Of a stretch of 64,000 nucleotides of DNA, positions 1-64,000 are shown in pieces. Made by a program: the position numbers and the translations under genes. The stretch is from a virus, in the IMG/VR virus record IMGVR_UViG_3300030106_006480, positions 10,143 through 74,142 of that record. The stretch is one strand, 5' to 3'. Every line of letters begins with the position of its first letter. Position 1 is the stretch's first letter. Below the pieces are notes generated by a model. That model did no database searches, was not told where the DNA came from, and saw nothing but the letters and a program-made list of their open reading frames with translations.

Positions 1-98
1 ATGCCAAACATCCACTGCCCTAAGGAAACTTTAATTTCCATAGGGGGCGTTTAGAGGTTTCTATATCCTAGGAGGACTTAACCAAATAGTTAGTGAGT

Positions 99-950
99 TT
101 AAACACCTGAAATATTATCTACTATTTCTTCAGGAGTCATTTGGTTATAGTACTCTTTTACTACTTTCAACCACTTTTCTTGACAGATATTCAAGTGATT
201 TCTAGTGATTTTAAATAGCTGTGTTTTCTCAGGAGTAGACACAAGAATTGCAGCTTGAGCACATTTAATTCCTAGAGTTTGCTCTATACCCAGTGCATAT
301 GCACCAAGTTGTAAGCAGCATTTATTAAACTTCATGTAGCCTGCTAGGTTTTCACGCCACTCAGGTGAACCTTTTTCTAAATTTTTAGGCCACCAACGAT
401 AGTAAGGTTTCACACTAGTCTTCAAGTCAGCTAAAGTGACTTTGCCTCTAGCAATCCCAATAATATCTGGAGACCCTACCCATGAACGTTCTTCGTCGTC
501 TTGGCCCCAAACCCGACCGATACCATCTTGAGACAGGGCAAACTGGTGGTCATCACGCATCGGGGTTTCAGCCCACAACACCTCCTGAAATTGATTTAAA
601 ATCTCAGGCATACCCTCCCAATAAGATGAGTATTCTTGAGGAACATCAAAATCTTCTTTTTTAAGATAGTGTTCCATGCAGCTATGAATACTGGTACCAC
701 GTTCAGCAGCAGCTTCTTTAACACCAGGGTTTGCCTTTGACCACATCTCAAGTTTCTTTTTATTTGCTTCTGATGCTGTTTCAGAAATGATAGTAGTTAC
801 AGAAGGAGCTGGCCCACTCCAGAAAGGAGTTTCATAGTGACGTTTACCATTGATTGTAATTCTTGCAGGCTTTTTATTTAGCTCTTCAAATACAGAGGGA
901 TTTTCTTTAAAAATATCTTTAACAGTTTTCGATTTCTTTTCTACAACCAT
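99..950 (-). CDS. PD-(D/E)XK exonuclease (phage Cas4/RecB-like family)
   Basis: PSVTTIIS, RGTSIH, AE, GSPD...DLKTS and QLGAYA motifs typical of phage PD-(D/E)XK exonucleases. Confidence 0.85.
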   Translation of the reverse strand: MVVEKKSKTVKDIFKENPSVFEELNKKPARITINGKRHYETPFWSGPAPSVTTIISETASEANKKKLEMWSKANPGVKEAAAERGTSIHSCMEHYLKKEDFDVPQEYSSYWEGMPEILNQFQEVLWAETPMRDDHQFALSQDGIGRVWGQDDEERSWVGSPDIIGIARGKVTLADLKTSVKPYYRWWPKNLEKGSPEWRENLAGYMKFNKCCLQLGAYALGIEQTLGIKCAQAAILVSTPEKTQLFKITRNHLNICQEKWLKVVKEYYNQMTPEEIVDNISGV

Positions 951-974
951 TACGAGTTGTGTATATTGTAATTA

Positions 975-1853
975 TTGTACAGGAATTTAAAAATGACGCA
1001 AAAGCGTTTGGCAATTTTGACTCTTTGGAGAGACAGCGAAGATTATATCGAACGTTCTTTAAAACAGTTTGAAGCTCTTGAAAAAGCTTTTGAAGAAGAA
1101 ACAGATCCCATTATCCCTATCTATGGCTTTTTTGAAAATGATTCACAAGACAATACGGCTCAAATCCTAGAGGAATGGTTAAAAAATCGTGTAGGTTTTG
1201 TAGTAGCTGAAACTATTAATGCTCCAAAATGGGGAAGCGTTTCCTCTCTGGATAGAGTTAGGTATCAAGCACGCTATCGCAATTCTGCTCTGGCATTGTT
1301 AAATCGGTATCAATATGACTACCTTTTAGTAGCAGATAGTGATGTGCATTGGGAGCCTGATTGTGTTTTAGCTCTAATGGATTTTCTAGAAGAAGACGGA
1401 GTAGGAGGAGATGCAGGCATGGTATCTCCAAATACAGTTCAAAACGTACGCGATCACGTACAAGATACAGATGAAGAAACTTACTTTGACAGCTGGTCTC
1501 TAGTAGACATTGCAGGAAATCAGTGCCTTACTTTTGCAGCTAATCCATTTTTAGATCCAGATGATCGACTTGATTGGGAAAGTGGTGTGCCAGTTGCATG
1601 CAATAGTGCGTTTGGTTCAATTGCAATGGTTAAACAAGAAGCAATGTCAGGTGTTGAATGGGATGTTATTGACGGAGTAGAGCACTGGGAATTCTGTAAA
1701 AAAATCAGGGAGAATGGCTACAGAGTTTTTGCTGATCCTTTAATTCATGCTCGCATTGTTCATAAAGATAAAATTAAACCAGTACCTGCAGTAGTTGAAT
1801 ATCAAAGGCAAAAGCTCAAGAAGTTTGAGCTTCAAGAATTATTTAAATCATAA
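975..1853 (+). CDS. GT-A fold glycosyltransferase
   Basis: FENDSQDNT, RNSAL, DxD motif (VADSDV), SAFGSIA and EHWEFC motifs. Confidence 0.75.
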   Translation: MYRNLKMTQKRLAILTLWRDSEDYIERSLKQFEALEKAFEEETDPIIPIYGFFENDSQDNTAQILEEWLKNRVGFVVAETINAPKWGSVSSLDRVRYQARYRNSALALLNRYQYDYLLVADSDVHWEPDCVLALMDFLEEDGVGGDAGMVSPNTVQNVRDHVQDTDEETYFDSWSLVDIAGNQCLTFAANPFLDPDDRLDWESGVPVACNSAFGSIAMVKQEAMSGVEWDVIDGVEHWEFCKKIRENGYRVFADPLIHARIVHKDKIKPVPAVVEYQRQKLKKFELQELFKS

Positions 1854-2848
1854 TCAATCATCTCATCAACTAAGTCATCAAGGGTATGCTTTGGTAACCA
1901 ATTGAGAATTTTTTGAGCTTTACTAGAATTTCCCAATAAAGTATCTACTTCTGCTGGCCGGTAAAACTGCTCATTAATTTTAATGACTGGTTTCTTAAGA
2001 GTATTACTCCAACCGATTTCATCCAGACCTTCGCCTTTCCAAACAAGATCTAAATTTAATTTGTTTGCTGCTATCTCACAGAAGTGACGAACACTTGTTT
2101 GTTTACCTGTGGAAACTACATAATCATCTGGTTCATTTTCTTGAAGCATTAAGTACATAGCTTCAACATAGTCGGCAGCATGTCCCCAATCCCGCCAAGA
2201 ATCTAGATTACCAAGCTGAAGAATATGTTGTCTACCTTCTTTTACATCAACAAGTCCCTTGGTAATTTTTTTAGTAACAAAATTTTCACCACGAATAGGA
2301 GATTCGTGATTAAACAGAATGCCATTACAACCAAATAAACCATAGCTTTCCCTATAATTTACAGTTAACCAATAGCCAAAAAGCTTGGCAACCCCATAAG
2401 GACTACGGGGATAGAAATTAGTTTCTTCATGTTGGGGAACTTCTTGAACTTTTCCAAACATTTCCGAGGTAGATGCCTGATAAAATTTTGCACCTACATT
2501 TCTACAAGCTTCAAGAATATTTAATACTCCTAAAGCATTTACATGGGCAGTGCTTGCTGGAGACTTAAAGCTAACTCCAACATGGCTTTGTGCAGCAAGG
2601 TTATAAATTTCATCTGGTTTTGAATCCTGAACTAAGCGATTAACAGAGGCAGCATCAGTTATGTCTGAATACTCCAGACGTAGACACTCTGGTAATTGAC
2701 CATTAAAAATCCATTTGAGTCGATCCAGCTGGTGAGGATTTGCATTATTTCTAATTAAGCCTACGATTTCATATTTTTTCTTTGCTAGTAAATGCGCAAG
2801 ATATGCTCCATCTTGTCCAGTAATACCAGTAATAAGGGCTTTCTTCAT
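1832..2848 (-). CDS. gmd: GDP-mannose 4,6-dehydratase
   Basis: ALITGITGQDGAYLA, YNLAAQSHV, FYQASTSEMFG, SPYGVAK, NGILFNHESP, RDWGHA. Confidence 0.97.
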   Translation of the reverse strand: MKKALITGITGQDGAYLAHLLAKKKYEIVGLIRNNANPHQLDRLKWIFNGQLPECLRLEYSDITDAASVNRLVQDSKPDEIYNLAAQSHVGVSFKSPASTAHVNALGVLNILEACRNVGAKFYQASTSEMFGKVQEVPQHEETNFYPRSPYGVAKLFGYWLTVNYRESYGLFGCNGILFNHESPIRGENFVTKKITKGLVDVKEGRQHILQLGNLDSWRDWGHAADYVEAMYLMLQENEPDDYVVSTGKQTSVRHFCEIAANKLNLDLVWKGEGLDEIGWSNTLKKPVIKINEQFYRPAEVDTLLGNSSKAQKILNWLPKHTLDDLVDEMIDYDLNNS

Positions 2849-2893
2849 TTCAAAAATTGTATATACTGATTAATATAAACAAAACACAGAAGA

Positions 2894-4066
2894 ATGGCTA
2901 GTTATTCTTGGCCCTTACAAAAAAATTCTATTGGATTACAGGAAAAATTAGCACTGACTAAATTCTTATGGACAAGTGATCGTTTTACAAATGGTCCTGA
3001 AGTACAAAAATTTGAAAAAGCCTGGAGCAAATGGCAAGGGAAAAAATATTCTCTATATGTTTCTAATGGGTCTTGTGCGAATTTTTTACTCCTAGATGCA
3101 GTCAAAGAACTTTATTTTCCAAATAGAAGATCATTAAAAATTTTTGCACCAGCGATTAACTGGTCAACCAATTTAGCTACATTTATTCAACAGAAACATG
3201 ATATCTATCTTTACGATATTGATAGAAAAACTTATAGCCCTACCTGGGATTCGGTTTCACAATTATCTAATGTGCAGCCTGATATTGTTTATTTGACACA
3301 TGTCTTAGGTATTTCTAACGACATGGAAAAAGTTAAAGAGATGTGGCCTAATGCCATAATTCTTGAAGACTGCTGTGAATCTCATGGAGCTAAAGATTTT
3401 AAAACAGGAAAAAAAGTAGGGACAACAGGAGAAGGAGCAACCTTTTCTTTTTATTTTGGTCATCATATGACAACCATTGAAGGCGGAATGATTTGTACTG
3501 ATAATAAAAATCTATACAATTTATTAAAAGCAAAACGTTCTCATGGCCTGTCAAGAGAAATGCTACCTATACCTAAACAAAAAGTTGAATTAGATAATCT
3601 AAACATTGATCCTTCTTTTTTATTTCCTACAGCAGGATATAACTTTAGAAATGTAGAATTTGGCGCTGTCCTTGGACAAGTCCAGCTTAAAAAATTAGAT
3701 CATTGGAATAAAATTAGAAATAAAAATTATCAGGAATTTTATTCATGTATAGAAGAAATTCCTGAATATTTTTATAGACCAGCTACACCAGAAGGAAACA
3801 GCGCAATGGTTCTTCCTTTTCATTGTAAGGATGAAGTGCTTGCATTAGATCTAAAAAGATTTTTAAACGAAATAGGAGTTGAAACTCGTCCTTTTTTAGT
3901 AGGTAATGTAACCAATCAACCTTTTATGAAACGAGAAAACTGGGTTGCCAGTACGTTGCCTAACGCTAGTCAAATGGATTGTTGTTCTTTTTATATTGGC
4001 AATAATCAATTTGTAAATCCTGCTAAGATTCAAGAACTGATTTGGCAAATTTTATGCGAGTTTTAA
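2894..4066 (+). CDS. DegT/DnrJ-family PLP enzyme, ColD-like GDP-4-keto-6-deoxymannose 3-dehydratase
   Basis: ILEDCCESHGA; SFYFGHHMTTIEGG has His at the usual Schiff-base Lys position; GYNFR...QLKKL; adjacent to gmd. Confidence 0.8.
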   Translation: MASYSWPLQKNSIGLQEKLALTKFLWTSDRFTNGPEVQKFEKAWSKWQGKKYSLYVSNGSCANFLLLDAVKELYFPNRRSLKIFAPAINWSTNLATFIQQKHDIYLYDIDRKTYSPTWDSVSQLSNVQPDIVYLTHVLGISNDMEKVKEMWPNAIILEDCCESHGAKDFKTGKKVGTTGEGATFSFYFGHHMTTIEGGMICTDNKNLYNLLKAKRSHGLSREMLPIPKQKVELDNLNIDPSFLFPTAGYNFRNVEFGAVLGQVQLKKLDHWNKIRNKNYQEFYSCIEEIPEYFYRPATPEGNSAMVLPFHCKDEVLALDLKRFLNEIGVETRPFLVGNVTNQPFMKRENWVASTLPNASQMDCCSFYIGNNQFVNPAKIQELIWQILCEF

Positions 4067-4767
4067 TCTGTTCGATAATCCGGAATCGAAAAGAATTTTT
4101 ATTTAATTGGAAAGATTTAATACTTTGTTTAGCAGATGAGAATCCTGAGATTACTTTTGATCTTTCTGTATATGAAAATGATTCTATAGACGGAACACAA
4201 GAATATTTAAAACAACTTTTACCAGAGTTAAGAAAAGAATTGAATGAAGTTGTAATAACAATGGGCAATGAGGAGACCCCTTATTTCCCATCTGTTAAAG
4301 ATGAACAACGATGTCATCAACTTGCTACAGCAAGAAATCAATGTTTAGAGCAAGTTTTAATTGAAGAATATGACAAAGTAATTTTCTTTGAACCTGATGT
4401 TGATTTTGAACCAGAAGATTTTAGTGTTCTTTTAAATACAGATGATGATATTTGTTCACCTTATAGCTTGTTGCCTAGCCGTGACTGGATCTATGATTGC
4501 TGGGCTACAAGAATTAGCTTTAAAGATCAAGAATTTACAGGACCAATTTATGATGACATGCCTAATCGTTTAGATGTTGTGTCTACTTTTAATTGTTTTT
4601 GTGTTTATAATGCAAAACCTTTTATTGAAGGGGCAAGATTTTCTGGTATTAACCCCATAACAAAGTCATGGGATTGTGATACTACTGCTATCTGTGCAGA
4701 ATTTAATCGAAGGGGCTACACCAAAGTAGGTTTGTATAAAATTCCTTTGACACATTTTAGAGTTTAA
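4042..4767 (+). CDS. Glycosyltransferase (GT-A-like), distant paralog of 975..1853
   Basis: YENDSIDGT, LATARN, EPDVD, YDCWA and STFNCFCVY motifs; real start probably MRVLICS. Confidence 0.7.
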   Translation: MANFMRVLICSIIRNRKEFLFNWKDLILCLADENPEITFDLSVYENDSIDGTQEYLKQLLPELRKELNEVVITMGNEETPYFPSVKDEQRCHQLATARNQCLEQVLIEEYDKVIFFEPDVDFEPEDFSVLLNTDDDICSPYSLLPSRDWIYDCWATRISFKDQEFTGPIYDDMPNRLDVVSTFNCFCVYNAKPFIEGARFSGINPITKSWDCDTTAICAEFNRRGYTKVGLYKIPLTHFRV

Positions 4768-4799
4768 TTTGTTATTATTTTTAGAGAAGAAATAATCCT

Positions 4800-5057
4800 G
4801 TGGGTAAACCTAGGAAGTATATTGAACGCAATCGAAAAAATTTTCTAGAGCTAAAAAAGAAATTGAAGTGCAACCACTGTGGATATAGTGATTATCGAGC
4901 AATTGATTTTCACCATACACAAGGTGAAAAAGAAGCAAACATTTCTACCATGGTTAGATATGGTTATGCTTGGTCACGAATTGAAGACGAACTAAATAAA
5001 TGTATTCCTCTTTGTTGCAACTGTCATAGAATTGAGCATGAGCTATATGTTAAATAG
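4800..5057 (+). CDS. HNH endonuclease-like zinc protein
   Basis: CNHCG...DFHH...KCIPLCCNCHRIEH. Confidence 0.8.
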   Translation: MGKPRKYIERNRKNFLELKKKLKCNHCGYSDYRAIDFHHTQGEKEANISTMVRYGYAWSRIEDELNKCIPLCCNCHRIEHELYVK

Positions 5058-5111
5058 TGTCTGAGACTTATGTGATTCTATTGAGTTGCTGGGGATTTTT
5101 ATCTATGTTGC

Positions 5112-5663
5112 TTATTCTCTCAAAGTTGCTTTAATGTACCAAGAACTTTTAAAGGAGTCTTCAATCAGTTGTGCCATGTAGTTATCAATATCAGGAGCAT
5201 CTTCTTTTTCTGCTAACTTACGGACTTTTTTTGCCATCATGGCAAATTCCTCTAGATTTTTATAGTAAGTAATTAACATTTGTTTTGCATCATAAGATTC
5301 ACAGTGATTAAACTTTTTATAAGCAGCCAATAAACCTTTCATACACATGGGAAGAAGGTAATCCATTGAACGAATTAACTCACCAACTTTATCAAACTGA
5401 TCTTGGTGAAGTTCATATTGTTTTTTTAAAAACTTATGAATACCAATGAAATTACTAGACTCATAATTGAAATGAATTAAATGAGACTGCACACGAAGCT
5501 GTTCAAGAAAACTAGCCAATTGGGTCATCTCTTGGATAAGTCGCCCTGGACCTTCACTCTTTGGCTTGGGCTGAGCATTATTTTTTACTGGTTCTTGTTC
5601 CCGTTGAGGTGTTTGGCTAATAGTAGAATCGGATTGTTCTACAAAAGGAATGCCGCTATACAT
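5112..5663 (-). CDS. dps: Dps/ferritin-like protein
   Basis: HLIHFNYE...FIGIHKFLKKQYE...DKVGELIR ferroxidase pattern; C-terminal KSSWYIKA. Confidence 0.8.
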   Translation of the reverse strand: MYSGIPFVEQSDSTISQTPQREQEPVKNNAQPKPKSEGPGRLIQEMTQLASFLEQLRVQSHLIHFNYESSNFIGIHKFLKKQYELHQDQFDKVGELIRSMDYLLPMCMKGLLAAYKKFNHCESYDAKQMLITYYKNLEEFAMMAKKVRKLAEKEDAPDIDNYMAQLIEDSFKSSWYIKATLRE

Positions 5664-5717
5664 GAGCTGTTTTTACTGATACTTTATTTTAAAATATAAA
5701 AGTTAATTTTATTCCTT

Positions 5718-6056
5718 ATGGCTAAGGTTATTCGCCCCTGGGGTTGGTATGAAAACCTTTCTAGTGGTGCAGGTTATTTAATAAAAAAATTATATGTAAT
5801 TGCAGGTGAACGTTTAAGTTTGCAATTACATAAACATCGATCTGAACATTGGATAATTATTCGTGGCACAGGAATTATTGAACTAGATGGCGAAAGCAAA
5901 CCAATAAAAGCTCATGACCATATTATTATTCCTGTTGGCACGTCACATAGAGTGACAGCAACAGAACAAGATTTAGTTATCCTTGAACTTCAAGAGGGAG
6001 AAATGTTAGCAGAAGAAGATATAATTAGATTAGAGGATGATTATGGAAGGAAATGA
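5718..6056 (+). CDS. Mannose-6-phosphate isomerase type II cupin (ManC C-terminal domain)
   Basis: RPWGWY, LSLQLHKHRSEHW, EEDIIRLEDDYGR. Confidence 0.9.
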   Translation: MAKVIRPWGWYENLSSGAGYLIKKLYVIAGERLSLQLHKHRSEHWIIIRGTGIIELDGESKPIKAHDHIIIPVGTSHRVTATEQDLVILELQEGEMLAEEDIIRLEDDYGRK

Positions 6057-6205
6057 ATCCATTAAAACAACAAAGAAAATTACAACAGCTTAATGTAAGA
6101 GCTGAGCAATGTTTAACAAGAGAGGAGGCACAGGAGGTTCTAAAAAAAGCAAACAAAGCTCAATGTAAAATCGATTTTGCTTCTTACTATGGACAAAGAC
6201 ACTAA
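6053..6205 (+). CDS. Small hypothetical protein (50 aa, absent from ORF track)
   Basis: MNPLKQQRKLQQLNVRAEQCLTREEAQ...; ATGA overlap with the cupin stop codon. Confidence 0.55.
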   Translation: MNPLKQQRKLQQLNVRAEQCLTREEAQEVLKKANKAQCKIDFASYYGQRH

Positions 6206-6338
6206 AGACAACTGGCAAAAGATTAAAAATTATTTTGAAGATTTGCCGGAAGAAAAACGGGACAACATGTTTTACAAAAGAGCTGTAGCTATTTGCGCAG
6301 ACAAAGACGATCCCCTATTAGACGTTCCCTCTTTTTAA
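6189..6338 (+). CDS. Small cyanophage-type hypothetical protein (49 aa, absent from ORF track)
   Basis: MDKDTKDNWQKIK...FYKRAVAI...DP; overlaps previous ORF; followed by a hairpin. Confidence 0.55.
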   Translation: MDKDTKDNWQKIKNYFEDLPEEKRDNMFYKRAVAICADKDDPLLDVPSF

Positions 6339-6348
6339 TTTGTAATTT

Positions 6349-6369
6349 AGAGGAGGTTAGTCCTCCTCT
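6349..6369 (+). terminator. Hairpin, possible terminator
   Basis: AGAGGAGG-TTAGT-CCTCCTCT inverted repeat after the small-ORF cluster; weak U tract. Confidence 0.35.
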
Positions 6370-6540
6370 TATAGAATAGAAGATCGCATATTTTTTATTA
6401 TGTTTAAATCTTTTATTCAATCACTTAGGTTACAACGCTGGCCCATAATGAGCACAGAGGAAAAGTTTAAAGAAAAACAGAAAAAACTTTTAGCCAAATT
6501 AAAAGGGACAGATCAAAACAAAACTAAAATGTGACTACAA

Positions 6541-6834
6541 TTAGTCATGAAATCCAGCAACAAAGGTTTCTTTTTTTGTAGGTAAGTCTATATCTTGTTG
6601 TTGTTTTAATAGTTCTTTATGTTCTTCTTGTTGAATAATATATTGCTTAACAGCTTCAATACGCTCAAACCATAAGTCCCTTTGAGCTTTACCAGCTTCA
6701 TTTAAGCAAAAGTCTTGCCAAAGCCCAGTAAAAAGATTATTATCACGACCAGAGCATTGATACATGTGTTCCATGAATTCAGCACGTCGCTGTTGCTCCT
6801 TGACATCCCAGTCTTTTAGATACGAAGTGTCCAT
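6541..6834 (-). CDS. Hypothetical protein
   Basis: ORF in a tightly packed minus-strand operon. Confidence 0.6.
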   Translation of the reverse strand: MDTSYLKDWDVKEQQRRAEFMEHMYQCSGRDNNLFTGLWQDFCLNEAGKAQRDLWFERIEAVKQYIIQQEEHKELLKQQQDIDLPTKKETFVAGFHD

Positions 6835-7029
6835 TTACTCTCCAATGACCTGTATAGATTTTACATCTGTCAACAAACTATGCACGGTGCCGTTACGCAT
6901 TTCCCATAAAGAATCAATTAAATCATCGTGAACAATCTCAGAAAATTGTTCTGGTGTACGTCCATCAAATGGGTCGTATTCAATTTCAACATCAACTACA
7001 AAACTAATCTGAGCAATGGGTTTGGTCAC
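6835..7029 (-). CDS. Hypothetical protein
   Basis: Abuts next gene; operon packing. Confidence 0.55.
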   Translation of the reverse strand: MTKPIAQISFVVDVEIEYDPFDGRTPEQFSEIVHDDLIDSLWEMRNGTVHSLLTDVKSIQVIGE

Positions 7030-7065
7030 TGATTGAGAATAAAAGAAGTGGTCTTTAAGATTATA

Positions 7066-7341
7066 TTACTTATCTAATAATTGTTCTAGGCTGTTGACCT
7101 TTGCATTTTCATAATGACCAAGACGTTGTTGAATAATATTTACATAGTTAATAGCTGCATCAACTAAAGTTTCAGCCTCCATAGCACTAGCAACATTTTC
7201 ATTGGCAAGCAGGCCAGCTACTAAAGTAGTGACCTGCCATTCCATTTTGTTACCAATAAGAGCAGGAAGAGGTGTCCCGCTTTTAGTAAAGTTATCTAAA
7301 ACATAGAACAGAAGTTCTTCATAGTTTTTAGAATTAGCCAT
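7066..7341 (-). CDS. Hypothetical protein
   Basis: ORF with operon packing. Confidence 0.6.
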   Translation of the reverse strand: MANSKNYEELLFYVLDNFTKSGTPLPALIGNKMEWQVTTLVAGLLANENVASAMEAETLVDAAINYVNIIQQRLGHYENAKVNSLEQLLDK

Positions 7342-7366
7342 AAAGATCTCTCACGATCTTTCTATT

Positions 7367-7765
7367 CTACCCTTGTTCTGCAAAATACCAGTAGGCTTTT
7401 GCACCGTTGGAGTGATGACGTTTAGCATTAATGAGTTTAATCTTTTTCTCATTTAGCTTTTCAAACTGTTCCCTATTGTAAGGAACATTGTCATTCTCAT
7501 GGATATCAAGCTCAGTTTCAATTAGCTGAAGCTGAAGATCAATATCTTCTACAGCATGCTCATGACATTTTTGTTTAAGCAAAGCTTCTTTAATGTTTTT
7601 GGGAGCATCAAAGTATTGATAGTAATAACTAGGAATTGTTGGATGTTTCTTTGTCCAGTTTTGCATTGAGTAATCGTTTTGTTGTGATCCGATAGTTGGA
7701 TTGGAAACGTACCCCTTCTGGGAGTACTTCTTTGTTTTCGTTTGCAGATTGTAAGGCATCGACAT
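7367..7765 (-). CDS. Hypothetical coiled-coil protein (real start probably downstream, e.g. MQNWTKK)
   Basis: ORF overlapping the 3' end of the Gp157 gene. Confidence 0.55.
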   Translation of the reverse strand: MSMPYNLQTKTKKYSQKGYVSNPTIGSQQNDYSMQNWTKKHPTIPSYYYQYFDAPKNIKEALLKQKCHEHAVEDIDLQLQLIETELDIHENDNVPYNREQFEKLNEKKIKLINAKRHHSNGAKAYWYFAEQG

Positions 7766-8291
7766 TGGGAATAGTTTCGGTTTTTGTTTTAGTAGAAGAA
7801 GTAATAGGAGTACCTTCTAAGTCAAGACATTGTGTAGTAGTAGTTGTCGTTTTTACCATAGCGTATTTTATACGCTCGGCGTCAGACCAATCATCTACGA
7901 TTGTCTCTATTTCTAAAATGTCTTTGATAGGAGATACTGTGAACTCATAATCTTTACCAATAATTTTATTTTCTGGAGCATGACCACGACGATGCAGCTC
8001 TTTAAGAAGAGAACGCATTTGATTAATTTGTGATTGACAGTGTTTTACTGCATCATCAAGTTTTTTCTTTTCTTGCTTGCCGACTTCAAGCATGGATTCA
8101 TATTTAGTTATTTGATAGTGAATTGCATCAATCTTTCTAGATTTGAGCCTGGAACAAGTTTCCAGCTCAGCAAGTGCAATTTCCCTGGTGTCAGGAGTAA
8201 GGAAAGACAGACTGCTCGATAAGGCAGCATAGTGCGAATACAAGTCAAGTGTATTCATGCTATCGAGGTTGAGATGTGTGGCTTGATTCAT
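7629..8291 (-). CDS. Siphovirus Gp157-like protein
   Basis: N-terminal coiled coil with KIDAI; C-terminal LPEGVRF; lies in the recombination/replication module. Confidence 0.6.
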   Translation of the reverse strand: MNQATHLNLDSMNTLDLYSHYAALSSSLSFLTPDTREIALAELETCSRLKSRKIDAIHYQITKYESMLEVGKQEKKKLDDAVKHCQSQINQMRSLLKELHRRGHAPENKIIGKDYEFTVSPIKDILEIETIVDDWSDAERIKYAMVKTTTTTTQCLDLEGTPITSSTKTKTETIPNVDALQSANENKEVLPEGVRFQSNYRITTKRLLNAKLDKETSNNS

Positions 8292-8435
8292 GAGAAGAAA
8301 GAAGAGCAGTAGTTAATTGCAAAAGCACAGACAGCACCAAGGGCAGCCATAGCTACTTCACGAACAAGATCTGTAGCAATTGAAGCAAAGAATGAGAACA
8401 TGAGAAAAAGAAATGATGTGATGTGACTTGAACGA

Positions 8436-9365
8436 TCAGCGTCGGAACTGATCGAACAAGTGATTTAGATGTGGCATAGCTGTTACAGGATAGGGTACAT
8501 AGCCATTGTCAAGCATACGTTCAAATAGACCCCATACGTCATCTTCCGTAAACTTTTCAGTTGGTTGATAAAGCCGCCACTTATCAGCGGTAGCCATGTG
8601 TCCTTTGTCTGTATAGATGACAAGAAACCTTCCTTTATCTTGTAATGTTTTTGGAGGTGAATAAATCCAAGCAGTTGCTTTAGTAATTAAACTACCGCGA
8701 GAAGAAGAGATTAGCTCTGATCTCCGAGACAAAAGAGTACGATAACGTTTGACCCAAGCCTGGTGCTTGCAAGTTGGTTGATAATCACCTAGCTCAGCAG
8801 AAAACTGATCAAGATGTTTGAGTTGTCCTTGGAAAGAACCACAACTGCAATAAGGTTTAGCTGGTTCGTTATCAATTATTTGTTCAGTCTCACTAAAGAT
8901 ATTGAACTTAGGCTTTTCAGGAATCAAACCATCTGGAGAAATTAAATAACCAATATCATAATCTTTAAGAAATTGTTCTATTTGTTCTTGAGTTTGAATG
9001 AAAGAAAGTCTATCAACAAATTTATTCTGCATTTGAGCAGCACTAGTGTTCTTCGAACCACGATAAGCATAGTTGTGTCCTTTGAATATCACATAAGCAT
9101 TGTTTTTCCATAAAGACAATCCACGATTATCAGGACCCATGTAAGCAAAGAAGTTTGGAAACCTGCCTGTAAAATCTTTGTACTGTTGTTTGACGGGAGC
9201 AATAGGATAGTTTTGTTTGGTCCCATCGTTTCTGACAATAATTAGTTCAGATTCTTTAGCATAAATACCAGCAATGTCTCCATCATCAAAGTCAGAGAAA
9301 GTTCTTTTAATGTTTGATCTTGAATAGATTAATTGCTGAGCAAAGTTGAAATCATTGTTAGACAT
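8436..9365 (-). CDS. SWIM zinc-finger protein
   Basis: YCSCGSF...PTCKHQ (CxC...CxH). Confidence 0.7.
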   Translation of the reverse strand: MSNNDFNFAQQLIYSRSNIKRTFSDFDDGDIAGIYAKESELIIVRNDGTKQNYPIAPVKQQYKDFTGRFPNFFAYMGPDNRGLSLWKNNAYVIFKGHNYAYRGSKNTSAAQMQNKFVDRLSFIQTQEQIEQFLKDYDIGYLISPDGLIPEKPKFNIFSETEQIIDNEPAKPYCSCGSFQGQLKHLDQFSAELGDYQPTCKHQAWVKRYRTLLSRRSELISSSRGSLITKATAWIYSPPKTLQDKGRFLVIYTDKGHMATADKWRLYQPTEKFTEDDVWGLFERMLDNGYVPYPVTAMPHLNHLFDQFRR

Positions 9366-9413
9366 GATTGAAATGAAGTGAAGTGATTAGAATGAAACAA
9401 ATGCATCAAATGT

Positions 9414-9650
9414 ATGGAACCTTTAAAACTTGAACCATCCACAGAAGATTTGTTTTGGGAAGCAAAGATGAAGACTTACATAGAAAAGTGTGATAAAGAT
9501 GAATTGAAAGAGGTTGCTACCCTCTTGATAAGGATAGCAACCCAAAGACAGGGAGTAATTAGAGGTTTAATAAAAGACAACATGAACCTTCATTCAAAGA
9601 TTATTGAGTCTTTTCACCTACTCCCTTCTGGTGAATACTCAGAGAGCTGA
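9414..9650 (+). CDS. NblA-like phycobilisome degradation protein (candidate)
   Basis: Short helix-loop-helix STEDLFW...CDKDELKEVATLLIRIATQRQGVIRGLIK fits the NblA pattern; isolated gene against the operon direction. Confidence 0.5.
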   Translation: MEPLKLEPSTEDLFWEAKMKTYIEKCDKDELKEVATLLIRIATQRQGVIRGLIKDNMNLHSKIIESFHLLPSGEYSES

Positions 9651-10769
9651 ATCTTCACCAGTCTTTTGATCTCGTGTAGAAAGCACAGGTGCAAGCATCT
9701 TGTCCGAAATAGAAGCTTCTAATAGTTTGTTAGAAGTTTCTTTCAACATGGGAGGCATGACACCTAAAGGTGTGATTTGTACACCATCAGCAATGTTAAT
9801 AAAACCATTGCCATCTGTGTAACGGCTCATCATTCCAATTGCATATTCATCATGACGTTCCTCTTGAGTACGCTTCATAAGGTTGTCAGGAATGATATGA
9901 CTGTTTAGAGAAAGTTGAGCGGCTTCTTGTCCTTGTTCATAAACAGGACGTTCATAATCAAAAGCAGTAACAGCTGTTGACTGATTACTACCTTGACCAA
10001 CATCTTTCAATTCAAGATAAGGCTGGAAAATATATTGTGCAAAAGCATCGTAATTAGCAGGACGCTTTGGTGTTTTGGTAGCAGTTGCAAGAGCAGATGC
10101 CATATTATCTCGAAACTCTTTAAGTTGATCCCGGAAAGAAGCACCAACAGCACCTTTGATGCTAAGAATTAAAGGCATATCATGGCAACGTTGCCCATAA
10201 CCACTCATGAAATAAACGTAATACCAAGTACGAATTGTATGATCTTTCTTGTTTTCACTATATAAATCCCAAAGCATATTTATTTTTCCAGGGTCATCTA
10301 AATTGTCTGCTGGATTAAATGAACCGATAATAACTGATTTATTTGCCCCTGTCTTTTCATCAACAACATTCTTTTCAAGTAAACCAGCAGTTTCAAAAAC
10401 AATTTGAAAACGTGGTTTGTTAAAAAGGATGCCAGGAGTTGGTTCATTATTGCCACCAAACTTTTGATTGTAAGGTTGAGCAAATGAATCTGGTTCAAGA
10501 TCAGAGGCAGAAGCTTTCCAACCACACTTGATCAGATCTTCTTGCTTGATAAACAAACCACCCATATCACGGGAATGATTGCGATCATTTGGTTTATTAA
10601 TCGCAACAATTTGTCCTGGTGCAGGAGCTGCTCCTATAAATTCTGGTTGTGTGAGATGTAGAAAGGAATCAAGTGAACGTTGTTCTGGAGCTTTTTGAAT
10701 AGCAAGAGAAGATGTTTCAGGAAACAGACTAAGCGTGTTGGACTTGTCTGTTGCTTTTGCAAGTTTCAT
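9639..10769 (-). CDS. DUF5895-like protein (possible ssDNA-annealing/recombination factor)
   Basis: GGLFIKQEDL..CGW, GILFNKPR and HDMPLILSIKGAVGASF motifs; directly downstream of ssb. Confidence 0.55.
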   Translation of the reverse strand: MKLAKATDKSNTLSLFPETSSLAIQKAPEQRSLDSFLHLTQPEFIGAAPAPGQIVAINKPNDRNHSRDMGGLFIKQEDLIKCGWKASASDLEPDSFAQPYNQKFGGNNEPTPGILFNKPRFQIVFETAGLLEKNVVDEKTGANKSVIIGSFNPADNLDDPGKINMLWDLYSENKKDHTIRTWYYVYFMSGYGQRCHDMPLILSIKGAVGASFRDQLKEFRDNMASALATATKTPKRPANYDAFAQYIFQPYLELKDVGQGSNQSTAVTAFDYERPVYEQGQEAAQLSLNSHIIPDNLMKRTQEERHDEYAIGMMSRYTDGNGFINIADGVQITPLGVMPPMLKETSNKLLEASISDKMLAPVLSTRDQKTGEDSAL

Positions 10770-10793
10770 GGTGTCCGTCGGACTAGGGTTGAA

Positions 10794-10821
10794 TAGGCAG
10801 TTTTACGTCATACCCAGGACG
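10794..10821 (-). ncRNA. Family A pseudoknot element, copy 1
   Basis: minus: CGTC-CTGGGTAT-GACG-TAAAAC-TGCCTA. Confidence 0.7.
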
Positions 10822-10851
10822 ATCCCGTCAGAAGAGATAAATGCAGTCTAC

Positions 10852-11673
10852 TTAGAAGGGAGCTGGAGCACCATCTTCCATAACAGATCCTGATGGATCA
10901 GGTAGATCAGGAAGACCAGTTAAGTTAGAACCATAAGGTTCTGCTTGTGGTTTAGATTCTTGTTCCATATCAGCCCATAGCGAGCCTGGCTTCATTCCTT
11001 CAGACATAACTGTCTTTGTTTCAGGAGCTTTGTTTTGCCCATCTCTATCTGCTGGGGGCAAAGTCATCTTATCAACTTGAATTTTGACACGACTTTGCCA
11101 GTTACCTTGTTTATCTTTCCAACTGTCACATACCAGTTTGCCACTAATAGTAATTCCTTTCCCCTTCTTTGTTAGCTTGCACATCCAGTCTGCAAGTTTA
11201 TATCGATCATCTGGATTACTAATTGCATAGACATTAAATAAATCACTTTGTCCTTTACCTGTTGTAACTGCAATAGTTTGATTACAAATTATCAAACCAG
11301 TCGAGGTAATTTTAAATTGACGTTCATCAGAATCATCAACTGTTTTAATTGTGGTTCCAGAAAGAATAACTTGATTGTATGGCCTGAAAGCTTGTTTCAG
11401 AATAGTAGGAAATCCTCCATGAATAGAATGTAGTTTTGATTGAAGATCATGGCGGAGGTTAGCTCCTTGAATATGAATTGGATCATTAACTTGAACAGTG
11501 TCATGCAACTCTTTACCAGTTGCTCCATAGCACCAGTATTCCAAATCAAGATCTGATTTAGAAGGACCGGACTTTGGAATCAAAATAGGAAAGACATAAG
11601 CCTTGGATGTGTTGCTTGTATAAACCTCACGAGGTTTTTCAAGCACTTGGGCACAAACGGTAAGTACGTTCAT
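10852..11673 (-). CDS. ssb: Single-stranded DNA-binding protein (tandem OB folds)
   Basis: NQVILSG, KKGKGITISGKL..DSWKDKQG; acidic C-terminus ending APF. Confidence 0.8.
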   Translation of the reverse strand: MNVLTVCAQVLEKPREVYTSNTSKAYVFPILIPKSGPSKSDLDLEYWCYGATGKELHDTVQVNDPIHIQGANLRHDLQSKLHSIHGGFPTILKQAFRPYNQVILSGTTIKTVDDSDERQFKITSTGLIICNQTIAVTTGKGQSDLFNVYAISNPDDRYKLADWMCKLTKKGKGITISGKLVCDSWKDKQGNWQSRVKIQVDKMTLPPADRDGQNKAPETKTVMSEGMKPGSLWADMEQESKPQAEPYGSNLTGLPDLPDPSGSVMEDGAPAPF

Positions 11674-11694
11674 GATAGTTAGGTGTGTTGTGAT

Positions 11695-11724
11695 TGAAGC
11701 AGTTTAAGGTCATACTTCAGGACC
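11695..11724 (-). ncRNA. Family A pseudoknot element, copy 2 (5' leader of ssb)
   Basis: minus: GGTC-CTGAAGTAT-GACC-TTAAAC-TGCTTCA. Confidence 0.75.
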
Positions 11725-11729
11725 GTCAA

Positions 11730-13541
11730 TCAATGAACATCAAACCAAGTTTTACCAACTTTGGCATCACCTTCAATTGGACAAAGGAAGTTAAAATGTT
11801 CACCTGATTGAATAAAAGCTTTAAGAATATTTTCTTTTACAATTTCAATGTTTTGTTTAGGACAAGAAAGTTCTATTTCATCATGGATCATTGCATGTTG
11901 ATGATAATCAATACCGTAAACAAGACCAGCTTCTATTAAATTGTTATGAGTATTGATAACAACTTGCTTCATTAAAACAGCACCAGCAGCTTGGAGTAAT
12001 ACGTTTAGTGCTTTGAAATCAGAACGACAAAACAATGGACGTTTATCTAAACCAATTAAAAAGCCACGAGCCTGTAATGTTTTGGCAAGTGTATCTTTCA
12101 ATGCTTTAATAGCAGGAATACCAGTCATAAAAGAATCAATTGCATTTTTACCAAGTTGTTTTAACTTGTTTATATCTTTCTCATTTGGATCAACAATAGT
12201 ACCTGCCTTAGCTGATCCACAACCATAAAGAACTGCATAAAGCAAACGCTTACTAATATCTCTAGTTTTTACACCAAACTTTTCTTGGTTATAAATATGA
12301 ATGTCAGTGTCATCATCAATAACTAACTTGCTGTATTCACCTTCATCCCAATACGCAAGATACCCAGCCAAACATCTAAGTTCGAGAGCTTTTGCATCGC
12401 TGCCAATAAGGAACCAGTCGTCAGGAGCATGGAAAAGAGAACGACATTCTTTCCCATAAGGACTATAAGCTGCCGGAGTTTGGGCAGTGTTCGGATTACG
12501 ATGTGAGCAACGGCCAGTAATACAACCATTAGTAATAACGTCCCCATGTATATAACCATCAGGAGAGACAAGCTTGAGCCAAGCGTTGGTACCACTTTGA
12601 ATTTGGCCTAAACGTTTTTTAATTAACATGTATTCTGCCAAAGGCTGAGCTTCTGGATATGGAAGATTTTCTAAAACATCGTCATTCAAGATTGGATTAC
12701 CTTTCTCAGTTAGTTTCTCAGGAGTCCAATTATATTTATCTTTAAATCTTTGAATAATATGAGCACGAGAGTTTGGATTAAAAACTGTAACAGAATCTTT
12801 TAAACGTTTACCTGTACGTTCTGACCAACGTTCTTCAACAATTGGAGGAAAGATTTCTTTTAATTTATCTTCGATTTGCTTGCTGCGTACTGATAATTTA
12901 TCCACAAGAGACAAAGCTGCATCAGTATCAAAAGGAAAACCTGATCGAATTTGTCTCTCAATACATGTAGCAAATTCATGTTCAAGCGCAAGCGATTCCG
13001 AGTGGATAGATTGTTGTTGAATAAGTTGTAATAATTTTGTCGTAACGTTGACATCTTGAATGCAATAGGCAAGCATTTCTTCTGAAAATTCAGAGAAATC
13101 TTGGAAGTCAATCTTCTTATCTGAGAGTCTATAGCCCCATGCTTTGAGGCTAGCTGAACCTCTAAGTTTATTTGGGAGACGGTAGTATATCTCACTGTCC
13201 AGTTCTTCAAGTTTTTCTTTGGGCCAAATGAGTCTGGTGCAGATGAGTGTGTCAATGATTTGTAAAGCAGGGGAATTAAATAATTCAAAGCCAGGCCAAA
13301 GTTTCTTTAGCACTGGAATGTCATAAAACAAAATGTTATGTCCAATCAAACAATCAGCGGCAGCCAAATGATCAAGAGCATCAGTAATGCGATCAGGCCC
13401 ATAGCTAAAAGTTTGTTTTCTATTGAAGTCATATATGACGATACAGAAAATTTCTGTAACTTCATCATATAATCCATTTGATTCAATATCAAATACGAAC
13501 CAGTTTTCATGTTTGGTACCGGGCTTCAGGTTGAACATCAA
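11730..13541 (-). CDS. polA: Family A DNA polymerase (T7-like, with 3'-5' exonuclease)
   Basis: Exo motifs FDIESNG, GHNILFYD, YCIQDV; motif A DAKALELR; motif B RDISKRLLYAVLYG; motif C IHDE. Confidence 0.97.
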   Translation of the reverse strand: MMFNLKPGTKHENWFVFDIESNGLYDEVTEIFCIVIYDFNRKQTFSYGPDRITDALDHLAAADCLIGHNILFYDIPVLKKLWPGFELFNSPALQIIDTLICTRLIWPKEKLEELDSEIYYRLPNKLRGSASLKAWGYRLSDKKIDFQDFSEFSEEMLAYCIQDVNVTTKLLQLIQQQSIHSESLALEHEFATCIERQIRSGFPFDTDAALSLVDKLSVRSKQIEDKLKEIFPPIVEERWSERTGKRLKDSVTVFNPNSRAHIIQRFKDKYNWTPEKLTEKGNPILNDDVLENLPYPEAQPLAEYMLIKKRLGQIQSGTNAWLKLVSPDGYIHGDVITNGCITGRCSHRNPNTAQTPAAYSPYGKECRSLFHAPDDWFLIGSDAKALELRCLAGYLAYWDEGEYSKLVIDDDTDIHIYNQEKFGVKTRDISKRLLYAVLYGCGSAKAGTIVDPNEKDINKLKQLGKNAIDSFMTGIPAIKALKDTLAKTLQARGFLIGLDKRPLFCRSDFKALNVLLQAAGAVLMKQVVINTHNNLIEAGLVYGIDYHQHAMIHDEIELSCPKQNIEIVKENILKAFIQSGEHFNFLCPIEGDAKVGKTWFDVH

Positions 13542-13737
13542 GATTAGTTCCAGGGAAAATGTTATTTTTATTGATCCAGTTTAGAACTTCCATTGCCTCT
13601 GTTTTTGTAGGAAAACAAAGAGCATGTTTAAGATCTGCGCGAGACTTGATATCAAAAAGAAGAAAACAATTTTCTTTTTTGTTAGCGCCAATACACTTAA
13701 TCTTGTCCGGGTCTTGGAAAGAAATTACATAAGACAT
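13507..13737 (-). CDS. Hypothetical protein
   Basis: ORF overlapping the polA start. Confidence 0.55.
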   Translation of the reverse strand: MSYVISFQDPDKIKCIGANKKENCFLLFDIKSRADLKHALCFPTKTEAMEVLNWINKNNIFPGTNLDVQPEARYQT

Positions 13738-13785
13738 TTGAAATAATTAAGGGACGAAATAAGATTATCTCGTCCCAGAAAAAAG

Positions 13786-14547
13786 TCAAGCTTTTTGTCT
13801 ATGCATTTTGTTGTATCCATTGATTCCATTTTTCTTGAGGACAGAAACAGCTTTGCTTGCTGAACTGCCTGCACGCTGAACACCATGAATCAATAAAGCA
13901 AAGGGTTTATCACCAAAACAATGGGAATCATCATGATCTATTTCTAGACCAAGTTGATCTGCTTCTTCTTGTGAATAAACTACTTGAGCAGTGCGCTTGA
14001 AAACATCTGGATTTTCTGTAACCAAATGATCTAACTCACCACCAAGAGAAGCAGTAAGATAAAGATTAGAAGGCAAGTGATCCTTATAATGAAGCCAATA
14101 ATTAAGCGACTTTGTATAGGCATAGAATTTAATTTCGGGAAAGACACCAGCAGTTAGAATCCATGAACGAAAGTAAGCATCGCTAAACATATCACCTGCT
14201 TCATGGATCCGAAACAATTCGTAATTACGATGAGACTGTCTGATTGAATCCATGACAAGCATAGAAATTAGCAGAGCATCTTCACCGCATTGTTTTGTAA
14301 TAGCTTCGTAGTTATGCCAACGCAATTGACGGCATTGTGGAGACCGAGCTTCAGACATTGCAGCAAAACAACGGTAATCAATTTGATCACCTTTTGGTTT
14401 GTCTAAAATCTTACCTGTCTCACGATTAGCAAAAGTGCGACAGACACCAGCTCTTGGACAAGAATAGCCAGCTGGAATGGAAAAGATGAAACGATCATCT
14501 AGCTTTCCGTTGGAATAGGAAAACTTGAGAAGCTTTGTGAATTGCAT
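13786..14547 (-). CDS. Phage Gp88-like (Fe-S/radical-SAM-like) protein
   Basis: FSIPAGYSCP..GVC...CFA, RIHEAGD, FYAYTK, PSNL motifs. Confidence 0.7.
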   Translation of the reverse strand: MQFTKLLKFSYSNGKLDDRFIFSIPAGYSCPRAGVCRTFANRETGKILDKPKGDQIDYRCFAAMSEARSPQCRQLRWHNYEAITKQCGEDALLISMLVMDSIRQSHRNYELFRIHEAGDMFSDAYFRSWILTAGVFPEIKFYAYTKSLNYWLHYKDHLPSNLYLTASLGGELDHLVTENPDVFKRTAQVVYSQEEADQLGLEIDHDDSHCFGDKPFALLIHGVQRAGSSASKAVSVLKKNGINGYNKMHRQKA

Positions 14548-14571
14548 AGTGAAATGTAATAAAGTGAAATA

Positions 14572-14598
14572 CTGGGGCTTACACCAAAGGATGCCCAG
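14572..14598 (-). ncRNA. Family B hairpin element, copy 1
   Basis: minus: CTGGG-CAT-CCTTTGG-TGTAAGC-CCCAG. Confidence 0.65.
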
Positions 14599-14603
14599 GA
14601 ATT

Positions 14604-15002
14604 TTAAAGCTGGTGCTTTTCAAATTCAATATGGTTCAAGACTTGTTTTGCTTTCCAGACAGCAGCCTCACCAATAAAGAATTCAACGTTACAACCAAGA
14701 GCTTTAGATGCTGTTTTAATATCTTTCATTTGTTCGCCAGAAAACTTAAGTGTTTTTTGATGATTAAAAGTTGCTGATCTATCTGTAATAAAAGATCTAT
14801 TTTCTTCAATCCATTTATCTACTTCTTGTTTGTTATAGAAATGTTCTCTACGTGAACTAATTTCTAAATCAGGAGTTGGAAACGTATTATTTTTTACTTT
14901 CTTATATAGAGTGTAACGAGACATAAGAGTCTTACTTAAGACTTCTTTTGCTGAATAGCATTTGCTACGGCGTTCACGAAAAAGCTGAGCTTTAGATGGC
15001 AT
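14604..15002 (-). CDS. AlpA-like HTH regulator with C-terminal extension
   Basis: KEVLSKTLMSRYTLYKKVKNNTFP...EVDKWIE; start moved to MPSKAQ at 15002. Confidence 0.65.
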   Translation of the reverse strand: MPSKAQLFRERRSKCYSAKEVLSKTLMSRYTLYKKVKNNTFPTPDLEISSRREHFYNKQEVDKWIEENRSFITDRSATFNHQKTLKFSGEQMKDIKTASKALGCNVEFFIGEAAVWKAKQVLNHIEFEKHQL

Positions 15003-15040
15003 AGTTGATGAAAAGGAGAATGACTTGTAGAATAAAGGAA

Positions 15041-15092
15041 CGTTCACCTCAATGCGAGGCGCAATTCATCCGGCCAGGGAACGGGGACCGGA
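15041..15092 (+). promoter_or_regulatory. Glutamine riboswitch class II (Downstream-peptide motif)
   Basis: CGTTCA-CCTC.AATGC.GAGG-CGCA...TCCGG...GGAACGGGGA-CCGGA; P1 CGTTC/GAACG; pseudoknot TCCGG/CCGGA; TAGAAT -10 box at 15028-15033; YRG peptide downstream. Confidence 0.85.
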
Positions 15093-15110
15093 GTATTAGC
15101 GGAGGACACC

Positions 15111-15260
15111 ATGTCTAACGAGACACTCACTTATCGTGGCGTTAAGTATAAGCGCGGCGATATCATGACAACTTGGATGATGAACGAAAAACTGAAGCGT
15201 CAGCGTGAAGAGTTTGAAGCAAAGCTCGATCGTTTACGCCAAAAAGGAGAGATTGTTTAA
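15111..15260 (+). CDS. DUF4278-like YRG peptide (49 aa, absent from ORF track)
   Basis: MSNETLTYRGVKYKRG...; GGAGGA Shine-Dalgarno at 15101-15106. Confidence 0.85.
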   Translation: MSNETLTYRGVKYKRGDIMTTWMMNEKLKRQREEFEAKLDRLRQKGEIV

Positions 15261-15484
15261 GCCCAAGGCCAACCTAGTTCAACGTCTGCTTGCCAGATAT
15301 CTGGATCAATAGGACGCTGCTTTACATACAAATTAAATAGGCGTTGCATTTCTTCTAATGTGACGCCTACTTTTTTTGCTATAACAGCTATGTTGGTCTG
15401 GCCTTTGTAGACAAGATCAAGAGCATCTTCAAGCGATATGTTTCCATGTTTTCCGTTTGACAATGTCATGAATACAGCCTTCAC
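15257..15484 (-). CDS. Small HTH-like protein
   Basis: IAVIAKKVGVTLEEMQRLF. Confidence 0.5.
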   Translation of the reverse strand: MKAVFMTLSNGKHGNISLEDALDLVYKGQTNIAVIAKKVGVTLEEMQRLFNLYVKQRPIDPDIWQADVELGWPWA

Positions 15485-15791
15485 TTACACCATATATTTT
15501 ACTCAATTCTCTTTGAGCTTTTCCCTCTGCCCATTCACGTCTTATTTGAATTACATTTGAATCAAACAAGATTGCATTAGGATGCTTTTCACCTGTATTA
15601 AAACCTCCATGTTTTCGTTTAGGCGGAGGATTCCAGTGAACACCAGCATCATCTAATACTTCAGTGCTTCGCCAATGATGATTACATTTTAGACAACGAT
15701 AGTAACGTCTAGTCACATAGTCTCCTTGATGAGTGGACATAACTTTTGTCCCTGTTTTTGATTGTGCATAACATTTAGGACAATTCATCAA
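15429..15791 (-). CDS. NrdR-type Zn-ribbon plus HTH protein
   Basis: CPKC...RRYYRCLKCNHHWRSTE; GEKHPNAIL...LSKIYGVSEGCIHDIVKRKTWKH. Confidence 0.65.
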   Translation of the reverse strand: MMNCPKCYAQSKTGTKVMSTHQGDYVTRRYYRCLKCNHHWRSTEVLDDAGVHWNPPPKRKHGGFNTGEKHPNAILFDSNVIQIRREWAEGKAQRELSKIYGVSEGCIHDIVKRKTWKHIA

Positions 15792-16495
15792 TCTTTACTC
15801 CACATAGTTTCAGAAATAATTGGAAACTGTTCTTTAAAAATTGTTTTACATTGTTCTGCAATTTCTTTATGCTCTAGTTGCGTACCATTTCCTGTACGCA
15901 AGTCAATGTAATGCATCCAAGATTTTAAAGGGCCTGTCATATACATACGAGTAGGACAAGCAAGAGGCAGGATAGACCTGGCACATTCTTTGGCAACACC
16001 ATCGCTAACCATCTCTTGATAGAGATGTTCAGCATCTTCAAACAAAATACTAATGCGTCTGTAGTAATCAGTAAGTTTGCCTTTACCCAATCGACTTGGC
16101 AAATCATCAATTGAATTCTGACGATTTTTAAGATCTTGTCCTCTCAAGTGAGGAATAATTGGCTTACCCATCTCACCAGTATTTGCATAGCGTTGAGAGA
16201 ATTCTTGGAACGAGAATGTCCAGTGCCTTAGTATCTGAGGGCTGATGGCCCTGGTGGTATTGATCTCAAGGCACATAGATGCCATTTCAAAAGGAGACCA
16301 ATGCTTTTGTTTAATTAAATAACGGAGAAGCTTTGGAGCAGTCTCCATGTTGTCTTGATTCTTGGGAGCAGAAACGCGTGCCATATGGACAATCATTTCT
16401 TCAGCATTTGGAGTAGTCCAAATGAGTTTGACAGAAGGATTTTGAAAAGGCATTGATTGTTTATTTAGTTTGGATTGGGGCAAGCCGATGACCAA
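15788..16495 (-). CDS. thyX: FAD-dependent thymidylate synthase
   Basis: HWSPFE, QILRHWTFSFQEFSQRY, AKECARSILP, TQLEH; likely start MPFQN at 16453. Confidence 0.95.
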   Translation of the reverse strand: MVIGLPQSKLNKQSMPFQNPSVKLIWTTPNAEEMIVHMARVSAPKNQDNMETAPKLLRYLIKQKHWSPFEMASMCLEINTTRAISPQILRHWTFSFQEFSQRYANTGEMGKPIIPHLRGQDLKNRQNSIDDLPSRLGKGKLTDYYRRISILFEDAEHLYQEMVSDGVAKECARSILPLACPTRMYMTGPLKSWMHYIDLRTGNGTQLEHKEIAEQCKTIFKEQFPIISETMWSKD

Positions 16496-16742
16496 GATAA
16501 TCTTCTGTGCGTGAGGTGTAGTCCCATTGAACTACATAATGACAAAAGACTGCACCAGCACGGTTCTTTTTTTCTATAATGTTTTTAACCGTACCAACAC
16601 GGTCAAGTATTTTGTCTTTACCGTGATACACATTTCGATGTGTGACACGATCACCAATGGAAAATGCTTGAGATTTGCGTAGAGACATGATGAATAAAAA
16701 AATCCTCAGCCAGCGCAAACCAACTGAGGATGAATCGTCCAA
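16461..16742 (-). CDS. Small SH3-like hypothetical protein
   Basis: FSIGDRV...GTV...YVVQWD; likely start MSLRK. Confidence 0.5.
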   Translation of the reverse strand: MDDSSSVGLRWLRIFLFIMSLRKSQAFSIGDRVTHRNVYHGKDKILDRVGTVKNIIEKKNRAGAVFCHYVVQWDYTSRTEDYLGHRLAPIQTK

Positions 16743-16754
16743 GTAGATATTAGA

Positions 16755-17108
16755 TCAAGAAGCTGCGATGTCAATTGCAGAGAGATCAACTCCTGCTTTT
16801 TCCATCTTGCTTAACATTTCAACCATGATGTTTGCATTCTCCTGGGTCTTAGCCATGAAAGCTTTAGAACGTTCAGCACTCATTGTGTGAACAGTCCCAT
16901 TGGCTTCCTTGTATGCCCAGGAGCCATCAGGTTGCATCTCCCCTTGGGTAATAGCCATACGCTCGCTGTTGCGGGTATAGCGAACCTGTAGGTTACGAAC
17001 ATCTGTTAAACCATCTTGATCAACCCAGGTAAGACCAAGGTTGTAAAGATTGTTGTCATCCATATAGCCATGAGGCTGAGGGATGAGGTGCTTGATTGCT
17101 CCAAACAT
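16755..17108 (-). CDS. Hypothetical protein
   Basis: Start moved to MFGAIK because the longer ORF overlaps the tRNA. Confidence 0.65.
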   Translation of the reverse strand: MFGAIKHLIPQPHGYMDDNNLYNLGLTWVDQDGLTDVRNLQVRYTRNSERMAITQGEMQPDGSWAYKEANGTVHTMSAERSKAFMAKTQENANIMVEMLSKMEKAGVDLSAIDIAAS

Positions 17109-17132
17109 GATGAAATGAAATGTGATTAGGTT

Positions 17133-17221
17133 TGGTGAGAGTGGTGGGACTTGAACCCACATAGCCATTACTGACCGACAGATTTTAAGTCTGTTGCGTC
17201 TACCAATTCCGCCACACTCTC
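17133..17221 (-). tRNA. tRNA-Leu(TAA), CCA encoded
   Basis: GAGAGTG/CACTCTC acceptor stem, GGAATTGGTAGAC D-arm, ACAGA-CTTAAAA-TCTGT anticodon arm, long variable arm, GGGTTCAAGTCCC T-arm, ACCA end. Confidence 0.95.
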
Positions 17222-17225
17222 GTTG

Positions 17226-17262
17226 CTAGGACTTACACCGTGTCAAGGGACCGGATGCCTAG
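17226..17262 (-). ncRNA. Family B hairpin element, copy 2 (4 nt upstream of the tRNA)
   Basis: minus: CTAGG-CAT-CCGGTCCCTTGACACGG-TGTAAGT-CCTAG. Confidence 0.7.
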
Positions 17263-17268
17263 TCGTAT

Positions 17269-19068
17269 TTAGGTTAGTTGTTCTTCTCTTTTTATCAACG
17301 CAACTTTGAATGCGTCTTCAACATTGGAACGTTCGAGATCACTGAGTCTTTTGTTGCCAATATCACCGATTTGATTAACAGTCATGACACCATTATTAAC
17401 AAAGAGTTGAATGGTGTAACGAGGCTGCCCATCAATCATGGTCAGAATGATGAGTTGTCTCATCTTCTTGATATCATCTGCATAACCATGACCAGCACCA
17501 ACACAGTTGCGGACGGCTCGACCCCAAGCTGCTAGCTGGTGTGTGTCATAAGGCTGTAAGAAGCTATACTTAACATCTTCACCGTCATTGCATTGCTCAA
17601 CTTTGATGGGTTGAGGAAATAGCTTCTGAGGCAAGTTAACGTTAGCGTTGCTGATCTTCCATGTCTCTGCCATGAGATGATCGTGCCATTCCATTAAACG
17701 CCAGCGCTTGGGCTTGATGTTGTCAGTACGATCAGTAGTAATGCATTGGCAAAGCATGTCATAAGTATCACGCCAATCTGTCATGTAGACATGGCGCTGT
17801 CCTGTAGCAGCGTCAGCACTTAGAAGGTAACCTCCGCATTCACTTCTTTGTTGGTCAAGTTCTGACTGTTGCTTGTACTTTTGATAGAGCATGTTGAGAA
17901 ATGATTCAACAGGCAAGTTTTCTTGCATCCACTGAAAACCAGTTCTGTTGTGAGAGTTAATTAGTACTATTTTAGAGAGCCAATCAAACCTGGAATGAAG
18001 TAGATTGTGATCAATGTCACGATAAACTTCTTTGATTTCATTGACAGATGATAAGAACTGATAAAGAATTCCATAGGGTGGTTTAAGTGCTTCACGATCA
18101 TACATATTTTGTGCAATATTATTTTCATGAATGACTTTGGTGTCATTCATTGCATTTAAAACTAAAGATCTAAACCACTTGGCAGATAGTACATCTTGCA
18201 TGTATTCACAACAGAAATGTTTACGCAATATATGGATAATATTGTCTACATCATGGACGTACATGGTCTCACTACCCATCCATCTAGGCCTGGACCAGTA
18301 CTTTGACATAATATTTTCAAACTTGTTGTTCTCAGGATCAAGCCGAGTAAAGATATCATCGCTTGATCCTCCTTTGAATTGAGGAATATCTTTGGCAAGT
18401 TGGTTTTCCCATTTTTGAACAGTGCGATAAACAGTCCAGGTCTTACCATAAGACTTGAGGTGATGCTCACTACGGTTGGGATCTTTCCAGTAGTTACCGG
18501 TATAGCCATCCATGATGTCATCTTTAGTCATCAGGATTGTTTTGCGATACCAATAACTGCGGCCATCTTTGATACGTGGAAGCATCATTGATTCATCATT
18601 TTGATTAAACATGCACTTACCAAGTGTGCGACGACTTGGGATGTATACATCAGTACATTGTTTACGAGCTGCTGCTGTATCTCGATACGCAATTGTCAAG
18701 CCATAGATGTATGAATCATCTTTTGACTGTAAAAGCTTGCTGCCATTCGGAGGCAGCCATGCAGCTACCCACAATTGGCGATGATAGTAGACAACAGCAA
18801 ATGGTTCAGGTTCCTGTCCAAAGACAGGCTTCGTAAATAAGTGAACTTTGTCTGGTGCTTTCTCTTTGTTGAGCTGTTCTACTGTTTGTTCCCACAAGTT
18901 GTCTTTAACGACGTGCTTGGGGAACATGTTTGAAGGACGACCACTGGGAAATGTTTTCCGCTTGTTCTTGTTACGATTTTCTGTAGCTATAGGGGCTGCA
19001 AGTTTCTTACGCGTTTGGTCATAGCCTGCAACTTCAAGTGCAAGCTGGTTAGGAAGATTGAAATGCAT
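17269..19068 (-). CDS. PcfJ-domain protein
   Basis: C-terminal WHDHL...LAAWGRAVRNCVG...Y...YTIQL...QI...N pattern. Confidence 0.7.
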   Translation of the reverse strand: MHFNLPNQLALEVAGYDQTRKKLAAPIATENRNKNKRKTFPSGRPSNMFPKHVVKDNLWEQTVEQLNKEKAPDKVHLFTKPVFGQEPEPFAVVYYHRQLWVAAWLPPNGSKLLQSKDDSYIYGLTIAYRDTAAARKQCTDVYIPSRRTLGKCMFNQNDESMMLPRIKDGRSYWYRKTILMTKDDIMDGYTGNYWKDPNRSEHHLKSYGKTWTVYRTVQKWENQLAKDIPQFKGGSSDDIFTRLDPENNKFENIMSKYWSRPRWMGSETMYVHDVDNIIHILRKHFCCEYMQDVLSAKWFRSLVLNAMNDTKVIHENNIAQNMYDREALKPPYGILYQFLSSVNEIKEVYRDIDHNLLHSRFDWLSKIVLINSHNRTGFQWMQENLPVESFLNMLYQKYKQQSELDQQRSECGGYLLSADAATGQRHVYMTDWRDTYDMLCQCITTDRTDNIKPKRWRLMEWHDHLMAETWKISNANVNLPQKLFPQPIKVEQCNDGEDVKYSFLQPYDTHQLAAWGRAVRNCVGAGHGYADDIKKMRQLIILTMIDGQPRYTIQLFVNNGVMTVNQIGDIGNKRLSDLERSNVEDAFKVALIKREEQLT

Positions 19069-19098
19069 GATTTAGTGTAGTGTGATGTGTTGTAAAAG

Positions 19099-19138
19099 AT
19101 TGGGACTTACATGCAGTCGGGGAAATGCAATGCCCAAT
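19099..19138 (-). ncRNA. Family B hairpin element, copy 3
   Basis: minus: ATTGGG-CAT-TGCA...TGCA-TGTAAGT-CCCAAT. Confidence 0.7.
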
Positions 19139-19141
19139 AGA

Positions 19142-19516
19142 TTAGAACTCGATGCAGTCTGGATCGTCTGCAACCCAATCAAGATCTAGTTGATCTAAGA
19201 ATTGAATTTGTTCTGGTTGAGAACCGTCGATAGGAGGTGGTAACTCTCCTTCTTCTAGTTCAAAACACGCACTACAGACTGCTGGACCATATTCAGCAGG
19301 ATGGGCAAAATCTGCTGGATGGTAAGTTGCAGGAATTGTTTGAACCATGTCAGCAATCTCGGCAACAGAGATCCAAGAAGATGTTCCATGTTCATCGACA
19401 AGATCAAGTTCAATAGAGCGGACATAAAGAATTTCAGTCATTAGAGTTGATGTTAAGGATTTGGACCGCCGCATTTGATAATGCTTCGGCTTGGTCAAAA
19501 TACTTGTTCCACTCAT
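19142..19516 (-). CDS. Acidic hypothetical protein (likely start MTEILY)
   Basis: ORF with HPAEYGPAVC motif. Confidence 0.6.
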   Translation of the reverse strand: MSGTSILTKPKHYQMRRSKSLTSTLMTEILYVRSIELDLVDEHGTSSWISVAEIADMVQTIPATYHPADFAHPAEYGPAVCSACFELEEGELPPPIDGSQPEQIQFLDQLDLDWVADDPDCIEF

Positions 19517-19635
19517 TAGAACCGATTGGGTACTGTTGTGCCTCAGTTCTTTTGGTATCTGCTATACCTGATACAGTTTGATAAGCAACCATCAAAGTTT
19601 GGTGATCCATAGTGAAGTGTAGTGTGATGTGGACA

Positions 19636-19663
19636 TAGACAGTTTAAGGTCTTATCTAGGACC
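19636..19663 (-). ncRNA. Family A pseudoknot element, copy 3
   Basis: minus: GGTC-CTAGATAA-GACC-TTAAAC-TGTCTA; minus-strand TATAAT just upstream. Confidence 0.7.
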
Positions 19664-19763
19664 ATGTAAGGGTATTAATTATAAGTATTATTGATTAGTA
19701 GATGTCCCCCCTTGGTAGCCCCCTGGGGGGTGCAGGGGGGGTACCCATTGAGATATTCCATAT

Positions 19764-20132
19764 TTAGATGTGTTCTGGTTTTAGATTAAACTTTTGAATT
19801 GCATCATCCGTTGCTTCTTGATCGCCATCGAGGACGACCAGTCCGCGTATACGATTGGATGCTGCATGCCAAATATAACTAGTGCAGTCATATCGCTCAG
19901 TATCTTTCCCATCAACTACAACAGTGATGGGATACTGTCCAGTCTCGATCTTAGGAGGGATTGTCTTGTCATTAGTAATGATACTGATTAGATCAAACCC
20001 TGCCTTGTCATGGATCTCTCCATGTAGATAGATACCGTCCAGGCCGTAGAAAAGCTCTCCGTCTTTTAAGTGTTTACGATTGAGGGTACCAAAACCTTCT
20101 GCATACCAAGTGGGTTTCATTAGTCTGACCAC
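19764..20132 (-). CDS. Hypothetical protein
   Basis: Early-region ORF. Confidence 0.55.
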   Translation of the reverse strand: MVRLMKPTWYAEGFGTLNRKHLKDGELFYGLDGIYLHGEIHDKAGFDLISIITNDKTIPPKIETGQYPITVVVDGKDTERYDCTSYIWHAASNRIRGLVVLDGDQEATDDAIQKFNLKPEHI

Positions 20133-20410
20133 ATGTCAGGTTTCTTATTGTATTCAGGAAGATCTGGTGTTTCTTCTGGTTTCAAGTCAGGAGGACTGAG
20201 CTTTGGAAGATCACAGATTTTAATGTTGCGTTTGCTGAGGCCGGTTCCGGGGATCCCCACAGATCCACGGATGCCGGACTCTCTTGCATTTAGAGTGAGC
20301 TGGAACGGACCAAGTTTGAATGACTTGGAGAATGATTGTGGGCCACGTTCTGTGAAGTTGATGCCTGCAATCGTCTTGTCAAAGTTGATTGCGCTGCGTT
20401 TGCGTGTCAT
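20120..20410 (-). CDS. DUF4236-like protein
   Basis: SKSFKLGPFQLTLN...GSVGIPGTGLS. Confidence 0.6.
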   Translation of the reverse strand: MTRKRSAINFDKTIAGINFTERGPQSFSKSFKLGPFQLTLNARESGIRGSVGIPGTGLSKRNIKICDLPKLSPPDLKPEETPDLPEYNKKPDMWSD

Positions 20411-20428
20411 GATTTTGAATTGAAATGA

Positions 20429-20632
20429 TTAGTAAGTGATCCTGTAGTGTGTATATCCTGCAGGACGTTTCCGAAGTTTCTCGAATAAAGCTTCAGCTTC
20501 TTTACGAGTATCAAATGAACCATGGTATTTGTAGTGACTATCTATCCAACACTTTTGAATACCGTTAGCTCTTGCTACATAGGATTCTTTAATCAAATAC
20601 TCTTCAACTTTGAAATGTTTGAGGTCTGTCAT
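20429..20632 (-). CDS. Hypothetical early protein
   Basis: ATGA-coupled small ORF chain. Confidence 0.55.
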   Translation of the reverse strand: MTDLKHFKVEEYLIKESYVARANGIQKCWIDSHYKYHGSFDTRKEAEALFEKLRKRPAGYTHYRITY

Positions 20633-20820
20633 GATTCAAGATCCTCTTTGAAGATAAATCCTTTAGCTCTAGCTTTATCTTTAATCTTCTTATCTTGTAT
20701 ATCTTTACCGTGCATATAGCTTTCGACTGATTGTCCAGGTTTTGGGCCTCTTGTTGGAAGTTTAGTAACTTTGTATTCAGTTGCAGGAACCCAGCTTTGT
20801 TTAGATCGTTTGCGTGTCAT
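20629..20820 (-). CDS. Basic hypothetical early protein
   Basis: Coupled ORF; shares MTRKRS N-terminus with 20120..20410. Confidence 0.55.
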   Translation of the reverse strand: MTRKRSKQSWVPATEYKVTKLPTRGPKPGQSVESYMHGKDIQDKKIKDKARAKGFIFKEDLES

Positions 20821-21032
20821 GATGAAGCGTTTGGATAGAGTTGATTGTAGATTGAAACTGTATTGCGATGGAGTGAGTTAACTCGCATAAAGTTAGCTTC
20901 AAGCCATTCGTGTAATGCAATTTCAATAACTCGGGATTCTTCAACCCCGAGTATGTCTGACAACAGTTCAATCATTTGCTGATCGATCTGTGTGATTGGG
21001 GTTACCTTGTAGTTTGATGGGTCAGTCATCAA
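20817..21032 (-). CDS. Hypothetical (ribbon-helix-helix-like) protein
   Basis: Coupled ORF; LSDILGVEESRVIEIALHEWL. Confidence 0.5.
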   Translation of the reverse strand: MMTDPSNYKVTPITQIDQQMIELLSDILGVEESRVIEIALHEWLEANFMRVNSLHRNTVSIYNQLYPNASS

Positions 21033-21219
21033 GAATTTGCTCTGCTAGTTGTTGCATTTTTGTCTCTGCATCTTTCCACTTGTTCAAGTAATACTGCTCT
21101 TCCTCTGGTGTATCAGAGTTGAGCATCATTGCATGGTAAGTGGTGCATTGACGAAATTGTTTTGTGAAGGGATCTTCACCCCACGGCTCTGGTTGCTCCA
21201 GAAGAATTGAAGATGACAC
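21022..21219 (-). CDS. Hypothetical early protein
   Basis: Coupled ORF. Confidence 0.5.
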   Translation of the reverse strand: MSSSILLEQPEPWGEDPFTKQFRQCTTYHAMMLNSDTPEEEQYYLNKWKDAETKMQQLAEQILDD

Positions 21220-21388
21220 GATTCTTTTGAGTGTAGATACGAATGTGTTTTAGGACAGTAGAGTCACTGATGCCATACTTCATTGCTATTTCTTTAGCTG
21301 ATAAGCCTACGAAATAGTATTGATAAGCAGCTTCAGCGATCTCTTCAGGCAGCATGGAGTAACCTCCTTTGATGTACTTTCTGGGCAT
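21176..21388 (-). CDS. HTH DNA-binding protein (sigma region 4-like)
   Basis: YYFVGLSAKEIAMKYGISDSTVLKHIR. Confidence 0.65.
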   Translation of the reverse strand: MPRKYIKGGYSMLPEEIAEAAYQYYFVGLSAKEIAMKYGISDSTVLKHIRIYTQKNRVIFNSSGATRAVG

Positions 21389-21394
21389 TGAGTC

Positions 21395-21601
21395 TTAGCT
21401 GTCGTGTGAAGGAAGTTCAGGGAAGTTAGGATCATCAGGATCCATATTGGTTTTGTAATGGACTGAACCATCTGGTGAGACAAAGCCAGCCATGTACTTA
21501 CCACCTGCATTCTCAGCTATTTCAGCAAATTTTGCGGTGAGCCTCATGAACTGAAGTTTTTGAGAATCAGGAACATTCTCTGGAGTGATGTCTTTAGACA
21601 T
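21395..21601 (-). CDS. Hypothetical early protein
   Basis: ORF in operon. Confidence 0.55.
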   Translation of the reverse strand: MSKDITPENVPDSQKLQFMRLTAKFAEIAENAGGKYMAGFVSPDGSVHYKTNMDPDDPNFPELPSHDS

Positions 21602-21646
21602 GATGAATTAATAAGCAATGATAAGTTTTACTAATGTGTTAATGAG

Positions 21647-21916
21647 TTAAGACCAGTAGTCTTTTCTGCATCTGAATTGAAGCATCTCGTAAGTCCAGCT
21701 GCTTCCTTCAAAGTCAACAATGGTTTTCATTGCTGCTTGAACTGCAGACCAGTCTTCTGGACGTGAGGGGCATACAGACATGTACTGCACACAAGCAGCG
21801 TCAAGTTTGTTCCATGCTTCTTTCCAAGCATCATCATCAAACTCGGGTTCTGTTGGCATCTCACGGCCCTTCTCTTCAAAGTAAGGACCAAAGATGTCTT
21901 TGATTGTTTCAAGCAT
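21647..21916 (-). CDS. Hypothetical early protein
   Basis: ORF downstream of a family B element. Confidence 0.6.
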   Translation of the reverse strand: MLETIKDIFGPYFEEKGREMPTEPEFDDDAWKEAWNKLDAACVQYMSVCPSRPEDWSAVQAAMKTIVDFEGSSWTYEMLQFRCRKDYWS

Positions 21917-21941
21917 AGATTTTGGTGTAGTAAAGGAAAAG

Positions 21942-21972
21942 TACTAGGACTTACGCTGTAAGCTGCCTAGTA
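21942..21972 (-). ncRNA. Family B hairpin element, copy 4
   Basis: minus: TACTAGG-CA-GCTTACAGC-GTAAGT-CCTAGTA. Confidence 0.7.
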
Positions 21973-21986
21973 GTTGTGTTACTTAA

Positions 21987-22358
21987 TCAACAGTAATAAA
22001 CAGGTTCAGTGGGATAATGCCTGGCATAGTCATCACCAAACGTGATATCAATAGCAGTTAATCCTCTGCTGTCGCTAATCAAAGGTTGGTCTTGGTAGTC
22101 GTATCCAATTGAGAGACGGATTGCTTCTTTGATTGCTTGCTTCTTACTGAAGACAAAGATCGTGTTAAGCGGTTCGCCTTCTTCGTACCACCATCCACCT
22201 TCTTCTGGCCCACCATATTTTTGCCAAGTGTTGTGGACTTGGATGGTGATTGGATCTTGGTTGTCGAACTCTTTGTACCAGTTGTAGATGTTGATCCAGT
22301 ACCTTGCGTATCCTGTTTTGGGATACTGTTTGGTGTAGGTTTTGAGTGAATTAGACAT
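21987..22358 (-). CDS. Conserved phage early protein (YGGPEEGGWWY motif)
   Basis: YGGPEEGGWWYEEG motif; P..YYC C-terminus. Confidence 0.7.
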   Translation of the reverse strand: MSNSLKTYTKQYPKTGYARYWINIYNWYKEFDNQDPITIQVHNTWQKYGGPEEGGWWYEEGEPLNTIFVFSKKQAIKEAIRLSIGYDYQDQPLISDSRGLTAIDITFGDDYARHYPTEPVYYC

Positions 22359-22443
22359 CTGAAGTTGTTGTAAAGAACTGTACAGATAACAGTAATGATT
22401 ACAATGATGTGCAAGATGACATCATCGTTATTGTTGTCATGCA

Positions 22444-22638
22444 TTAGTTAGTTCCTCCATATTCTTTGTGATAGTCATCTTCGCCTGATACCGCTTCAGA
22501 CATAAGTTCTTGCATAAGTTGTTCTTGCTCATTAGCTATGTCGTTAAGGACAAATAACTGATCAGCAGTGTATTCAGACTTCTCCTGGTCATCGAAGTTG
22601 TCTTGTTGCTCATGGAGCCAAGTTTTGATAAGTGACAT
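22444..22638 (-). CDS. Acidic hypothetical early protein
   Basis: ORF downstream of a family A element. Confidence 0.55.
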   Translation of the reverse strand: MSLIKTWLHEQQDNFDDQEKSEYTADQLFVLNDIANEQEQLMQELMSEAVSGEDDYHKEYGGTN

Positions 22639-22663
22639 GATGCGTAGTGAAATAAGGTTTGCA

Positions 22664-22691
22664 TGAGCAGTTTAAGGACATGCTCAGGTCC
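22664..22691 (-). ncRNA. Family A pseudoknot element, copy 4
   Basis: minus: GGAC-CTGAGCAT-GTCC-TTAAAC-TGCTCA. Confidence 0.75.
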
Positions 22692-22876
22692 AAGTACTAA
22701 ATTTCGTCCATGCAGTCAGGCATGAAAGCAACGCATTCCTTGATTAGGTCTGAGTTGTTAAGGCATTTGAGAGACTCTTCAGTGTGAAAGTCATCGCTCA
22801 TATCTTCCTGACATTCAAGATAGCTATCGATCAGGATTTTGCGTTGAGCTTTGGTGATGTAGGTACTAGGCATAAT

Positions 22877-23074
22877 TTAGTTGTTGTGTGAAGTGTAGGG
22901 TTGAACTTCAATAGATTGAGCTTGAGTCTTCATTGTGTAGCTAACAGCGTAAACACCGGCCACAACAAGAAGGACACAAGAGATACAACCAACAATCCAG
23001 GTAGGAACATCTGATTTGTAGTAAGAGTCAAGACAGACGTATCTGTTTGAACCAAGCTTGATGATTTGTTTCAT
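22877..23074 (-). CDS. Small membrane protein
   Basis: One hydrophobic segment. Confidence 0.5.
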   Translation of the reverse strand: MKQIIKLGSNRYVCLDSYYKSDVPTWIVGCISCVLLVVAGVYAVSYTMKTQAQSIEVQPYTSHNN

Positions 23075-23460
23075 GATTTGGTGAGCCAGTGATCCTGGAC
23101 TTGTTGTGTGAGTTTAAAGTTGTTGAGTTTGACTTTAATCTGCACGTCATCCCATACGTTGGTTGGTACACAAACTGTCTTGGTTTCAGATTGACCATCA
23201 ACGATGATCATTTCTCTGTACCAGTTTGTTTCCCTATTTCTGGGATAAGCAATGACGATGGCTCTATAGTCATCGCCTGCAGATAATACCATCCATTCCT
23301 TGTCACGAGCAGCAAGGATAGCTTGTTCCTGGAGCTGTTTAGTAGATGGATGGGTCGGGAGAGATGAATCGTGCAAGACTTCGTCGTGCATTGTTGAATC
23401 CATGTTTGATGTTGTCTTTGGTTGGGACTTTGGCATCACCGATGAGGTCACCGATGTCAT
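23071..23460 (-). CDS. Hypothetical early protein
   Basis: Coupled ORF. Confidence 0.5.
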   Translation of the reverse strand: MTSVTSSVMPKSQPKTTSNMDSTMHDEVLHDSSLPTHPSTKQLQEQAILAARDKEWMVLSAGDDYRAIVIAYPRNRETNWYREMIIVDGQSETKTVCVPTNVWDDVQIKVKLNNFKLTQQVQDHWLTKS

Positions 23461-23639
23461 GAAGAAGACTCTTTGTCTTCTTCCTTAGTTTGAATTGAGT
23501 CATTGTCAGAGAATGCATAGAGTGTAACCATGAATGCTCCTGTGGCAATACCAATAGGAGACATTCCAAGAAGTGCGGCACCACCTAGCAAAGCTGCTGT
23601 GATGCCTACTGATTGTCGCTTAGTCTTGTCCATTGTCAA
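23457..23639 (-). CDS. Small membrane protein
   Basis: Gly/Ala-rich hydrophobic segments. Confidence 0.5.
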   Translation of the reverse strand: MTMDKTKRQSVGITAALLGGAALLGMSPIGIATGAFMVTLYAFSDNDSIQTKEEDKESSS

Positions 23640-23654
23640 GATAAGAAACGTTTG

Positions 23655-23710
23655 AGCAGGATATAGAGTCCTGCAGAGAAGGCCCGTAGGCCCTCAGTGC
23701 AAGAGTCAGT
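23655..23710 (-). ncRNA. Intergenic hairpin with alternative pairing (element D)
   Basis: minus: TCTTGCA-CT-GAGGGCC-TACG-GGCCTTC-TC-TGCAGGA, followed by competing GCAGGA...TCCTGC. Confidence 0.55.
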
Positions 23711-23909
23711 TAGCTAAGTAACGGATATGCATGCAGTGTTTAGCATCACCTACCCATGAACGCATAGTAACCAAACGATGATAGTCAGGTTGCTTCAGGC
23801 ATTCCTGGGTAGCAATCTTATTCAGATGTTTCTGCCCTGCTACGCAAAGCAAAGCACCGATACCAACACCTGCAATGATGGCAGTGATAGGAGTGAGAGG
23901 AGAACGCAT
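23706..23909 (-). CDS. Small membrane-anchored protein
   Basis: Start moved to MRSPLTP; N-terminal transmembrane segment. Confidence 0.55.
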   Translation of the reverse strand: MRSPLTPITAIIAGVGIGALLCVAGQKHLNKIATQECLKQPDYHRLVTMRSWVGDAKHCMHIRYLAN

Positions 23910-23928
23910 GATGTGTGATGTAATAGAG

Positions 23929-23995
23929 ATGCCACGGGATTGTGGCAATAACTGCCGGAGGGTTTGCACCTCCGGACCCGCTTTAACGGATCAGT
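23929..23995 (-). ncRNA. Family C tRNA-like element, copy 1
   Basis: minus: ACTGA-T-CCGTTAAAGCGG-GT-CCGGAGG-TGCAAAC-CCTCCGG-CAGTTAT-TGCCAC...GTGGCA. Confidence 0.7.
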
Positions 23996-24203
23996 CTTTA
24001 TCAGAGAAATAACCGACTGCTATGCCAATGGCACCGCAAATCACAAATGTAATGGGATGAGTGGTCATAAACTCCCACTGCCAGTGATAGAACATACGCA
24101 CAGGAGGTAGCGTAAGATACATTGCAAAAGCTAGTAAACAACCAAGGACTGCACCAACTAAAGTTGCACCCAAGGTAGACAGCTTTTCAAATGAAGTGAA
24201 CAT
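23991..24203 (-). CDS. Small two-TM membrane protein
   Basis: Two hydrophobic helices. Confidence 0.55.
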   Translation of the reverse strand: MFTSFEKLSTLGATLVGAVLGCLLAFAMYLTLPPVRMFYHWQWEFMTTHPITFVICGAIGIAVGYFSDKD

Positions 24204-24225
24204 AGTTTAGTGTTTGAAACAATAG

Positions 24226-24290
24226 ATGCCACTTGATTGTGGCAATAGTTGAGTAGGGGATTCGATCCCCCGGCATCACGCCTGGTCAGA
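24226..24290 (-). ncRNA. Family C tRNA-like element, copy 2
   Basis: minus: CTGA..GGCGTGATGCC-GGGGGA-TCGAA-TCCCC...CTAT-TGCCAC...GTGGCA. Confidence 0.6.
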
Positions 24291-24476
24291 TGACCATCTC
24301 AACTGGAGATTCCATCATCTCCACAAAGGAGAGAACAGATATCTCTGAGTAGCCACACTCTTCTGGGTGACCTTCGTAGTTATGTTCGACCGAAAGATCG
24401 AACGCAACCGAGTCGGCCTCCTCCTTAGAGAAGTGTGCGCTGTGTTGTTGACCGTTGAGGATGACGAAGAACACGT
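24286..24476 (-). CDS. Acidic hypothetical early protein
   Basis: Probable GTG start (VFFVIL) after GGAG; the longer ORF-track version runs through element C3. Confidence 0.5.
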
Positions 24477-24496
24477 CAGTCGCTCCGAGTGTGCGG

Positions 24497-24568
24497 TACC
24501 TATCTCCGCTGTAGGTAATAACTGGTGGGGGCATTGCACCCCCACTGGCCGCTTGAACGGACTCAGTT
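24497..24568 (-). ncRNA. Family C tRNA-like element, copy 3
   Basis: minus: AACTG-AGT-CCGTTCAAGCGG-CCA-GTGGGGG-TGCAATG-CCCCCAC-CAGTT-AT-TACCTA...TAGGTA. Confidence 0.7.
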
Positions 24569-24844
24569 GACTTGAGCAACAATAGTTACTGCTCTACCAC
24601 CAAACTCTGGGCTATTGAACATCTTCATGCCTAACTTTGCGTCAGCCATGAATTCAATCAATGCCTTGTAAAGAGCACGGCAGTATTTCATCTGCTCTCG
24701 TTGTTGATCAGAATCATTAGCCAATAGCCAAGTCATCTGTCCTTCAGCAACAAGATAATCAACTGTTTGCAAGATATCTTCTTGGTCAACCGCTGCGTTA
24801 GCGTTGGCTTTCCAATCAAATTTCCAGCTGGTTTGAGTTTGCAT
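24563..24844 (-). CDS. First gene of the early arm, hypothetical
   Basis: ORF preceded by CACTTCACTTCATC leader and element A5. Confidence 0.6.
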   Translation of the reverse strand: MQTQTSWKFDWKANANAAVDQEDILQTVDYLVAEGQMTWLLANDSDQQREQMKYCRALYKALIEFMADAKLGMKMFNSPEFGGRAVTIVAQVN

Positions 24845-24866
24845 GATGAAGTGAAGTGAGTGGACT

Positions 24867-24895
24867 GCTACGGTTTAACGTCCATCAGCTAGACG
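24867..24895 (-). ncRNA. Family A pseudoknot element, copy 5 (divergent)
   Basis: minus: CGTC-TAGCTGATG-GACG-TTAAAC-CGTAGC. Confidence 0.55.
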
Positions 24896-24899
24896 AACT

Positions 24900-25445
24900 A
24901 CACAATCTTTCCTGGCCTTCGGGGCGGCGGAGCGCTAGATAACACAGGAAACTTGTGGAAATCTCAGGGATTTATGGCAGATTCCACAGGGATTTGTGGA
25001 TAACGCAGGTTTCGTACTGCACAGCGGCAGCCTTGGTACCCTTCGCTCAGGTATCGTTGGCTTAACTAACCTTCGCTTAGGGATTCAGGCTTCGTTCGCT
25101 GTTCACCCCAGTTTTGACCCACCCCACCCTTTATTTTTTTTCTATACGGCACCTGCGACCCACAAGGTGTGTGAGACGTCTCAGGTAATTATTAACCTAA
25201 ATGAGGTAAAAAATGGGTTGTTTGTCGCAAAGATAGTGTAATATCACCAGGAATTTGGTAAATATCCTGGGGCAATAAAGCCAATAATATTTAATATTTA
25301 GTAAAGAGTCCTAGATATTTTTATATATCCACAAATGCTGACAAAAAATATTTAATAAAATAAATATTAAGATTTAAATAATATTTTGCAGCACAAAACG
25401 TCGCTAAAACTGACGATTACCCCAAATATTTACCCCAAACCGCCT
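24900..25445. other. Non-coding divergence region; candidate replication origin and/or genome terminus
   Basis: TGTGGATAA (perfect DnaA box) at 24995-25003, near-matches nearby, CCTTCGCT(C/T)AGG repeats, AT-rich tract at about 25285-25390. Confidence 0.45.
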
Positions 25446-25673
25446 TTATTTAAGACCGTGTTTCCTGAATTTGTGCGCAGCTTCTGCTGATTTGCCATAT
25501 TTAACTTTATCTGGAGCCATTTCTGCAATCTCAAACCTACGTTCGCGTAATCGCTCCCTGATTTCACCATCAGTTGCACCAGCCCTGGCTAAATCTTTAG
25601 CTTCTTCGATGGTATTACCAAAAGCTGTTACTCTAAGAGCTTTATTTTTTACTAATTCCCTGTTATCTTCCAT
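25446..25673 (-). CDS. Hypothetical protein
   Basis: Isolated ORF. Confidence 0.55.
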   Translation of the reverse strand: MEDNRELVKNKALRVTAFGNTIEEAKDLARAGATDGEIRERLRERRFEIAEMAPDKVKYGKSAEAAHKFRKHGLK

Positions 25674-25767
25674 TTATCGGGGGATAATCTTTTATTCAGT
25701 GGTTATATTCTAACGTATGTTAGATTTTGCACGATAAAATATTGTTATCAGAAATAATAGTAGTTAA

Positions 25768-28386
25768 ATGGCTTTGCAGGTAGGAGATCTAAACAGAGAT
25801 CCGAAAGAAGGTGGGATAGATCCTCTATCGGTTGGAGTAGGAGTAGGATTAGCCTTAGGCGGTGGGGCATTAGGACTTAAATATAGAAAACAATTGGGTT
25901 TAGATCGCAATATACCAAAAGCAAAGAAAGAATCTAAAGGAATTCAATTAGATAACTTAAATACAGTTAGAAATGTAGGTAGAAAGCAAGAAGTTCCTGA
26001 ATCAAAGGTAGTTGTTCCTGCACCTGAAACTCCTCAAAGAGTAAGTTCTTTTCCAGGTAAGGCTACTCCTGGTAGCGGGTTTAAAAACTTTAGTCAACAA
26101 GCAGATCGTTTACGTTTGGATGTCGGACGAATTGATAGCCTTCTCAAATCATTAGAACCTGATGTAGCCAGAGAATATTCTCAAATGATGGCGACTGAAG
26201 CTAGTCGTCAGGCAGCATCTGTTAGACGCCAAAAAGGACAGATAGTAGATGACCTTATTAAAGAGATTCGCGCAGAACCTCAATCATTTTTAAAAGATAA
26301 AGTACAAGAAGTTGGGATTACTTCTCAAGAGGCATCTCCTGCTCCTGAACGTATTTCACTAAATACATTAACAAATCAATATGAAGCTCAAGGTGAACCT
26401 CGCGCTGCAATGCAAGCTGCTGATGCAGTACAAAGTGCATCTGATCAATTAGATTCTCGCGCTGAAGCTGTTGTTCAGCGTGACACAGATTCTGTTCGCT
26501 TAGGTAAACAACCGGTATTTACTGAAAAGCAACAACGTATATTCCGAGAAACAGCACCACGCACTAAGTTAGATTCTCCTGAAGCAAAATTAAAAAGAGC
26601 TGCTTATCAGTTTGAACAGATGGATATGTCAGGTGGTTTGCCTGACGATCAAATTACAGCAGTTGGTCAAGCCATGGCCGAGGCGCGTTATGATCCAACA
26701 CCTAGTGCCTATGACTTAACAGGAAAAATAGAAGATCTCCCAGGTGTACGTGAGATGTCGGCTAAACGCCGCAAAGAAGTGTTTGGTTCGAAACGTTTAC
26801 CCCCAAGGGGAGCTTTTTCTGACAGTGATTTAAGTGGTATTAATCAAGAAGAGGCAGCAGAACGTATCATGGCGGCAGCTTCCCAAAAAGCAGGATCTTT
26901 AGATGAACAATTACTTTTAGATCCATCTACTCCCTATCAACAACTCAGACAAAGAGGTTTGTTAGGAAGTGTACCTAAGTTTGATCCTTCTACAGGTTAT
27001 GTAGAAACTAATCCCACCATGGAGATTAGGCCAGGTGCTTCTGCTTCGATGAGTGATCGTCCAGGTAAAGCCCGTATTGGAATTGATACAGAATTTGAAA
27101 CTAATTTGGGCACCGAAGGCTCAGCTTATCTAAAAGAAACTCTTGCAAATAAAGAAAGGACTAATAAAGCTTCAACATTACTTGCTGGACGTGTTGCAGA
27201 ACTACAAGGACGTGCCTCTGGATCAGGACGTCAAGAACGTGTCGTAGATGGGTTAGTACCTATCAGGACTTTTGAAGGCGAAGAAACTGCAGGAGTTTTT
27301 ACAGATCCTTCAGGAAAAGTACGTTTGGTTGGAGAAGGACAGCGTCAGAGAGGAAAAATAGAATCAACAGATATGAGTGCTACAGGTACACGCCAGCCAG
27401 GTGGCTTTGAAGAACCTAGTAGAAAAGAAATCTCTCCTTTAATTACTACTGCACCAATGGCAAGAAAAGCCACTAACGAAGACCGTCTAATTACAGATAA
27501 GTTTGGTAGACAATTTGTTATTCAGAGTAAGTCAGTTGTTGAAGGAGCCCAGCCTTTGATGGGGGTTAAAGGCGTAATTAAAACCCCAAGAGTCGGTGGT
27601 AAACCTGGTACAGGTGTTATGTCCTTTAAGTCTGATGCCAAGTCAGAACCTTTAAGTATTAATCGTCAAATGGCTGAAGGTCTTGCTCAAGACGCAGCAG
27701 ATACTTATGTAAATAATCCTTCTGCAAAACTAAAATTCTTGCAAGAAAGAAATCCAAATGCTTTAAAAGGTGTTGAATTTCTTGAAGATGCAGGTAATGC
27801 TTTAGATTATAAAGATTTTATTATTGAATCTGTTGATAAAGGATTAAAACAGAAAGGGATCCAATTAGATGTTCTTCAACCTGAAAAAACTAGTTCAGGT
27901 TCTTTTAATACTGCAGCAGCACATGCTTTTGTAGATGATCTTCTTAAAGTCTCTAAAGATGTTCCAGTATATGCAAGTCCTTTAAAAGTTGATCCAGATA
28001 CAGGTAATCCTGTATTGGACTTTAAAGGGCGCGTTCAAGGAGAGGGAGAGGCTAAACTTATGCCAGGACTTTCTAAAGGCGTTAGAGGTACTGGTGGCGT
28101 CGATCCAATGCAGATTGGAGATGACTATGAAGGCAATGTTGCTTATAACACTATTCGTGTTGAAGGTGGACGTACCCTTACTCCTGAAGAGGCCAGGCCA
28201 CAGCCTTCTCCTGGAACTCCAGAAACAGCAGCTCTTTCAAGTATTCGTGAGCAAATGGCGAATGTTCAACCACGTACTGAACGTTTCTCGGTTCAACCTC
28301 GCGATACAGTAGAAGTTAATGATGATGCTATTCAAAACTTCTTAGCTAAACAAGCACGTCGTTACGGTTCATCCAGGAGGTCTTAA
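25768..28386 (+). CDS. Large putative internal virion/ejection protein
   Basis: 872 aa, N-terminal Gly-rich hydrophobic helix, first gene of the late arm. Confidence 0.5.
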   Translation: MALQVGDLNRDPKEGGIDPLSVGVGVGLALGGGALGLKYRKQLGLDRNIPKAKKESKGIQLDNLNTVRNVGRKQEVPESKVVVPAPETPQRVSSFPGKATPGSGFKNFSQQADRLRLDVGRIDSLLKSLEPDVAREYSQMMATEASRQAASVRRQKGQIVDDLIKEIRAEPQSFLKDKVQEVGITSQEASPAPERISLNTLTNQYEAQGEPRAAMQAADAVQSASDQLDSRAEAVVQRDTDSVRLGKQPVFTEKQQRIFRETAPRTKLDSPEAKLKRAAYQFEQMDMSGGLPDDQITAVGQAMAEARYDPTPSAYDLTGKIEDLPGVREMSAKRRKEVFGSKRLPPRGAFSDSDLSGINQEEAAERIMAAASQKAGSLDEQLLLDPSTPYQQLRQRGLLGSVPKFDPSTGYVETNPTMEIRPGASASMSDRPGKARIGIDTEFETNLGTEGSAYLKETLANKERTNKASTLLAGRVAELQGRASGSGRQERVVDGLVPIRTFEGEETAGVFTDPSGKVRLVGEGQRQRGKIESTDMSATGTRQPGGFEEPSRKEISPLITTAPMARKATNEDRLITDKFGRQFVIQSKSVVEGAQPLMGVKGVIKTPRVGGKPGTGVMSFKSDAKSEPLSINRQMAEGLAQDAADTYVNNPSAKLKFLQERNPNALKGVEFLEDAGNALDYKDFIIESVDKGLKQKGIQLDVLQPEKTSSGSFNTAAAHAFVDDLLKVSKDVPVYASPLKVDPDTGNPVLDFKGRVQGEGEAKLMPGLSKGVRGTGGVDPMQIGDDYEGNVAYNTIRVEGGRTLTPEEARPQPSPGTPETAALSSIREQMANVQPRTERFSVQPRDTVEVNDDAIQNFLAKQARRYGSSRRS

Positions 28387-28388
28387 TC

Positions 28389-28628
28389 GTGGCTAAAAAG
28401 AAAGAGCAACCCAAAAAAGAAAAGAAGAAAAAGTTTATCAAAGAGGCTATCAAACGTCCTGGTACCTTTACAGCTAAAGCTCACAAGAAGGGTATTACTT
28501 CTGCTCAGCTGCAACGTAATGTCTTAGATAATCCTGATGATTATGATGAAAAGACTGTTAAGCAGGCTAATTTAAGAAAAACCTTAGTAGGATTAAATAA
28601 TAAAAGAAAAACTAAAAAGGATAGCTAA
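28389..28628 (+). CDS. Small basic protein
   Basis: Lys-rich; IKRPGTFTAKA...KQANLRKTL. Confidence 0.65.
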   Translation: MAKKKEQPKKEKKKKFIKEAIKRPGTFTAKAHKKGITSAQLQRNVLDNPDDYDEKTVKQANLRKTLVGLNNKRKTKKDS

Positions 28629-29158
28629 TGGGATTTGATATACGTTTGAGTCGTCCAGAAGATTACATGGACGATGTGTCTAAATTCTTCCGTAGCCCAC
28701 GGAGGCATAAAGTTGATTACAAATCTGCTTTTGCTAATAAGGCTTCGGAAGGCGAAGCACCTTTTAATACCGGACGTTTGGGTTTTGAAGAATTAACTAA
28801 AAAAATGACAAGCCGTAAGTTAACTGAAAACCCTCGGCTTGAGTTTATAGATGAGATGGGAAATAATAAAGTGTTTGCGGGAATTGGGCGCTTTGATAAA
28901 GAAACGGATTATAACTTTGAAATAGGAAAACCTAATACTATTTTAAACTTTACTCAGTCACCTATATATAATCCTATGTGGGCAGAGACATATAAGATCA
29001 GTCCTACTGTTGAGACTAAAGTTGACAATCCAATGCCAAGTGTTCTTAATCCAGATCCCAATGGTGTTCTTCAAGCTTCTGCGGATACTCGATTGGAAAA
29101 CGAATTAGAAGGTAACCTTTCAGTTGCTCAAATTCTGAGAGAGGGTAAGGAAGGTTAA
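28628..29158 (+). CDS. Hypothetical late protein
   Basis: Coupled ORF. Confidence 0.6.
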   Translation: MGFDIRLSRPEDYMDDVSKFFRSPRRHKVDYKSAFANKASEGEAPFNTGRLGFEELTKKMTSRKLTENPRLEFIDEMGNNKVFAGIGRFDKETDYNFEIGKPNTILNFTQSPIYNPMWAETYKISPTVETKVDNPMPSVLNPDPNGVLQASADTRLENELEGNLSVAQILREGKEG

Positions 29159-29183
29159 AATTAAATATAAATAGATAGATAAG

Positions 29184-29678
29184 ATGCTGGGAACATTAAG
29201 ACCATTAGCTGGACGCCTTCTCAAATTTGCAGGGGGTGAACAGGCTCGCGGAGTTCTTCCAGCGGCTGCAATGAGTGGCGGGTTAAACGCTCTTATCACA
29301 ACCGCTGCAACAGGAGATCCAGTTCGGGGTCTTACCTATGGTGTTGCTGACTTTTTAGGATCTTATCCAGCAACTCTTGCAGTCCGTGGGTTACGGCCTA
29401 AAGGAATGAGACGTGTAGAGGTTATGGATAAAGGTCAAGGTACTGGTAAGTTTACGAATGAACCAGTGATTTCTCGTTTAGAACTTCCTGCGAACGTAGC
29501 AGCTTCTATTTTTGCTACTGAACTTGTTGCTGCTAATGATCCTACTCTTCATCAGGATGCAACGGTTGCACAACAAAATGCACAACGAGCAGCTATTAAT
29601 TCTGACTTAGCTTTATCCAATGTCTATGCCCCTGGTACGATGTATCAACAGCTAGCAGGTCAGGGAGTTCTTTACTGA
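29184..29678 (+). CDS. Putative virion/ejection protein
   Basis: Ala/Gly-rich; late arm. Confidence 0.5.
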   Translation: MLGTLRPLAGRLLKFAGGEQARGVLPAAAMSGGLNALITTAATGDPVRGLTYGVADFLGSYPATLAVRGLRPKGMRRVEVMDKGQGTGKFTNEPVISRLELPANVAASIFATELVAANDPTLHQDATVAQQNAQRAAINSDLALSNVYAPGTMYQQLAGQGVLY

Positions 29679-30847
29679 TGAACATCTTAAAAGGATTAGG
29701 AAAGGCTTATAAGGAAGGTTTTTCTAAATCAGTAGAAAACATGGGTCTTGCAGAAGGAATTTCTTCTTCTGGTTATACCCCCCATAGTGCAGTACCAATT
29801 GTAGCTAAAGGTGCTTATGGGCAACTTGCACAACAAGGAATTGGTTTTAATACTCCTGTAAAACTTGTTGGTGCAACCACTGCAAGAGTTATGGCTGACC
29901 TTGGGCAAGATGCTACTCGTCATTTATATTGGCGTTATAACCATCCCATGGCAATTTCAGACAAGGTAGCTGAAAGTGCTTTTGGGGATCAGATGAAAAG
30001 ATTTAATGCAGCACAGCGTGGGGCGATTAGTTTGGCTACGGTTGGCTTGCCGGTCGGTGCTTCTTTAGGAACATTTGATATTACCAATGTTGGTGAATTA
30101 GGCCGACCCAAAGGTTACGCTCAATCCTATGCAGAAAAGGGTTCGGAAGACCGCAGAGAAACTTCTCAAGTTGCTCCAGAACTTTTAGAACGATTTGTCC
30201 TTGGTCGCCAAGGGCGACCTCTGAAGTTTGAAACAGCTAAAGAAGATATTCCTGATTTGACAAAAGAAAGGTATTCAAATTATATGAATTACCTTTATAA
30301 CGATAAAGGATTAGTAGGTGCAGGTCTAATTAAAGGGACAACTGAAAACCTTTATGGAGAGCCTGAACTGCGTATTGTTGGATTCCCAGTTGGTCTTCAG
30401 GCAGCTGGTGCATTGGCTGGTGGGACCCTAGCAGGTCGAGCTGCGCTCAAGACTTTACCTAAAAATGTAGTAGAGACTAAAGGTAAGAGTCAGCAAGTAA
30501 CAAGGCGTGTACCGTTGCCTGCAGGTAGTACGAGAAAGGTAGCAGCGATAGGAGGAGCTGGAGCACTGGCAGGGGCTGCAGTAGGTAAGTTAATTAACCG
30601 CGCTATTGCTACACAGGGTCAATCAGATTTACCTTCAACGCAAGAATATGGAATTACATCGAATGAAATCACATCGATGCGTAGTGGAATCACACCAGAA
30701 CGTACTTTAAATGGTAGTCCAGAAGGTGAACTTGTTATGGCTTCATTGCGTGGGTATGGGCCTTATCCTCAATTAGAAAAACTTGGTTTAAACACACCTG
30801 AAAAATTAGAGCGACGTAGGCAAGAATTAATTGCTTTGTATGATTGA
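29678..30847 (+). CDS. Putative virion/ejection protein
   Basis: Glycine-zipper hydrophobic segments. Confidence 0.5.
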   Translation: MNILKGLGKAYKEGFSKSVENMGLAEGISSSGYTPHSAVPIVAKGAYGQLAQQGIGFNTPVKLVGATTARVMADLGQDATRHLYWRYNHPMAISDKVAESAFGDQMKRFNAAQRGAISLATVGLPVGASLGTFDITNVGELGRPKGYAQSYAEKGSEDRRETSQVAPELLERFVLGRQGRPLKFETAKEDIPDLTKERYSNYMNYLYNDKGLVGAGLIKGTTENLYGEPELRIVGFPVGLQAAGALAGGTLAGRAALKTLPKNVVETKGKSQQVTRRVPLPAGSTRKVAAIGGAGALAGAAVGKLINRAIATQGQSDLPSTQEYGITSNEITSMRSGITPERTLNGSPEGELVMASLRGYGPYPQLEKLGLNTPEKLERRRQELIALYD

Positions 30848-30898
30848 AAGAGTTAGTTATAATAGAATTTAAGTACTAAAGAATTTATTTTGTAGGAT

Positions 30899-31834
30899 AT
30901 GTACCCTTATCAAGTACCGACAAGTTTGGGGGGTGCCAATGTAGGTCTCGCTTCACCGCTTACTCAGCCTTTAGATCCTTTACTTGGTAGAGGGCAAATG
31001 AATTTTCAAAGTGGAGTTAATTTAGCAGGACCGACAGCTGAAGCTGGTGAAGATTTTCTTCAAAGGATTCTTAAAGCAAATCCAGGTGCAGACCCTAAAA
31101 AAATCCAAGAAGCATTAAAAGGTGCAGGTTCTAAGGCAAAAGGAGCACTTAAGGGCGCAGTAAAACCTATGCCTTTTGCCCAAGCACGTAGCTTTGGTGC
31201 TGGTCGTCTTGGTGTTGCAGGCGGTCTTCTTGCAGGTGGTTTAACGGCAGTTGATGCTCTTCAACAGGGTCGTCCTTTAGAAGCAGCAGTTGGTGGTACT
31301 GGTGCAGCCTTAGGAACGATTGGTGGTACCGTTTTAGGAGGAATGGCTGGCGGTCCTGTCGGAGCTTTTGTTGGCGGCTCTTTAGGAAGTATGCTTGGTG
31401 GCCAAGCAGGTACTGCAGCTGAATATATTAAGCGTGATATTACAGGAGATCCTATTCGTGGAAAGGATGATCTGAAGAATGAAATCGCTAGACAGCAAAA
31501 AATTGATGAATTGGAATCTAGCCGTTATCGGAACAATTTAGGGGTTTACACAAGTGCTGTACAAGACTTACAGCAGTTTAGTAATAACCAAGAATATTTA
31601 CAGGCTCAACGGATGTTACCGTTGGTTAATAAAATGAAGAACCAAGAATTGGTTCGTCAACAGGCTCTTCTTGCAAGTCAAACACAATCTGCAGCAATGT
31701 TAGGAACACTAGCTACTGCAGGGGCCTTGGCTCAGGGACAGCAAAGGGAAACAGGTGCGATGATTCGTACCGCAATGACTTCCAACCCTTACGCTGGAGC
31801 TGTGCTTCAGGCACCTCAAATTAAGTTTGGTTGA
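30899..31834 (+). CDS. Putative ejection protein with glycine zippers
   Basis: GxxxG repeats followed by Gln-rich coiled coil. Confidence 0.55.
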   Translation: MYPYQVPTSLGGANVGLASPLTQPLDPLLGRGQMNFQSGVNLAGPTAEAGEDFLQRILKANPGADPKKIQEALKGAGSKAKGALKGAVKPMPFAQARSFGAGRLGVAGGLLAGGLTAVDALQQGRPLEAAVGGTGAALGTIGGTVLGGMAGGPVGAFVGGSLGSMLGGQAGTAAEYIKRDITGDPIRGKDDLKNEIARQQKIDELESSRYRNNLGVYTSAVQDLQQFSNNQEYLQAQRMLPLVNKMKNQELVRQQALLASQTQSAAMLGTLATAGALAQGQQRETGAMIRTAMTSNPYAGAVLQAPQIKFG

Positions 31835-32375
31835 TCTTATGGAAATTAATCTTGCTGGTAATTATGGGGAACTCCTGAAAGATTTTAATCCATTAGGAGA
31901 AACTTTTAAGTCTCTTTCAACAGGTGTAGAAGCAGCGGATAATCAAAATTTGACTGATCTATATTTTGCTTCAGAAGAAACAAAAACAAAACCTAATCCA
32001 TTAGATCCTGCAGATAAGCCTAGACCAAACCTAGCAGGCACTGGATCTCTGGCAGATATGGTTAGAGTTCTTGGCGAACTAGAAGAAAGAAAAACTAACA
32101 GGATGTTTGACCGGCTTCCTGAGTTGCTTGACTACAAAATGAAATTAGCCAGGTATATGCAACAAATTGGCAAGGAATCTGTAGAGGTTGCTTATCAAAA
32201 CCGTTTTGCATATGACAGAGCACCTCAAATGGTTGTTGATGCTTTGGCAAAACGTAATACATTTTTGCCTGAGATTGTTGCGTCACCTTTCCAATACACT
32301 GGTGGGGCTAGAGCATTAACAGCAGGCATGAGTGCCCGCGCTGGTCGTTCCGCTTATCCAACGAGGTTAACATAA
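31827..32375 (+). CDS. Hypothetical late protein
   Basis: Coupled ORF. Confidence 0.55.
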   Translation: MVDLMEINLAGNYGELLKDFNPLGETFKSLSTGVEAADNQNLTDLYFASEETKTKPNPLDPADKPRPNLAGTGSLADMVRVLGELEERKTNRMFDRLPELLDYKMKLARYMQQIGKESVEVAYQNRFAYDRAPQMVVDALAKRNTFLPEIVASPFQYTGGARALTAGMSARAGRSAYPTRLT

Positions 32376-32845
32376 TGGAATTTACATCCCCGCTCACAGG
32401 AATAGATTATTCTTATTCACAGTTTCCTGCTGATTTTGATCCTGGGTTTGATATTGATATTAAAACAGGCCCTCTTGGTGGAGATGGAATAGATTTTGGT
32501 GCTTTGTTTAAACCAGCACAAACACAACCAAGACAACAAAATACATATAATTTAATCAGTCCCCAAGCGGCCTTAGGATTAGCAACTAATCTTGGAGCCC
32601 TGGGTGCTCGTAATCAACAAATGAGTGCAATGGATGCTAGGCGAGTAGCTCTTGCTGATACGGCTTCTCAACAAGGCGCTTCTCTTGCCGGTGCTGCATT
32701 TATGAATGCATTAGATCGACAAGCACTTAATGATGTAACTGCCATGGATCTTGGTCCCCGTGGGCGTCAGTTATTCGCAAGAAAAGTACGCTCCAATACC
32801 CCTGGATCCGCGTACCAAAAGTTAGTGGCAGGTAGATTTGCATGA
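32375..32845 (+). CDS. Putative ejection protein
   Basis: Ala/Gln-rich; coupled ORF. Confidence 0.5.
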   Translation: MEFTSPLTGIDYSYSQFPADFDPGFDIDIKTGPLGGDGIDFGALFKPAQTQPRQQNTYNLISPQAALGLATNLGALGARNQQMSAMDARRVALADTASQQGASLAGAAFMNALDRQALNDVTAMDLGPRGRQLFARKVRSNTPGSAYQKLVAGRFA

Positions 32846-32885
32846 TACATACCACTGTTAAAATAAAAAATAACGAGGGGTAAAA

Positions 32886-33614
32886 ATGGGTTTTTTTGAT
32901 GGTATAGGAGACTTTCTTGGTGATATAGGGAAAAAAGCACTTCCCGCAGTAGCTGGTGCAGCAGCTAGTGCTATTCCTGGTGTTGGTCCATTCGTTGCTC
33001 CGCTTGCTGCAGGTGCAACAAATGCATTGCTTGGCGGTGGAAGCAGCGGAGGCGGAGGCGGCGGTCAGGTAGCAGGTCGTTACATGCAGACAATGCAACC
33101 TAGTTTTCAAGATTATCCAAGAACTAGTTATAAAGATTTCATGACAGGAGATCTTGATAAAGACGATTATAAAGACTTTAAAGACGATTTATCAGCAGGC
33201 GTTAGATCGGGTCAATTCAGTCCTTTTGAAGCTTACAGTATGGCTGTTGAAGCTAGAGGTAGGCCCTCTTCATTCTCTTCAAGCTTCTTAGATTACACGC
33301 CTTCTGATCAAGTGGGTTACGGTGCAGTAAAAGAAGCAGCAAAAATGTATGGTCAAAACTTAAGCGATAAACAACAAGATAAACTATTTGAACGTGCTCT
33401 TGCTTCTGGAGCACGAGACTTTGGATCGATTATGGACTTCGCTCAAAGTTCTATTGGATTAGATCCTAAATATCGTAATTATGGTCCTTTGATGAGAGAG
33501 CAAGAATTAGCCCAGGTGTATTATGGAAATATGATTCAGAATCCTACTGATCCGGGACTTAAAACTAATAAATACAGTTATAGAACTCCCACTGGTTTTC
33601 TTGCTTCTTCTTAA
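32886..33614 (+). CDS. Putative pilot/ejection protein
   Basis: MGFFDGIGDFLG...IPGVGP N-terminus and poly-Gly linker. Confidence 0.55.
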   Translation: MGFFDGIGDFLGDIGKKALPAVAGAAASAIPGVGPFVAPLAAGATNALLGGGSSGGGGGGQVAGRYMQTMQPSFQDYPRTSYKDFMTGDLDKDDYKDFKDDLSAGVRSGQFSPFEAYSMAVEARGRPSSFSSSFLDYTPSDQVGYGAVKEAAKMYGQNLSDKQQDKLFERALASGARDFGSIMDFAQSSIGLDPKYRNYGPLMREQELAQVYYGNMIQNPTDPGLKTNKYSYRTPTGFLASS

Positions 33615-33616
33615 AA

Positions 33617-34105
33617 ATGTCTATTCCTAATTATGATGATTTTATAGAATCAAGAGTGCGGATGGCCAAGCCATCTGCACGTAACGCTTATACATATCAA
33701 AAAGCTACTCAAGAATTTTTAAGTAAATACTTTGATGGTAAAGACTCTTCTGATAGCAAGAAGAGAGATGATGACAGGGATATAGATAGAGATAGAGATA
33801 GGGATAGGGATAGGAATAGGGATAGGGATAGGGACCGAAATCGGAATAACAATGATAATGATAGAGATCAGGAAAAAATAGACAGACGGAGAGAGAAACG
33901 TGAACGAGAGCAAAAAGAGCAATTTGAAAATGAAATGTCAGAAGGGAAAACTCTCACTGAAATACAACATGAACATGAGTTCAATTTATTAACTCATAGG
34001 GCAGGGATTGCCAAAGAGATTTTGGCACTTGAAAATCATTACCAAAGAGAAAAAAATGAATTGAACACAATAGTTGGACTATTGGGAGGGATTTGGAACT
34101 CATAA
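33617..34105 (+). CDS. Hypothetical protein with (D/N)R dipeptide repeat
   Basis: DRDRDRDRDRNRDRDRDRNR tract. Confidence 0.6.
   Translation: MSIPNYDDFIESRVRMAKPSARNAYTYQKATQEFLSKYFDGKDSSDSKKRDDDRDIDRDRDRDRDRNRDRDRDRNRNNNDNDRDQEKIDRRREKREREQKEQFENEMSEGKTLTEIQHEHEFNLLTHRAGIAKEILALENHYQREKNELNTIVGLLGGIWNS
33772..33846 (+). repeat. Degenerate hexamer tandem repeat (GATAGG/GATAGA)
   Basis: gatagagatagagatagggatagggataggaatagggataggg visible in sequence. Confidence 0.85.
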
Positions 34106-34154
34106 GTATTGTATAGTTTAAAATATGTAAAGAAGATTCCATTAATCATTCATC

Positions 34155-34406
34155 ATGACTCCAAAAGAGTATAGAGAGCGACTTAAGGCGATTAATAAAG
34201 ATAAGTCCCTTAGTAAAGAACAGAAGCAGAGGCTGAAGGAAGAGTTAGCACAAGCTTTCTACGGTCCCAAAGCTGACTTGGGCCAATTCAATGAACTTCT
34301 TGGCAAGCTTGAAGGTTCTAAAATGAAGCAACAGCGTCAAAGATCTGTTGAAGGTCGCCGTGACATCTTTGCAGGTGGCTTAGCTTCCATGATGACTAAC
34401 TTCTGA
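34155..34406 (+). CDS. Small late protein, paralog of the C-terminal half of 53734..54285
   Basis: Near-identical last 48 aa. Confidence 0.7.
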   Translation: MTPKEYRERLKAINKDKSLSKEQKQRLKEELAQAFYGPKADLGQFNELLGKLEGSKMKQQRQRSVEGRRDIFAGGLASMMTNF

Positions 34407-34455
34407 TCAACTGAAGTAAATCAAAAATACTGCTGGATTTTAAATTTTTCTTGTC

Positions 34456-34752
34456 ATGCTTGATCCTACTGATAAAGATAAAAAGAAAGATCAAGATGGA
34501 GATACGTTTAGTATCACCTCTGTAGATAAAGACAAGGATAAATTTACCACTCAATCTAATCCAGCAGAAGATGATGATTACTTTGATATTGATAAGTACA
34601 GGGCTGCTGCTCAAGTAGCTTATGATTTCGGTAAACTACGTGAACAAGATCGTGGGGATGAAGTCAGAAAAACAGCAGCCCAACAAGATGCTTTCAGAAA
34701 GCAAGACGAAGCCAGGGACGCCAAGCAAGCAGCTAAAGCGTACAAGTTCTGA
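34456..34752 (+). CDS. Hypothetical charged late protein
   Basis: ORF; FDIDKYRAAAQVAY. Confidence 0.6.
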   Translation: MLDPTDKDKKKDQDGDTFSITSVDKDKDKFTTQSNPAEDDDYFDIDKYRAAAQVAYDFGKLREQDRGDEVRKTAAQQDAFRKQDEARDAKQAAKAYKF

Positions 34753-35251
34753 TATTGATATCCAGGTCTTTGAGCATTGGCTTGAAAGCCTGGATGAACC
34801 AACTAGAGAATCTTTTCTTTCTTTTGCTAAAGAAACTTTTTCTGCTATTCAGGCATATCTTTATTGCCGCTTCTTGGGATATGCAGGAAGTATTATTTGC
34901 GTAGAAAAATGGATAAAAGAAAACTATACGAAGCCTGATCATCTTAAAATTTTATTAGATGAAATTGAGGAAATGAAAGAAGACATTAGGAAGCTTAGAG
35001 AAGATATTGAAAACTTTGCGGTAAAACGTGATGTGGGGGTATCTAGAATTGCAGCAATGCAAAAGGAATTAAGAAGTACAATTGGTCAAGTGGATAGTTT
35101 CATGTCTTCTAAAGATAGAAAAGGATTACTAATGGCAGGAGCAGATCGTGCAATTAGAGAAATTACAAATATCTTTAAAGATGATCCAATTGAAGGACCT
35201 TTACAAGAAGCAGGAATGTCTGTATGGGCTAGAATGCAGTTTGAAGATTAA
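34622..35251 (+). CDS. Candidate terminase small subunit
   Basis: Helical/coiled-coil protein about 0.5 kb upstream of terL; start uncertain. Confidence 0.4.
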   Translation: MISVNYVNKIVGMKSEKQQPNKMLSESKTKPGTPSKQLKRTSSDIDIQVFEHWLESLDEPTRESFLSFAKETFSAIQAYLYCRFLGYAGSIICVEKWIKENYTKPDHLKILLDEIEEMKEDIRKLREDIENFAVKRDVGVSRIAAMQKELRSTIGQVDSFMSSKDRKGLLMAGADRAIREITNIFKDDPIEGPLQEAGMSVWARMQFED

Positions 35252-35256
35252 TTATC

Positions 35257-35448
35257 ATGAATTTAGATCCTTACCAGATGACATCGATGCTTGGACAATT
35301 AGGAGATAATAGGGAGTTTGATTTGCAATCTCTAAGCCAAGTGGCTAATCCAGATGCAGATCCAGCCATGTTTCAAGAACTGTTGAATCGTACATCACCT
35401 GATGTTGCCCCCATGGTTGAAGAAGAAATTGATGAGGATATGGAGTAA
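35257..35448 (+). CDS. Small acidic protein
   Basis: Coupled ORF. Confidence 0.5.
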   Translation: MNLDPYQMTSMLGQLGDNREFDLQSLSQVANPDADPAMFQELLNRTSPDVAPMVEEEIDEDME

Positions 35449-35690
35449 TGGCTAAGAAGAAAAAGATGCCGCCCGAAATGGTAGAGTATTTTAAAAATAA
35501 AAATAAAAAGAAAGAAGATGGTTCAGAAATGAACGATAAAGAAAAGCGTAAAGATGCAATTAAGAATACAGATAAAAAAGTAGCTCCTGAAAAAGATATT
35601 AAAAAGCAAAGTAAAGAAGATAAGCTAGCTCTTCTTGAAAAAGCACGTAAAGCCAAGAAAGCTGCAAAAACTTATAAAAATAAAAAATGA
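35448..35690 (+). CDS. Small basic protein
   Basis: MAKKKKMPPEMVEYFKNK; Lys-rich. Confidence 0.6.
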   Translation: MAKKKKMPPEMVEYFKNKNKKKEDGSEMNDKEKRKDAIKNTDKKVAPEKDIKKQSKEDKLALLEKARKAKKAAKTYKNKK

Positions 35691-35729
35691 GGATATCGAG
35701 TACTATCTATTTAGTATTAGAAGTATAAA

Positions 35730-37256
35730 GTGCCTTCACATCTTCATTTAGCTTATAGACGCAACGCTCAAGCCGCTGCAAAAAAACATCGGCTTAGAAA
35801 AAGCGGTAAAGAAGAGTTATTTGAAAGGGCAAGAGAAGATTTTGGGTTTTTCTGTGAATATGTTGCAGGCAAACCTCCTGCAGAACATCATAAGGAATGG
35901 CATCGTCAATTAGTAACAAATGAAGCTAGTTCGTGCTTATTGAAAATTGCTGGACCTAATGTTGATTTACTTGGTCCTAGGGGATCAGCCAAATCAACTG
36001 TGCTAGGTCTTTTTACTGCTTGGGCCATTGGTATTCATACTGCAGCCAAGAAGCCCTTACAGATTCTTTACTTGTCTTATACGGTTGATATTGCACGTTC
36101 AAAATCAGCAACAATTAAACGTATTATTGAATCAAAAAAATATCAACAAGTTTTTCCTACAGTAAAGCTACTTAAAAATGTAACGAGTAACGAGTACTGG
36201 TCTATTGACCATAAGTTTGCTGGTATTGATACAACAGGTGAAGAACAATTCACATTGTGTGCTGCTGGCTTAAAAGGTTCGGTTACTTCAAAGCGTTCTC
36301 AACTCGTTATTATTGATGACCCTATTAAGTCAGCTACAGATATCGCGAATCCAGATATTCGCAAAATGATGGAAGAAAATTGGAATGCAGTGATCGCTCC
36401 AACTATGTTTGAAGGGGGTAGAGCAATTTGTTTAGGCACTCGCTTTAGGCATGATGATATACATACGACAACGTTTTGTCCAAATAATAATTGGAATCAG
36501 ATTGTTTTATCTGCAATAAAGAATAATGAAGAAACGGGAGAAGAAGAATCATACTGGCCTTCCATGTGGTCACTTGATTACTTAAAAGAAAAGAAACGAC
36601 AGGCCCCTGTGGCGTTTAGTTTTCAATATATGAATCAAGTTTTAAGACAGAGTGAATTGTCTTTAGCTCCAGAGTTATTAGTCAAAGCTGAAATTGCAAC
36701 TGAATTTGACACCCTTGGTATAGGTGTTGACTTATCTGCAGGAACAAAAGAAAAAAATGACTATACCGTAATGGTTTTAGGTGGCCGTATAGGAGACAAA
36801 ATTCATATCATTGATTACAGGCGACTACGTGTAATGGGTAATTTAGAGAAGTTAGATGCAATGAAAGAATTAATGAATGATTGGTCAATCATAGGAAGAC
36901 AACAGGATGGTACTTATTTCCCAACGTATTCAACATGTGATGTTTGGTCTGAAGCTGTACAATATCAAGCTTCTTTAGAAGCAGACTTTAAACGAATATG
37001 TTTAAATCAAGAAGGGCTTTATAATTTAATTTGGCATCCTGTAAAAGGATTCCGTGCTGATAAGCTTGCACGCTTCAGAGGTATTATGGGAATGTTTGAA
37101 GACCGTAAAATAGTATTTAACAGGTACAGAAATTTCACTGCAATGTTTGAAGAGCTAACTAATTTTGGAGTTAGTAGCCATGATGACTGCGTAGATGCTT
37201 TAGTTTGGCTTGTTAATGGTCTTAGTCGCAAAGGCAAACTTCAAGTTGATTACTAA
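35730..37256 (+). CDS. terL: Terminase large subunit
   Basis: Walker A GPRGSAKST, Walker B IIDDP, GTR coupling motif, nuclease GVDLS...DYT...HDDCVDA. Confidence 0.95.
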   Translation: MPSHLHLAYRRNAQAAAKKHRLRKSGKEELFERAREDFGFFCEYVAGKPPAEHHKEWHRQLVTNEASSCLLKIAGPNVDLLGPRGSAKSTVLGLFTAWAIGIHTAAKKPLQILYLSYTVDIARSKSATIKRIIESKKYQQVFPTVKLLKNVTSNEYWSIDHKFAGIDTTGEEQFTLCAAGLKGSVTSKRSQLVIIDDPIKSATDIANPDIRKMMEENWNAVIAPTMFEGGRAICLGTRFRHDDIHTTTFCPNNNWNQIVLSAIKNNEETGEEESYWPSMWSLDYLKEKKRQAPVAFSFQYMNQVLRQSELSLAPELLVKAEIATEFDTLGIGVDLSAGTKEKNDYTVMVLGGRIGDKIHIIDYRRLRVMGNLEKLDAMKELMNDWSIIGRQQDGTYFPTYSTCDVWSEAVQYQASLEADFKRICLNQEGLYNLIWHPVKGFRADKLARFRGIMGMFEDRKIVFNRYRNFTAMFEELTNFGVSSHDDCVDALVWLVNGLSRKGKLQVDY

Positions 37257-37480
37257 TGGAACATCTTTTAGGTGCAACAATTGCAGCAATTTCTGGCGGT
37301 GGCTGGTTTATCAGTAAAGTATTTGGGAGGATGCGAGTTTTGGAAGATCGTATTGATCGTATGCCTCTTGAGTATGTTTTAAAACAAGATTACATACGTG
37401 AAATGGAAAAGATGAATAGTGAATTTAGCGAAATCAATAATAAGCTTGATAAACTTGTGGAAAGATTACTTTCCAAATGA
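37256..37480 (+). CDS. Small TM plus coiled-coil protein (holin-like)
   Basis: N-terminal hydrophobic stretch; EYVLKQDY...KLDKL. Confidence 0.5.
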   Translation: MEHLLGATIAAISGGGWFISKVFGRMRVLEDRIDRMPLEYVLKQDYIREMEKMNSEFSEINNKLDKLVERLLSK

Positions 37481-37656
37481 GCTACTACATAGAAGTACAA
37501 GAAACTGAAAACGGAGATCTTTTTATTGAGCTTCCAGAAGAAATCATTGAAACCTTGGGATGGGAAGATGAAGACTTATTAACTTGGGACCTAAAGGGAA
37601 GTGGTTTTATTGTGAAGAAATTAAATGATGATTCAGGTTATGAGCAAGTAGAATAA
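37477..37656 (+). CDS. AbrB/MazE-like DNA-binding protein (59 aa, absent from ORF track)
   Basis: GDLFIELPEEIIETLGWEDEDLLTW. Confidence 0.7.
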   Translation: MSYYIEVQETENGDLFIELPEEIIETLGWEDEDLLTWDLKGSGFIVKKLNDDSGYEQVE

Positions 37657-37691
37657 TTAAAAAGTTTTAAATAAGTTAAATACAAGGTCTA

Positions 37692-37979
37692 ATGGCACAA
37701 GACGACTCAAAATATACAAAGCCAGGTCTACGCGAATCAATTAAAAAGCGTATTACAGCTGGTAGTAAAGGTGGCAAACCTGGTCAGTGGTCTGCGCGTA
37801 AAGCACAGATGGTCGCTGCTGAATACAAAAAGAAAGGCGGTGGCTATAAAGGTGGCGAAGGCAAGAAACAAAAAGATCTTAAGAAGTGGGGTAAAGAAGA
37901 TTGGCAAACTAAAGATCAATATGAAAAAGGCAAGAAAGCAGCTAGTGCTGCTAAAAAACACAAGGAGAAAAAATCATGA
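37692..37979 (+). CDS. DUF5872-like protein, N-terminal half
   Basis: YTKPGLRE...GGKPGQWSARKAQ...YKKKGGGY...LKKWGKEDWQTK. Confidence 0.7.
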   Translation: MAQDDSKYTKPGLRESIKKRITAGSKGGKPGQWSARKAQMVAAEYKKKGGGYKGGEGKKQKDLKKWGKEDWQTKDQYEKGKKAASAAKKHKEKKS

Positions 37980-38098
37980 AACACGCAAAAAAAGATTTAA
38001 AAAAGATTTCAAAACAACTAAAAGGCAGCGCAAAAACACACGCTGGGCAAGCTAAAAAACTTGACAAGCTTGCTGGTAAGTATATGGAGAAAAAGTAA
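37976..38098 (+). CDS. Small basic protein (40 aa, absent from ORF track)
   Basis: MKHAKKDLKKISKQLKGSAKTHAGQAKKLDKLAGKYMEKK; GGAG upstream. Confidence 0.6.
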   Translation: MKHAKKDLKKISKQLKGSAKTHAGQAKKLDKLAGKYMEKK

Positions 38099-38278
38099 TG
38101 GGATATACAGCTATTATTCTTGCTTGGATGATGTCTTGTTCTCAGTATCATGCAGCAGTAAATCGTTTATATTCTGATCCTTATTTTCAGAAACCTCAAT
38201 ACCATCAAGAACGCAAACAAATTCATGAGTTTTTCAAGACAAAAACTTGGCCTGAGTGCTTAGAGATGGAGACTTAAT

Positions 38279-39004
38279 ATGCCTTTATTTAATATTGCTG
38301 GTAAATATGCAGATGCTCTTGGAAGCGGTATTCAATCCGCAGTAGCAGAAGGCTTTAATATGTTGCCAGACAGAATAAATTTATTTGGGCGTTATCTTAC
38401 AGGAGTCGGTAATAAAAACTTAAAGTTAGATCCATCAACTGAAAGAGCTTTACTTCAGGCAACCGAAAAACCTCCGACGGCCATGAGAATGGTGCCTACA
38501 TTTCCTGATGAAAAAACTGCTTTTATGGGAGACTTTTCAAAAATGACAATGGCACCTAAACCTTTTCCTGCAGCTGGACCCGGTATTCCAACCTCAGGTC
38601 CAGTATATCCATATGCAGGAGGGGATCAGGTAGCTTCTCAAACCCTTGGCAGTTTTAATGCTGAAGTTACACCTACTGCTGTACGAGTAAGAGACACTTA
38701 TGACATGGAGAATAGATCAGAAGATCCTGATTTAGTTAGCGGTCGATTCCAACCAGGTAAAGCATATAAAACTTTAAGAGGAGCTTTTGACCCAACAAAA
38801 ATTTATAATCCAAAAATTGATAAACTTTCAGACATTAGTCACAGGTTAACGCCAGAACAAAAACAGTTTGATAACTATATAAATGTAGTAGGCAAAAGCA
38901 CAACTTTTAGCCCTATGACAGATGTAGGTAGAGCTGTTATGTATGCATTGCCTATTAAGTTCAAACCTTATGAAATTGACTACACAATTCAACGGCCGCA
39001 ATAA
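38279..39004 (+). CDS. Hypothetical late protein
   Basis: TLGSF...VRDTYD motif. Confidence 0.6.
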   Translation: MPLFNIAGKYADALGSGIQSAVAEGFNMLPDRINLFGRYLTGVGNKNLKLDPSTERALLQATEKPPTAMRMVPTFPDEKTAFMGDFSKMTMAPKPFPAAGPGIPTSGPVYPYAGGDQVASQTLGSFNAEVTPTAVRVRDTYDMENRSEDPDLVSGRFQPGKAYKTLRGAFDPTKIYNPKIDKLSDISHRLTPEQKQFDNYINVVGKSTTFSPMTDVGRAVMYALPIKFKPYEIDYTIQRPQ

Positions 39005-39006
39005 TC

Positions 39007-39216
39007 ATGACAGATAAAGCAATTCAATCTGACGGTACGACCAAGCGTTACCTTCCCAAAAAAGCCTGGGCCAAACTTTCTAAAAAAGAAAGGGAAGATA
39101 CTGATCGCAAAAAACGAGAAGGTTCTCGTCAAGGAAAACAGTTTGTAGCTAACACAGAGAAAGCTAAGAAAGCAGGAAAGGCTGCTAGGATGTATAAACA
39201 AAAGGGTCGTAAATAG
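39007..39216 (+). CDS. DUF5872-like protein, C-terminal half
   Basis: DGTTKRYLPKKAWAKLS...KKREGSRQGKQFVANT. Confidence 0.65.
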   Translation: MTDKAIQSDGTTKRYLPKKAWAKLSKKEREDTDRKKREGSRQGKQFVANTEKAKKAGKAARMYKQKGRK

Positions 39217-39219
39217 TAA

Positions 39220-41544
39220 ATGTCCACCTCAAAGGCTAGGCTTAAAGAAATTATTGACGCCTACATCGATCGCGATGGTGATGCCGGTATAGATACCGGT
39301 ATTGTTGCTGGTCATTTATCACAAATGAAACTTTTTGGTATCCGCCAAGGGGTTGAATTCTTTCCTGCACAAGATAACTTTGGTGCTCAACGCAAAGACT
39401 TTATCGATAAAGTTGTCAAATATAATCGTTTAGATACACGCCTTGATTCCATTTGGGATTATTTTATTTGTGATGGAAAAGGCCTATATTATATTCGGCC
39501 CACAAAAACAAACTACCGTTTATATTTCTTTCGCGCTCATGAGTACCGGAGCTATTACAACGTAGATGGTGAGCTTGAACAGGTTGTCATTATCTATAGT
39601 TACAAAGTTAAAGCACCTAGTCAGGGAATGTATCAAGGTGTCAATTTTAACGAAGTAGGTTTGAACCCCAATGAAAGTCAAGGGAAGAAAAAGTATATCC
39701 GACTTTCAATTAAAAAAGATGAGATTGAAGAGACACATTCAGATGCAGAAATGTCGTTCGATCTCCCCAAAGGACAATCTCCAGGGAAAACAACTAAGTT
39801 TGAAAATAGTATGGGATTTATTCCATGCGTAGAAATTATCAATAACGCAAAAGGTTTCTCCATGGACGGTAATGGAGATTTTGATGCATTAGCTGATCAT
39901 ATTGTCACCCATGACGATATGGTAAAAAATATTAGAAAAAACTTACAGTTCTTTGGTAACCCTACTTTATTATCTTCTAGGCCAAAAACTGATTTATTAG
40001 ATGTTGGCGGAGATGGCGGAGCACAACGCCCTTCTATTGCAGCTAACTCAGGCTTTGGCAGTCCAATGCCAATGAGTCGATCAACTTTCAAACAAGATCC
40101 GATTCAACGTGGAGTCGATGGTCAGCTCCGTGTACCAAGGGTTATTGCGAATTTAGAGCCAAACGATCGTGTTGGTTATATCGTTCCTGATGCTGTTAGT
40201 GGTGATCAAAACTCTATTGTCCGTCAATACCAAGAAGAAATCCGCCTTGCACTTGGTGGTGTAGATGATTCTTCTATTAGTGCTAGTGCAACTGCTACAG
40301 AGTACAAATCAATTTTTGGTCGAGTAGCAGCAACTTCGCAAAAAAAAGCTAATTCTATTTACACTCATGGACTCTGCCGTTGTTTTGAACTAATTATATT
40401 TCAAGAAGAACAGATGTTTAAAGACTCTTTGGCAGCTGCTGCCAAGATAGAAAAACCTTTACCTTTAAAAACAGGTGCATCTGATGAAGAAATAATTTCT
40501 TATAAACAAGCAGAACAGGTCTATGAACAGCAGCTAAAACAGATTATGATGGCGTGTGTTAAAGCACAAATGATTCCCCCTGGTGTCAAAGGACTGATAC
40601 CAGATGGAGACATTTCAATGCTTTGGCGCTGGATGGGGCCTGTCTATCAAGACACTACTCAAGATATTTTGAACAACTCTATTGTTGTACGAAATCTTCA
40701 AGAGTTAGGAGTTGATAGCATAGAAGCACTGAAATATCTTTTTCCATCTAAAACTGATGAGGAAAGAGCGGAAATGCTTTCGGGCTTCCCATTCAGGATG
40801 GTGAATGAGTTACAGGGAGCTTACTCTCAGTTTTCTCGTTTAATTGGGGGGATGATGCAGACTCCCCACCCTCAGTCACCGGATTTACCGATGGCTGCTG
40901 ATCCCAGACTGGATTTAACTCCATATCTGTATCGAACTTTAGAAGCATTACAAAAGGAGATGAGTTATGCAGGACGCTACCGTCCAATCGACCCCACAGA
41001 TGAGCCAAGCACCAGCGGTAGCTCCCAGCAGCTACGTGGCAGCTCCAGCTCAACAAGCACCGGCTCAACAGAGTCCAGTGGGGACGTATTACCCTCAAGC
41101 AGTGCCGAACGTGGCACCACAGGGGACTACCAGTTACCAATCAAGCCCTACTCAGTCCGTCCCCCAATCCCAACCGGCGGGGGATCAGAACAGCCCATGG
41201 GAGTCGGCATTCAATCGAGTAGTGGGTCTTCTGGGCAGCCCGGTTCAATCCCCGTTCCAGGGTCAACCATCACAGGCCCCGGCGCAGACACCGGTTCAGT
41301 ATTCCCCGGCCAATTACGGTCAGGCATCAAGCCAGACTATGCCCGCATCGGCTCCGCAGACCTCATATCCCAGCCAGGGTTACTCGGACAACTCTTCCCA
41401 AACTTACTCGGTCAGCTCGTTAGCGGACGTGGCGGACCTGGTGGGGTGGAGCCCGGAAAGCCGGATGGTGATCGAAAACTACGGGACAGAAGCTCCGGCG
41501 ATTCTAAACCAGTACGCTCTAAACCTGGAAAGCGTCGTAGATAG
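39220..41544 (+). CDS. Portal protein with long disordered C-terminal extension
   Basis: Lies between terL and scaffold/capsid; MGFIPCVEI.N...GDF...L motif typical of SPP1-like portals. Confidence 0.75.
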   Translation: MSTSKARLKEIIDAYIDRDGDAGIDTGIVAGHLSQMKLFGIRQGVEFFPAQDNFGAQRKDFIDKVVKYNRLDTRLDSIWDYFICDGKGLYYIRPTKTNYRLYFFRAHEYRSYYNVDGELEQVVIIYSYKVKAPSQGMYQGVNFNEVGLNPNESQGKKKYIRLSIKKDEIEETHSDAEMSFDLPKGQSPGKTTKFENSMGFIPCVEIINNAKGFSMDGNGDFDALADHIVTHDDMVKNIRKNLQFFGNPTLLSSRPKTDLLDVGGDGGAQRPSIAANSGFGSPMPMSRSTFKQDPIQRGVDGQLRVPRVIANLEPNDRVGYIVPDAVSGDQNSIVRQYQEEIRLALGGVDDSSISASATATEYKSIFGRVAATSQKKANSIYTHGLCRCFELIIFQEEQMFKDSLAAAAKIEKPLPLKTGASDEEIISYKQAEQVYEQQLKQIMMACVKAQMIPPGVKGLIPDGDISMLWRWMGPVYQDTTQDILNNSIVVRNLQELGVDSIEALKYLFPSKTDEERAEMLSGFPFRMVNELQGAYSQFSRLIGGMMQTPHPQSPDLPMAADPRLDLTPYLYRTLEALQKEMSYAGRYRPIDPTDEPSTSGSSQQLRGSSSSTSTGSTESSGDVLPSSSAERGTTGDYQLPIKPYSVRPPIPTGGGSEQPMGVGIQSSSGSSGQPGSIPVPGSTITGPGADTGSVFPGQLRSGIKPDYARIGSADLISQPGLLGQLFPNLLGQLVSGRGGPGGVEPGKPDGDRKLRDRSSGDSKPVRSKPGKRRR

Positions 41545-41947
41545 TGCTGTTGCTTGGGCTGACAGTGCATTAGAGACTCTGCAAGGTTATGCAGAATTTG
41601 CTGTTAATGAGCACCAAGAGAATCTCACTTATAACGAGATGCTCACCAACCCCGACATTCTGTCTGATTACACACTGGAATTCTTTGGTCCTAATGGTCC
41701 TTATCCTGTGTATGAAAATGAGCAGCAATTAGAAACAGTTGGACATCCGACTGCACCTGCTCAACAGACTGGCTATCAGAATATTCCTGGTATGCCTGCT
41801 CCTCCTGCAGCGGCTGCTCCTGAGCAACCTGCAGATTTCTGGGGTTCCTTTAAGGCACAAATGGATCGTGATCCCAGCCAAGCTTGGCGTCTTGTGAACC
41901 AAGCCTCACCTCAAGCGATGGCTAATAAGCTCTTCGTTATGGAGTGA
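40967..41947 (+). CDS. Capsid scaffolding protein (candidate)
   Basis: Q/P/S-rich N-terminus, GGAG Shine-Dalgarno at about 40956, upstream of the capsid gene. Confidence 0.6.
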   Translation: MQDATVQSTPQMSQAPAVAPSSYVAAPAQQAPAQQSPVGTYYPQAVPNVAPQGTTSYQSSPTQSVPQSQPAGDQNSPWESAFNRVVGLLGSPVQSPFQGQPSQAPAQTPVQYSPANYGQASSQTMPASAPQTSYPSQGYSDNSSQTYSVSSLADVADLVGWSPESRMVIENYGTEAPAILNQYALNLESVVDSAVAWADSALETLQGYAEFAVNEHQENLTYNEMLTNPDILSDYTLEFFGPNGPYPVYENEQQLETVGHPTAPAQQTGYQNIPGMPAPPAAAAPEQPADFWGSFKAQMDRDPSQAWRLVNQASPQAMANKLFVME

Positions 41948-41950
41948 TAA

Positions 41951-42493
41951 ATGAATGCACAATTTCTTAGGTATGCAATACCGGCTGCTCTTGGCGCAGG
42001 AGCTGGTTTAACCAAAGGATACCAAGAAGGCGGTGTGGGTGGTGCCCTAGGTGGTGCCGCCCTTGGCGCTGGATTGGGTGCTGCAGGTATGGGTTTAGCT
42101 CGTGCAAGTTTTAGTCAATCAGGTCCTTTAGCTGGAAAGTTTGTGGGATTGATTGATGATGCAGGTAGCATGGTAGGTAAAGGTGCAAGAAAAGCATCTG
42201 AAGCTTTGAATAAAGCTGGTGCAGGAAATGCAGCATCCTTAGCAGATGATTTAGCAAATCTTGTAACACCACAATACGGATCTCGCACTGCAGGTGAAGC
42301 TTTGCAACGACAAAGGCAAATCACTAATGTTGGTTCAACAGCTCTTGGTTCCCTTGGAGCTTTAGGAGGTGCTGGACTAACTAAAGGAATTATTGGAGCA
42401 ATGAATCCTGCGATTGATCCAGAAATACCTGGTTCAAGTAACACCCAAGGTGCTCGTATGAGTATGCAAGCTTATCCCGGTATGTATGCCTAA
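41951..42493 (+). CDS. Gly/Ala-rich virion protein
   Basis: Glycine zippers. Confidence 0.55.
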   Translation: MNAQFLRYAIPAALGAGAGLTKGYQEGGVGGALGGAALGAGLGAAGMGLARASFSQSGPLAGKFVGLIDDAGSMVGKGARKASEALNKAGAGNAASLADDLANLVTPQYGSRTAGEALQRQRQITNVGSTALGSLGALGGAGLTKGIIGAMNPAIDPEIPGSSNTQGARMSMQAYPGMYA

Positions 42494-42587
42494 ATTACAG
42501 ACTGCTAAAATTTTTGATAGTAGGACAGTTTTTGTCTGAATCGTCACCTTTAAAAAAACATCCCGAGACACTGGAGGATAACAACAA

Positions 42588-43751
42588 GTGTTTTTAGATA
42601 CCGACTTTCCAAAAATTCTGGGTGCGGAACTGTATCGTCCCCACCCTGCTTATGTGTGCGAAATGGCCGTTGAGCCTGTAGTTGTTCACGACTTCACCTC
42701 TCAACCTGGCCAAACCGTACAGCTTGATCGTTATAAGTTCTGGGGAACCCCAGGTACTAAGGACAGCCGTGAGCGCGTGGCTGACCAAACGATTGGTACT
42801 GCTAATAGCCGTAACATCACCAAAGAGAAGGTGTTGGTTGTGCTTAAAGAGTACACCGGTCCTGCGGATCCGGGTGACCCTACTCAGCCTTCAACCTTTA
42901 AGATTGCCCGTGAAACTCTGATCACTGCTCAGCGTCTGCTTCTTGATACAGGCAACCTGAACATGTTCCACCAGAGCATTGGTTCTCTGACCCTGTTGGA
43001 TGACTACCGCCGTTGGCGTGATCGCGTCTTCATTGACGAACTTTCTAAAGCTGAAGCAAATGGTGCTGCTTCAACTTCTCAAGGTGGTTATTTCTTTGCT
43101 GGCAGCAAAACCAAAGATGCTTCCGGTCGTATTTCTTATACCGCTGCTGAGTATGGTGATCAAATTCAACAGTTCTCTGTTCGCACTGACCTGCTGAATG
43201 TTGTGAAGGACATGCGTAAGCGCAACGTCCCCACTTTTGCTGATGGTTTGTATCGCTGTATCTGCGATCCCACCTTCATGCTGCACCTGCGTCGTGACTC
43301 CGACTTCCGTGAGATTGCACGTTACAGCGGCAATCCTGGTCAGGGCATGTACATGGGTAACCCCATGATGCCTAACAACTCCAGCTTCTTCATGGGTCCC
43401 CAAGCTGGTCAGGGTTATTTCCTGGCTGGTGAGCCTGTGATGCCTACTGGTGTGCAATTTGAAGGCGTTAAGTTCTTCGAGTCAACCAACTTCCCGAGCA
43501 AGAATATCACTACCTCTTTCGATGCTGGTTCAACCTATGCTTCTAAGGAAGTCGCTCAAGGCTTCTTCTTCGGTCCTCAGTCAATCGGTGTTGGCATCGG
43601 TGGCCCGAATGCTCAAGTCCTGATTAACAATAATGATGACTTCTCACGCTTCATTATTCTTATCTGGCAACTGTATGCTGGTTTTGAGATTCTGAATAAG
43701 GACTTCGTGACCACTGCCTTTAGCTACGTCCAAGACGACGGTAGTGTTTGA
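42588..43751 (+). CDS. Major capsid protein
   Basis: 387 aa, strong GGAGGA SD, strongly biased codons, PGQTVQLDRY and G.FEGVKFFES HK97-fold (N4-gp56-like) pattern. Confidence 0.85.
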   Translation: MFLDTDFPKILGAELYRPHPAYVCEMAVEPVVVHDFTSQPGQTVQLDRYKFWGTPGTKDSRERVADQTIGTANSRNITKEKVLVVLKEYTGPADPGDPTQPSTFKIARETLITAQRLLLDTGNLNMFHQSIGSLTLLDDYRRWRDRVFIDELSKAEANGAASTSQGGYFFAGSKTKDASGRISYTAAEYGDQIQQFSVRTDLLNVVKDMRKRNVPTFADGLYRCICDPTFMLHLRRDSDFREIARYSGNPGQGMYMGNPMMPNNSSFFMGPQAGQGYFLAGEPVMPTGVQFEGVKFFESTNFPSKNITTSFDAGSTYASKEVAQGFFFGPQSIGVGIGGPNAQVLINNNDDFSRFIILIWQLYAGFEILNKDFVTTAFSYVQDDGSV

Positions 43752-43790
43752 TAAGTATCAATAGTAAACATTAACAAATTGGAGCTATAA

Positions 43791-44594
43791 ATGTCCTATC
43801 TTTCGACTAAGAAAATCTTTCCAGGTAACTGGAATGAGCCTCTGAATGGTTGGTACAAAAATATTGATACCAACGACAGCGGCACTAACGATGCTTCCAA
43901 GGCTGGCCCGACTTCTGTTCTGGCCGTCCCTGGTTATCGTTATTTCCAGCAGCGTGGTTATGCCAAAGTTACCGTCACTTCTGGTGATGGTGGTGCTGCT
44001 TCTCTTGATGTGATCGTTCCTTCTCCTTATCGGAATGATGACACTCGGACCGATATCACCGGCATGGTGATTTCTGGTTCTGCAACTTTACCTGCTTACG
44101 GTTACCGTGCCACGGTTTCTGTTGCTTCCGGTTGGGGTGATGGTCGTGTTGCTTCTGGTGTGTATAACGCCACTGGTAATGTGATTTCATTCGGTCGTGA
44201 CAATAGCGGCAGCCCTGTTTCCGCTGGCGGCGTAGGAGAAGGTGTGGTTCAAGCCAACCTTGCTTCTACCGTTTCTGGTTCACAAGCTGGTGAAATCTAC
44301 TATGCAGGTGGTTCTGCTGCTTACAGTACTGTGCCCTTCTTAACAGCCACTGGAGCTGCTGGTGTTACTGCTGCCAAGGTTTACAAAGAACTGACTGCTG
44401 CAACCACCTTTAAGGTGTACTCCAAGGCTTCTGGCAACGCTACTTCCACTGCTGGTGGTGTCTACATCTCTAGCGATGACAAGTCTGCCAACCGCTTTGG
44501 TTATATCGTTGTTGAAATCAGCTATGTCCAACCTGATGACGCTGCTGGTTATGAAGACATCGAGCAATACCTTGACAATCGTATTGTCAGCTGA
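43791..44594 (+). CDS. Abundant structural protein (capsid decoration or tail subunit)
   Basis: Same codon bias as the capsid gene; G/S/T/A-rich beta protein. Confidence 0.6.
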   Translation: MSYLSTKKIFPGNWNEPLNGWYKNIDTNDSGTNDASKAGPTSVLAVPGYRYFQQRGYAKVTVTSGDGGAASLDVIVPSPYRNDDTRTDITGMVISGSATLPAYGYRATVSVASGWGDGRVASGVYNATGNVISFGRDNSGSPVSAGGVGEGVVQANLASTVSGSQAGEIYYAGGSAAYSTVPFLTATGAAGVTAAKVYKELTAATTFKVYSKASGNATSTAGGVYISSDDKSANRFGYIVVEISYVQPDDAAGYEDIEQYLDNRIVS

Positions 44595-44636
44595 TAGGTA
44601 TTAAGTTAAACTAGGACCAGATTAATTCTGGTCCTA

Positions 44637-45047
44637 ATGCTTTACCGTCATAAAAAAACAGGCGCTCGTCTTAAAATTGTCAGCGAGTGGGATGAAGGTG
44701 AATGGTTCATGGTTGAAGACCAGGATGGGCGTCTGTTTACCACTCATAAATATGAAGTAGAGCCTGACGAAGCTGCTACTAAAAAAGTGAAAACTCTTCA
44801 GGTAAAAGATGTAGCGGCTAAAGAAGAACCGCGTACTTTTCCACCAGAGACTCGCTTAAATATCAATACAGCTACAGCACAAATGATTGCTGATCATATC
44901 AAAGGAATTGGTATGAAAACTGCACGCGATATTAAAGACTTACAAATGTCAATGTCAGGCGAAAGATTTGTTAATTTAGAACAGTTAAAACAAATTAAAC
45001 GTGTGGACTGGGAGTCAGTTTTTGCAGCTGATTTAATCCGGGTTTAG
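44637..45047 (+). CDS. Helix-hairpin-helix (ComEA-like) DNA-binding protein
   Basis: RLNINTAT...IKGIGMKTA..I.......F.NLEQL. Confidence 0.75.
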   Translation: MLYRHKKTGARLKIVSEWDEGEWFMVEDQDGRLFTTHKYEVEPDEAATKKVKTLQVKDVAAKEEPRTFPPETRLNINTATAQMIADHIKGIGMKTARDIKDLQMSMSGERFVNLEQLKQIKRVDWESVFAADLIRV

Positions 45048-45081
45048 GAAGATTATAATTAACAAATAATAGCTATGAAGT

Positions 45082-45543
45082 GTGAAACTATCAAACTTTG
45101 ACAAAAGCCGTGTTAGGTATCACCTTGGCTATTATTTAGTTTCTGTTCCAGCAGGTGACTATGCCCGCCTGGAAGAAGCTATGAATACTGTTCCTGATGA
45201 TTATTTTTATCGCAAGATAGTTAATCAGATAGGACGTTGCGATACAGCAGAAGCTAAAACAGAGGTTGCATCAGCTCCCTCAACACGGATTGAAAGCATT
45301 GCTGGTGATGTAGATCGAACCATTCGTTCTAGCAATACAAAAGATGCTTTAAAAACCTGGGATGATATTTATCTGTATGAGACTAATCGTCTTGCACAGA
45401 TTCTTTATGTACCTAACTATAAAGATCCCTTCCAGGCCCGTTACCGTTATGAACGATCAGGTGCCGAATTCATTGAAGCGTTACCTGGCCCAGCTGATAC
45501 AGCAGTTGGCTCTAATATTTATCTCCATTCAACTCTTCGATAG
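45082..45543 (+). CDS. Head-tail adaptor-like protein
   Basis: LS.FDKSRVRYHLGY N-terminus; position after head genes. Confidence 0.5.
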   Translation: MKLSNFDKSRVRYHLGYYLVSVPAGDYARLEEAMNTVPDDYFYRKIVNQIGRCDTAEAKTEVASAPSTRIESIAGDVDRTIRSSNTKDALKTWDDIYLYETNRLAQILYVPNYKDPFQARYRYERSGAEFIEALPGPADTAVGSNIYLHSTLR

Positions 45544-45545
45544 TC

Positions 45546-46457
45546 ATGCCTAAGCGTTCACGTTATTCTCAAAGAGTTCAAAGCCCTACTCCCTACCAAA
45601 AGAGTAGACAATTTGAAGTTGTCGAAGATCCTAGCGATCCCTATGGCTATCGACTGGTTCGTACAAAAGGAGAATATTATGGACCAGCTTATGCACCTGA
45701 TGAAGCATTAGGTCTTTTAGGGGAAGGCAACATTTATGGTGGCTTACCTTATGATCTTGCAAAAACAGAAGCTCCTTACTATCGGAAAGAAACTCCTGTA
45801 ACACCTACTGCACCCGTACCCGTAAAAGAAGATGTAGGTTTTGCACCTCAACTTGCAGATTATGAGAAAGTTCGCAAAATTGCAGCAGAGACAGGAGATC
45901 CAGAAGCCATTAAACAAGCAGAAGAGCTTGGCATGGCAATCTTTAATGCTAAGTATTCAGAAGAAAATCCAGGGTTAATTGCAGGCGATAGAGGCGTCAG
46001 TTTTAATAATCGTCCAGTTCAAAACCCCTTGATGGCAAAATATTTTCCAGAGAGGCTAAAACAACCATCTCCTTATGGCGCAGATACCCTTGCACAACAA
46101 AATGAGTTTTACCAAGCAGATATCGGAGAAACTTTTGTTGATCCTCCAACAGTACTGAGGAGTAATATTTTTAAAGGTCAACCTGAGCCTTTTACAATCG
46201 AGAATCAACCCGATGGTACTCCTACCATGGATCCTCGTTATAGTAATCCAGTTTTTACTGAAACGATGAAAAGTATGCTTGGAGTAGATCCTAGTGAGTT
46301 AATGAAAGCAACTTATAGTATGGGTTCTGGTCAATCTATAGAGACATTGCCTGCTAACACTTCGCCAGAAGCATATATGACACAACTAGATAATAAAAGT
46401 TTAGAAGTCCAAGAATTTATGGAAAAGTTTTTAGCAGATAAATTAGGAGCTAAATAA
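45546..46457 (+). CDS. Hypothetical late protein
   Basis: ORF. Confidence 0.55.
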   Translation: MPKRSRYSQRVQSPTPYQKSRQFEVVEDPSDPYGYRLVRTKGEYYGPAYAPDEALGLLGEGNIYGGLPYDLAKTEAPYYRKETPVTPTAPVPVKEDVGFAPQLADYEKVRKIAAETGDPEAIKQAEELGMAIFNAKYSEENPGLIAGDRGVSFNNRPVQNPLMAKYFPERLKQPSPYGADTLAQQNEFYQADIGETFVDPPTVLRSNIFKGQPEPFTIENQPDGTPTMDPRYSNPVFTETMKSMLGVDPSELMKATYSMGSGQSIETLPANTSPEAYMTQLDNKSLEVQEFMEKFLADKLGAK

Positions 46458-46459
46458 AG

Positions 46460-47068
46460 ATGAAAGCAGATATGCGATATCTATCAAACCCTGATATTGC
46501 TTACTATGCAAGAAAAGCAGGTTTTTCAGGAGATTTAGTTCCTGTCATGGTTGCTATCGCAAACGCAGAATCAGGGAGAGATCGACTTGCTCTTAATCCT
46601 AATGCAGCAACAGGAGATGAATCTTATGGCCTAACCCAAATCAATATGCTTGGTAAAATGGGTCCAGAACGTCGCAAATTATTTGGTATTAAATCCAATG
46701 AGGAGTTATATGATCCAGAAACTAATCTTAAAGCTGCTAAAAAGATTTATGATAGACAAGGCTTAAATGCTTGGAGTGTTTACAGATCAGGTGCATATAA
46801 ACCTTTTTTAGACGGTTCAATACAAGCATCAAATCTAGACGGAGGAATTGATAAAACACAACTAGAACTAGGTAAATATGAAATAGATACTGGAAAAGAG
46901 GTAGCGCTAGAGTCGCAAAATAAAAGAGAAGAGGCAATGAAAAGTGCTTTAATGTTTAAAATGATTCAAAACCAACTTCAACAACCAAGCATGATAGAGC
47001 AATTAATAGAAGAACCTTTATCAATGCCTAATATGGGAGGACTAATGCCTCCTGATATGCCTGTGTAG
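46460..47068 (+). CDS. Lytic transglycosylase (SLT-like), probably virion-associated
   Basis: AIANAESG, SYGLTQIN, LYDPETN, QGLNAWSVY. Confidence 0.85.
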   Translation: MKADMRYLSNPDIAYYARKAGFSGDLVPVMVAIANAESGRDRLALNPNAATGDESYGLTQINMLGKMGPERRKLFGIKSNEELYDPETNLKAAKKIYDRQGLNAWSVYRSGAYKPFLDGSIQASNLDGGIDKTQLELGKYEIDTGKEVALESQNKREEAMKSALMFKMIQNQLQQPSMIEQLIEEPLSMPNMGGLMPPDMPV

Positions 47069-47096
47069 TATTATGGTTAAATAAAATATTGTAATT

Positions 47097-47891
47097 ATGT
47101 CTTCGTCCAATACAAATAAGCAGCCTGTATTTATTGATCGTCCACTGTTTAATTCAGTGCGAGTCACTACAAATACAGTTGGCTCTGCAGAAGATTTAAA
47201 TGTGCAAGGTGGTCAAGCACCTGCACTGTTAGTAGATATGGATGCTGCTGAAACAGATACAAATAATAGTGGAGGTTTGATTGATTCCATTTTAATTACA
47301 AGAAATAATTTTTATCCTGATCCAGAATATACAATTGAATCAGGAACTTCAGGTAATGTTATCTCACTAACTAGTGGTCAAACAGTTTATGTTAAAGAAA
47401 CAGGAGTTTTTGCAGCAAGTAATGTCCCTGAAAGCGGCGTTGGATATTATACTTACACCGGAGGAACGCCAGCAGTTTTGGCCGGTCCTAATACATCAAT
47501 TAGTTTTTCTGGCCTTGCCAGTGCTACTACTAGTGGTTTTAGTTATGCAGGATTAAATAGCCGTAATACTGTACAAGCTACTTTCGTTGTTTATCAAACC
47601 CGTGGAACAACTTTACCTGTGCCAGCCTCTGGTGACTACAAAATTGTTTTTACAAAAACATTGGGAGTAGATGTAGACCAGGCAGATTGCTCTGATCAAA
47701 TGCCCGTATTGGCTACTCCTGTTCCTCAAGCAGGAAACACTACAGGACTTGGTGAAAGTGCTCCTCTTCGTAACAAGGGAATCTTTCTACAAAAAGGTGA
47801 TCGTCTTTATGTAGGTATTTATGCCAATGGCGCAAACGTATCTGGTTATACAGGTGGTGCTCATGTAACAGCACAAGGCGGATATTTCTAA
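47097..47891 (+). CDS. Virion structural protein
   Basis: NKQPVFIDRP N-terminus; L.KGDRLY...AQGGYF C-terminus. Confidence 0.55.
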   Translation: MSSSNTNKQPVFIDRPLFNSVRVTTNTVGSAEDLNVQGGQAPALLVDMDAAETDTNNSGGLIDSILITRNNFYPDPEYTIESGTSGNVISLTSGQTVYVKETGVFAASNVPESGVGYYTYTGGTPAVLAGPNTSISFSGLASATTSGFSYAGLNSRNTVQATFVVYQTRGTTLPVPASGDYKIVFTKTLGVDVDQADCSDQMPVLATPVPQAGNTTGLGESAPLRNKGIFLQKGDRLYVGIYANGANVSGYTGGAHVTAQGGYF

Positions 47892-47895
47892 TTTC

Positions 47896-49491
47896 ATGGC
47901 TAAGAAAAATTCTTTTGGTTTTTCTTTTACCGGTTCTTCTGCTTCATTTGCAAATGTAAATGATTACAATGCAAATAAAATAAAACCAATAACAACGGAA
48001 TTTTCCAAAGGCTCTATTCCAGATTCAATTTATACATCAAATAGAGAAGCTTCTTGGAGTCGTTGGAGAAGGGGATATGAGCTTGCTGTAGGCTTAACTG
48101 AAAGTAATGATTATATATACCCTTTTAAATATGAAGTGCCTGAATCTACTACTAGTGGTAATCCCACTCCTACTATTTCAGGGGCTTTTGTAGGCTTTCC
48201 TACTGTTAATAGAGACCTGGGAATGCAATGGGCAGTCTGGAGATATGCAGGAAGTTTTAGGACAGATTCAGCAATAGATCCAGATTCAGGTAGCTTTTTA
48301 TCTGTTAAAACAGTTACAGAAGATGATAACTATTGGTTTGTAACTCTTGAAGGAAACTGGAGTTTGATTAATCCTTTACCATCGCCTTTCTTCATTCCAG
48401 TTTCTGGTCAACCCGATGGATTAGAGCCGGCAACAACTGAGATTTTTGAAGACAGAATAGTTGAGTTAAGTGGAGAGTTAATTAACAAAGAGACAATAAA
48501 TCCGGAAACACAAACACGTTATGGTTATATTCAAGCTGTTCTAATTGATTCCAATCCTTATACAGGTGTTCTTAAATTTAGAAAAGCAGGTTCTGTAGAA
48601 ATAACTCCTGATGCAACTTATGTAACTCCTGCAACCCAAGGATTTAGAGTAGGAAGGTTTTTAAATACAGGTTCAAGATATTGTTGTACATGTCAAGACT
48701 TTACTCATAGAGATTATGCATTTATAAGCAATTTAAGTGAGAGTGATAAAAAGCGTTTTCCACGCTCTAATATTGCCAGTATTAAACCTGGCAGACATGA
48801 AAGCGTTACTTTAACTGGAGCAATAAATAATAGTGCAATGACATCTATAGATCTTGATCGCTTTCTTGATGTCGTTTCACCTGAAAATTTTCAAGTAGGA
48901 TACACAGTTCAATCTAGTGGTGAAACGGTTACAAATAATCCGCATAGAGATAATCCAGGAATTTTTAGAGAATTTGGATCTACTTATACAAGAAGTACAA
49001 CAAATATTTCAGTTTCAGGTTCTAATGCAGAAGGTATTCCTAAGTACAATGATTACGACTCACTGCAGCTTACTGTTGACTTTTCTGTTTTAAAGCAAGA
49101 TATTCTTTTGACTTTGACAGATAACTGGACACCTTTATTAGATGAACTTAGATATTGCAAACATATTTATGCTCTTAAGTTTAAAGATCGTTTATTTCCA
49201 CCAGAACCTTCAGACTTCCCTGTGGGCATGGGCAGCATGGTGGAATGGGAAGAAAAATTAGTAGCTAAAACGCAAAGTGATAGAGAACGTGCGCAACAAA
49301 ATTATGAAACTATAAGGGCTTTGGGAACAATGGATGTCCCTCCCTATAATGCTCAATCTCCTGTTCTATACCCAATGCTTCAAAAGCTTTTCAATATCAC
49401 AATAGACAGAATTAGCTTGCGGAATTTTACAATGTTTGATAAAAACAATCAGCCCTATATACCGGCTAGCGGAGAAAAACCAGGTATTTAA
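47896..49491 (+). CDS. Putative tail/neck protein with interrupted SWIM-type Zn site
   Basis: YCCTCQDF...(about 155 aa)...RYCKHIYA. Confidence 0.5.
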   Translation: MAKKNSFGFSFTGSSASFANVNDYNANKIKPITTEFSKGSIPDSIYTSNREASWSRWRRGYELAVGLTESNDYIYPFKYEVPESTTSGNPTPTISGAFVGFPTVNRDLGMQWAVWRYAGSFRTDSAIDPDSGSFLSVKTVTEDDNYWFVTLEGNWSLINPLPSPFFIPVSGQPDGLEPATTEIFEDRIVELSGELINKETINPETQTRYGYIQAVLIDSNPYTGVLKFRKAGSVEITPDATYVTPATQGFRVGRFLNTGSRYCCTCQDFTHRDYAFISNLSESDKKRFPRSNIASIKPGRHESVTLTGAINNSAMTSIDLDRFLDVVSPENFQVGYTVQSSGETVTNNPHRDNPGIFREFGSTYTRSTTNISVSGSNAEGIPKYNDYDSLQLTVDFSVLKQDILLTLTDNWTPLLDELRYCKHIYALKFKDRLFPPEPSDFPVGMGSMVEWEEKLVAKTQSDRERAQQNYETIRALGTMDVPPYNAQSPVLYPMLQKLFNITIDRISLRNFTMFDKNNQPYIPASGEKPGI

Positions 49492-49598
49492 CTATTTTAT
49501 AATAAATTTAAGTCCTATTAAATAGGCTTATAGCGCTTTTATACTCTTCTTGATGATTCCAACGACTTTCTATAATTGGGCCACAACCCAATAGAGCC

Positions 49599-50024
49599 AT
49601 GCTTACTACACAACCCGTTTCAGATCAATGCATTGTTGACGAATACTTTCATCTTTCTTCACAAAAAAGTAATCGAAAACTAGGGTGGCTTTTAGGAATG
49701 ATAGCTGTTTACGGAAAGTCTCCAAAAGAACTAGAAGGCTTTACCTGGAACGCTGATAACACCATCAATATTAAGGGAAAGAAAAAACCATTATTTCCCC
49801 TGCATCCTCAATGGGTGTTTTTGTTTCAGTTAAAAGAAAAGCAGCCACGGAAAAGTGACTGCTGGGTTAGCCTTTGCAACGAATTTGAACAAGGAGTAAA
49901 AGCAAATGAAATTAAGTTAACAACTTCAAAGCTTTTACTTTCTCACGGAATTCGGAAGCTAGTCTACCAATACGAAAACGTTAAGCAACCTCCTGTTCTT
50001 GAAGAGTCTTTTGTACATTCTTGA
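49599..50024 (+). CDS. Degenerate tyrosine-recombinase-like fragment
   Basis: WLLGMIAVYGKSPKEL and PLHPQWV..F.L resemble cyanobacterial integrase box I region; catalytic Arg absent. Confidence 0.45.
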   Translation: MLTTQPVSDQCIVDEYFHLSSQKSNRKLGWLLGMIAVYGKSPKELEGFTWNADNTINIKGKKKPLFPLHPQWVFLFQLKEKQPRKSDCWVSLCNEFEQGVKANEIKLTTSKLLLSHGIRKLVYQYENVKQPPVLEESFVHS

Positions 50025-50184
50025 TGTTCCACCTATAGGTGTCACGAGAACGTGTTTCAGGGAAGGCCGCATAATGCGGTCCTAGCTTAAAAGTGCCATC
50101 ATCACGCATTTTAAAAAGTTCTTTTCGGTTGATACCGAGGACTTCTTCTGCGATATGAGGGCGGACCCAGTTTTTGTCGGCCAT
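49981..50184 (-). CDS. Excisionase-like HTH protein
   Basis: AEEVLGINRKELFKMRDDGTFKLGPHY...YRWNI. Confidence 0.6.
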   Translation of the reverse strand: MADKNWVRPHIAEEVLGINRKELFKMRDDGTFKLGPHYAAFPETRSRDTYRWNIKNVQKTLQEQEVA

Positions 50185-50334
50185 AGAAAAGAGGCGTACT
50201 TCTTTAAGTTACGCATTAAAAATATAAAGTCAAGTTCTTCTTGCACGATTTCAGCTTTACGTTAGTTTTTTGTTTAGTAATGTAAAGTGTCTTTGGTTAG
50301 GGCATTTTAGAATATATCAACAGCAGAATAGCGT

Positions 50335-50691
50335 ATGTTTGCAAGCGCGGACGAACCACTCGCCCTACTTGTTGAACTAAGACCAAAACACGCTAAAAGG
50401 AGGTTTAGAGATGAAATTTATAATGCCTGGGACTATAATTGCGCTTACTGCGGAAAACCTGCGACAAGTTTAGATCACATCATTCCCAAATTTAAATCAG
50501 GATCTAGCAATAGGAACAATTTGATTCCTGCATGTAGAAGATGTAACGCGAATAAAGGATCTATGGATTTAGAAGAATGGTATTGCATTCAAGATTTTTA
50601 CACTGAAGAAAGATTAGATAGAATAAAAGAATGGATGGAATGTGAAATTATTATCTTTCCTGATCCAATGTTTTCGTATAACCCTGCATAA
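50335..50691 (+). CDS. HNH endonuclease
   Basis: CAYCG...SLDHIIPK..G....NNLIPACRRCNANKG. Confidence 0.9.
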   Translation: MFASADEPLALLVELRPKHAKRRFRDEIYNAWDYNCAYCGKPATSLDHIIPKFKSGSSNRNNLIPACRRCNANKGSMDLEEWYCIQDFYTEERLDRIKEWMECEIIIFPDPMFSYNPA

Positions 50692-52733
50692 TGGCTGCTC
50701 TAACTAGTCTTAATTTTGGAAAACTTTCTGAAGAAGAAGCTCAGCAATTATTAAATCAATTTATTCATGGAGGAGCGTTAACCAGCCTGGTCCAGGAACA
50801 AACTGACCCTGAGAAAGAAGAAGCTTTCAGAGTACTTGCTGCTAATGTCCTTAAGAGAACAACAGAGAAACTAACACAAGAACAGAGGAAGCATCAAGGA
50901 CTTCAGATGATGTTAGATATGCCTGGTTATTCTGACGTTGTTAATCAAAGTGCTGATATTACCCAACAACTTTTAGGAGACACAGGGGTTGGAGGATACT
51001 TAAAAATGGCGGGAATGGGAGACCTGGAGAAAAAATTTAAATCAAGTATAGATAAAAGCTTAGGATTAGGAAACAATGTAATTGTAAATTGGCAAAACTG
51101 GTTTGAAGAAGAATTAGAAGATGAATATTTAAAAGACTTTGATAAATTTGAATCATTAGAAGAAAGAAAAGATTTAATTGGGATTATTAAACGTGCAAAC
51201 GATAGAGGAGCATCTTTATGGAATCTTGATTTAGATAAACTAGGTGATCCAGACTATAAGCCTGAATTAACAGAAGCCTTTTTAAATGCAGCTGGTTTTG
51301 ATAATCAAGAAGAGTTTATAGAATCTTTAGATAAAAATTTATTAAAAGGTGAACTTACTGAAGAAGAAATAGAAAAATTAGATAAAACAGATATTAGAGA
51401 TTTTAAAAGATTGATGGCAGATCAATTGTATTCAAAATATACAGCTGCTATTGAGAAAAGAAATCAAAACTTAGGTCCCGATGAAACTCCTGTGCAAGCT
51501 ATGGCATTGCAAGAATTTCTCCAACAAAATTTTCCAACAGCTATAGGACAAAATGAAGACGGAACGGATTATGTCATTGGCAGTCCTAATATAGATATAG
51601 AAGGATTACAAAATCAAATTAATGAAAAGATCACAAAGTTAGAAGAAGAGTTAGGCAGTGAAAGTTATCAGATTGAATACAATGGAAAAGAATACACATT
51701 TGATCCAGAGTTTACAAGAAATTTTATAGCTGATTATTTAAGGCCACGTTTTGATCATTCAAAGTCAATGGCAGAATTTGTAGAATATTTAGGTAATGAA
51801 GATACAGGAGAAAATCTTTTAACTACTCAAACAGTATCTACAGCTTTAAAAGAGTACGGAGAAAAGATGGCGCAAACATATATTGATTATCTACAAACGG
51901 AGGGTTCAGAAGAAGGTGCTGCTTTTACACTAGAAGAATTGAAAAACCAAATTCAACAAGATTTACTCGACAGAGTTAAAGAAGATAAACAAGGTTTTTC
52001 GGGTAACGTCTTTATGAATTTTGTGGGACCAGATAAATATGTAGACCTTGTTTTAGATAAACTAGGAGTTAAAGATCCAACAAGTGAAGAAGGACAAGAA
52101 GCTTTAAAAGAGATGGGGCTATCTGGTGAAGGAAGTTTAGATGACTTAAAAAATACTTTAAAAGAACAATTGACAGGTTTAGATGCATATGAAATAAGAG
52201 AAAAAATTAAAAAGCTTGTAAAAGAAGGTAAAGTGCCTGCTCAAATGGCTTTAGGTGTTGAATATATTCAAAGAGAAGGAGACAAAGATTTTGGCAAAGA
52301 AAAACAAGATGAAACTCAAAATGCTATTTATGAAATGTTTAAAGAATCAGGATATCAAGGAGACGCAGAAGACTTATTTAATGAAGAGTTTATGGAAGGA
52401 TTTGATTCAAATTTTTTAAGTCAAGGTCTTTCAGGTGAGTTTAAATTAGACACATCAAGCCCAGGAGGAATGTTGGCTTCCACTCAAAATTTAATGGGAA
52501 GTTTGGGAAATGATGATGACCTTTATAATGTAAGTAAAGCAAATAAAACTCAAGACATTGCCAATTATTACAAAACATTTGGCAAAGATAGAAACAAATC
52601 CAAAGCTAATGATTTCCTGGGAGGCGATGATTTAATGAATGAAATATCAGGATTAGCAGGATTTGCTGGAATAGATCTGAGTTCTGGAACAGGAACAGGG
52701 TTTGGTAACTTTGGTCAGGCAGGTTACTTCTAA
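50691..52733 (+). CDS. Large acidic helical protein (putative internal virion protein)
   Basis: 680 aa; E/D/K-rich; Gly-rich C-terminus. Confidence 0.5.
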   Translation: MAALTSLNFGKLSEEEAQQLLNQFIHGGALTSLVQEQTDPEKEEAFRVLAANVLKRTTEKLTQEQRKHQGLQMMLDMPGYSDVVNQSADITQQLLGDTGVGGYLKMAGMGDLEKKFKSSIDKSLGLGNNVIVNWQNWFEEELEDEYLKDFDKFESLEERKDLIGIIKRANDRGASLWNLDLDKLGDPDYKPELTEAFLNAAGFDNQEEFIESLDKNLLKGELTEEEIEKLDKTDIRDFKRLMADQLYSKYTAAIEKRNQNLGPDETPVQAMALQEFLQQNFPTAIGQNEDGTDYVIGSPNIDIEGLQNQINEKITKLEEELGSESYQIEYNGKEYTFDPEFTRNFIADYLRPRFDHSKSMAEFVEYLGNEDTGENLLTTQTVSTALKEYGEKMAQTYIDYLQTEGSEEGAAFTLEELKNQIQQDLLDRVKEDKQGFSGNVFMNFVGPDKYVDLVLDKLGVKDPTSEEGQEALKEMGLSGEGSLDDLKNTLKEQLTGLDAYEIREKIKKLVKEGKVPAQMALGVEYIQREGDKDFGKEKQDETQNAIYEMFKESGYQGDAEDLFNEEFMEGFDSNFLSQGLSGEFKLDTSSPGGMLASTQNLMGSLGNDDDLYNVSKANKTQDIANYYKTFGKDRNKSKANDFLGGDDLMNEISGLAGFAGIDLSSGTGTGFGNFGQAGYF

Positions 52734-53032
52734 TGGCAGACAAACGAAAGAAAGCAGCTAAAGCAGCTCGACTACATAAAGATAAAATGGCTTGTAATAA
52801 GCCTAAAAAGACTGCAAATCATCCAACTAAGTCACATGTTGTTAAAGCCTGTGCAAACGGTAAAGAAAAAATTATTAGGTTTGGTCAACAAGGAGTTAAA
52901 GGAGCAGGAAAAAATCCTAAATCAGCTAAAGATAAAGCACGTAGGAAGTCATACTATGCGCGTCATAATGCACAAGATAGTAAGCCAAGTATAATGTCTG
53001 CTCGTTATTGGTCTCATAAGGTGAAGTGGTAA
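52733..53032 (+). CDS. Conserved basic viral protein (DUF5754-like)
   Basis: HPTKSHVV...KIIRFGQQG...ARRKSYYARH...SARYWSHKVKW. Confidence 0.65.
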   Translation: MADKRKKAAKAARLHKDKMACNKPKKTANHPTKSHVVKACANGKEKIIRFGQQGVKGAGKNPKSAKDKARRKSYYARHNAQDSKPSIMSARYWSHKVKW

Positions 53033-53403
53033 TGTTACTTGCAGGACGTTTTGGAGATTTAATTAAAGATGCCCCTGAAGTATATCAAGGGTATCAACTA
53101 GCAGGAGGTGATACTGCCTCAGAGTTACTTGCAAGAATAAAACCATTAGCACAGTCAAGAGGCTTCCTTGGTTCAAGTATCACACCAGGATTACAAATGA
53201 TGGGTTTTAATATTGATGATGTAATGTATGATCGGTTCTCTCCATCAGTAATGTCTGCACTCGTACCCAGCACATCCGATAGCGATAGAAGAGCTTTCCA
53301 AACATTCAGAGGAGCAGAACCACCAAAAAATCAAGCTAGAAAATATTTAGATCAAAATGTTGCTAGATTTTTATCAAGATCTCCTTCAGCAGGAATGATT
53401 TAA
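53026..53403 (+). CDS. Hypothetical late protein
   Basis: Coupled ORF (likely ATG at 53032); LAGRF at N-terminus. Confidence 0.55.
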   Translation: MVMLLAGRFGDLIKDAPEVYQGYQLAGGDTASELLARIKPLAQSRGFLGSSITPGLQMMGFNIDDVMYDRFSPSVMSALVPSTSDSDRRAFQTFRGAEPPKNQARKYLDQNVARFLSRSPSAGMI

Positions 53404-53404
53404 C

Positions 53405-53587
53405 ATGGAATCAATTGAGATTGAGTTGCAACCACAAGCAATACGCCTTCTTTATACTGCAGTTTGTGATGCAATTCAACACTGGCCTGGCTCTCCAGCA
53501 AGACCCGCACAAGAGCAAATAGATTTACACGCAATGAAATCTGTATTATTTGCTATGATGCTAGAACTTCAATTTGAAGAGCAATGA
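53405..53587 (+). CDS. Small cyanophage hypothetical protein
   Basis: LLY.AV...I..WPGSPARP..EQ..L. Confidence 0.6.
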   Translation: MESIEIELQPQAIRLLYTAVCDAIQHWPGSPARPAQEQIDLHAMKSVLFAMMLELQFEEQ

Positions 53588-53697
53588 AAAACATTGATGG
53601 CTATGTTCAAGGTCGTCCTAAAAAAACAAAACAAGGACAAGGTAAGCATTCAAAGCCCAACCATGGCAGGAAAAAATCTAGAGGCCAAGGAAAATAA
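53584..53697 (+). CDS. Small basic peptide (37 aa, absent from ORF track)
   Basis: PKKTKQGQGKHSK...KKSRGQGK; ATGA overlap. Confidence 0.6.
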   Translation: MKNIDGYVQGRPKKTKQGQGKHSKPNHGRKKSRGQGK

Positions 53698-53733
53698 GCA
53701 ATAAGTATAATAAATATAAAAGTATTTTTAGAA

Positions 53734-54285
53734 ATGTTTAGTTCAACTGCATATTTTAGAGCTAATCCTGATGTTGAGTTATTTTATAAAGACTCTAGTA
53801 AAAAAGGAATTTTAGGAGCTGATAGTGCTTATGCCAGGAAGTATGGCAGAAGTACCAAGGACTGGGAAGAAAACTGGATTAAGAAAATGAATCGGCAATT
53901 TGGAACAAATAAAACAGATGTAGGTCAATTTACTGCTGATCAATTTGCTAAACACCATTTTAAACAATATGGTAAAAAAGAAAATCGTTTAAAAAAAGAT
54001 TCACAAAGAGGCAAAGAATATAGAACACAATTAAAAAATCTATCAGGTTATGAAAGAAAAATTGACCAAATTAATAATGATCGTAATTTAACAGCAGAAC
54101 AAAAAAGACGTCTTATTGAAGAACAAGCACAAAGTCAGTATGGACCTAAGGCTGATATGGGACAATTCAACAAACTTCTTCGCAAGCTCGAAGGCTCCAA
54201 AATGAAGCAACAACGTCAAAGATCTGTTGAAGGACGAAGAGATATTTATGCTGGTGGGTTAGCTTCAATGATGGCTAATTTCTAA
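53734..54285 (+). CDS. Late protein with YxxxNPDV-type domain fused to a duplicated C-terminal module
   Basis: YFRANPDV...AKHHFKQYGKKENR; C-terminus shared with 34155..34406. Confidence 0.65.
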   Translation: MFSSTAYFRANPDVELFYKDSSKKGILGADSAYARKYGRSTKDWEENWIKKMNRQFGTNKTDVGQFTADQFAKHHFKQYGKKENRLKKDSQRGKEYRTQLKNLSGYERKIDQINNDRNLTAEQKRRLIEEQAQSQYGPKADMGQFNKLLRKLEGSKMKQQRQRSVEGRRDIYAGGLASMMANF

Positions 54286-54322
54286 AAAAATAGTTTAATA
54301 TAGAAAGAATTGCTAAAACATA

Positions 54323-54991
54323 ATGTCCGATTATTGGCGGGCACTAAGTATAGTTAAAAAATACGAGGGATTTAATGAGCGTGCTTATTGTGATCCAGAA
54401 ACAGGAGGCGAGCCTTTTACAATAGGTTATGGTACGCAGTTTTATCCTGATGAAACCCCTGTTAAACAGGGGCATCGCTGTACTAAAGAAAAGGCAATTG
54501 AGTATTTAATTAATGAAATAAGAGAGATTTCCAAAGAAATTGAAAAATTAGATTTACCAATTGACTTTGCAATGAAAGAAGCTCTCGCTTCTTTTGTGCA
54601 TTCTGTTGGATGGAAGCCATTTCTTTACAGTAGTATTATTGATTCAGCAGAACGAAGAGACTGGCTAGCAGTAGTAGAAGAAATAAATTCTTGGATTTAC
54701 GATCGAAATAATAATGTAATTGCTCCTTTAATCAACAGAAGACAAGAAGAGGCTTTATTGTTTTTAAGCAATGTAGACTGTGCCTGGACATCTCAGGAGT
54801 TATTGCTTAAAGCTTTTAGAGATTATAGTGCAGCTCCTCACGAAGTGCGAGCAATAAGAAATCTACAGCAACAAATCAACCCTTATGTGCTTGCGGATTT
54901 CTACAATCAGTTCTATTTAAAAGGCCCCAAAGATTGGGAGATGTCTACAGAAGATCTTGATAAAATTTTTAGTGTAGGTCTTACTGAATAG
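54323..54991 (+). CDS. Lysozyme (GH24 endolysin)
   Basis: KYEGF...AYCDP....PFTIGYGT; ALASF; L..RR..E..LF. Confidence 0.85.
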   Translation: MSDYWRALSIVKKYEGFNERAYCDPETGGEPFTIGYGTQFYPDETPVKQGHRCTKEKAIEYLINEIREISKEIEKLDLPIDFAMKEALASFVHSVGWKPFLYSSIIDSAERRDWLAVVEEINSWIYDRNNNVIAPLINRRQEEALLFLSNVDCAWTSQELLLKAFRDYSAAPHEVRAIRNLQQQINPYVLADFYNQFYLKGPKDWEMSTEDLDKIFSVGLTE

Positions 54992-55019
54992 ATTAGAATA
55001 AAAAAAAGAATTTAATCAA

Positions 55020-55310
55020 ATGGGTAGTTCTAACGAAACAAAAGAGTTTGAAATGCCCCTTCATATGCAGCTTGCATTGAGGAGAGCAGAATTGCAAGCA
55101 AAAGAGTTGACATGGGATCAACTTGTTACAGCATTACTAGAACTTTATCGTCAGCGTTTGATGGAAATTCAAACAATAAAGGACATGCTTCAAGAAGAAG
55201 CAATTGAACTTGAGTTTGATATTCCCTCTGATGTAGAGCTTGTGCAATTAGCTATGACAGCAATGCTAGAAGAAGATACTGAAGAAGGAGAAGAAGAACA
55301 TCCTTTCTGA
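55020..55310 (+). CDS. NblA-like protein with acidic C-terminal tail
   Basis: MPLHMQLALRRAELQAKELTWDQLVTALLELYRQRLMEIQTIKDML matches the NblA helix-loop-helix pattern. Confidence 0.6.
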   Translation: MGSSNETKEFEMPLHMQLALRRAELQAKELTWDQLVTALLELYRQRLMEIQTIKDMLQEEAIELEFDIPSDVELVQLAMTAMLEEDTEEGEEEHPF

Positions 55311-55336
55311 TTTATACTTTTTAAAACAAATAAAAA

Positions 55337-55654
55337 ATGCTCTCAACAGAATATCGACTTCGTCTTGAATTTATTTGTTCAAAAATTGCAAAAGGAGAAG
55401 AGGTAAAGCTAGAAGATATGATCTGGGCCGATAAGCTTGCAAAAGCAAATCGATCAGCAGGTGAAATTATGCGCCGTGCCAGAAGATTAGTAAACAACCC
55501 AGAAATGAAACAATCTAGTCTAGAGGGATTTATGAATGCATTGGACCTGGGAGATCCAGATCCAAACAATCATAAGAAAGGTTTTGATAGCGCGGATGAT
55601 ATGGTCCAGTGGTTTAGCCAAGACAAAACTGACGATTGGCGTCAACGAGATTGA
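55337..55654 (+). CDS. Conserved cyanophage hypothetical protein
   Basis: MLSTEYRLRLEFIC...LDLGDPDP...WF...DDWRQRD. Confidence 0.7.
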   Translation: MLSTEYRLRLEFICSKIAKGEEVKLEDMIWADKLAKANRSAGEIMRRARRLVNNPEMKQSSLEGFMNALDLGDPDPNNHKKGFDSADDMVQWFSQDKTDDWRQRD

Positions 55655-56082
55655 TCAATCAAACGTTTTAAATACCACTCTGCTTTTTTCAGTGACTCAA
55701 TACCCCCTTTATGCTTTTCTCTCCAAACATACTTGGCGACGTTACCTTTTAGGTAGCCTCTATATTCTTCTGGCGTTAGCTGTGCTTCGATGGCTTCAAT
55801 ACATTCAACACCGCCGTCAGTGTAGTGAGAAGGATGATTTACATTATCGATCAAAACAGGACGTTCTTTTGAATCGTCGTCGTTTGTATTAGTAGCCCAA
55901 GGGACAGGGCAAATTCCCCCTGGACAATCAGAGGTCTCTTCAACTTCTTCTTCTAATGTTTCATTTATCTGATTAAACCAATCCTTTTTTAATTCAGATC
56001 GATCATTAACTTCCGTGGTTGAGGCATTGCTCCGTTCTGCAAACCCATTTCGGCACTTGGTATTGTTCCCGTTAGACGACAT
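55642..56082 (-). CDS. DUF3310 domain protein
   Basis: NVNHPSHY.....ECIEAI...GYLKGNVAKYVWR...KGG.ESLKKAEWYL. Confidence 0.85.
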   Translation of the reverse strand: MSSNGNNTKCRNGFAERSNASTTEVNDRSELKKDWFNQINETLEEEVEETSDCPGGICPVPWATNTNDDDSKERPVLIDNVNHPSHYTDGGVECIEAIEAQLTPEEYRGYLKGNVAKYVWREKHKGGIESLKKAEWYLKRLIDQSR

Positions 56083-56279
56083 CGACTTAACTCCGGATCT
56101 AATGAAAGATTAATCCTAGGACGAGAAGCTTGAGTTAAAGCTAAGCCAGTATTAAATTGGTCATACAAAGGAACATCTTGATCTTCATTATCTAATTCTT
56201 CACCAAAATCTTCTACATCTACCATGCGCCCAGGTACTTCATTCTTAGTGCGCAAAAAAGAATCGATAAAAGGATCCAT
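55989..56279 (-). CDS. Hypothetical protein
   Basis: ORF overlapping the DUF3310 gene start. Confidence 0.5.
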   Translation of the reverse strand: MDPFIDSFLRTKNEVPGRMVDVEDFGEELDNEDQDVPLYDQFNTGLALTQASRPRINLSLDPELSRCRLTGTIPSAEMGLQNGAMPQPRKLMIDLN

Positions 56280-56337
56280 TGATATTAGGGTTTAAATTCC
56301 TCTATTACAATGGTAACATCAGGAATTTGTTTATTTA

Positions 56338-56673
56338 ATGGATAAATATAAAAACCAAAGCAGCTCTGGTGCTGAAGTCAGCGATTTAAATCCTGAGCAG
56401 CAGTACGATGTTGATCTTCGTTATTTTGATGAAGAAGAGAAAGCAATGGGCGGTGATCTTGCGAATAAAGGAAAGCAGAGGAATGTTCGTCAGTTTTTAA
56501 AGTCATCCAGAGCAGCTGATCTTTATCGGAAAAAGAAAGAGGTGGAAGCGCCATACTTTGATCAACGTAATTTACAAGGTTACTCTAGTTTTTATGGACC
56601 CAAGTACGGACCTGTTGGGTCTACTAATTATGCACCTAAGCCTACTTCGAGATTAGGAGTCAGACTTTACTAA
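56338..56673 (+). CDS. Hypothetical protein
   Basis: SGAEVSDLNPEQQYDVDLR. Confidence 0.55.
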   Translation: MDKYKNQSSSGAEVSDLNPEQQYDVDLRYFDEEEKAMGGDLANKGKQRNVRQFLKSSRAADLYRKKKEVEAPYFDQRNLQGYSSFYGPKYGPVGSTNYAPKPTSRLGVRLY

Positions 56674-57283
56674 AGACTACTTCATTTGGTTGGTTTTGAT
56701 ATTTTCCTTTTCTATCGGCATAACTTGTTTCACATGGCACACCACGATAAAACAACAGTTGACAAATACCTTCATTAGCATAAATACGATTAAATAGACC
56801 AGTACAATTATGGATTTCTAAAGTAAGATGACCTTCCCAACAAGCCTCTGCTGGTGTAATATTTGCCATAATTCCTGAGCGAGCATAAGTACTTTTACCG
56901 ACAGCAACTACAGTAATGTCCCTTGGAAGCTTAATATATTCCATAGCAACTCCAAGACAATAACCATAAGGAGGAATGATAAAATATTGACCCCTTTTAT
57001 CTTCTTGCAAGTCAGTCATCTTTAAAATGTTGGGATCAAAATCTTTTACATCACATTCTCCTCGCTGTACTCCTCCAAATAAAAGACATTGCTTTGGAGA
57101 AAGTCTAATATCATAGCCATAAGAACTTAATCCATAGCTAAGAATTTTACGATCATTCTCTTTAGATACACACGACTCAGAAAAAGGACTAATCATTCCT
57201 TTATTCAGTGCAAGATCTTTGATTTCGTAGTCAGAAAGGACGCTCATTTTTTCTTGGCAGTCTTTTAAATATACACCTTTCAA
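56660..57283 (-). CDS. dcd: dCTP deaminase
   Basis: SYGLSSYGYDIRL, GKSTYARSG, TPAEACWEGHLTLE, YANEGICQ, YADRKGKYQNQ; likely start MSVLSD. Confidence 0.95.
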   Translation of the reverse strand: MKGVYLKDCQEKMSVLSDYEIKDLALNKGMISPFSESCVSKENDRKILSYGLSSYGYDIRLSPKQCLLFGGVQRGECDVKDFDPNILKMTDLQEDKRGQYFIIPPYGYCLGVAMEYIKLPRDITVVAVGKSTYARSGIMANITPAEACWEGHLTLEIHNCTGLFNRIYANEGICQLLFYRGVPCETSYADRKGKYQNQPNEVVFSKV

Positions 57284-57900
57284 GCGATAACACGACCTTT
57301 TTCAGAGTATAAATCCACAAAAAATTCAGTAGCTTTTTCAATATCAGTCTTAGGTTGTAAATAAACAGCCAAGCTTACTCCTGTTTTATATTTCTGCAAT
57401 CTCTCCTCGTTAAAATAATTTCTAATTAAAGTAGGACGCCCTTTCAAAATACAAACAGGGTGATCAAAAATATCCTGACAATACATTGTCATGTCAATAT
57501 AATTTGAAAAATAAATTGCTTGTTCTATTTCACCTTCCAACCATTTTCGTTTTAAGGTTCGCCACCATATTGCATGGCCTGCTGTCAAGGTAGGTGACAA
57601 CCCTCTAGTAGGCTTCCATCTTTGACTTTGTTTATGCCAAAAATAAGAGTGATGTGGAGGAAATAGATAAACATTTCCATGCCACTTTTGTTCATTTAAG
57701 CCATCATCAGTAGGCACAAAAAATTCTTTTGCATTAACAAATTCATTAGCTTTTTTAGAGCTAGCTGGATCTAAATCGATACCACCCATAACAAGATGGG
57801 CTGAATCTACTAAATCACGATTAGTAATCCATTCAAAATCTTCAATTTTTCTATTGCCTCTACGAAGCCCCATCTGCCATTTTGTTATAATCGATTTCAA
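57280..57900 (-). CDS. Phage N6-adenine methyltransferase-like protein with altered catalytic motif
   Basis: EWIT...MGGIDLDPASS..AN...DDGL..KWHGNVYLFPPH (NPPY replaced by FPPH). Confidence 0.7.
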   Translation of the reverse strand: MKSIITKWQMGLRRGNRKIEDFEWITNRDLVDSAHLVMGGIDLDPASSKKANEFVNAKEFFVPTDDGLNEQKWHGNVYLFPPHHSYFWHKQSQRWKPTRGLSPTLTAGHAIWWRTLKRKWLEGEIEQAIYFSNYIDMTMYCQDIFDHPVCILKGRPTLIRNYFNEERLQKYKTGVSLAVYLQPKTDIEKATEFFVDLYSEKGRVIA

Positions 57901-58249
57901 TATACCTCATTCCTCGCTCATCATTTAATAAGTAGCCTGCTTTTTCTTCAGGTTTAATTTTTGCCGCAGCTTGAATAATACGATCATAAACTTGATACAA
58001 GCTATCATCGTCTTCAGAATTTCTTTTTGCAGACTCCAGCTCTTCTAATGTCATCCAAAAAGCTGAATGCTCTGCCCCTGGTTGAAATACTAAAACCCCT
58101 GGGCCTTGTTCGGTCCAACATTTTACCCAGTGCTTACCCATATCTGCAAGAATAATCTTTACAGTGACATCTAAATATTTAGCTTCATCTTCAGAGTCGT
58201 GATTTTTAATAACTTTAGAAAGCAGCTCAGTTCTTCGGTCCATTATCAA
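57860..58249 (-). CDS. Hypothetical protein
   Basis: Operon ORF. Confidence 0.55.
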   Translation of the reverse strand: MIMDRRTELLSKVIKNHDSEDEAKYLDVTVKIILADMGKHWVKCWTEQGPGVLVFQPGAEHSAFWMTLEELESAKRNSEDDDSLYQVYDRIIQAAAKIKPEEKAGYLLNDERGMRYIEIDYNKMADGAS

Positions 58250-58697
58250 GCAGTCCTTGTTTTTTTAGTATTGTAAGTATCTTATCTAATGGCTGATAAA
58301 TTACAACCATTTTTCCTAGGACACCTCTTTTCTTAATTAATTTTCCATTTTCATCTCTTAACTTTTCAAATTCTTTTGCACGAATTAAATATTCTGCTAC
58401 ACAACGTAAACGACGTTTCAAAGATAAGTCTGCGTTTGGAAAACGATGGCATATAGTTTCTGATTGCATATCTTTAAAGGCAAGGCGTAATCTATTGGCT
58501 AAAGTCAAGTTACTATTTACATCTTCAAGTTCAAAACGTTTTAAAGATTCTAGATATCTTTTTAATGTATTTGTATCAAAAGAACCAGAAGGAGGAAGAA
58601 AAGGAAAAACCTGAGCGCAAAGTTCTTTTGGCAAATGCTCTTGATAATTTTCAAGAGTAATTATATCTATATTTATGTCAAAAAAACGGTGTTTCAT
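58227..58697 (-). CDS. Hypothetical protein
   Basis: Operon ORF. Confidence 0.6.
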   Translation of the reverse strand: MKHRFFDINIDIITLENYQEHLPKELCAQVFPFLPPSGSFDTNTLKRYLESLKRFELEDVNSNLTLANRLRLAFKDMQSETICHRFPNADLSLKRRLRCVAEYLIRAKEFEKLRDENGKLIKKRGVLGKMVVIYQPLDKILTILKKQGLLDNGPKN

Positions 58698-59143
58698 TTT
58701 TCTAAATGCTCAACATCAGGAACAGTTGGATTAGGGATATAATCTAAATTTCTTTTATTACGGCCATCATAAAGAGCATTCGTTGTATCAAAACTTCTCA
58801 AAGTGACTTCTTTCCCCTTTGCAAAAGAAATAATTAACTGATTCCAGGGGATTCGTACTGTATTTCTTTGTTTACCTGGGATAACAATATAATGAAGACC
58901 CTGTTTCCATCCTGTCTTTGGATTTTTCTTTCCCTGTAAAATCCAATTTCTGATGGTTTGATCAGAAATATTTAAACGCTTGGCACATTCTTCAGTAGAT
59001 ATGTACTCATCTGCATAGACTTCGGGAGAAACTTGATCTGTTTCTTCAGAAAAATAACGGCTATGCCACATTGAAGCAAGGATATTTCTGATACCTTTTA
59101 ATTCAGCGCTTACATCATGAAGTGCAGTGATCAGACCTTTCAT
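58694..59143 (-). CDS. Excisionase/MerR-like HTH regulator
   Basis: EYISTEECAKRLNISDQTIRNWI...GWKQGLHY. Confidence 0.7.
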   Translation of the reverse strand: MKGLITALHDVSAELKGIRNILASMWHSRYFSEETDQVSPEVYADEYISTEECAKRLNISDQTIRNWILQGKKNPKTGWKQGLHYIVIPGKQRNTVRIPWNQLIISFAKGKEVTLRSFDTTNALYDGRNKRNLDYIPNPTVPDVEHLEK

Positions 59144-59163
59144 TTTATTTATTTTTTTTAATT

Positions 59164-59538
59164 TTGTTTAATGGTACACTTTATGTAAACGATTTGCAAA
59201 TCATGGACGAACAAGTGCCTATGAGCCAGGAACCACAGATTCCTCAAGTACCTCGTCCTGATTTCACAGCTATGCGGCAGCAAGCAATGCAACAAGCTAT
59301 TGCAGAATTTGAACAACAAAAACTCATTGCACAGAATGAGAAAAGCACTCAACAATATCCTCAACCACAAATGACTGCTACTCCTACTCAGCAGCAAGTT
59401 GTTTATGTGCGTCGAAATCTTACACTAGCAGAACTGTTAATCACCTTAGTTATTGCTTGTGGAGTAGTCTTAGGAGGACAATTTACCTGGCATATTTTTA
59501 CTGACATCCTTCCAAGGATAGAGATAAAGGAGAAATAA
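59164..59538 (+). CDS. Gln-rich membrane protein
   Basis: Q/P-rich N-terminus and C-terminal TM; likely start MDEQV. Confidence 0.55.
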   Translation: MFNGTLYVNDLQIMDEQVPMSQEPQIPQVPRPDFTAMRQQAMQQAIAEFEQQKLIAQNEKSTQQYPQPQMTATPTQQQVVYVRRNLTLAELLITLVIACGVVLGGQFTWHIFTDILPRIEIKEK

Positions 59539-59581
59539 GCAATACTATAATTAACAATATAGCTTGTTAAAAGTAGTATAA

Positions 59582-61360
59582 ATGGCCTCCAATAGGAAAA
59601 TTACAGAGTTTCCGCTGATCATTGGAGGCGAAGTAGATGATGAAGATCTGCTAACAATTGTTCATATTTTTGAGGTTGACCCTACATTACGGAACAAAAA
59701 ACTAACTTTTAGCGGTTTAAAAAAATATCTAGATAACTTTTATTTAAATACAACATCAGGTGGTCGCGTTATAGGCGACCTAGAGATTTCAGGAAACCTA
59801 ACTGTTACAGGATATGGTGACTTTAATTATATAGATGTAACTACCTCAGGAAATTTTAATACTATTAATGTCACTAGTAATGCTGTTATTGGTGGAAATA
59901 TTACAGGTGTTGTTATCTCAGGTCAAAATGTAGTCATATCTGATGGGTTAGATGCGACTACAATTACAGGAGATACAGTAACGGGTACTACAGCCCAGTT
60001 CACAACAGGTGTTTTTCAACGCGTTGAAACTTTAAATACTGTTACTGGTAATCGTGCAGAATTCAATGAGTTTCAAGGTGGAACAGCTGTATTAACAACC
60101 TCAGTTTCTGGTGCAACTGTTACAGGAAATACTGGTGAATTCACAACAGGAATTATTCATACATTAATTGTCTCTTCCGGTCACACCATTGGTGGAGACT
60201 TAACTGTAACTGGAAATTTAAACGTATCAGGAGATTTTGTTCTTGATGGATCAGGAACAATTAATGAAACATTACATGTAGAGAGCGGCATTACAAATAG
60301 TGGTGACATTTCAACCATCACCATTACGGGTTCTGGTGCAGCTTTCACTACGATTACAGGTACGACAGTTACAGGTACTGATGCAAAGTTTGCCAGTGGA
60401 GACTTCACTACTAAAGTATCCGGCTTAACTATTACCGGCACCAGTGGTAACTTTACGCGTGTTCAAGCTGTCTCAGGTATTTATACTAGCCAACTGTCAG
60501 GTTTAACAGTTACAGGAACGAGTGCATTATTTACTGTAGTAACAGGAGTTTCAGGTGTATTTACTGAAGAAATATCTGGAACTACTATTACAGGTACAAC
60601 AATAAGAATGATTAGTGGTGCGTTTGAAAGTGGCACCTTTACTGAAAATTTATACGGACAAACCGTAACAGGTTTAACAGCACGTTTTGTTAGTGGTGTA
60701 TTCTCTTCTGAAGTAAGTGCCCCTGAAGTTACAGGTCAAACTGCAAGATTCCAAACAATCACAGGTGGATTTGGAAACTTTACAACACTGACAGGTGTTA
60801 CTTTTACTGGAGATACAATTAATGCCCAATCTGGTACGTTTACCACGATTGTTTCAGGTACTACTGTTACTGGAGATACGATTAATGGAACAACTATTAA
60901 TGCTGTAACTCTTCAAGCTATTAACTTATCATTCTCAGGTGACCAAACAATCTCAGGTAACTTTGATGTTATAGGAACAGGTTCATTTCAGAGCACTGTA
61001 AATCTTTCAGGAATTACGCGTTTTTCTTCTGGAACACAAGCTGGACCATCGATTACATATTTAAGTGATACAGGGGTAGGTTTATTTTTCAGTTCAGGTA
61101 CTAATACACAAATTAGTGTCACAACTTCTGGAACAGAAAGAGTTAGATTTGCAGATGATGCTGCATATGTTTTAAATAATTTAAGAGTATCTGGCACAAC
61201 CAATGTATCAGGAGATGCAACTTTTAGTGGAGATGTCCAGGCTGCTACTGTATTAATTACAACGCCTTCAGGAGGAACACCAGCAGCTATCATTTCTGGT
61301 GTTGTTTCAGGAAATACTTCAGGACTTGTTGTACAAGGGCCTTTGATTATTTTGCCCTAG
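59582..61360 (+). CDS. Tail fibre/spike protein
   Basis: NRKITEFP N-terminus; many SG.T(I/V)TG....F..G.F repeats. Confidence 0.75.
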   Translation: MASNRKITEFPLIIGGEVDDEDLLTIVHIFEVDPTLRNKKLTFSGLKKYLDNFYLNTTSGGRVIGDLEISGNLTVTGYGDFNYIDVTTSGNFNTINVTSNAVIGGNITGVVISGQNVVISDGLDATTITGDTVTGTTAQFTTGVFQRVETLNTVTGNRAEFNEFQGGTAVLTTSVSGATVTGNTGEFTTGIIHTLIVSSGHTIGGDLTVTGNLNVSGDFVLDGSGTINETLHVESGITNSGDISTITITGSGAAFTTITGTTVTGTDAKFASGDFTTKVSGLTITGTSGNFTRVQAVSGIYTSQLSGLTVTGTSALFTVVTGVSGVFTEEISGTTITGTTIRMISGAFESGTFTENLYGQTVTGLTARFVSGVFSSEVSAPEVTGQTARFQTITGGFGNFTTLTGVTFTGDTINAQSGTFTTIVSGTTVTGDTINGTTINAVTLQAINLSFSGDQTISGNFDVIGTGSFQSTVNLSGITRFSSGTQAGPSITYLSDTGVGLFFSSGTNTQISVTTSGTERVRFADDAAYVLNNLRVSGTTNVSGDATFSGDVQAATVLITTPSGGTPAAIISGVVSGNTSGLVVQGPLIILP

Positions 61361-61399
61361 TGTAGAATAGACAAATAAAAAGAGTAATAGTACCAAGAA

Positions 61400-63511
61400 A
61401 TGGCTCAATACGGGACAGTTAAAGCCGATTTTATTACATTCACTAGTGGCACGAATACCGATATTACTTTAACTGTAAGCAGTATTAAAAATATTGCAGA
61501 AACAGGAATTCAAATAACAGGAAATATTACAGGAAAAGATATTATTGCCAATGGAAATATTTATGTAACTTCAGGTGTTTTTATTGATGATACTTTAAAA
61601 GTAACAGGTGTTGTAGGTATTGGAGGAGAAACAACTGTAAGTGGGCACTTTAATGCTTCAGGACTTGCTTGTGTAAGTGGACTTCAAGTTTTAAACGATG
61701 CCACTGTCGCTGGAAACATTTCAGTAACAGGAAGTATTAGTGGTAATAGCCTATTTGTTGAATCAGGTTGTTTTGCGTCAGGAACAAAATCAAATCCATC
61801 AATTTATGCAAGTGGAGACGAAGACACAGGCATTTATTTTCCAAATCCAAACCAGGTTGGTTTTACAGCTGAGGGAGAAGAACGTTTTCGTGTGAGCAAT
61901 GGAACAGTTTTTATAACAGGTATCTTAGACATTAGTAAATCTCCTACAGAAAATCATGTTTTTATAGGAAATTCAATCGCAAGTTCGCATACTCTTGCAA
62001 ATGCACCAACAGATTTATTGGTAGTTGGTGATCATATTTTTGATTTTGTTTCAGGTATTAATGGAAATAATGGTATCCAAGACCAGGTTGCCTATGGAAT
62101 CCATTCTATGGAAACCTTAGTAGCTAATGGAGGAGGAGGAGATAATAATACAATTGGAACTCAAGTAGCTTATGGCTATTATGTTCTTCAAAATTTAAAA
62201 TTAAGTACAGGAGGAGCAGGTAATCATACTGTTGGAACTAATGTTGTCTTTGGACATGAATCATTCTTAATCCAAACTGCTACAGGGACAGAGACAAACC
62301 TTAATGTTTCTGTTGGTAGGCGTAATGCTTATGCAAATGATTTTGCTGGTGCAGCTCATAATAGTTTGCTTGGAAATGAAGCAGGATATAGCCTTAGCAG
62401 TGGTGTAGGTAATACACTAATCGGTTCTCTTGCAGGACGTACTGTTTCTGGTCAAAGTAATAATGTTGTTATTGGTTACTTAACAGGTACAGGTTTAACG
62501 GGAAGCAACAATGTTGTCATTGGATATAATCGAGATGCTCCTAACTTAACTGAAGATAAACAGCTAGCTATTGGAGCAGATGATGGAAATTGGATTACAG
62601 GGCGTTCAGATTTTTCAGTAACAGTTTCTGGAACATTAAGTGGAACCGTTATTGATGCAACGACTTTTTCTGGAGCATTTAGTGGTAATGGAGCAAACAT
62701 TACTAATTTAAACGGATCAGCAATTAGTGCAGGTACAGTTCCAGTTCCTAGACTTCCTATTGCAACAACCTCTTCTTCAGGTATTGTTCAATTAAATAAC
62801 ACTTTAACAAGCACATCTACCAGCTTAGCGGCAACAGCTGGTGCATTAAAAACTGCAAATGATACAGCAGAGGGAGCATTACAAAGATCTGGTGGAACAA
62901 TTTCAGGAGCAGTAACTTCTACTGCTGCTATTGATATTAATAATACTTTAACTGTTGGAGATGGTACCACAGCAAACCAAAAACTACGCATTCGTAAAGT
63001 TGATAATAACGTTGCAGACCATTTAGAGTTTTATAATGGCACAACACTTGTTGGTGAAATTGGTGTTGAAGATTCTAATTTTTTACGTTTAAATCAAGAA
63101 ACAAATACTCCTGTCTTTACTCCTCGATACATTAGAGCAGAACAAGGCTTTCATGTTGGTACTACTGAAGTTATTACATCAAGCGGAAGACTACATGCTG
63201 ATAATTCAACAATTTTAACTGCACCTGCAATTAGTTTTGAAGGAGATGAAGACACTGGAATCTATCGCCCCAGTGACAATCAAATGGGTATTGTCTCAAG
63301 TGGTGTTGAAGCAGTGCGTATTACTGAGGAAGCAACTCCTATTTTGCAAAAAGGTTTTGGTGTTAGTAATTTACCTTCTGGACAAGTTGGAGAAATTGCC
63401 AGAGTTACTGATGCAAATTCGCCTGCCGTAGGAAGCACAGTAGCAGGAGGAGGAGCAGCTCCTGCATTATGCTGGTACAACGGTACAAATTGGACTGTTA
63501 TCGGAGTTTAA
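61400..63511 (+). CDS. Tail fibre/receptor-binding protein
   Basis: Beta repeats, GDEDTGIY modules, N..IG repeats, ATTSSSGIVQL fibre repeat, WYNGTNW end. Confidence 0.8.
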   Translation: MAQYGTVKADFITFTSGTNTDITLTVSSIKNIAETGIQITGNITGKDIIANGNIYVTSGVFIDDTLKVTGVVGIGGETTVSGHFNASGLACVSGLQVLNDATVAGNISVTGSISGNSLFVESGCFASGTKSNPSIYASGDEDTGIYFPNPNQVGFTAEGEERFRVSNGTVFITGILDISKSPTENHVFIGNSIASSHTLANAPTDLLVVGDHIFDFVSGINGNNGIQDQVAYGIHSMETLVANGGGGDNNTIGTQVAYGYYVLQNLKLSTGGAGNHTVGTNVVFGHESFLIQTATGTETNLNVSVGRRNAYANDFAGAAHNSLLGNEAGYSLSSGVGNTLIGSLAGRTVSGQSNNVVIGYLTGTGLTGSNNVVIGYNRDAPNLTEDKQLAIGADDGNWITGRSDFSVTVSGTLSGTVIDATTFSGAFSGNGANITNLNGSAISAGTVPVPRLPIATTSSSGIVQLNNTLTSTSTSLAATAGALKTANDTAEGALQRSGGTISGAVTSTAAIDINNTLTVGDGTTANQKLRIRKVDNNVADHLEFYNGTTLVGEIGVEDSNFLRLNQETNTPVFTPRYIRAEQGFHVGTTEVITSSGRLHADNSTILTAPAISFEGDEDTGIYRPSDNQMGIVSSGVEAVRITEEATPILQKGFGVSNLPSGQVGEIARVTDANSPAVGSTVAGGGAAPALCWYNGTNWTVIGV

Positions 63512-63550
63512 GTTTATAATAGTTAAATATGACAAATAGTAGACAGTAAA

Positions 63551-64000
63551 ATGACTGAAAAATTTGGTGCTATTCATGTTGATAATTTTGTCTGCACCAG
63601 CGGTACCAGTGAAGTTGTTGTAAAAGTCAGTGGTTTAACTACTATTGCAAGAAGTGGGATTACGATTACAGGTGATATCTTAGCGGATAATATAACTTCT
63701 ACAGGAAATTTAGGTGTAAGCGGTACTACAACTTTAGCTGGTGTAAGTACTGTTAATAATAATTTAAATGTATCAGGATTATTTGTACAAAATAATGCAA
63801 CAATTACAGGAGATGTTTTTATCTCAGGTGATCTTACAGTTACAGGAACCATTACAGGAACTGTAGAAACAGCAGAGAATTTAAACGTTGTTGCAAACTC
63901 ATCTAATTTAGATCGTTTTCCTGTCTTCAGTACAGTTACAGCTGGTGTTTCTCTTCCATATGTTGATGGAGACTTTAAATATAATCCTAGTCAAAATAAA
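63551..64000 (+). CDS. Tail fibre protein, truncated by window end (absent from ORF track)
   Basis: MTEKFGAIHVDNFVCTSG... is paralogous to the 61400 N-terminus; frame open to the window end. Confidence 0.7.
   Translation, partial: MTEKFGAIHVDNFVCTSGTSEVVVKVSGLTTIARSGITITGDILADNITSTGNLGVSGTTTLAGVSTVNNNLNVSGLFVQNNATITGDVFISGDLTVTGTITGTVETAENLNVVANSSNLDRFPVFSTVTAGVSLPYVDGDFKYNPSQNK

What the first reader, a model, noticed from the sequence alone, without database searches (positions are those of the whole stretch)
29184..53403. Recurring short peptide motif [LIVY]-A-G-[KRN]-[YF] in unrelated late proteins: candidate capsid-targeting or maturation signal
Seen: LAGNY (31827, N-term), VAGRF (32375, C-term), VAGRY (32886, after poly-Gly), LAGKY (37976, C-term), IAGKY (38279, N-term), YAGRY (portal, at the start of its extension), LAGKF (41951), LAGRF (53026, N-term). 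Near-matches are LAGRL (29184, N-term) and LAGRV (25768). I found no strict match in the early/enzymatic proteins, the capsid protein or the fibres. The motif is often terminal or in a linker, in proteins that otherwise share no similarity. Inference: a docking tag that loads cargo into the prohead (compare the T4 capsid-targeting sequence), or a protease site.
Basis: partly seen in the sequence, partly recalled or inferred. Interest (0 to 1): 0.8.

Follow-up and report, generated by a model that had tools for sequence, protein, structure and literature searches.

The report
Portable LAGKY address tag, cyanophage proteins
A five-residue peptide (Leu-Ala-Gly-Lys-Tyr) is reused at the ends or linkers of dozens of otherwise unrelated small late proteins in a widespread group of cyanobacterial viruses, and a sister group uses a different version, so it is most likely a shared address label read by one common partner during virus assembly, although no experiment has yet shown binding or cutting.

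Summary
The window is an S-EIV1-like cyanophage. It has 8 strict matches, all in late + strand genes, against 0.19 expected. An unbiased scan picks [LIVM]-A-G-[KR]-[FYW] as the top pentapeptide.

In 239 related loci the motif (consensus LAGKY) occurs in 32 BLAST-unlinked protein families, against a median of 3 for permuted controls. Half the instances lie within about 12 residues of a terminus. Codon usage shows selection on the peptide, not the DNA. Two families always carry it (g41951, g37976). Others have a looser LAG element at the same terminus.

A sister clade (MCP 65-69% identical) lacks LAGKY but has its own tag, R-[ML]-A-G-[QED]-x-[FL]. That pattern fits a co-diverging peptide and receptor pair.

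No protease or modifying enzyme was found. The portal's YAGRY is probably spurious: it overlies the ribosome-binding site and start codon of an overlapping gene.

Best reading: a portable virion-targeting tag, like the T4 CTS or encapsulin targeting peptides in how it works, but not a member of either. A cleavage site remains a serious rival.

The scan has noted analogous tags on other phage DNA, but not this motif or this lineage.

The parts
31851..31865 (+). LAGNY, residues 9-13 of g31827 (31827-32375; residues 5-9 if the ATG at 31839 is the start). N-terminal tag.
   Evidence: About half of the 26 family members have an LAG-type element in the first 30 residues. The S-EIV1 positional ortholog has PAGKY at residues 9-13.
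32825..32839 (+). VAGRF, one residue before the stop of g32375 (32375-32845). C-terminal tag.
   Evidence: About 24 of 29 family members have [LMVR]AG[RSTQ..] within the last 25 residues, followed by a conserved MFGG-type end.
33069..33083 (+). VAGRY, residues 62-66 of g32886 (32886-33614), directly after a Gly/Ala-rich N-terminal segment and a poly-Gly linker.
   Evidence: Optional in this family: 5 of 38 members have a tag after the linker.
38069..38083 (+). LAGKY, residues 32-36 of the 40-aa Lys-rich protein g37976 (37976-38098). C-terminal tag.
   Evidence: 19 of 19 family members carry [LIV]AGKY, always 1-4 residues before the stop.
38294..38308 (+). IAGKY, residues 6-10 of g38279 (38279-39004). 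N-terminal tag.
   Evidence: A7 and G8 are invariant in all 9 members, including those only 32% identical overall. Residues 1-18 have pLDDT below 50 in the AF2 model.
42128..42142 (+). LAGKF, residues 60-64 of g41951 (41951-42493). This is the universal carrier, encoded between the scaffold-position gene and the MCP.
   Evidence: 74 of 78 family members have the strict motif. The 4 exceptions are 3 contig-edge fragments and one LAGKH. The motif is N-terminal in 24 members and at about residue 52 in 50. In the AF2 model it sits at the start of the one confident helix, 61-88. No homolog in the sister clade.
53038..53052 (+). LAGRF, residues 5-9 of g53026 (53026-53403). N-terminal tag on an orphan protein.
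   Evidence: A singleton family among all loci. Its extended N-terminus resembles that of g31827 (LAGRFGDLIKD against LAGNYGELLKD).
29205..29219 (+). LAGRL, residues 8-12 of g29184 (29184-29678). N-terminal variant with Leu at position 5.
   Evidence: Nearly all 23 family members start with an [LI]AG[RKSLT]L-type element, including S-EIV1 (RLAGRLAER).
27181..27195 (+). LAGRV, residues 472-476 of the 872-aa protein g25768 (25768-28386). Internal near-match of uncertain status.
   Evidence: Only 2 of 19 family members have a strict internal motif, and at other positions.
40966..40980 (+). YAGRY in the putative portal g39220 (39220-41544). Probably not a true tag.
   Evidence: Tyr at position 1 is seen nowhere else. 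Codons TAT GCA contain the ATG of ORF 40967-41947, which is preceded by AAGGAG plus 7 nt in 108 of 108 relatives. The substitution pattern in the overlap follows the other frame.
40967..41947 (+). Scaffold-position ORF (326 aa) overlapping the portal tail by 578 nt. A candidate partner of the tag, along with the genes listed below.
42588..43751 (+). Major capsid protein (387 aa). Candidate receptor, but with no fixed charge reversal between the clades.
   Evidence: phrog_1357 major head protein, E=2e-14. 88-93% identical within the LAGKY clade and 65-69% in the sister clade..
43791..44594 (+). g43791 (267 aa), a conserved unknown protein directly after the MCP. A weak candidate receptor.
   Evidence: Three fixed charge reversals between the clades (R50E, D84R, E242R), but it is also the most diverged core protein. 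No family or atlas match.

Best explanation
LAGKY (phi-A-G-[K/R]-[Y/F]) is a portable short linear address tag. It sits on flexible termini or linkers of many small, fast-evolving, mutually unrelated late proteins. A single conserved partner in the assembling particle reads it (the capsid shell, the portal, the scaffold-position protein or g43791), and this recruits the carriers into the virion as internal, ejection or accessory proteins. Binding is the primary function, not cleavage. The tag and its reader have co-diverged: the sister clade uses R-[M/L]-A-G-[Q/E/D]-x-[F/L].

Shown: enrichment, peptide-level selection, terminal bias, portability across families, and clade specificity.

Inferred: that the partner is a virion protein, that the carriers are packaged, and that the tag is not removed.
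For: 1. Enrichment. The window has 8 hits against 0.19 expected, and the motif is the top 5-mer in an unbiased scan.
2. Independent families. 32 BLAST-unlinked families carry it, against a median of 3 for permuted motifs; family-level p=5e-21.
3. Sharp specificity. Ala and Gly each appear in 32 families, against 5 or fewer for any substitute; L, K/R and Y/F dominate their positions; the flanks are weak.
4. Peptide-level selection. Codon usage at the motif equals background, and 112 of 132 encoding 15-mers are distinct.
5. Terminal bias. 48% of instances are terminal against 22% expected, and 18 of 32 families have a terminal instance. Tags occur at N-termini (MKLAGKY, MLAGKY), at C-termini (PLAGKYM-stop), or after poly-Gly linkers.
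6. Structural context. The tag lies in a low-confidence N-terminus (g38279) or at a loop-to-helix junction (g41951).
7. Nature of the carriers. They are the fastest-evolving proteins of the module, with no BLAST hit to S-EIV1, and they include hypervariable accessory genes between terminase and portal. This mirrors the diverse T4 internal proteins that share only a CTS (PMC3012670).
8. Clade specificity. The sister clade has its own A-G-centred tag, and each tag is at background in the other clade.
9. No protease found. The MCP and the scaffold-position protein lack the motif.
10. No modifiable side chain. K/R and Y/F interchange, so no modifiable side chain is invariant. That fits recognition in a groove.
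Against: There is no direct evidence that any carrier is in the virion, and no proteomics was available. No receptor was identified. The MCP shows no fixed charge reversal between the clades, and the reversals in the portal (E411K) and g43791 are only weak leads. In several families (g32886, g31827, g32375) most orthologs lack the strict tag, so it is not essential for those proteins. S-EIV1 has only 2-4 tags. The K/R-then-aromatic pattern would also suit a protease. Most late proteins are ORFans, so a novel protease cannot be excluded.
Confidence: 0.45

Rival explanations
1. The motif is the recognition and cleavage site of a maturation protease, either a phage ORFan or a host enzyme. N-terminal, C-terminal or linker-flanked segments would be trimmed at phi-A-G-K/R|Y/F or phi-A-G|X. 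This could happen with or without a preceding targeting role, as in the T4 CTS followed by gp21 cleavage.
For: The pattern is sharp and has a fixed register, with a basic residue followed by an aromatic one. The invariant A-G recalls, from my own knowledge and untested here, the AG|X sites of poxvirus core proteins and the (M/I/L)XGX-G sites of adenovirus. In g41951 and g32886 the motif follows a 50-60-residue Gly/Ala-rich segment that a third of g41951 relatives lack entirely (MKLAGKY starts). That looks like a removable propeptide. A clade-specific change of motif fits a changed protease specificity as well as a changed receptor.
Against: Pfam and PHROGs find no protease domain anywhere in the window. 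The phage has a separate scaffold-position gene and no protease gene between portal and MCP. The MCP and the scaffold-position protein have no site. Many sites would release only 1-6 residues (MLAGKY, LAGKYM-stop). The 50-residue segment before the motif in g41951 is the best-conserved part of that protein.
Confidence: 0.25
2. The motif is an intrinsic functional element that each protein needs by itself, for instance a helix-start or amphipathic membrane- or DNA-contacting element of ejection proteins. It would not be an address read by one common protein partner.
For: AF2 places the motif at the start of helices. Many carriers are Gly/Ala-rich and membrane-like (g29184, g41951, g32886) or Lys-rich and probably DNA-binding (g37976). 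g30899 in the same block matches tape-measure or tail-lysin glycine-rich regions. The g29184 family uses an LAG-R-L amphipathic variant.
Against: A generic helix cap or membrane element would not be expected to have invariant A-G with a fixed K/R-aromatic register across 32 unrelated families. It also would not be expected to switch wholesale to another version in a sister clade infecting similar hosts. It occurs equally at extreme C-termini with only 1-4 residues after it, where no helix can follow.
Confidence: 0.15
3. The motif is a sequon for covalent modification by a phage enzyme, for instance by the glycosyltransferase and sugar-nucleotide cluster at the left end of the window.
For: The window encodes two glycosyltransferase-like proteins, a GDP-mannose 4,6-dehydratase and a DegT-type aminotransferase.
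Against: No position has an invariant modifiable side chain: K and R interchange, Y and F interchange, and L, A and G are inert. In the sister-clade tag, position 5 takes Q, S, E or D interchangeably, so it too has no invariant acceptor residue.
Confidence: 0.05
4. The recurrence is an artefact of chance, composition, hidden homology between the carriers, or a repeated DNA element at gene boundaries.
For: The motif was defined after the fact. Carriers are Ala/Gly-rich. Many instances lie at gene boundaries. Some 'families' may be undetected distant paralogs.
Against: Local-composition shuffles, permuted-order motifs, off-frame controls and minus-strand controls all fail to reproduce it. The unbiased scans recover it as the top hit. 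Codons are not conserved. Placement at the N-terminus, C-terminus or a linker is incompatible with simple paralogy.
Confidence: 0.03

Closest known systems
Capsid targeting sequence (CTS) of phage T4 internal proteins IPI-III and Alt (PMC3012670, PMC5694885)
   Same: A short conserved peptide is the only feature shared by a diverse, fast-evolving set of small late proteins. It is usually terminal. Its presumed role is to bring the proteins into the assembling head.
   Different: The T4 CTS is a strictly N-terminal propeptide of 10-20 residues. It binds the scaffolding core and is removed by the gp21 protease after Glu. LAGKY has 5 residues, occurs at N-termini, C-termini and linkers, has no Glu-type cleavage motif, and comes with no gp21-like protease. 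The phage lineage is unrelated to T4.
Encapsulin Family 1 targeting peptides (GSLxIGSLK, TVGSLRR, GGDLGIRK; PMC10960027)
   Same: A very short peptide of hydrophobic, small or Gly, and basic residues sits on a flexible terminus of unrelated cargo proteins. It is not cleaved. In encapsulins it is read by a pocket on the inner face of an HK97-fold shell, with a Lys-Asp salt bridge. One obligate carrier (g41951) is encoded next to the shell gene.
   Different: The sequence differs (an aromatic at position 5 and A-G instead of G-S-L). The shell here is a DNA-filled phage capsid. Binding to the MCP has not been shown, and the MCP has no fixed charge reversal between the two tag clades.
Prohead-protease cleavage motifs of T4 and of the giant phages phiKZ and SPN3US ((L/I)-x-E, S/A/G-x-E; PMC5694885)
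   Same: A short degenerate motif recurs in many head proteins, often near termini.
   Different: Those motifs end in Glu, are found in the MCP and portal as well, and come with a recognisable protease gene. None of this holds here.
Other shared terminal tags noted by this scan (unchecked AI notes e1-5895544, e1-6003345, e1-5340821)
   Same: Recurring short tags on unrelated late proteins of uncultured phages, read as CTS-like.
   Different: The sequences and lineages differ. Most are T4-like phages whose tags end in the protease motif. None is the LAGKY / RMAG[QED] pair.

Membership tests
T4-type capsid targeting sequence (CTS) | N-terminal propeptide of 10-20 residues | tested here: not met
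   The core has 5 residues with weak flanks. Instances are N-terminal, C-terminal and internal.
T4-type capsid targeting sequence (CTS) | Ends in the prohead-protease motif (cleavage after Glu) and is removed by a gp21-type protease | tested here: not met
   There is no conserved Glu after the motif. No protease family was found by Pfam or PHROGs. Cleavage itself is not testable here.
T4-type capsid targeting sequence (CTS) | Shared by otherwise unrelated, diverse small head proteins | tested here: met
   32 BLAST-unlinked families carry it. The carriers have no hits to S-EIV1.
T4-type capsid targeting sequence (CTS) | Sufficient to package a foreign protein into the head | not testable with these tools
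   Needs a tag-fusion experiment.
Encapsulin Family 1 targeting peptide | Short conserved peptide on a flexible terminus or linker of cargo | tested here: met
   Terminal bias of 48% against 22% expected. Poly-Gly linker in g32886. Low pLDDT at the N-terminus of g38279.
Encapsulin Family 1 targeting peptide | Consensus of the GSLxIGSLK or TVGSLRR type | tested here: not met
   The consensus here is L-A-G-K-Y.
Encapsulin Family 1 targeting peptide | Binds a pocket on the inner face of the HK97-fold shell protein | not testable with these tools
   Only single-chain folding was available. The MCP has no fixed charge reversal between the clades, which neither supports nor excludes binding.
Encapsulin Family 1 targeting peptide | Cargo gene adjacent to the shell gene | tested here: inconclusive
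   g41951, the universal carrier, is directly upstream of the MCP. The other carriers are scattered over 24 kb.
Prohead-protease substrate site | Protease gene in the head module | tested here: not met
   None found by Pfam or PHROGs. The fold search of g38279 and the atlas search of g43791 gave nothing. ORFans remain, so absence is not proven.
Prohead-protease substrate site | Sites present in the core substrates (MCP, scaffold, portal) | tested here: not met
   The MCP and the scaffold-position protein have none. The portal's YAGRY is explained by an overlapping gene start.

The most novel reading that the evidence does not exclude
A tailed phage lineage loads its capsid with cargo the way encapsulins do. 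An uncleaved 5-residue peptide docks diverse proteins directly onto a conserved virion protein, with no protease involved. Sister clades carry orthogonal tag and receptor pairs (LAGKY against RMAG[QED]xF). That would give a minimal, programmable protein-packaging code in an abundant aquatic phage group, and a functional link between phage capsids and encapsulin cargo loading.
Probability: 0.25. Interest if true: 0.82.

Novelty: new variant of a known kind. Interest (0 to 1): 0.68.

Why it matters
S-EIV1-like phages are cosmopolitan, and almost all of their structural genes are unannotated. A common tag would at once nominate dozens of ORFan families as virion cargo. It would explain how hypervariable accessory genes get packaged, and it would identify a 5-residue handle for loading foreign proteins into a phage particle.

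The clade-specific switch of the tag offers a natural experiment for finding the receptor by co-variation. If no protease is involved, this would extend the capsid-targeting principle beyond T4-like phages and bring it mechanistically close to encapsulin cargo loading. The lineage has a cultured member (S-EIV1 on Synechococcus PCCC-A2c), so the idea is directly testable.

Tried and rejected
1. DNA-level repeat, RBS or boundary sequence. Rejected: synonymous codons vary, 112 of 132 encoding 15-mers are distinct, and codon usage equals background.
2. Compositional artefact. Rejected by local shuffles, permuted motifs, off-frame controls and minus-strand controls.
3. Lipobox (L-A-G-C). Rejected: there is no Cys and no preceding signal peptide; this rests on the sequence plus my own knowledge.
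4. Modification sequon. Unlikely, because no modifiable residue is invariant.
5. Search for a protease. Pfam and PHROGs on 50 proteins, 30 of them in the late block, found none. The g38279 AF2 model (pLDDT 61) had no fold match. The atlas search of g43791 was uninformative.
6. Solved-structure relatives of the portal and MCP. None.
7. S-EIV1 paper for virion proteomics. Not held in the library.
Distant MCP contexts were sought with the search for related loci instead. Three single-protein scans gave one locus, and one alignment was too divergent to use. A tighter alignment gave the sister clade.
9. Receptor by fixed charge reversals. Inconclusive.
10. L240 (MCP 31% identical). No tag seen, but a single locus has no power.
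11. Peptide and receptor docking.

Full report
**What the window is.** The window is 64 kb of a 74,142-bp single-contig genome. Its only cultured relative in the phage collection is Synechococcus phage S-EIV1 (MCP 84% identical at the protein level). Genes from 25768 to about 56700 form a tightly packed + strand late block. It holds the terminase large subunit (35730-37256), a 774-aa 'virion structural protein' in the portal position (39220-41544; phrog_20475), a scaffold-position ORF (40967-41947), the major head protein (42588-43751; phrog_1357), an SLT lysozyme and an endolysin. Almost everything else is an ORFan.

**Checking the observation.** A six-frame scan finds nine strict matches to [LIVY]AG[KRN][YF]. 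The ninth (10054) is in a non-coding frame. The curated late proteome (46 proteins, 9,911 aa) has 8 hits against a mean of 0.19 in 5,000 within-protein shuffles. The remaining 10,368 aa have none.

The motif was defined after the fact, so I ran an unbiased scan of all reduced-alphabet 4-mers and 5-mers, counting proteins rather than occurrences. [LIVM]-A-G-[KR]-[FYW] is the single most enriched 5-mer (6 proteins, 0.15 expected, p=1.6e-8). None of 200 global or 15-residue-local shuffles produced any k-mer as extreme. The ten instances use different synonymous codons.

**Relatives.** Anchoring on the MCP, the terminase and g47896 gave 238 viral-contig loci, making 239 with S-EIV1. Their + strand genes hold 178 strict [LIVM]AG[KR][YF] hits in 707,306 aa of unique proteins, against 7.9 +/- 2.1 in shuffles. 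By contrast, minus-strand ORFs hold 2 hits in 509,639 aa, and non-selected + strand ORFs hold 4 in 299,612 aa. Most of those look like mis-called true carriers.

Shared descent inflates raw counts, so I clustered all proteins by generous single-linkage BLAST (E<1e-3) into 666 families. The motif is in 32 of them. The 120 permutations of the same five residue classes have a median of 3. The only high ones are overlapping registers of the same motif (21), and the next best reaches 7. A family-level unbiased scan again puts it first (33 families, 3.55 expected, p=5e-21).

**Anatomy of the motif.**
- Family-weighted frequencies are L 82% (I, V), A 100%, G 100%, K 69% / R 31%, and Y 74% / F 26%. 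The flanks are weak apart from some hydrophobic enrichment 3-4 residues downstream.
- A and G were not imposed by me. Every substitute at those positions occurs in 5 families or fewer, against 32.
- Codon usage at each motif position equals the background for that amino acid, and 112 of 132 encoding 15-mers are distinct. Selection is therefore on the peptide.
- 48% of instances lie within 12 residues of the N-terminus or 10 of the C-terminus, against 22% expected. 18 of 32 families have a terminal instance. Typical forms are MKLAGKY..., MLAGKY......PLAGKYM-stop and ...KLAGKYMNK-stop.

**Conservation in orthologs is of two kinds.**
- Some families always carry the tag. In the g41951 family 74 of 78 members have it; the exceptions are three edge fragments and one LAGKH. 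The 40-aa Lys-rich g37976 family has it in 19 of 19, always C-terminal. In the g38279 family A7 and G8 are invariant in all 9, even at 32% overall identity. Several short N-terminally tagged families also carry it throughout.
- In the upstream block the strict form is sporadic, but a looser LAG element sits at the same terminus in most members. It is the N-terminal LAG[RKS]L in the g29184 family, an LAG-type element in about half of the g31827 family, and [LMVR]AG[RSTQ] within the last 25 residues in about 24 of 29 members of the g32375 family.
- In the g32886 family the tag is optional (5 of 38).
- S-EIV1 itself has MGLLAGKY at the start of the g41951 positional ortholog, PAGKY at residues 9-13 of the g31827 positional ortholog, and RLAGRL plus IAGKY in the g29184 ortholog.

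The carriers are the fastest-evolving proteins of the module; none has a BLASTP hit in S-EIV1. They include accessory genes of the hypervariable island between terminase and portal.

**Structural context.** In the AF2 model of g41951 (63-sequence alignment, mean pLDDT 65) there are two Gly/Ala-rich helices and then a loop. The motif (60-64) lies at the start of the only confident helix, 61-88. In relatives that begin MKLAGKY, that helix simply starts the protein. In g38279 (pLDDT 61) residues 1-18, which hold the tag, are below pLDDT 50. That model has no fold match.

**The portal instance.** YAGRY has a Tyr at position 1 that no other family uses. Its codons TAT GCA contain the ATG of ORF 40967-41947. 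AAGGAG plus 7 nt precedes that ATG in all 108 relatives, and both frames stay open in all 101 complete ones. Nucleotide diversity by portal codon position is as follows:

| Region | Position 1 | Position 2 | Position 3 |
|---|---|---|---|
| Upstream (portal frame only) | 0.18 | 0.08 | 0.42 |
| Overlap (40967-41544) | 0.33 | 0.17 | 0.20 |
| Downstream (alternative frame only) | 0.47 | 0.19 | 0.13 |

From the ATG onward, selection therefore follows the alternative frame. The invariance of YAGRY is explained by that gene's start region, so I do not count it as a tag.

**A sister clade with a different tag.** A profile scan of metagenome contigs returned 80 loci whose MCP is 65-69% identical to ours.

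These loci share terminase, portal, the scaffold-position gene, MCP, g43791, g44637, g45082, g47097, g47896 and the Lys-rich small proteins. They have no g41951 homolog. LAGKY is at background there: 6 hits in 263,408 aa, and 3 families, no more than its permutations.

The unbiased family-level scan of this clade instead puts [KR]-[LIVM]-A-G-[NQ] and [KR]-[LIVM]-A-G-[DE] first. The extended form is R-[M/L]-A-G-[Q/S/E/D]-x-[F/L]. It is in 17 of 320 families against a permuted median of 2, with A and G again dominant (17 families each, against 5 or fewer for any substitute). Some families have it N-terminally in all members, for example MAIRIAGERF in 12 of 12. This second motif is at background in the first clade.

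So the A-G core is kept. Position 4 changes from basic to acidic or amide, a basic residue appears before the hydrophobe, and the aromatic moves one place. That is what co-divergence of a peptide with a single reader would look like.

There is one in the portal (E411K), three in g43791 (R50E, D84R, E242R), and one each in g44637 and g47896. g43791 is also the most diverged of these proteins, so this is only a lead.

**Mechanism.** Recognition by one common partner is well supported. I favour docking over cleavage (0.45 against 0.25) for four reasons:
- No protease is detectable in the window.
- The assembly module has a separate scaffold-position gene and no protease gene between portal and MCP.
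- The MCP and the scaffold-position protein lack the site.
- Many tags are 1-6 residues from a terminus, so cutting there would achieve little.

Against that, most late genes are ORFans, and a basic-then-aromatic pair is a plausible scissile bond. The 50-residue Gly/Ala segment before the tag in g41951 and g32886 could be a propeptide, although in g41951 it is the best-conserved part of the protein. A covalent-modification sequon is unlikely, because no position keeps a modifiable side chain, despite a glycosyltransferase cluster at 975-4767.

**Comparison with known systems.** Functionally the closest are two:
- The T4 capsid targeting sequence is the only feature shared by diverse internal proteins. 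It binds the scaffolding core and is then removed by gp21 (PMC3012670, PMC5694885).
- Encapsulin targeting peptides are short, uncleaved peptides of hydrophobic, Gly and basic residues. A pocket on the inside of an HK97-fold shell reads them (PMC10960027).

LAGKY fails the defining features of the T4 CTS (N-terminal propeptide, Glu-type cleavage motif, gp21-type protease) and the sequence consensus of encapsulin peptides. It works like them but is a member of neither. Earlier notes of this scan describe analogous tags in other phages, mostly T4-like ones with a protease motif. Those notes are unchecked, and they concern other sequences and lineages.

**Verdict.** This is a real, strongly selected, portable pentapeptide tag with a clade-specific counterpart. 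It is most likely a virion-targeting address. Its mechanism and receptor are unproven, and it is testable in S-EIV1.

Noticed in passing
window 40967-41544 (portal ORF 39220-41544 and ORF 40967-41947): There is a conserved 578-nt overlap of two long ORFs in different frames. The second ORF's ATG lies inside the portal codons Y-A and follows AAGGAG plus 7 nt in 108 of 108 relatives. Both frames stay open in 101 of 101 complete relatives. The codon-position diversity pattern in the overlap follows the second frame, so the Ser/Gly/Pro-rich portal tail of about 190 aa appears to be overprinted on the N-terminal third of the scaffold-position gene. The region has raised GC (0.476).
   Followed up: yes
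window 39007-39216, 35448-35690, 37692-37979, 34456-34752 (C-termini); 52733-53032 (N-terminus); about residues 16-25 of the terminase (35730-37256): A second recurrent terminal element, K-A-A-[KS]-A-A-[KR]-x-[YHF]-K, occurs on Lys-rich small proteins (36 of 39, 31 of 60 and 18 of 52 family members) and near the terminase N-terminus. These families also exist in the sister clade. It may be a DNA- or portal-binding tail.
   Followed up: partly
window 34155-34406 and 53734-54285: Two genes 19 kb apart share a near-identical 43-residue C-terminal domain (...GPKAD.GQFN.LL.KLEGSKMKQQRQRSVEGRRDI.AGGLASMM.NF). S-EIV1 and other relatives carry one to three copies.
   Followed up: no
L001 (S-EIV1) 24080-26620 against window 35730-37256: The S-EIV1 terminase is 846 aa against 508 aa here. 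The alignment breaks at residue 200, with about 330 extra residues in S-EIV1. That is consistent with an intein or another insertion that this genome lacks.
   Followed up: no
window 975-4767: A sugar-nucleotide and glycosyltransferase cluster: two CAP59/GT2-like transferases, a GDP-mannose 4,6-dehydratase and a DegT-type aminotransferase. A ferritin-like gene lies next to it at 5112-5663.
   Followed up: no
window 41951-42493 (g41951 family) and 32375-32845 (g32375 family): Besides the tag, the g41951 family has a nearly invariant C-terminal IDPE-PGSSNT element (P157 and E158 are invariant). The g32375 family ends in a conserved MFGG-type C-terminus.
   Followed up: partly
window 33617-34105: A 162-aa protein with a long (D/N)R dipeptide repeat (RDRDRDRDRNRDRDRDRNR) followed by a Glu/Lys-rich coiled-coil-like segment.
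   Followed up: no
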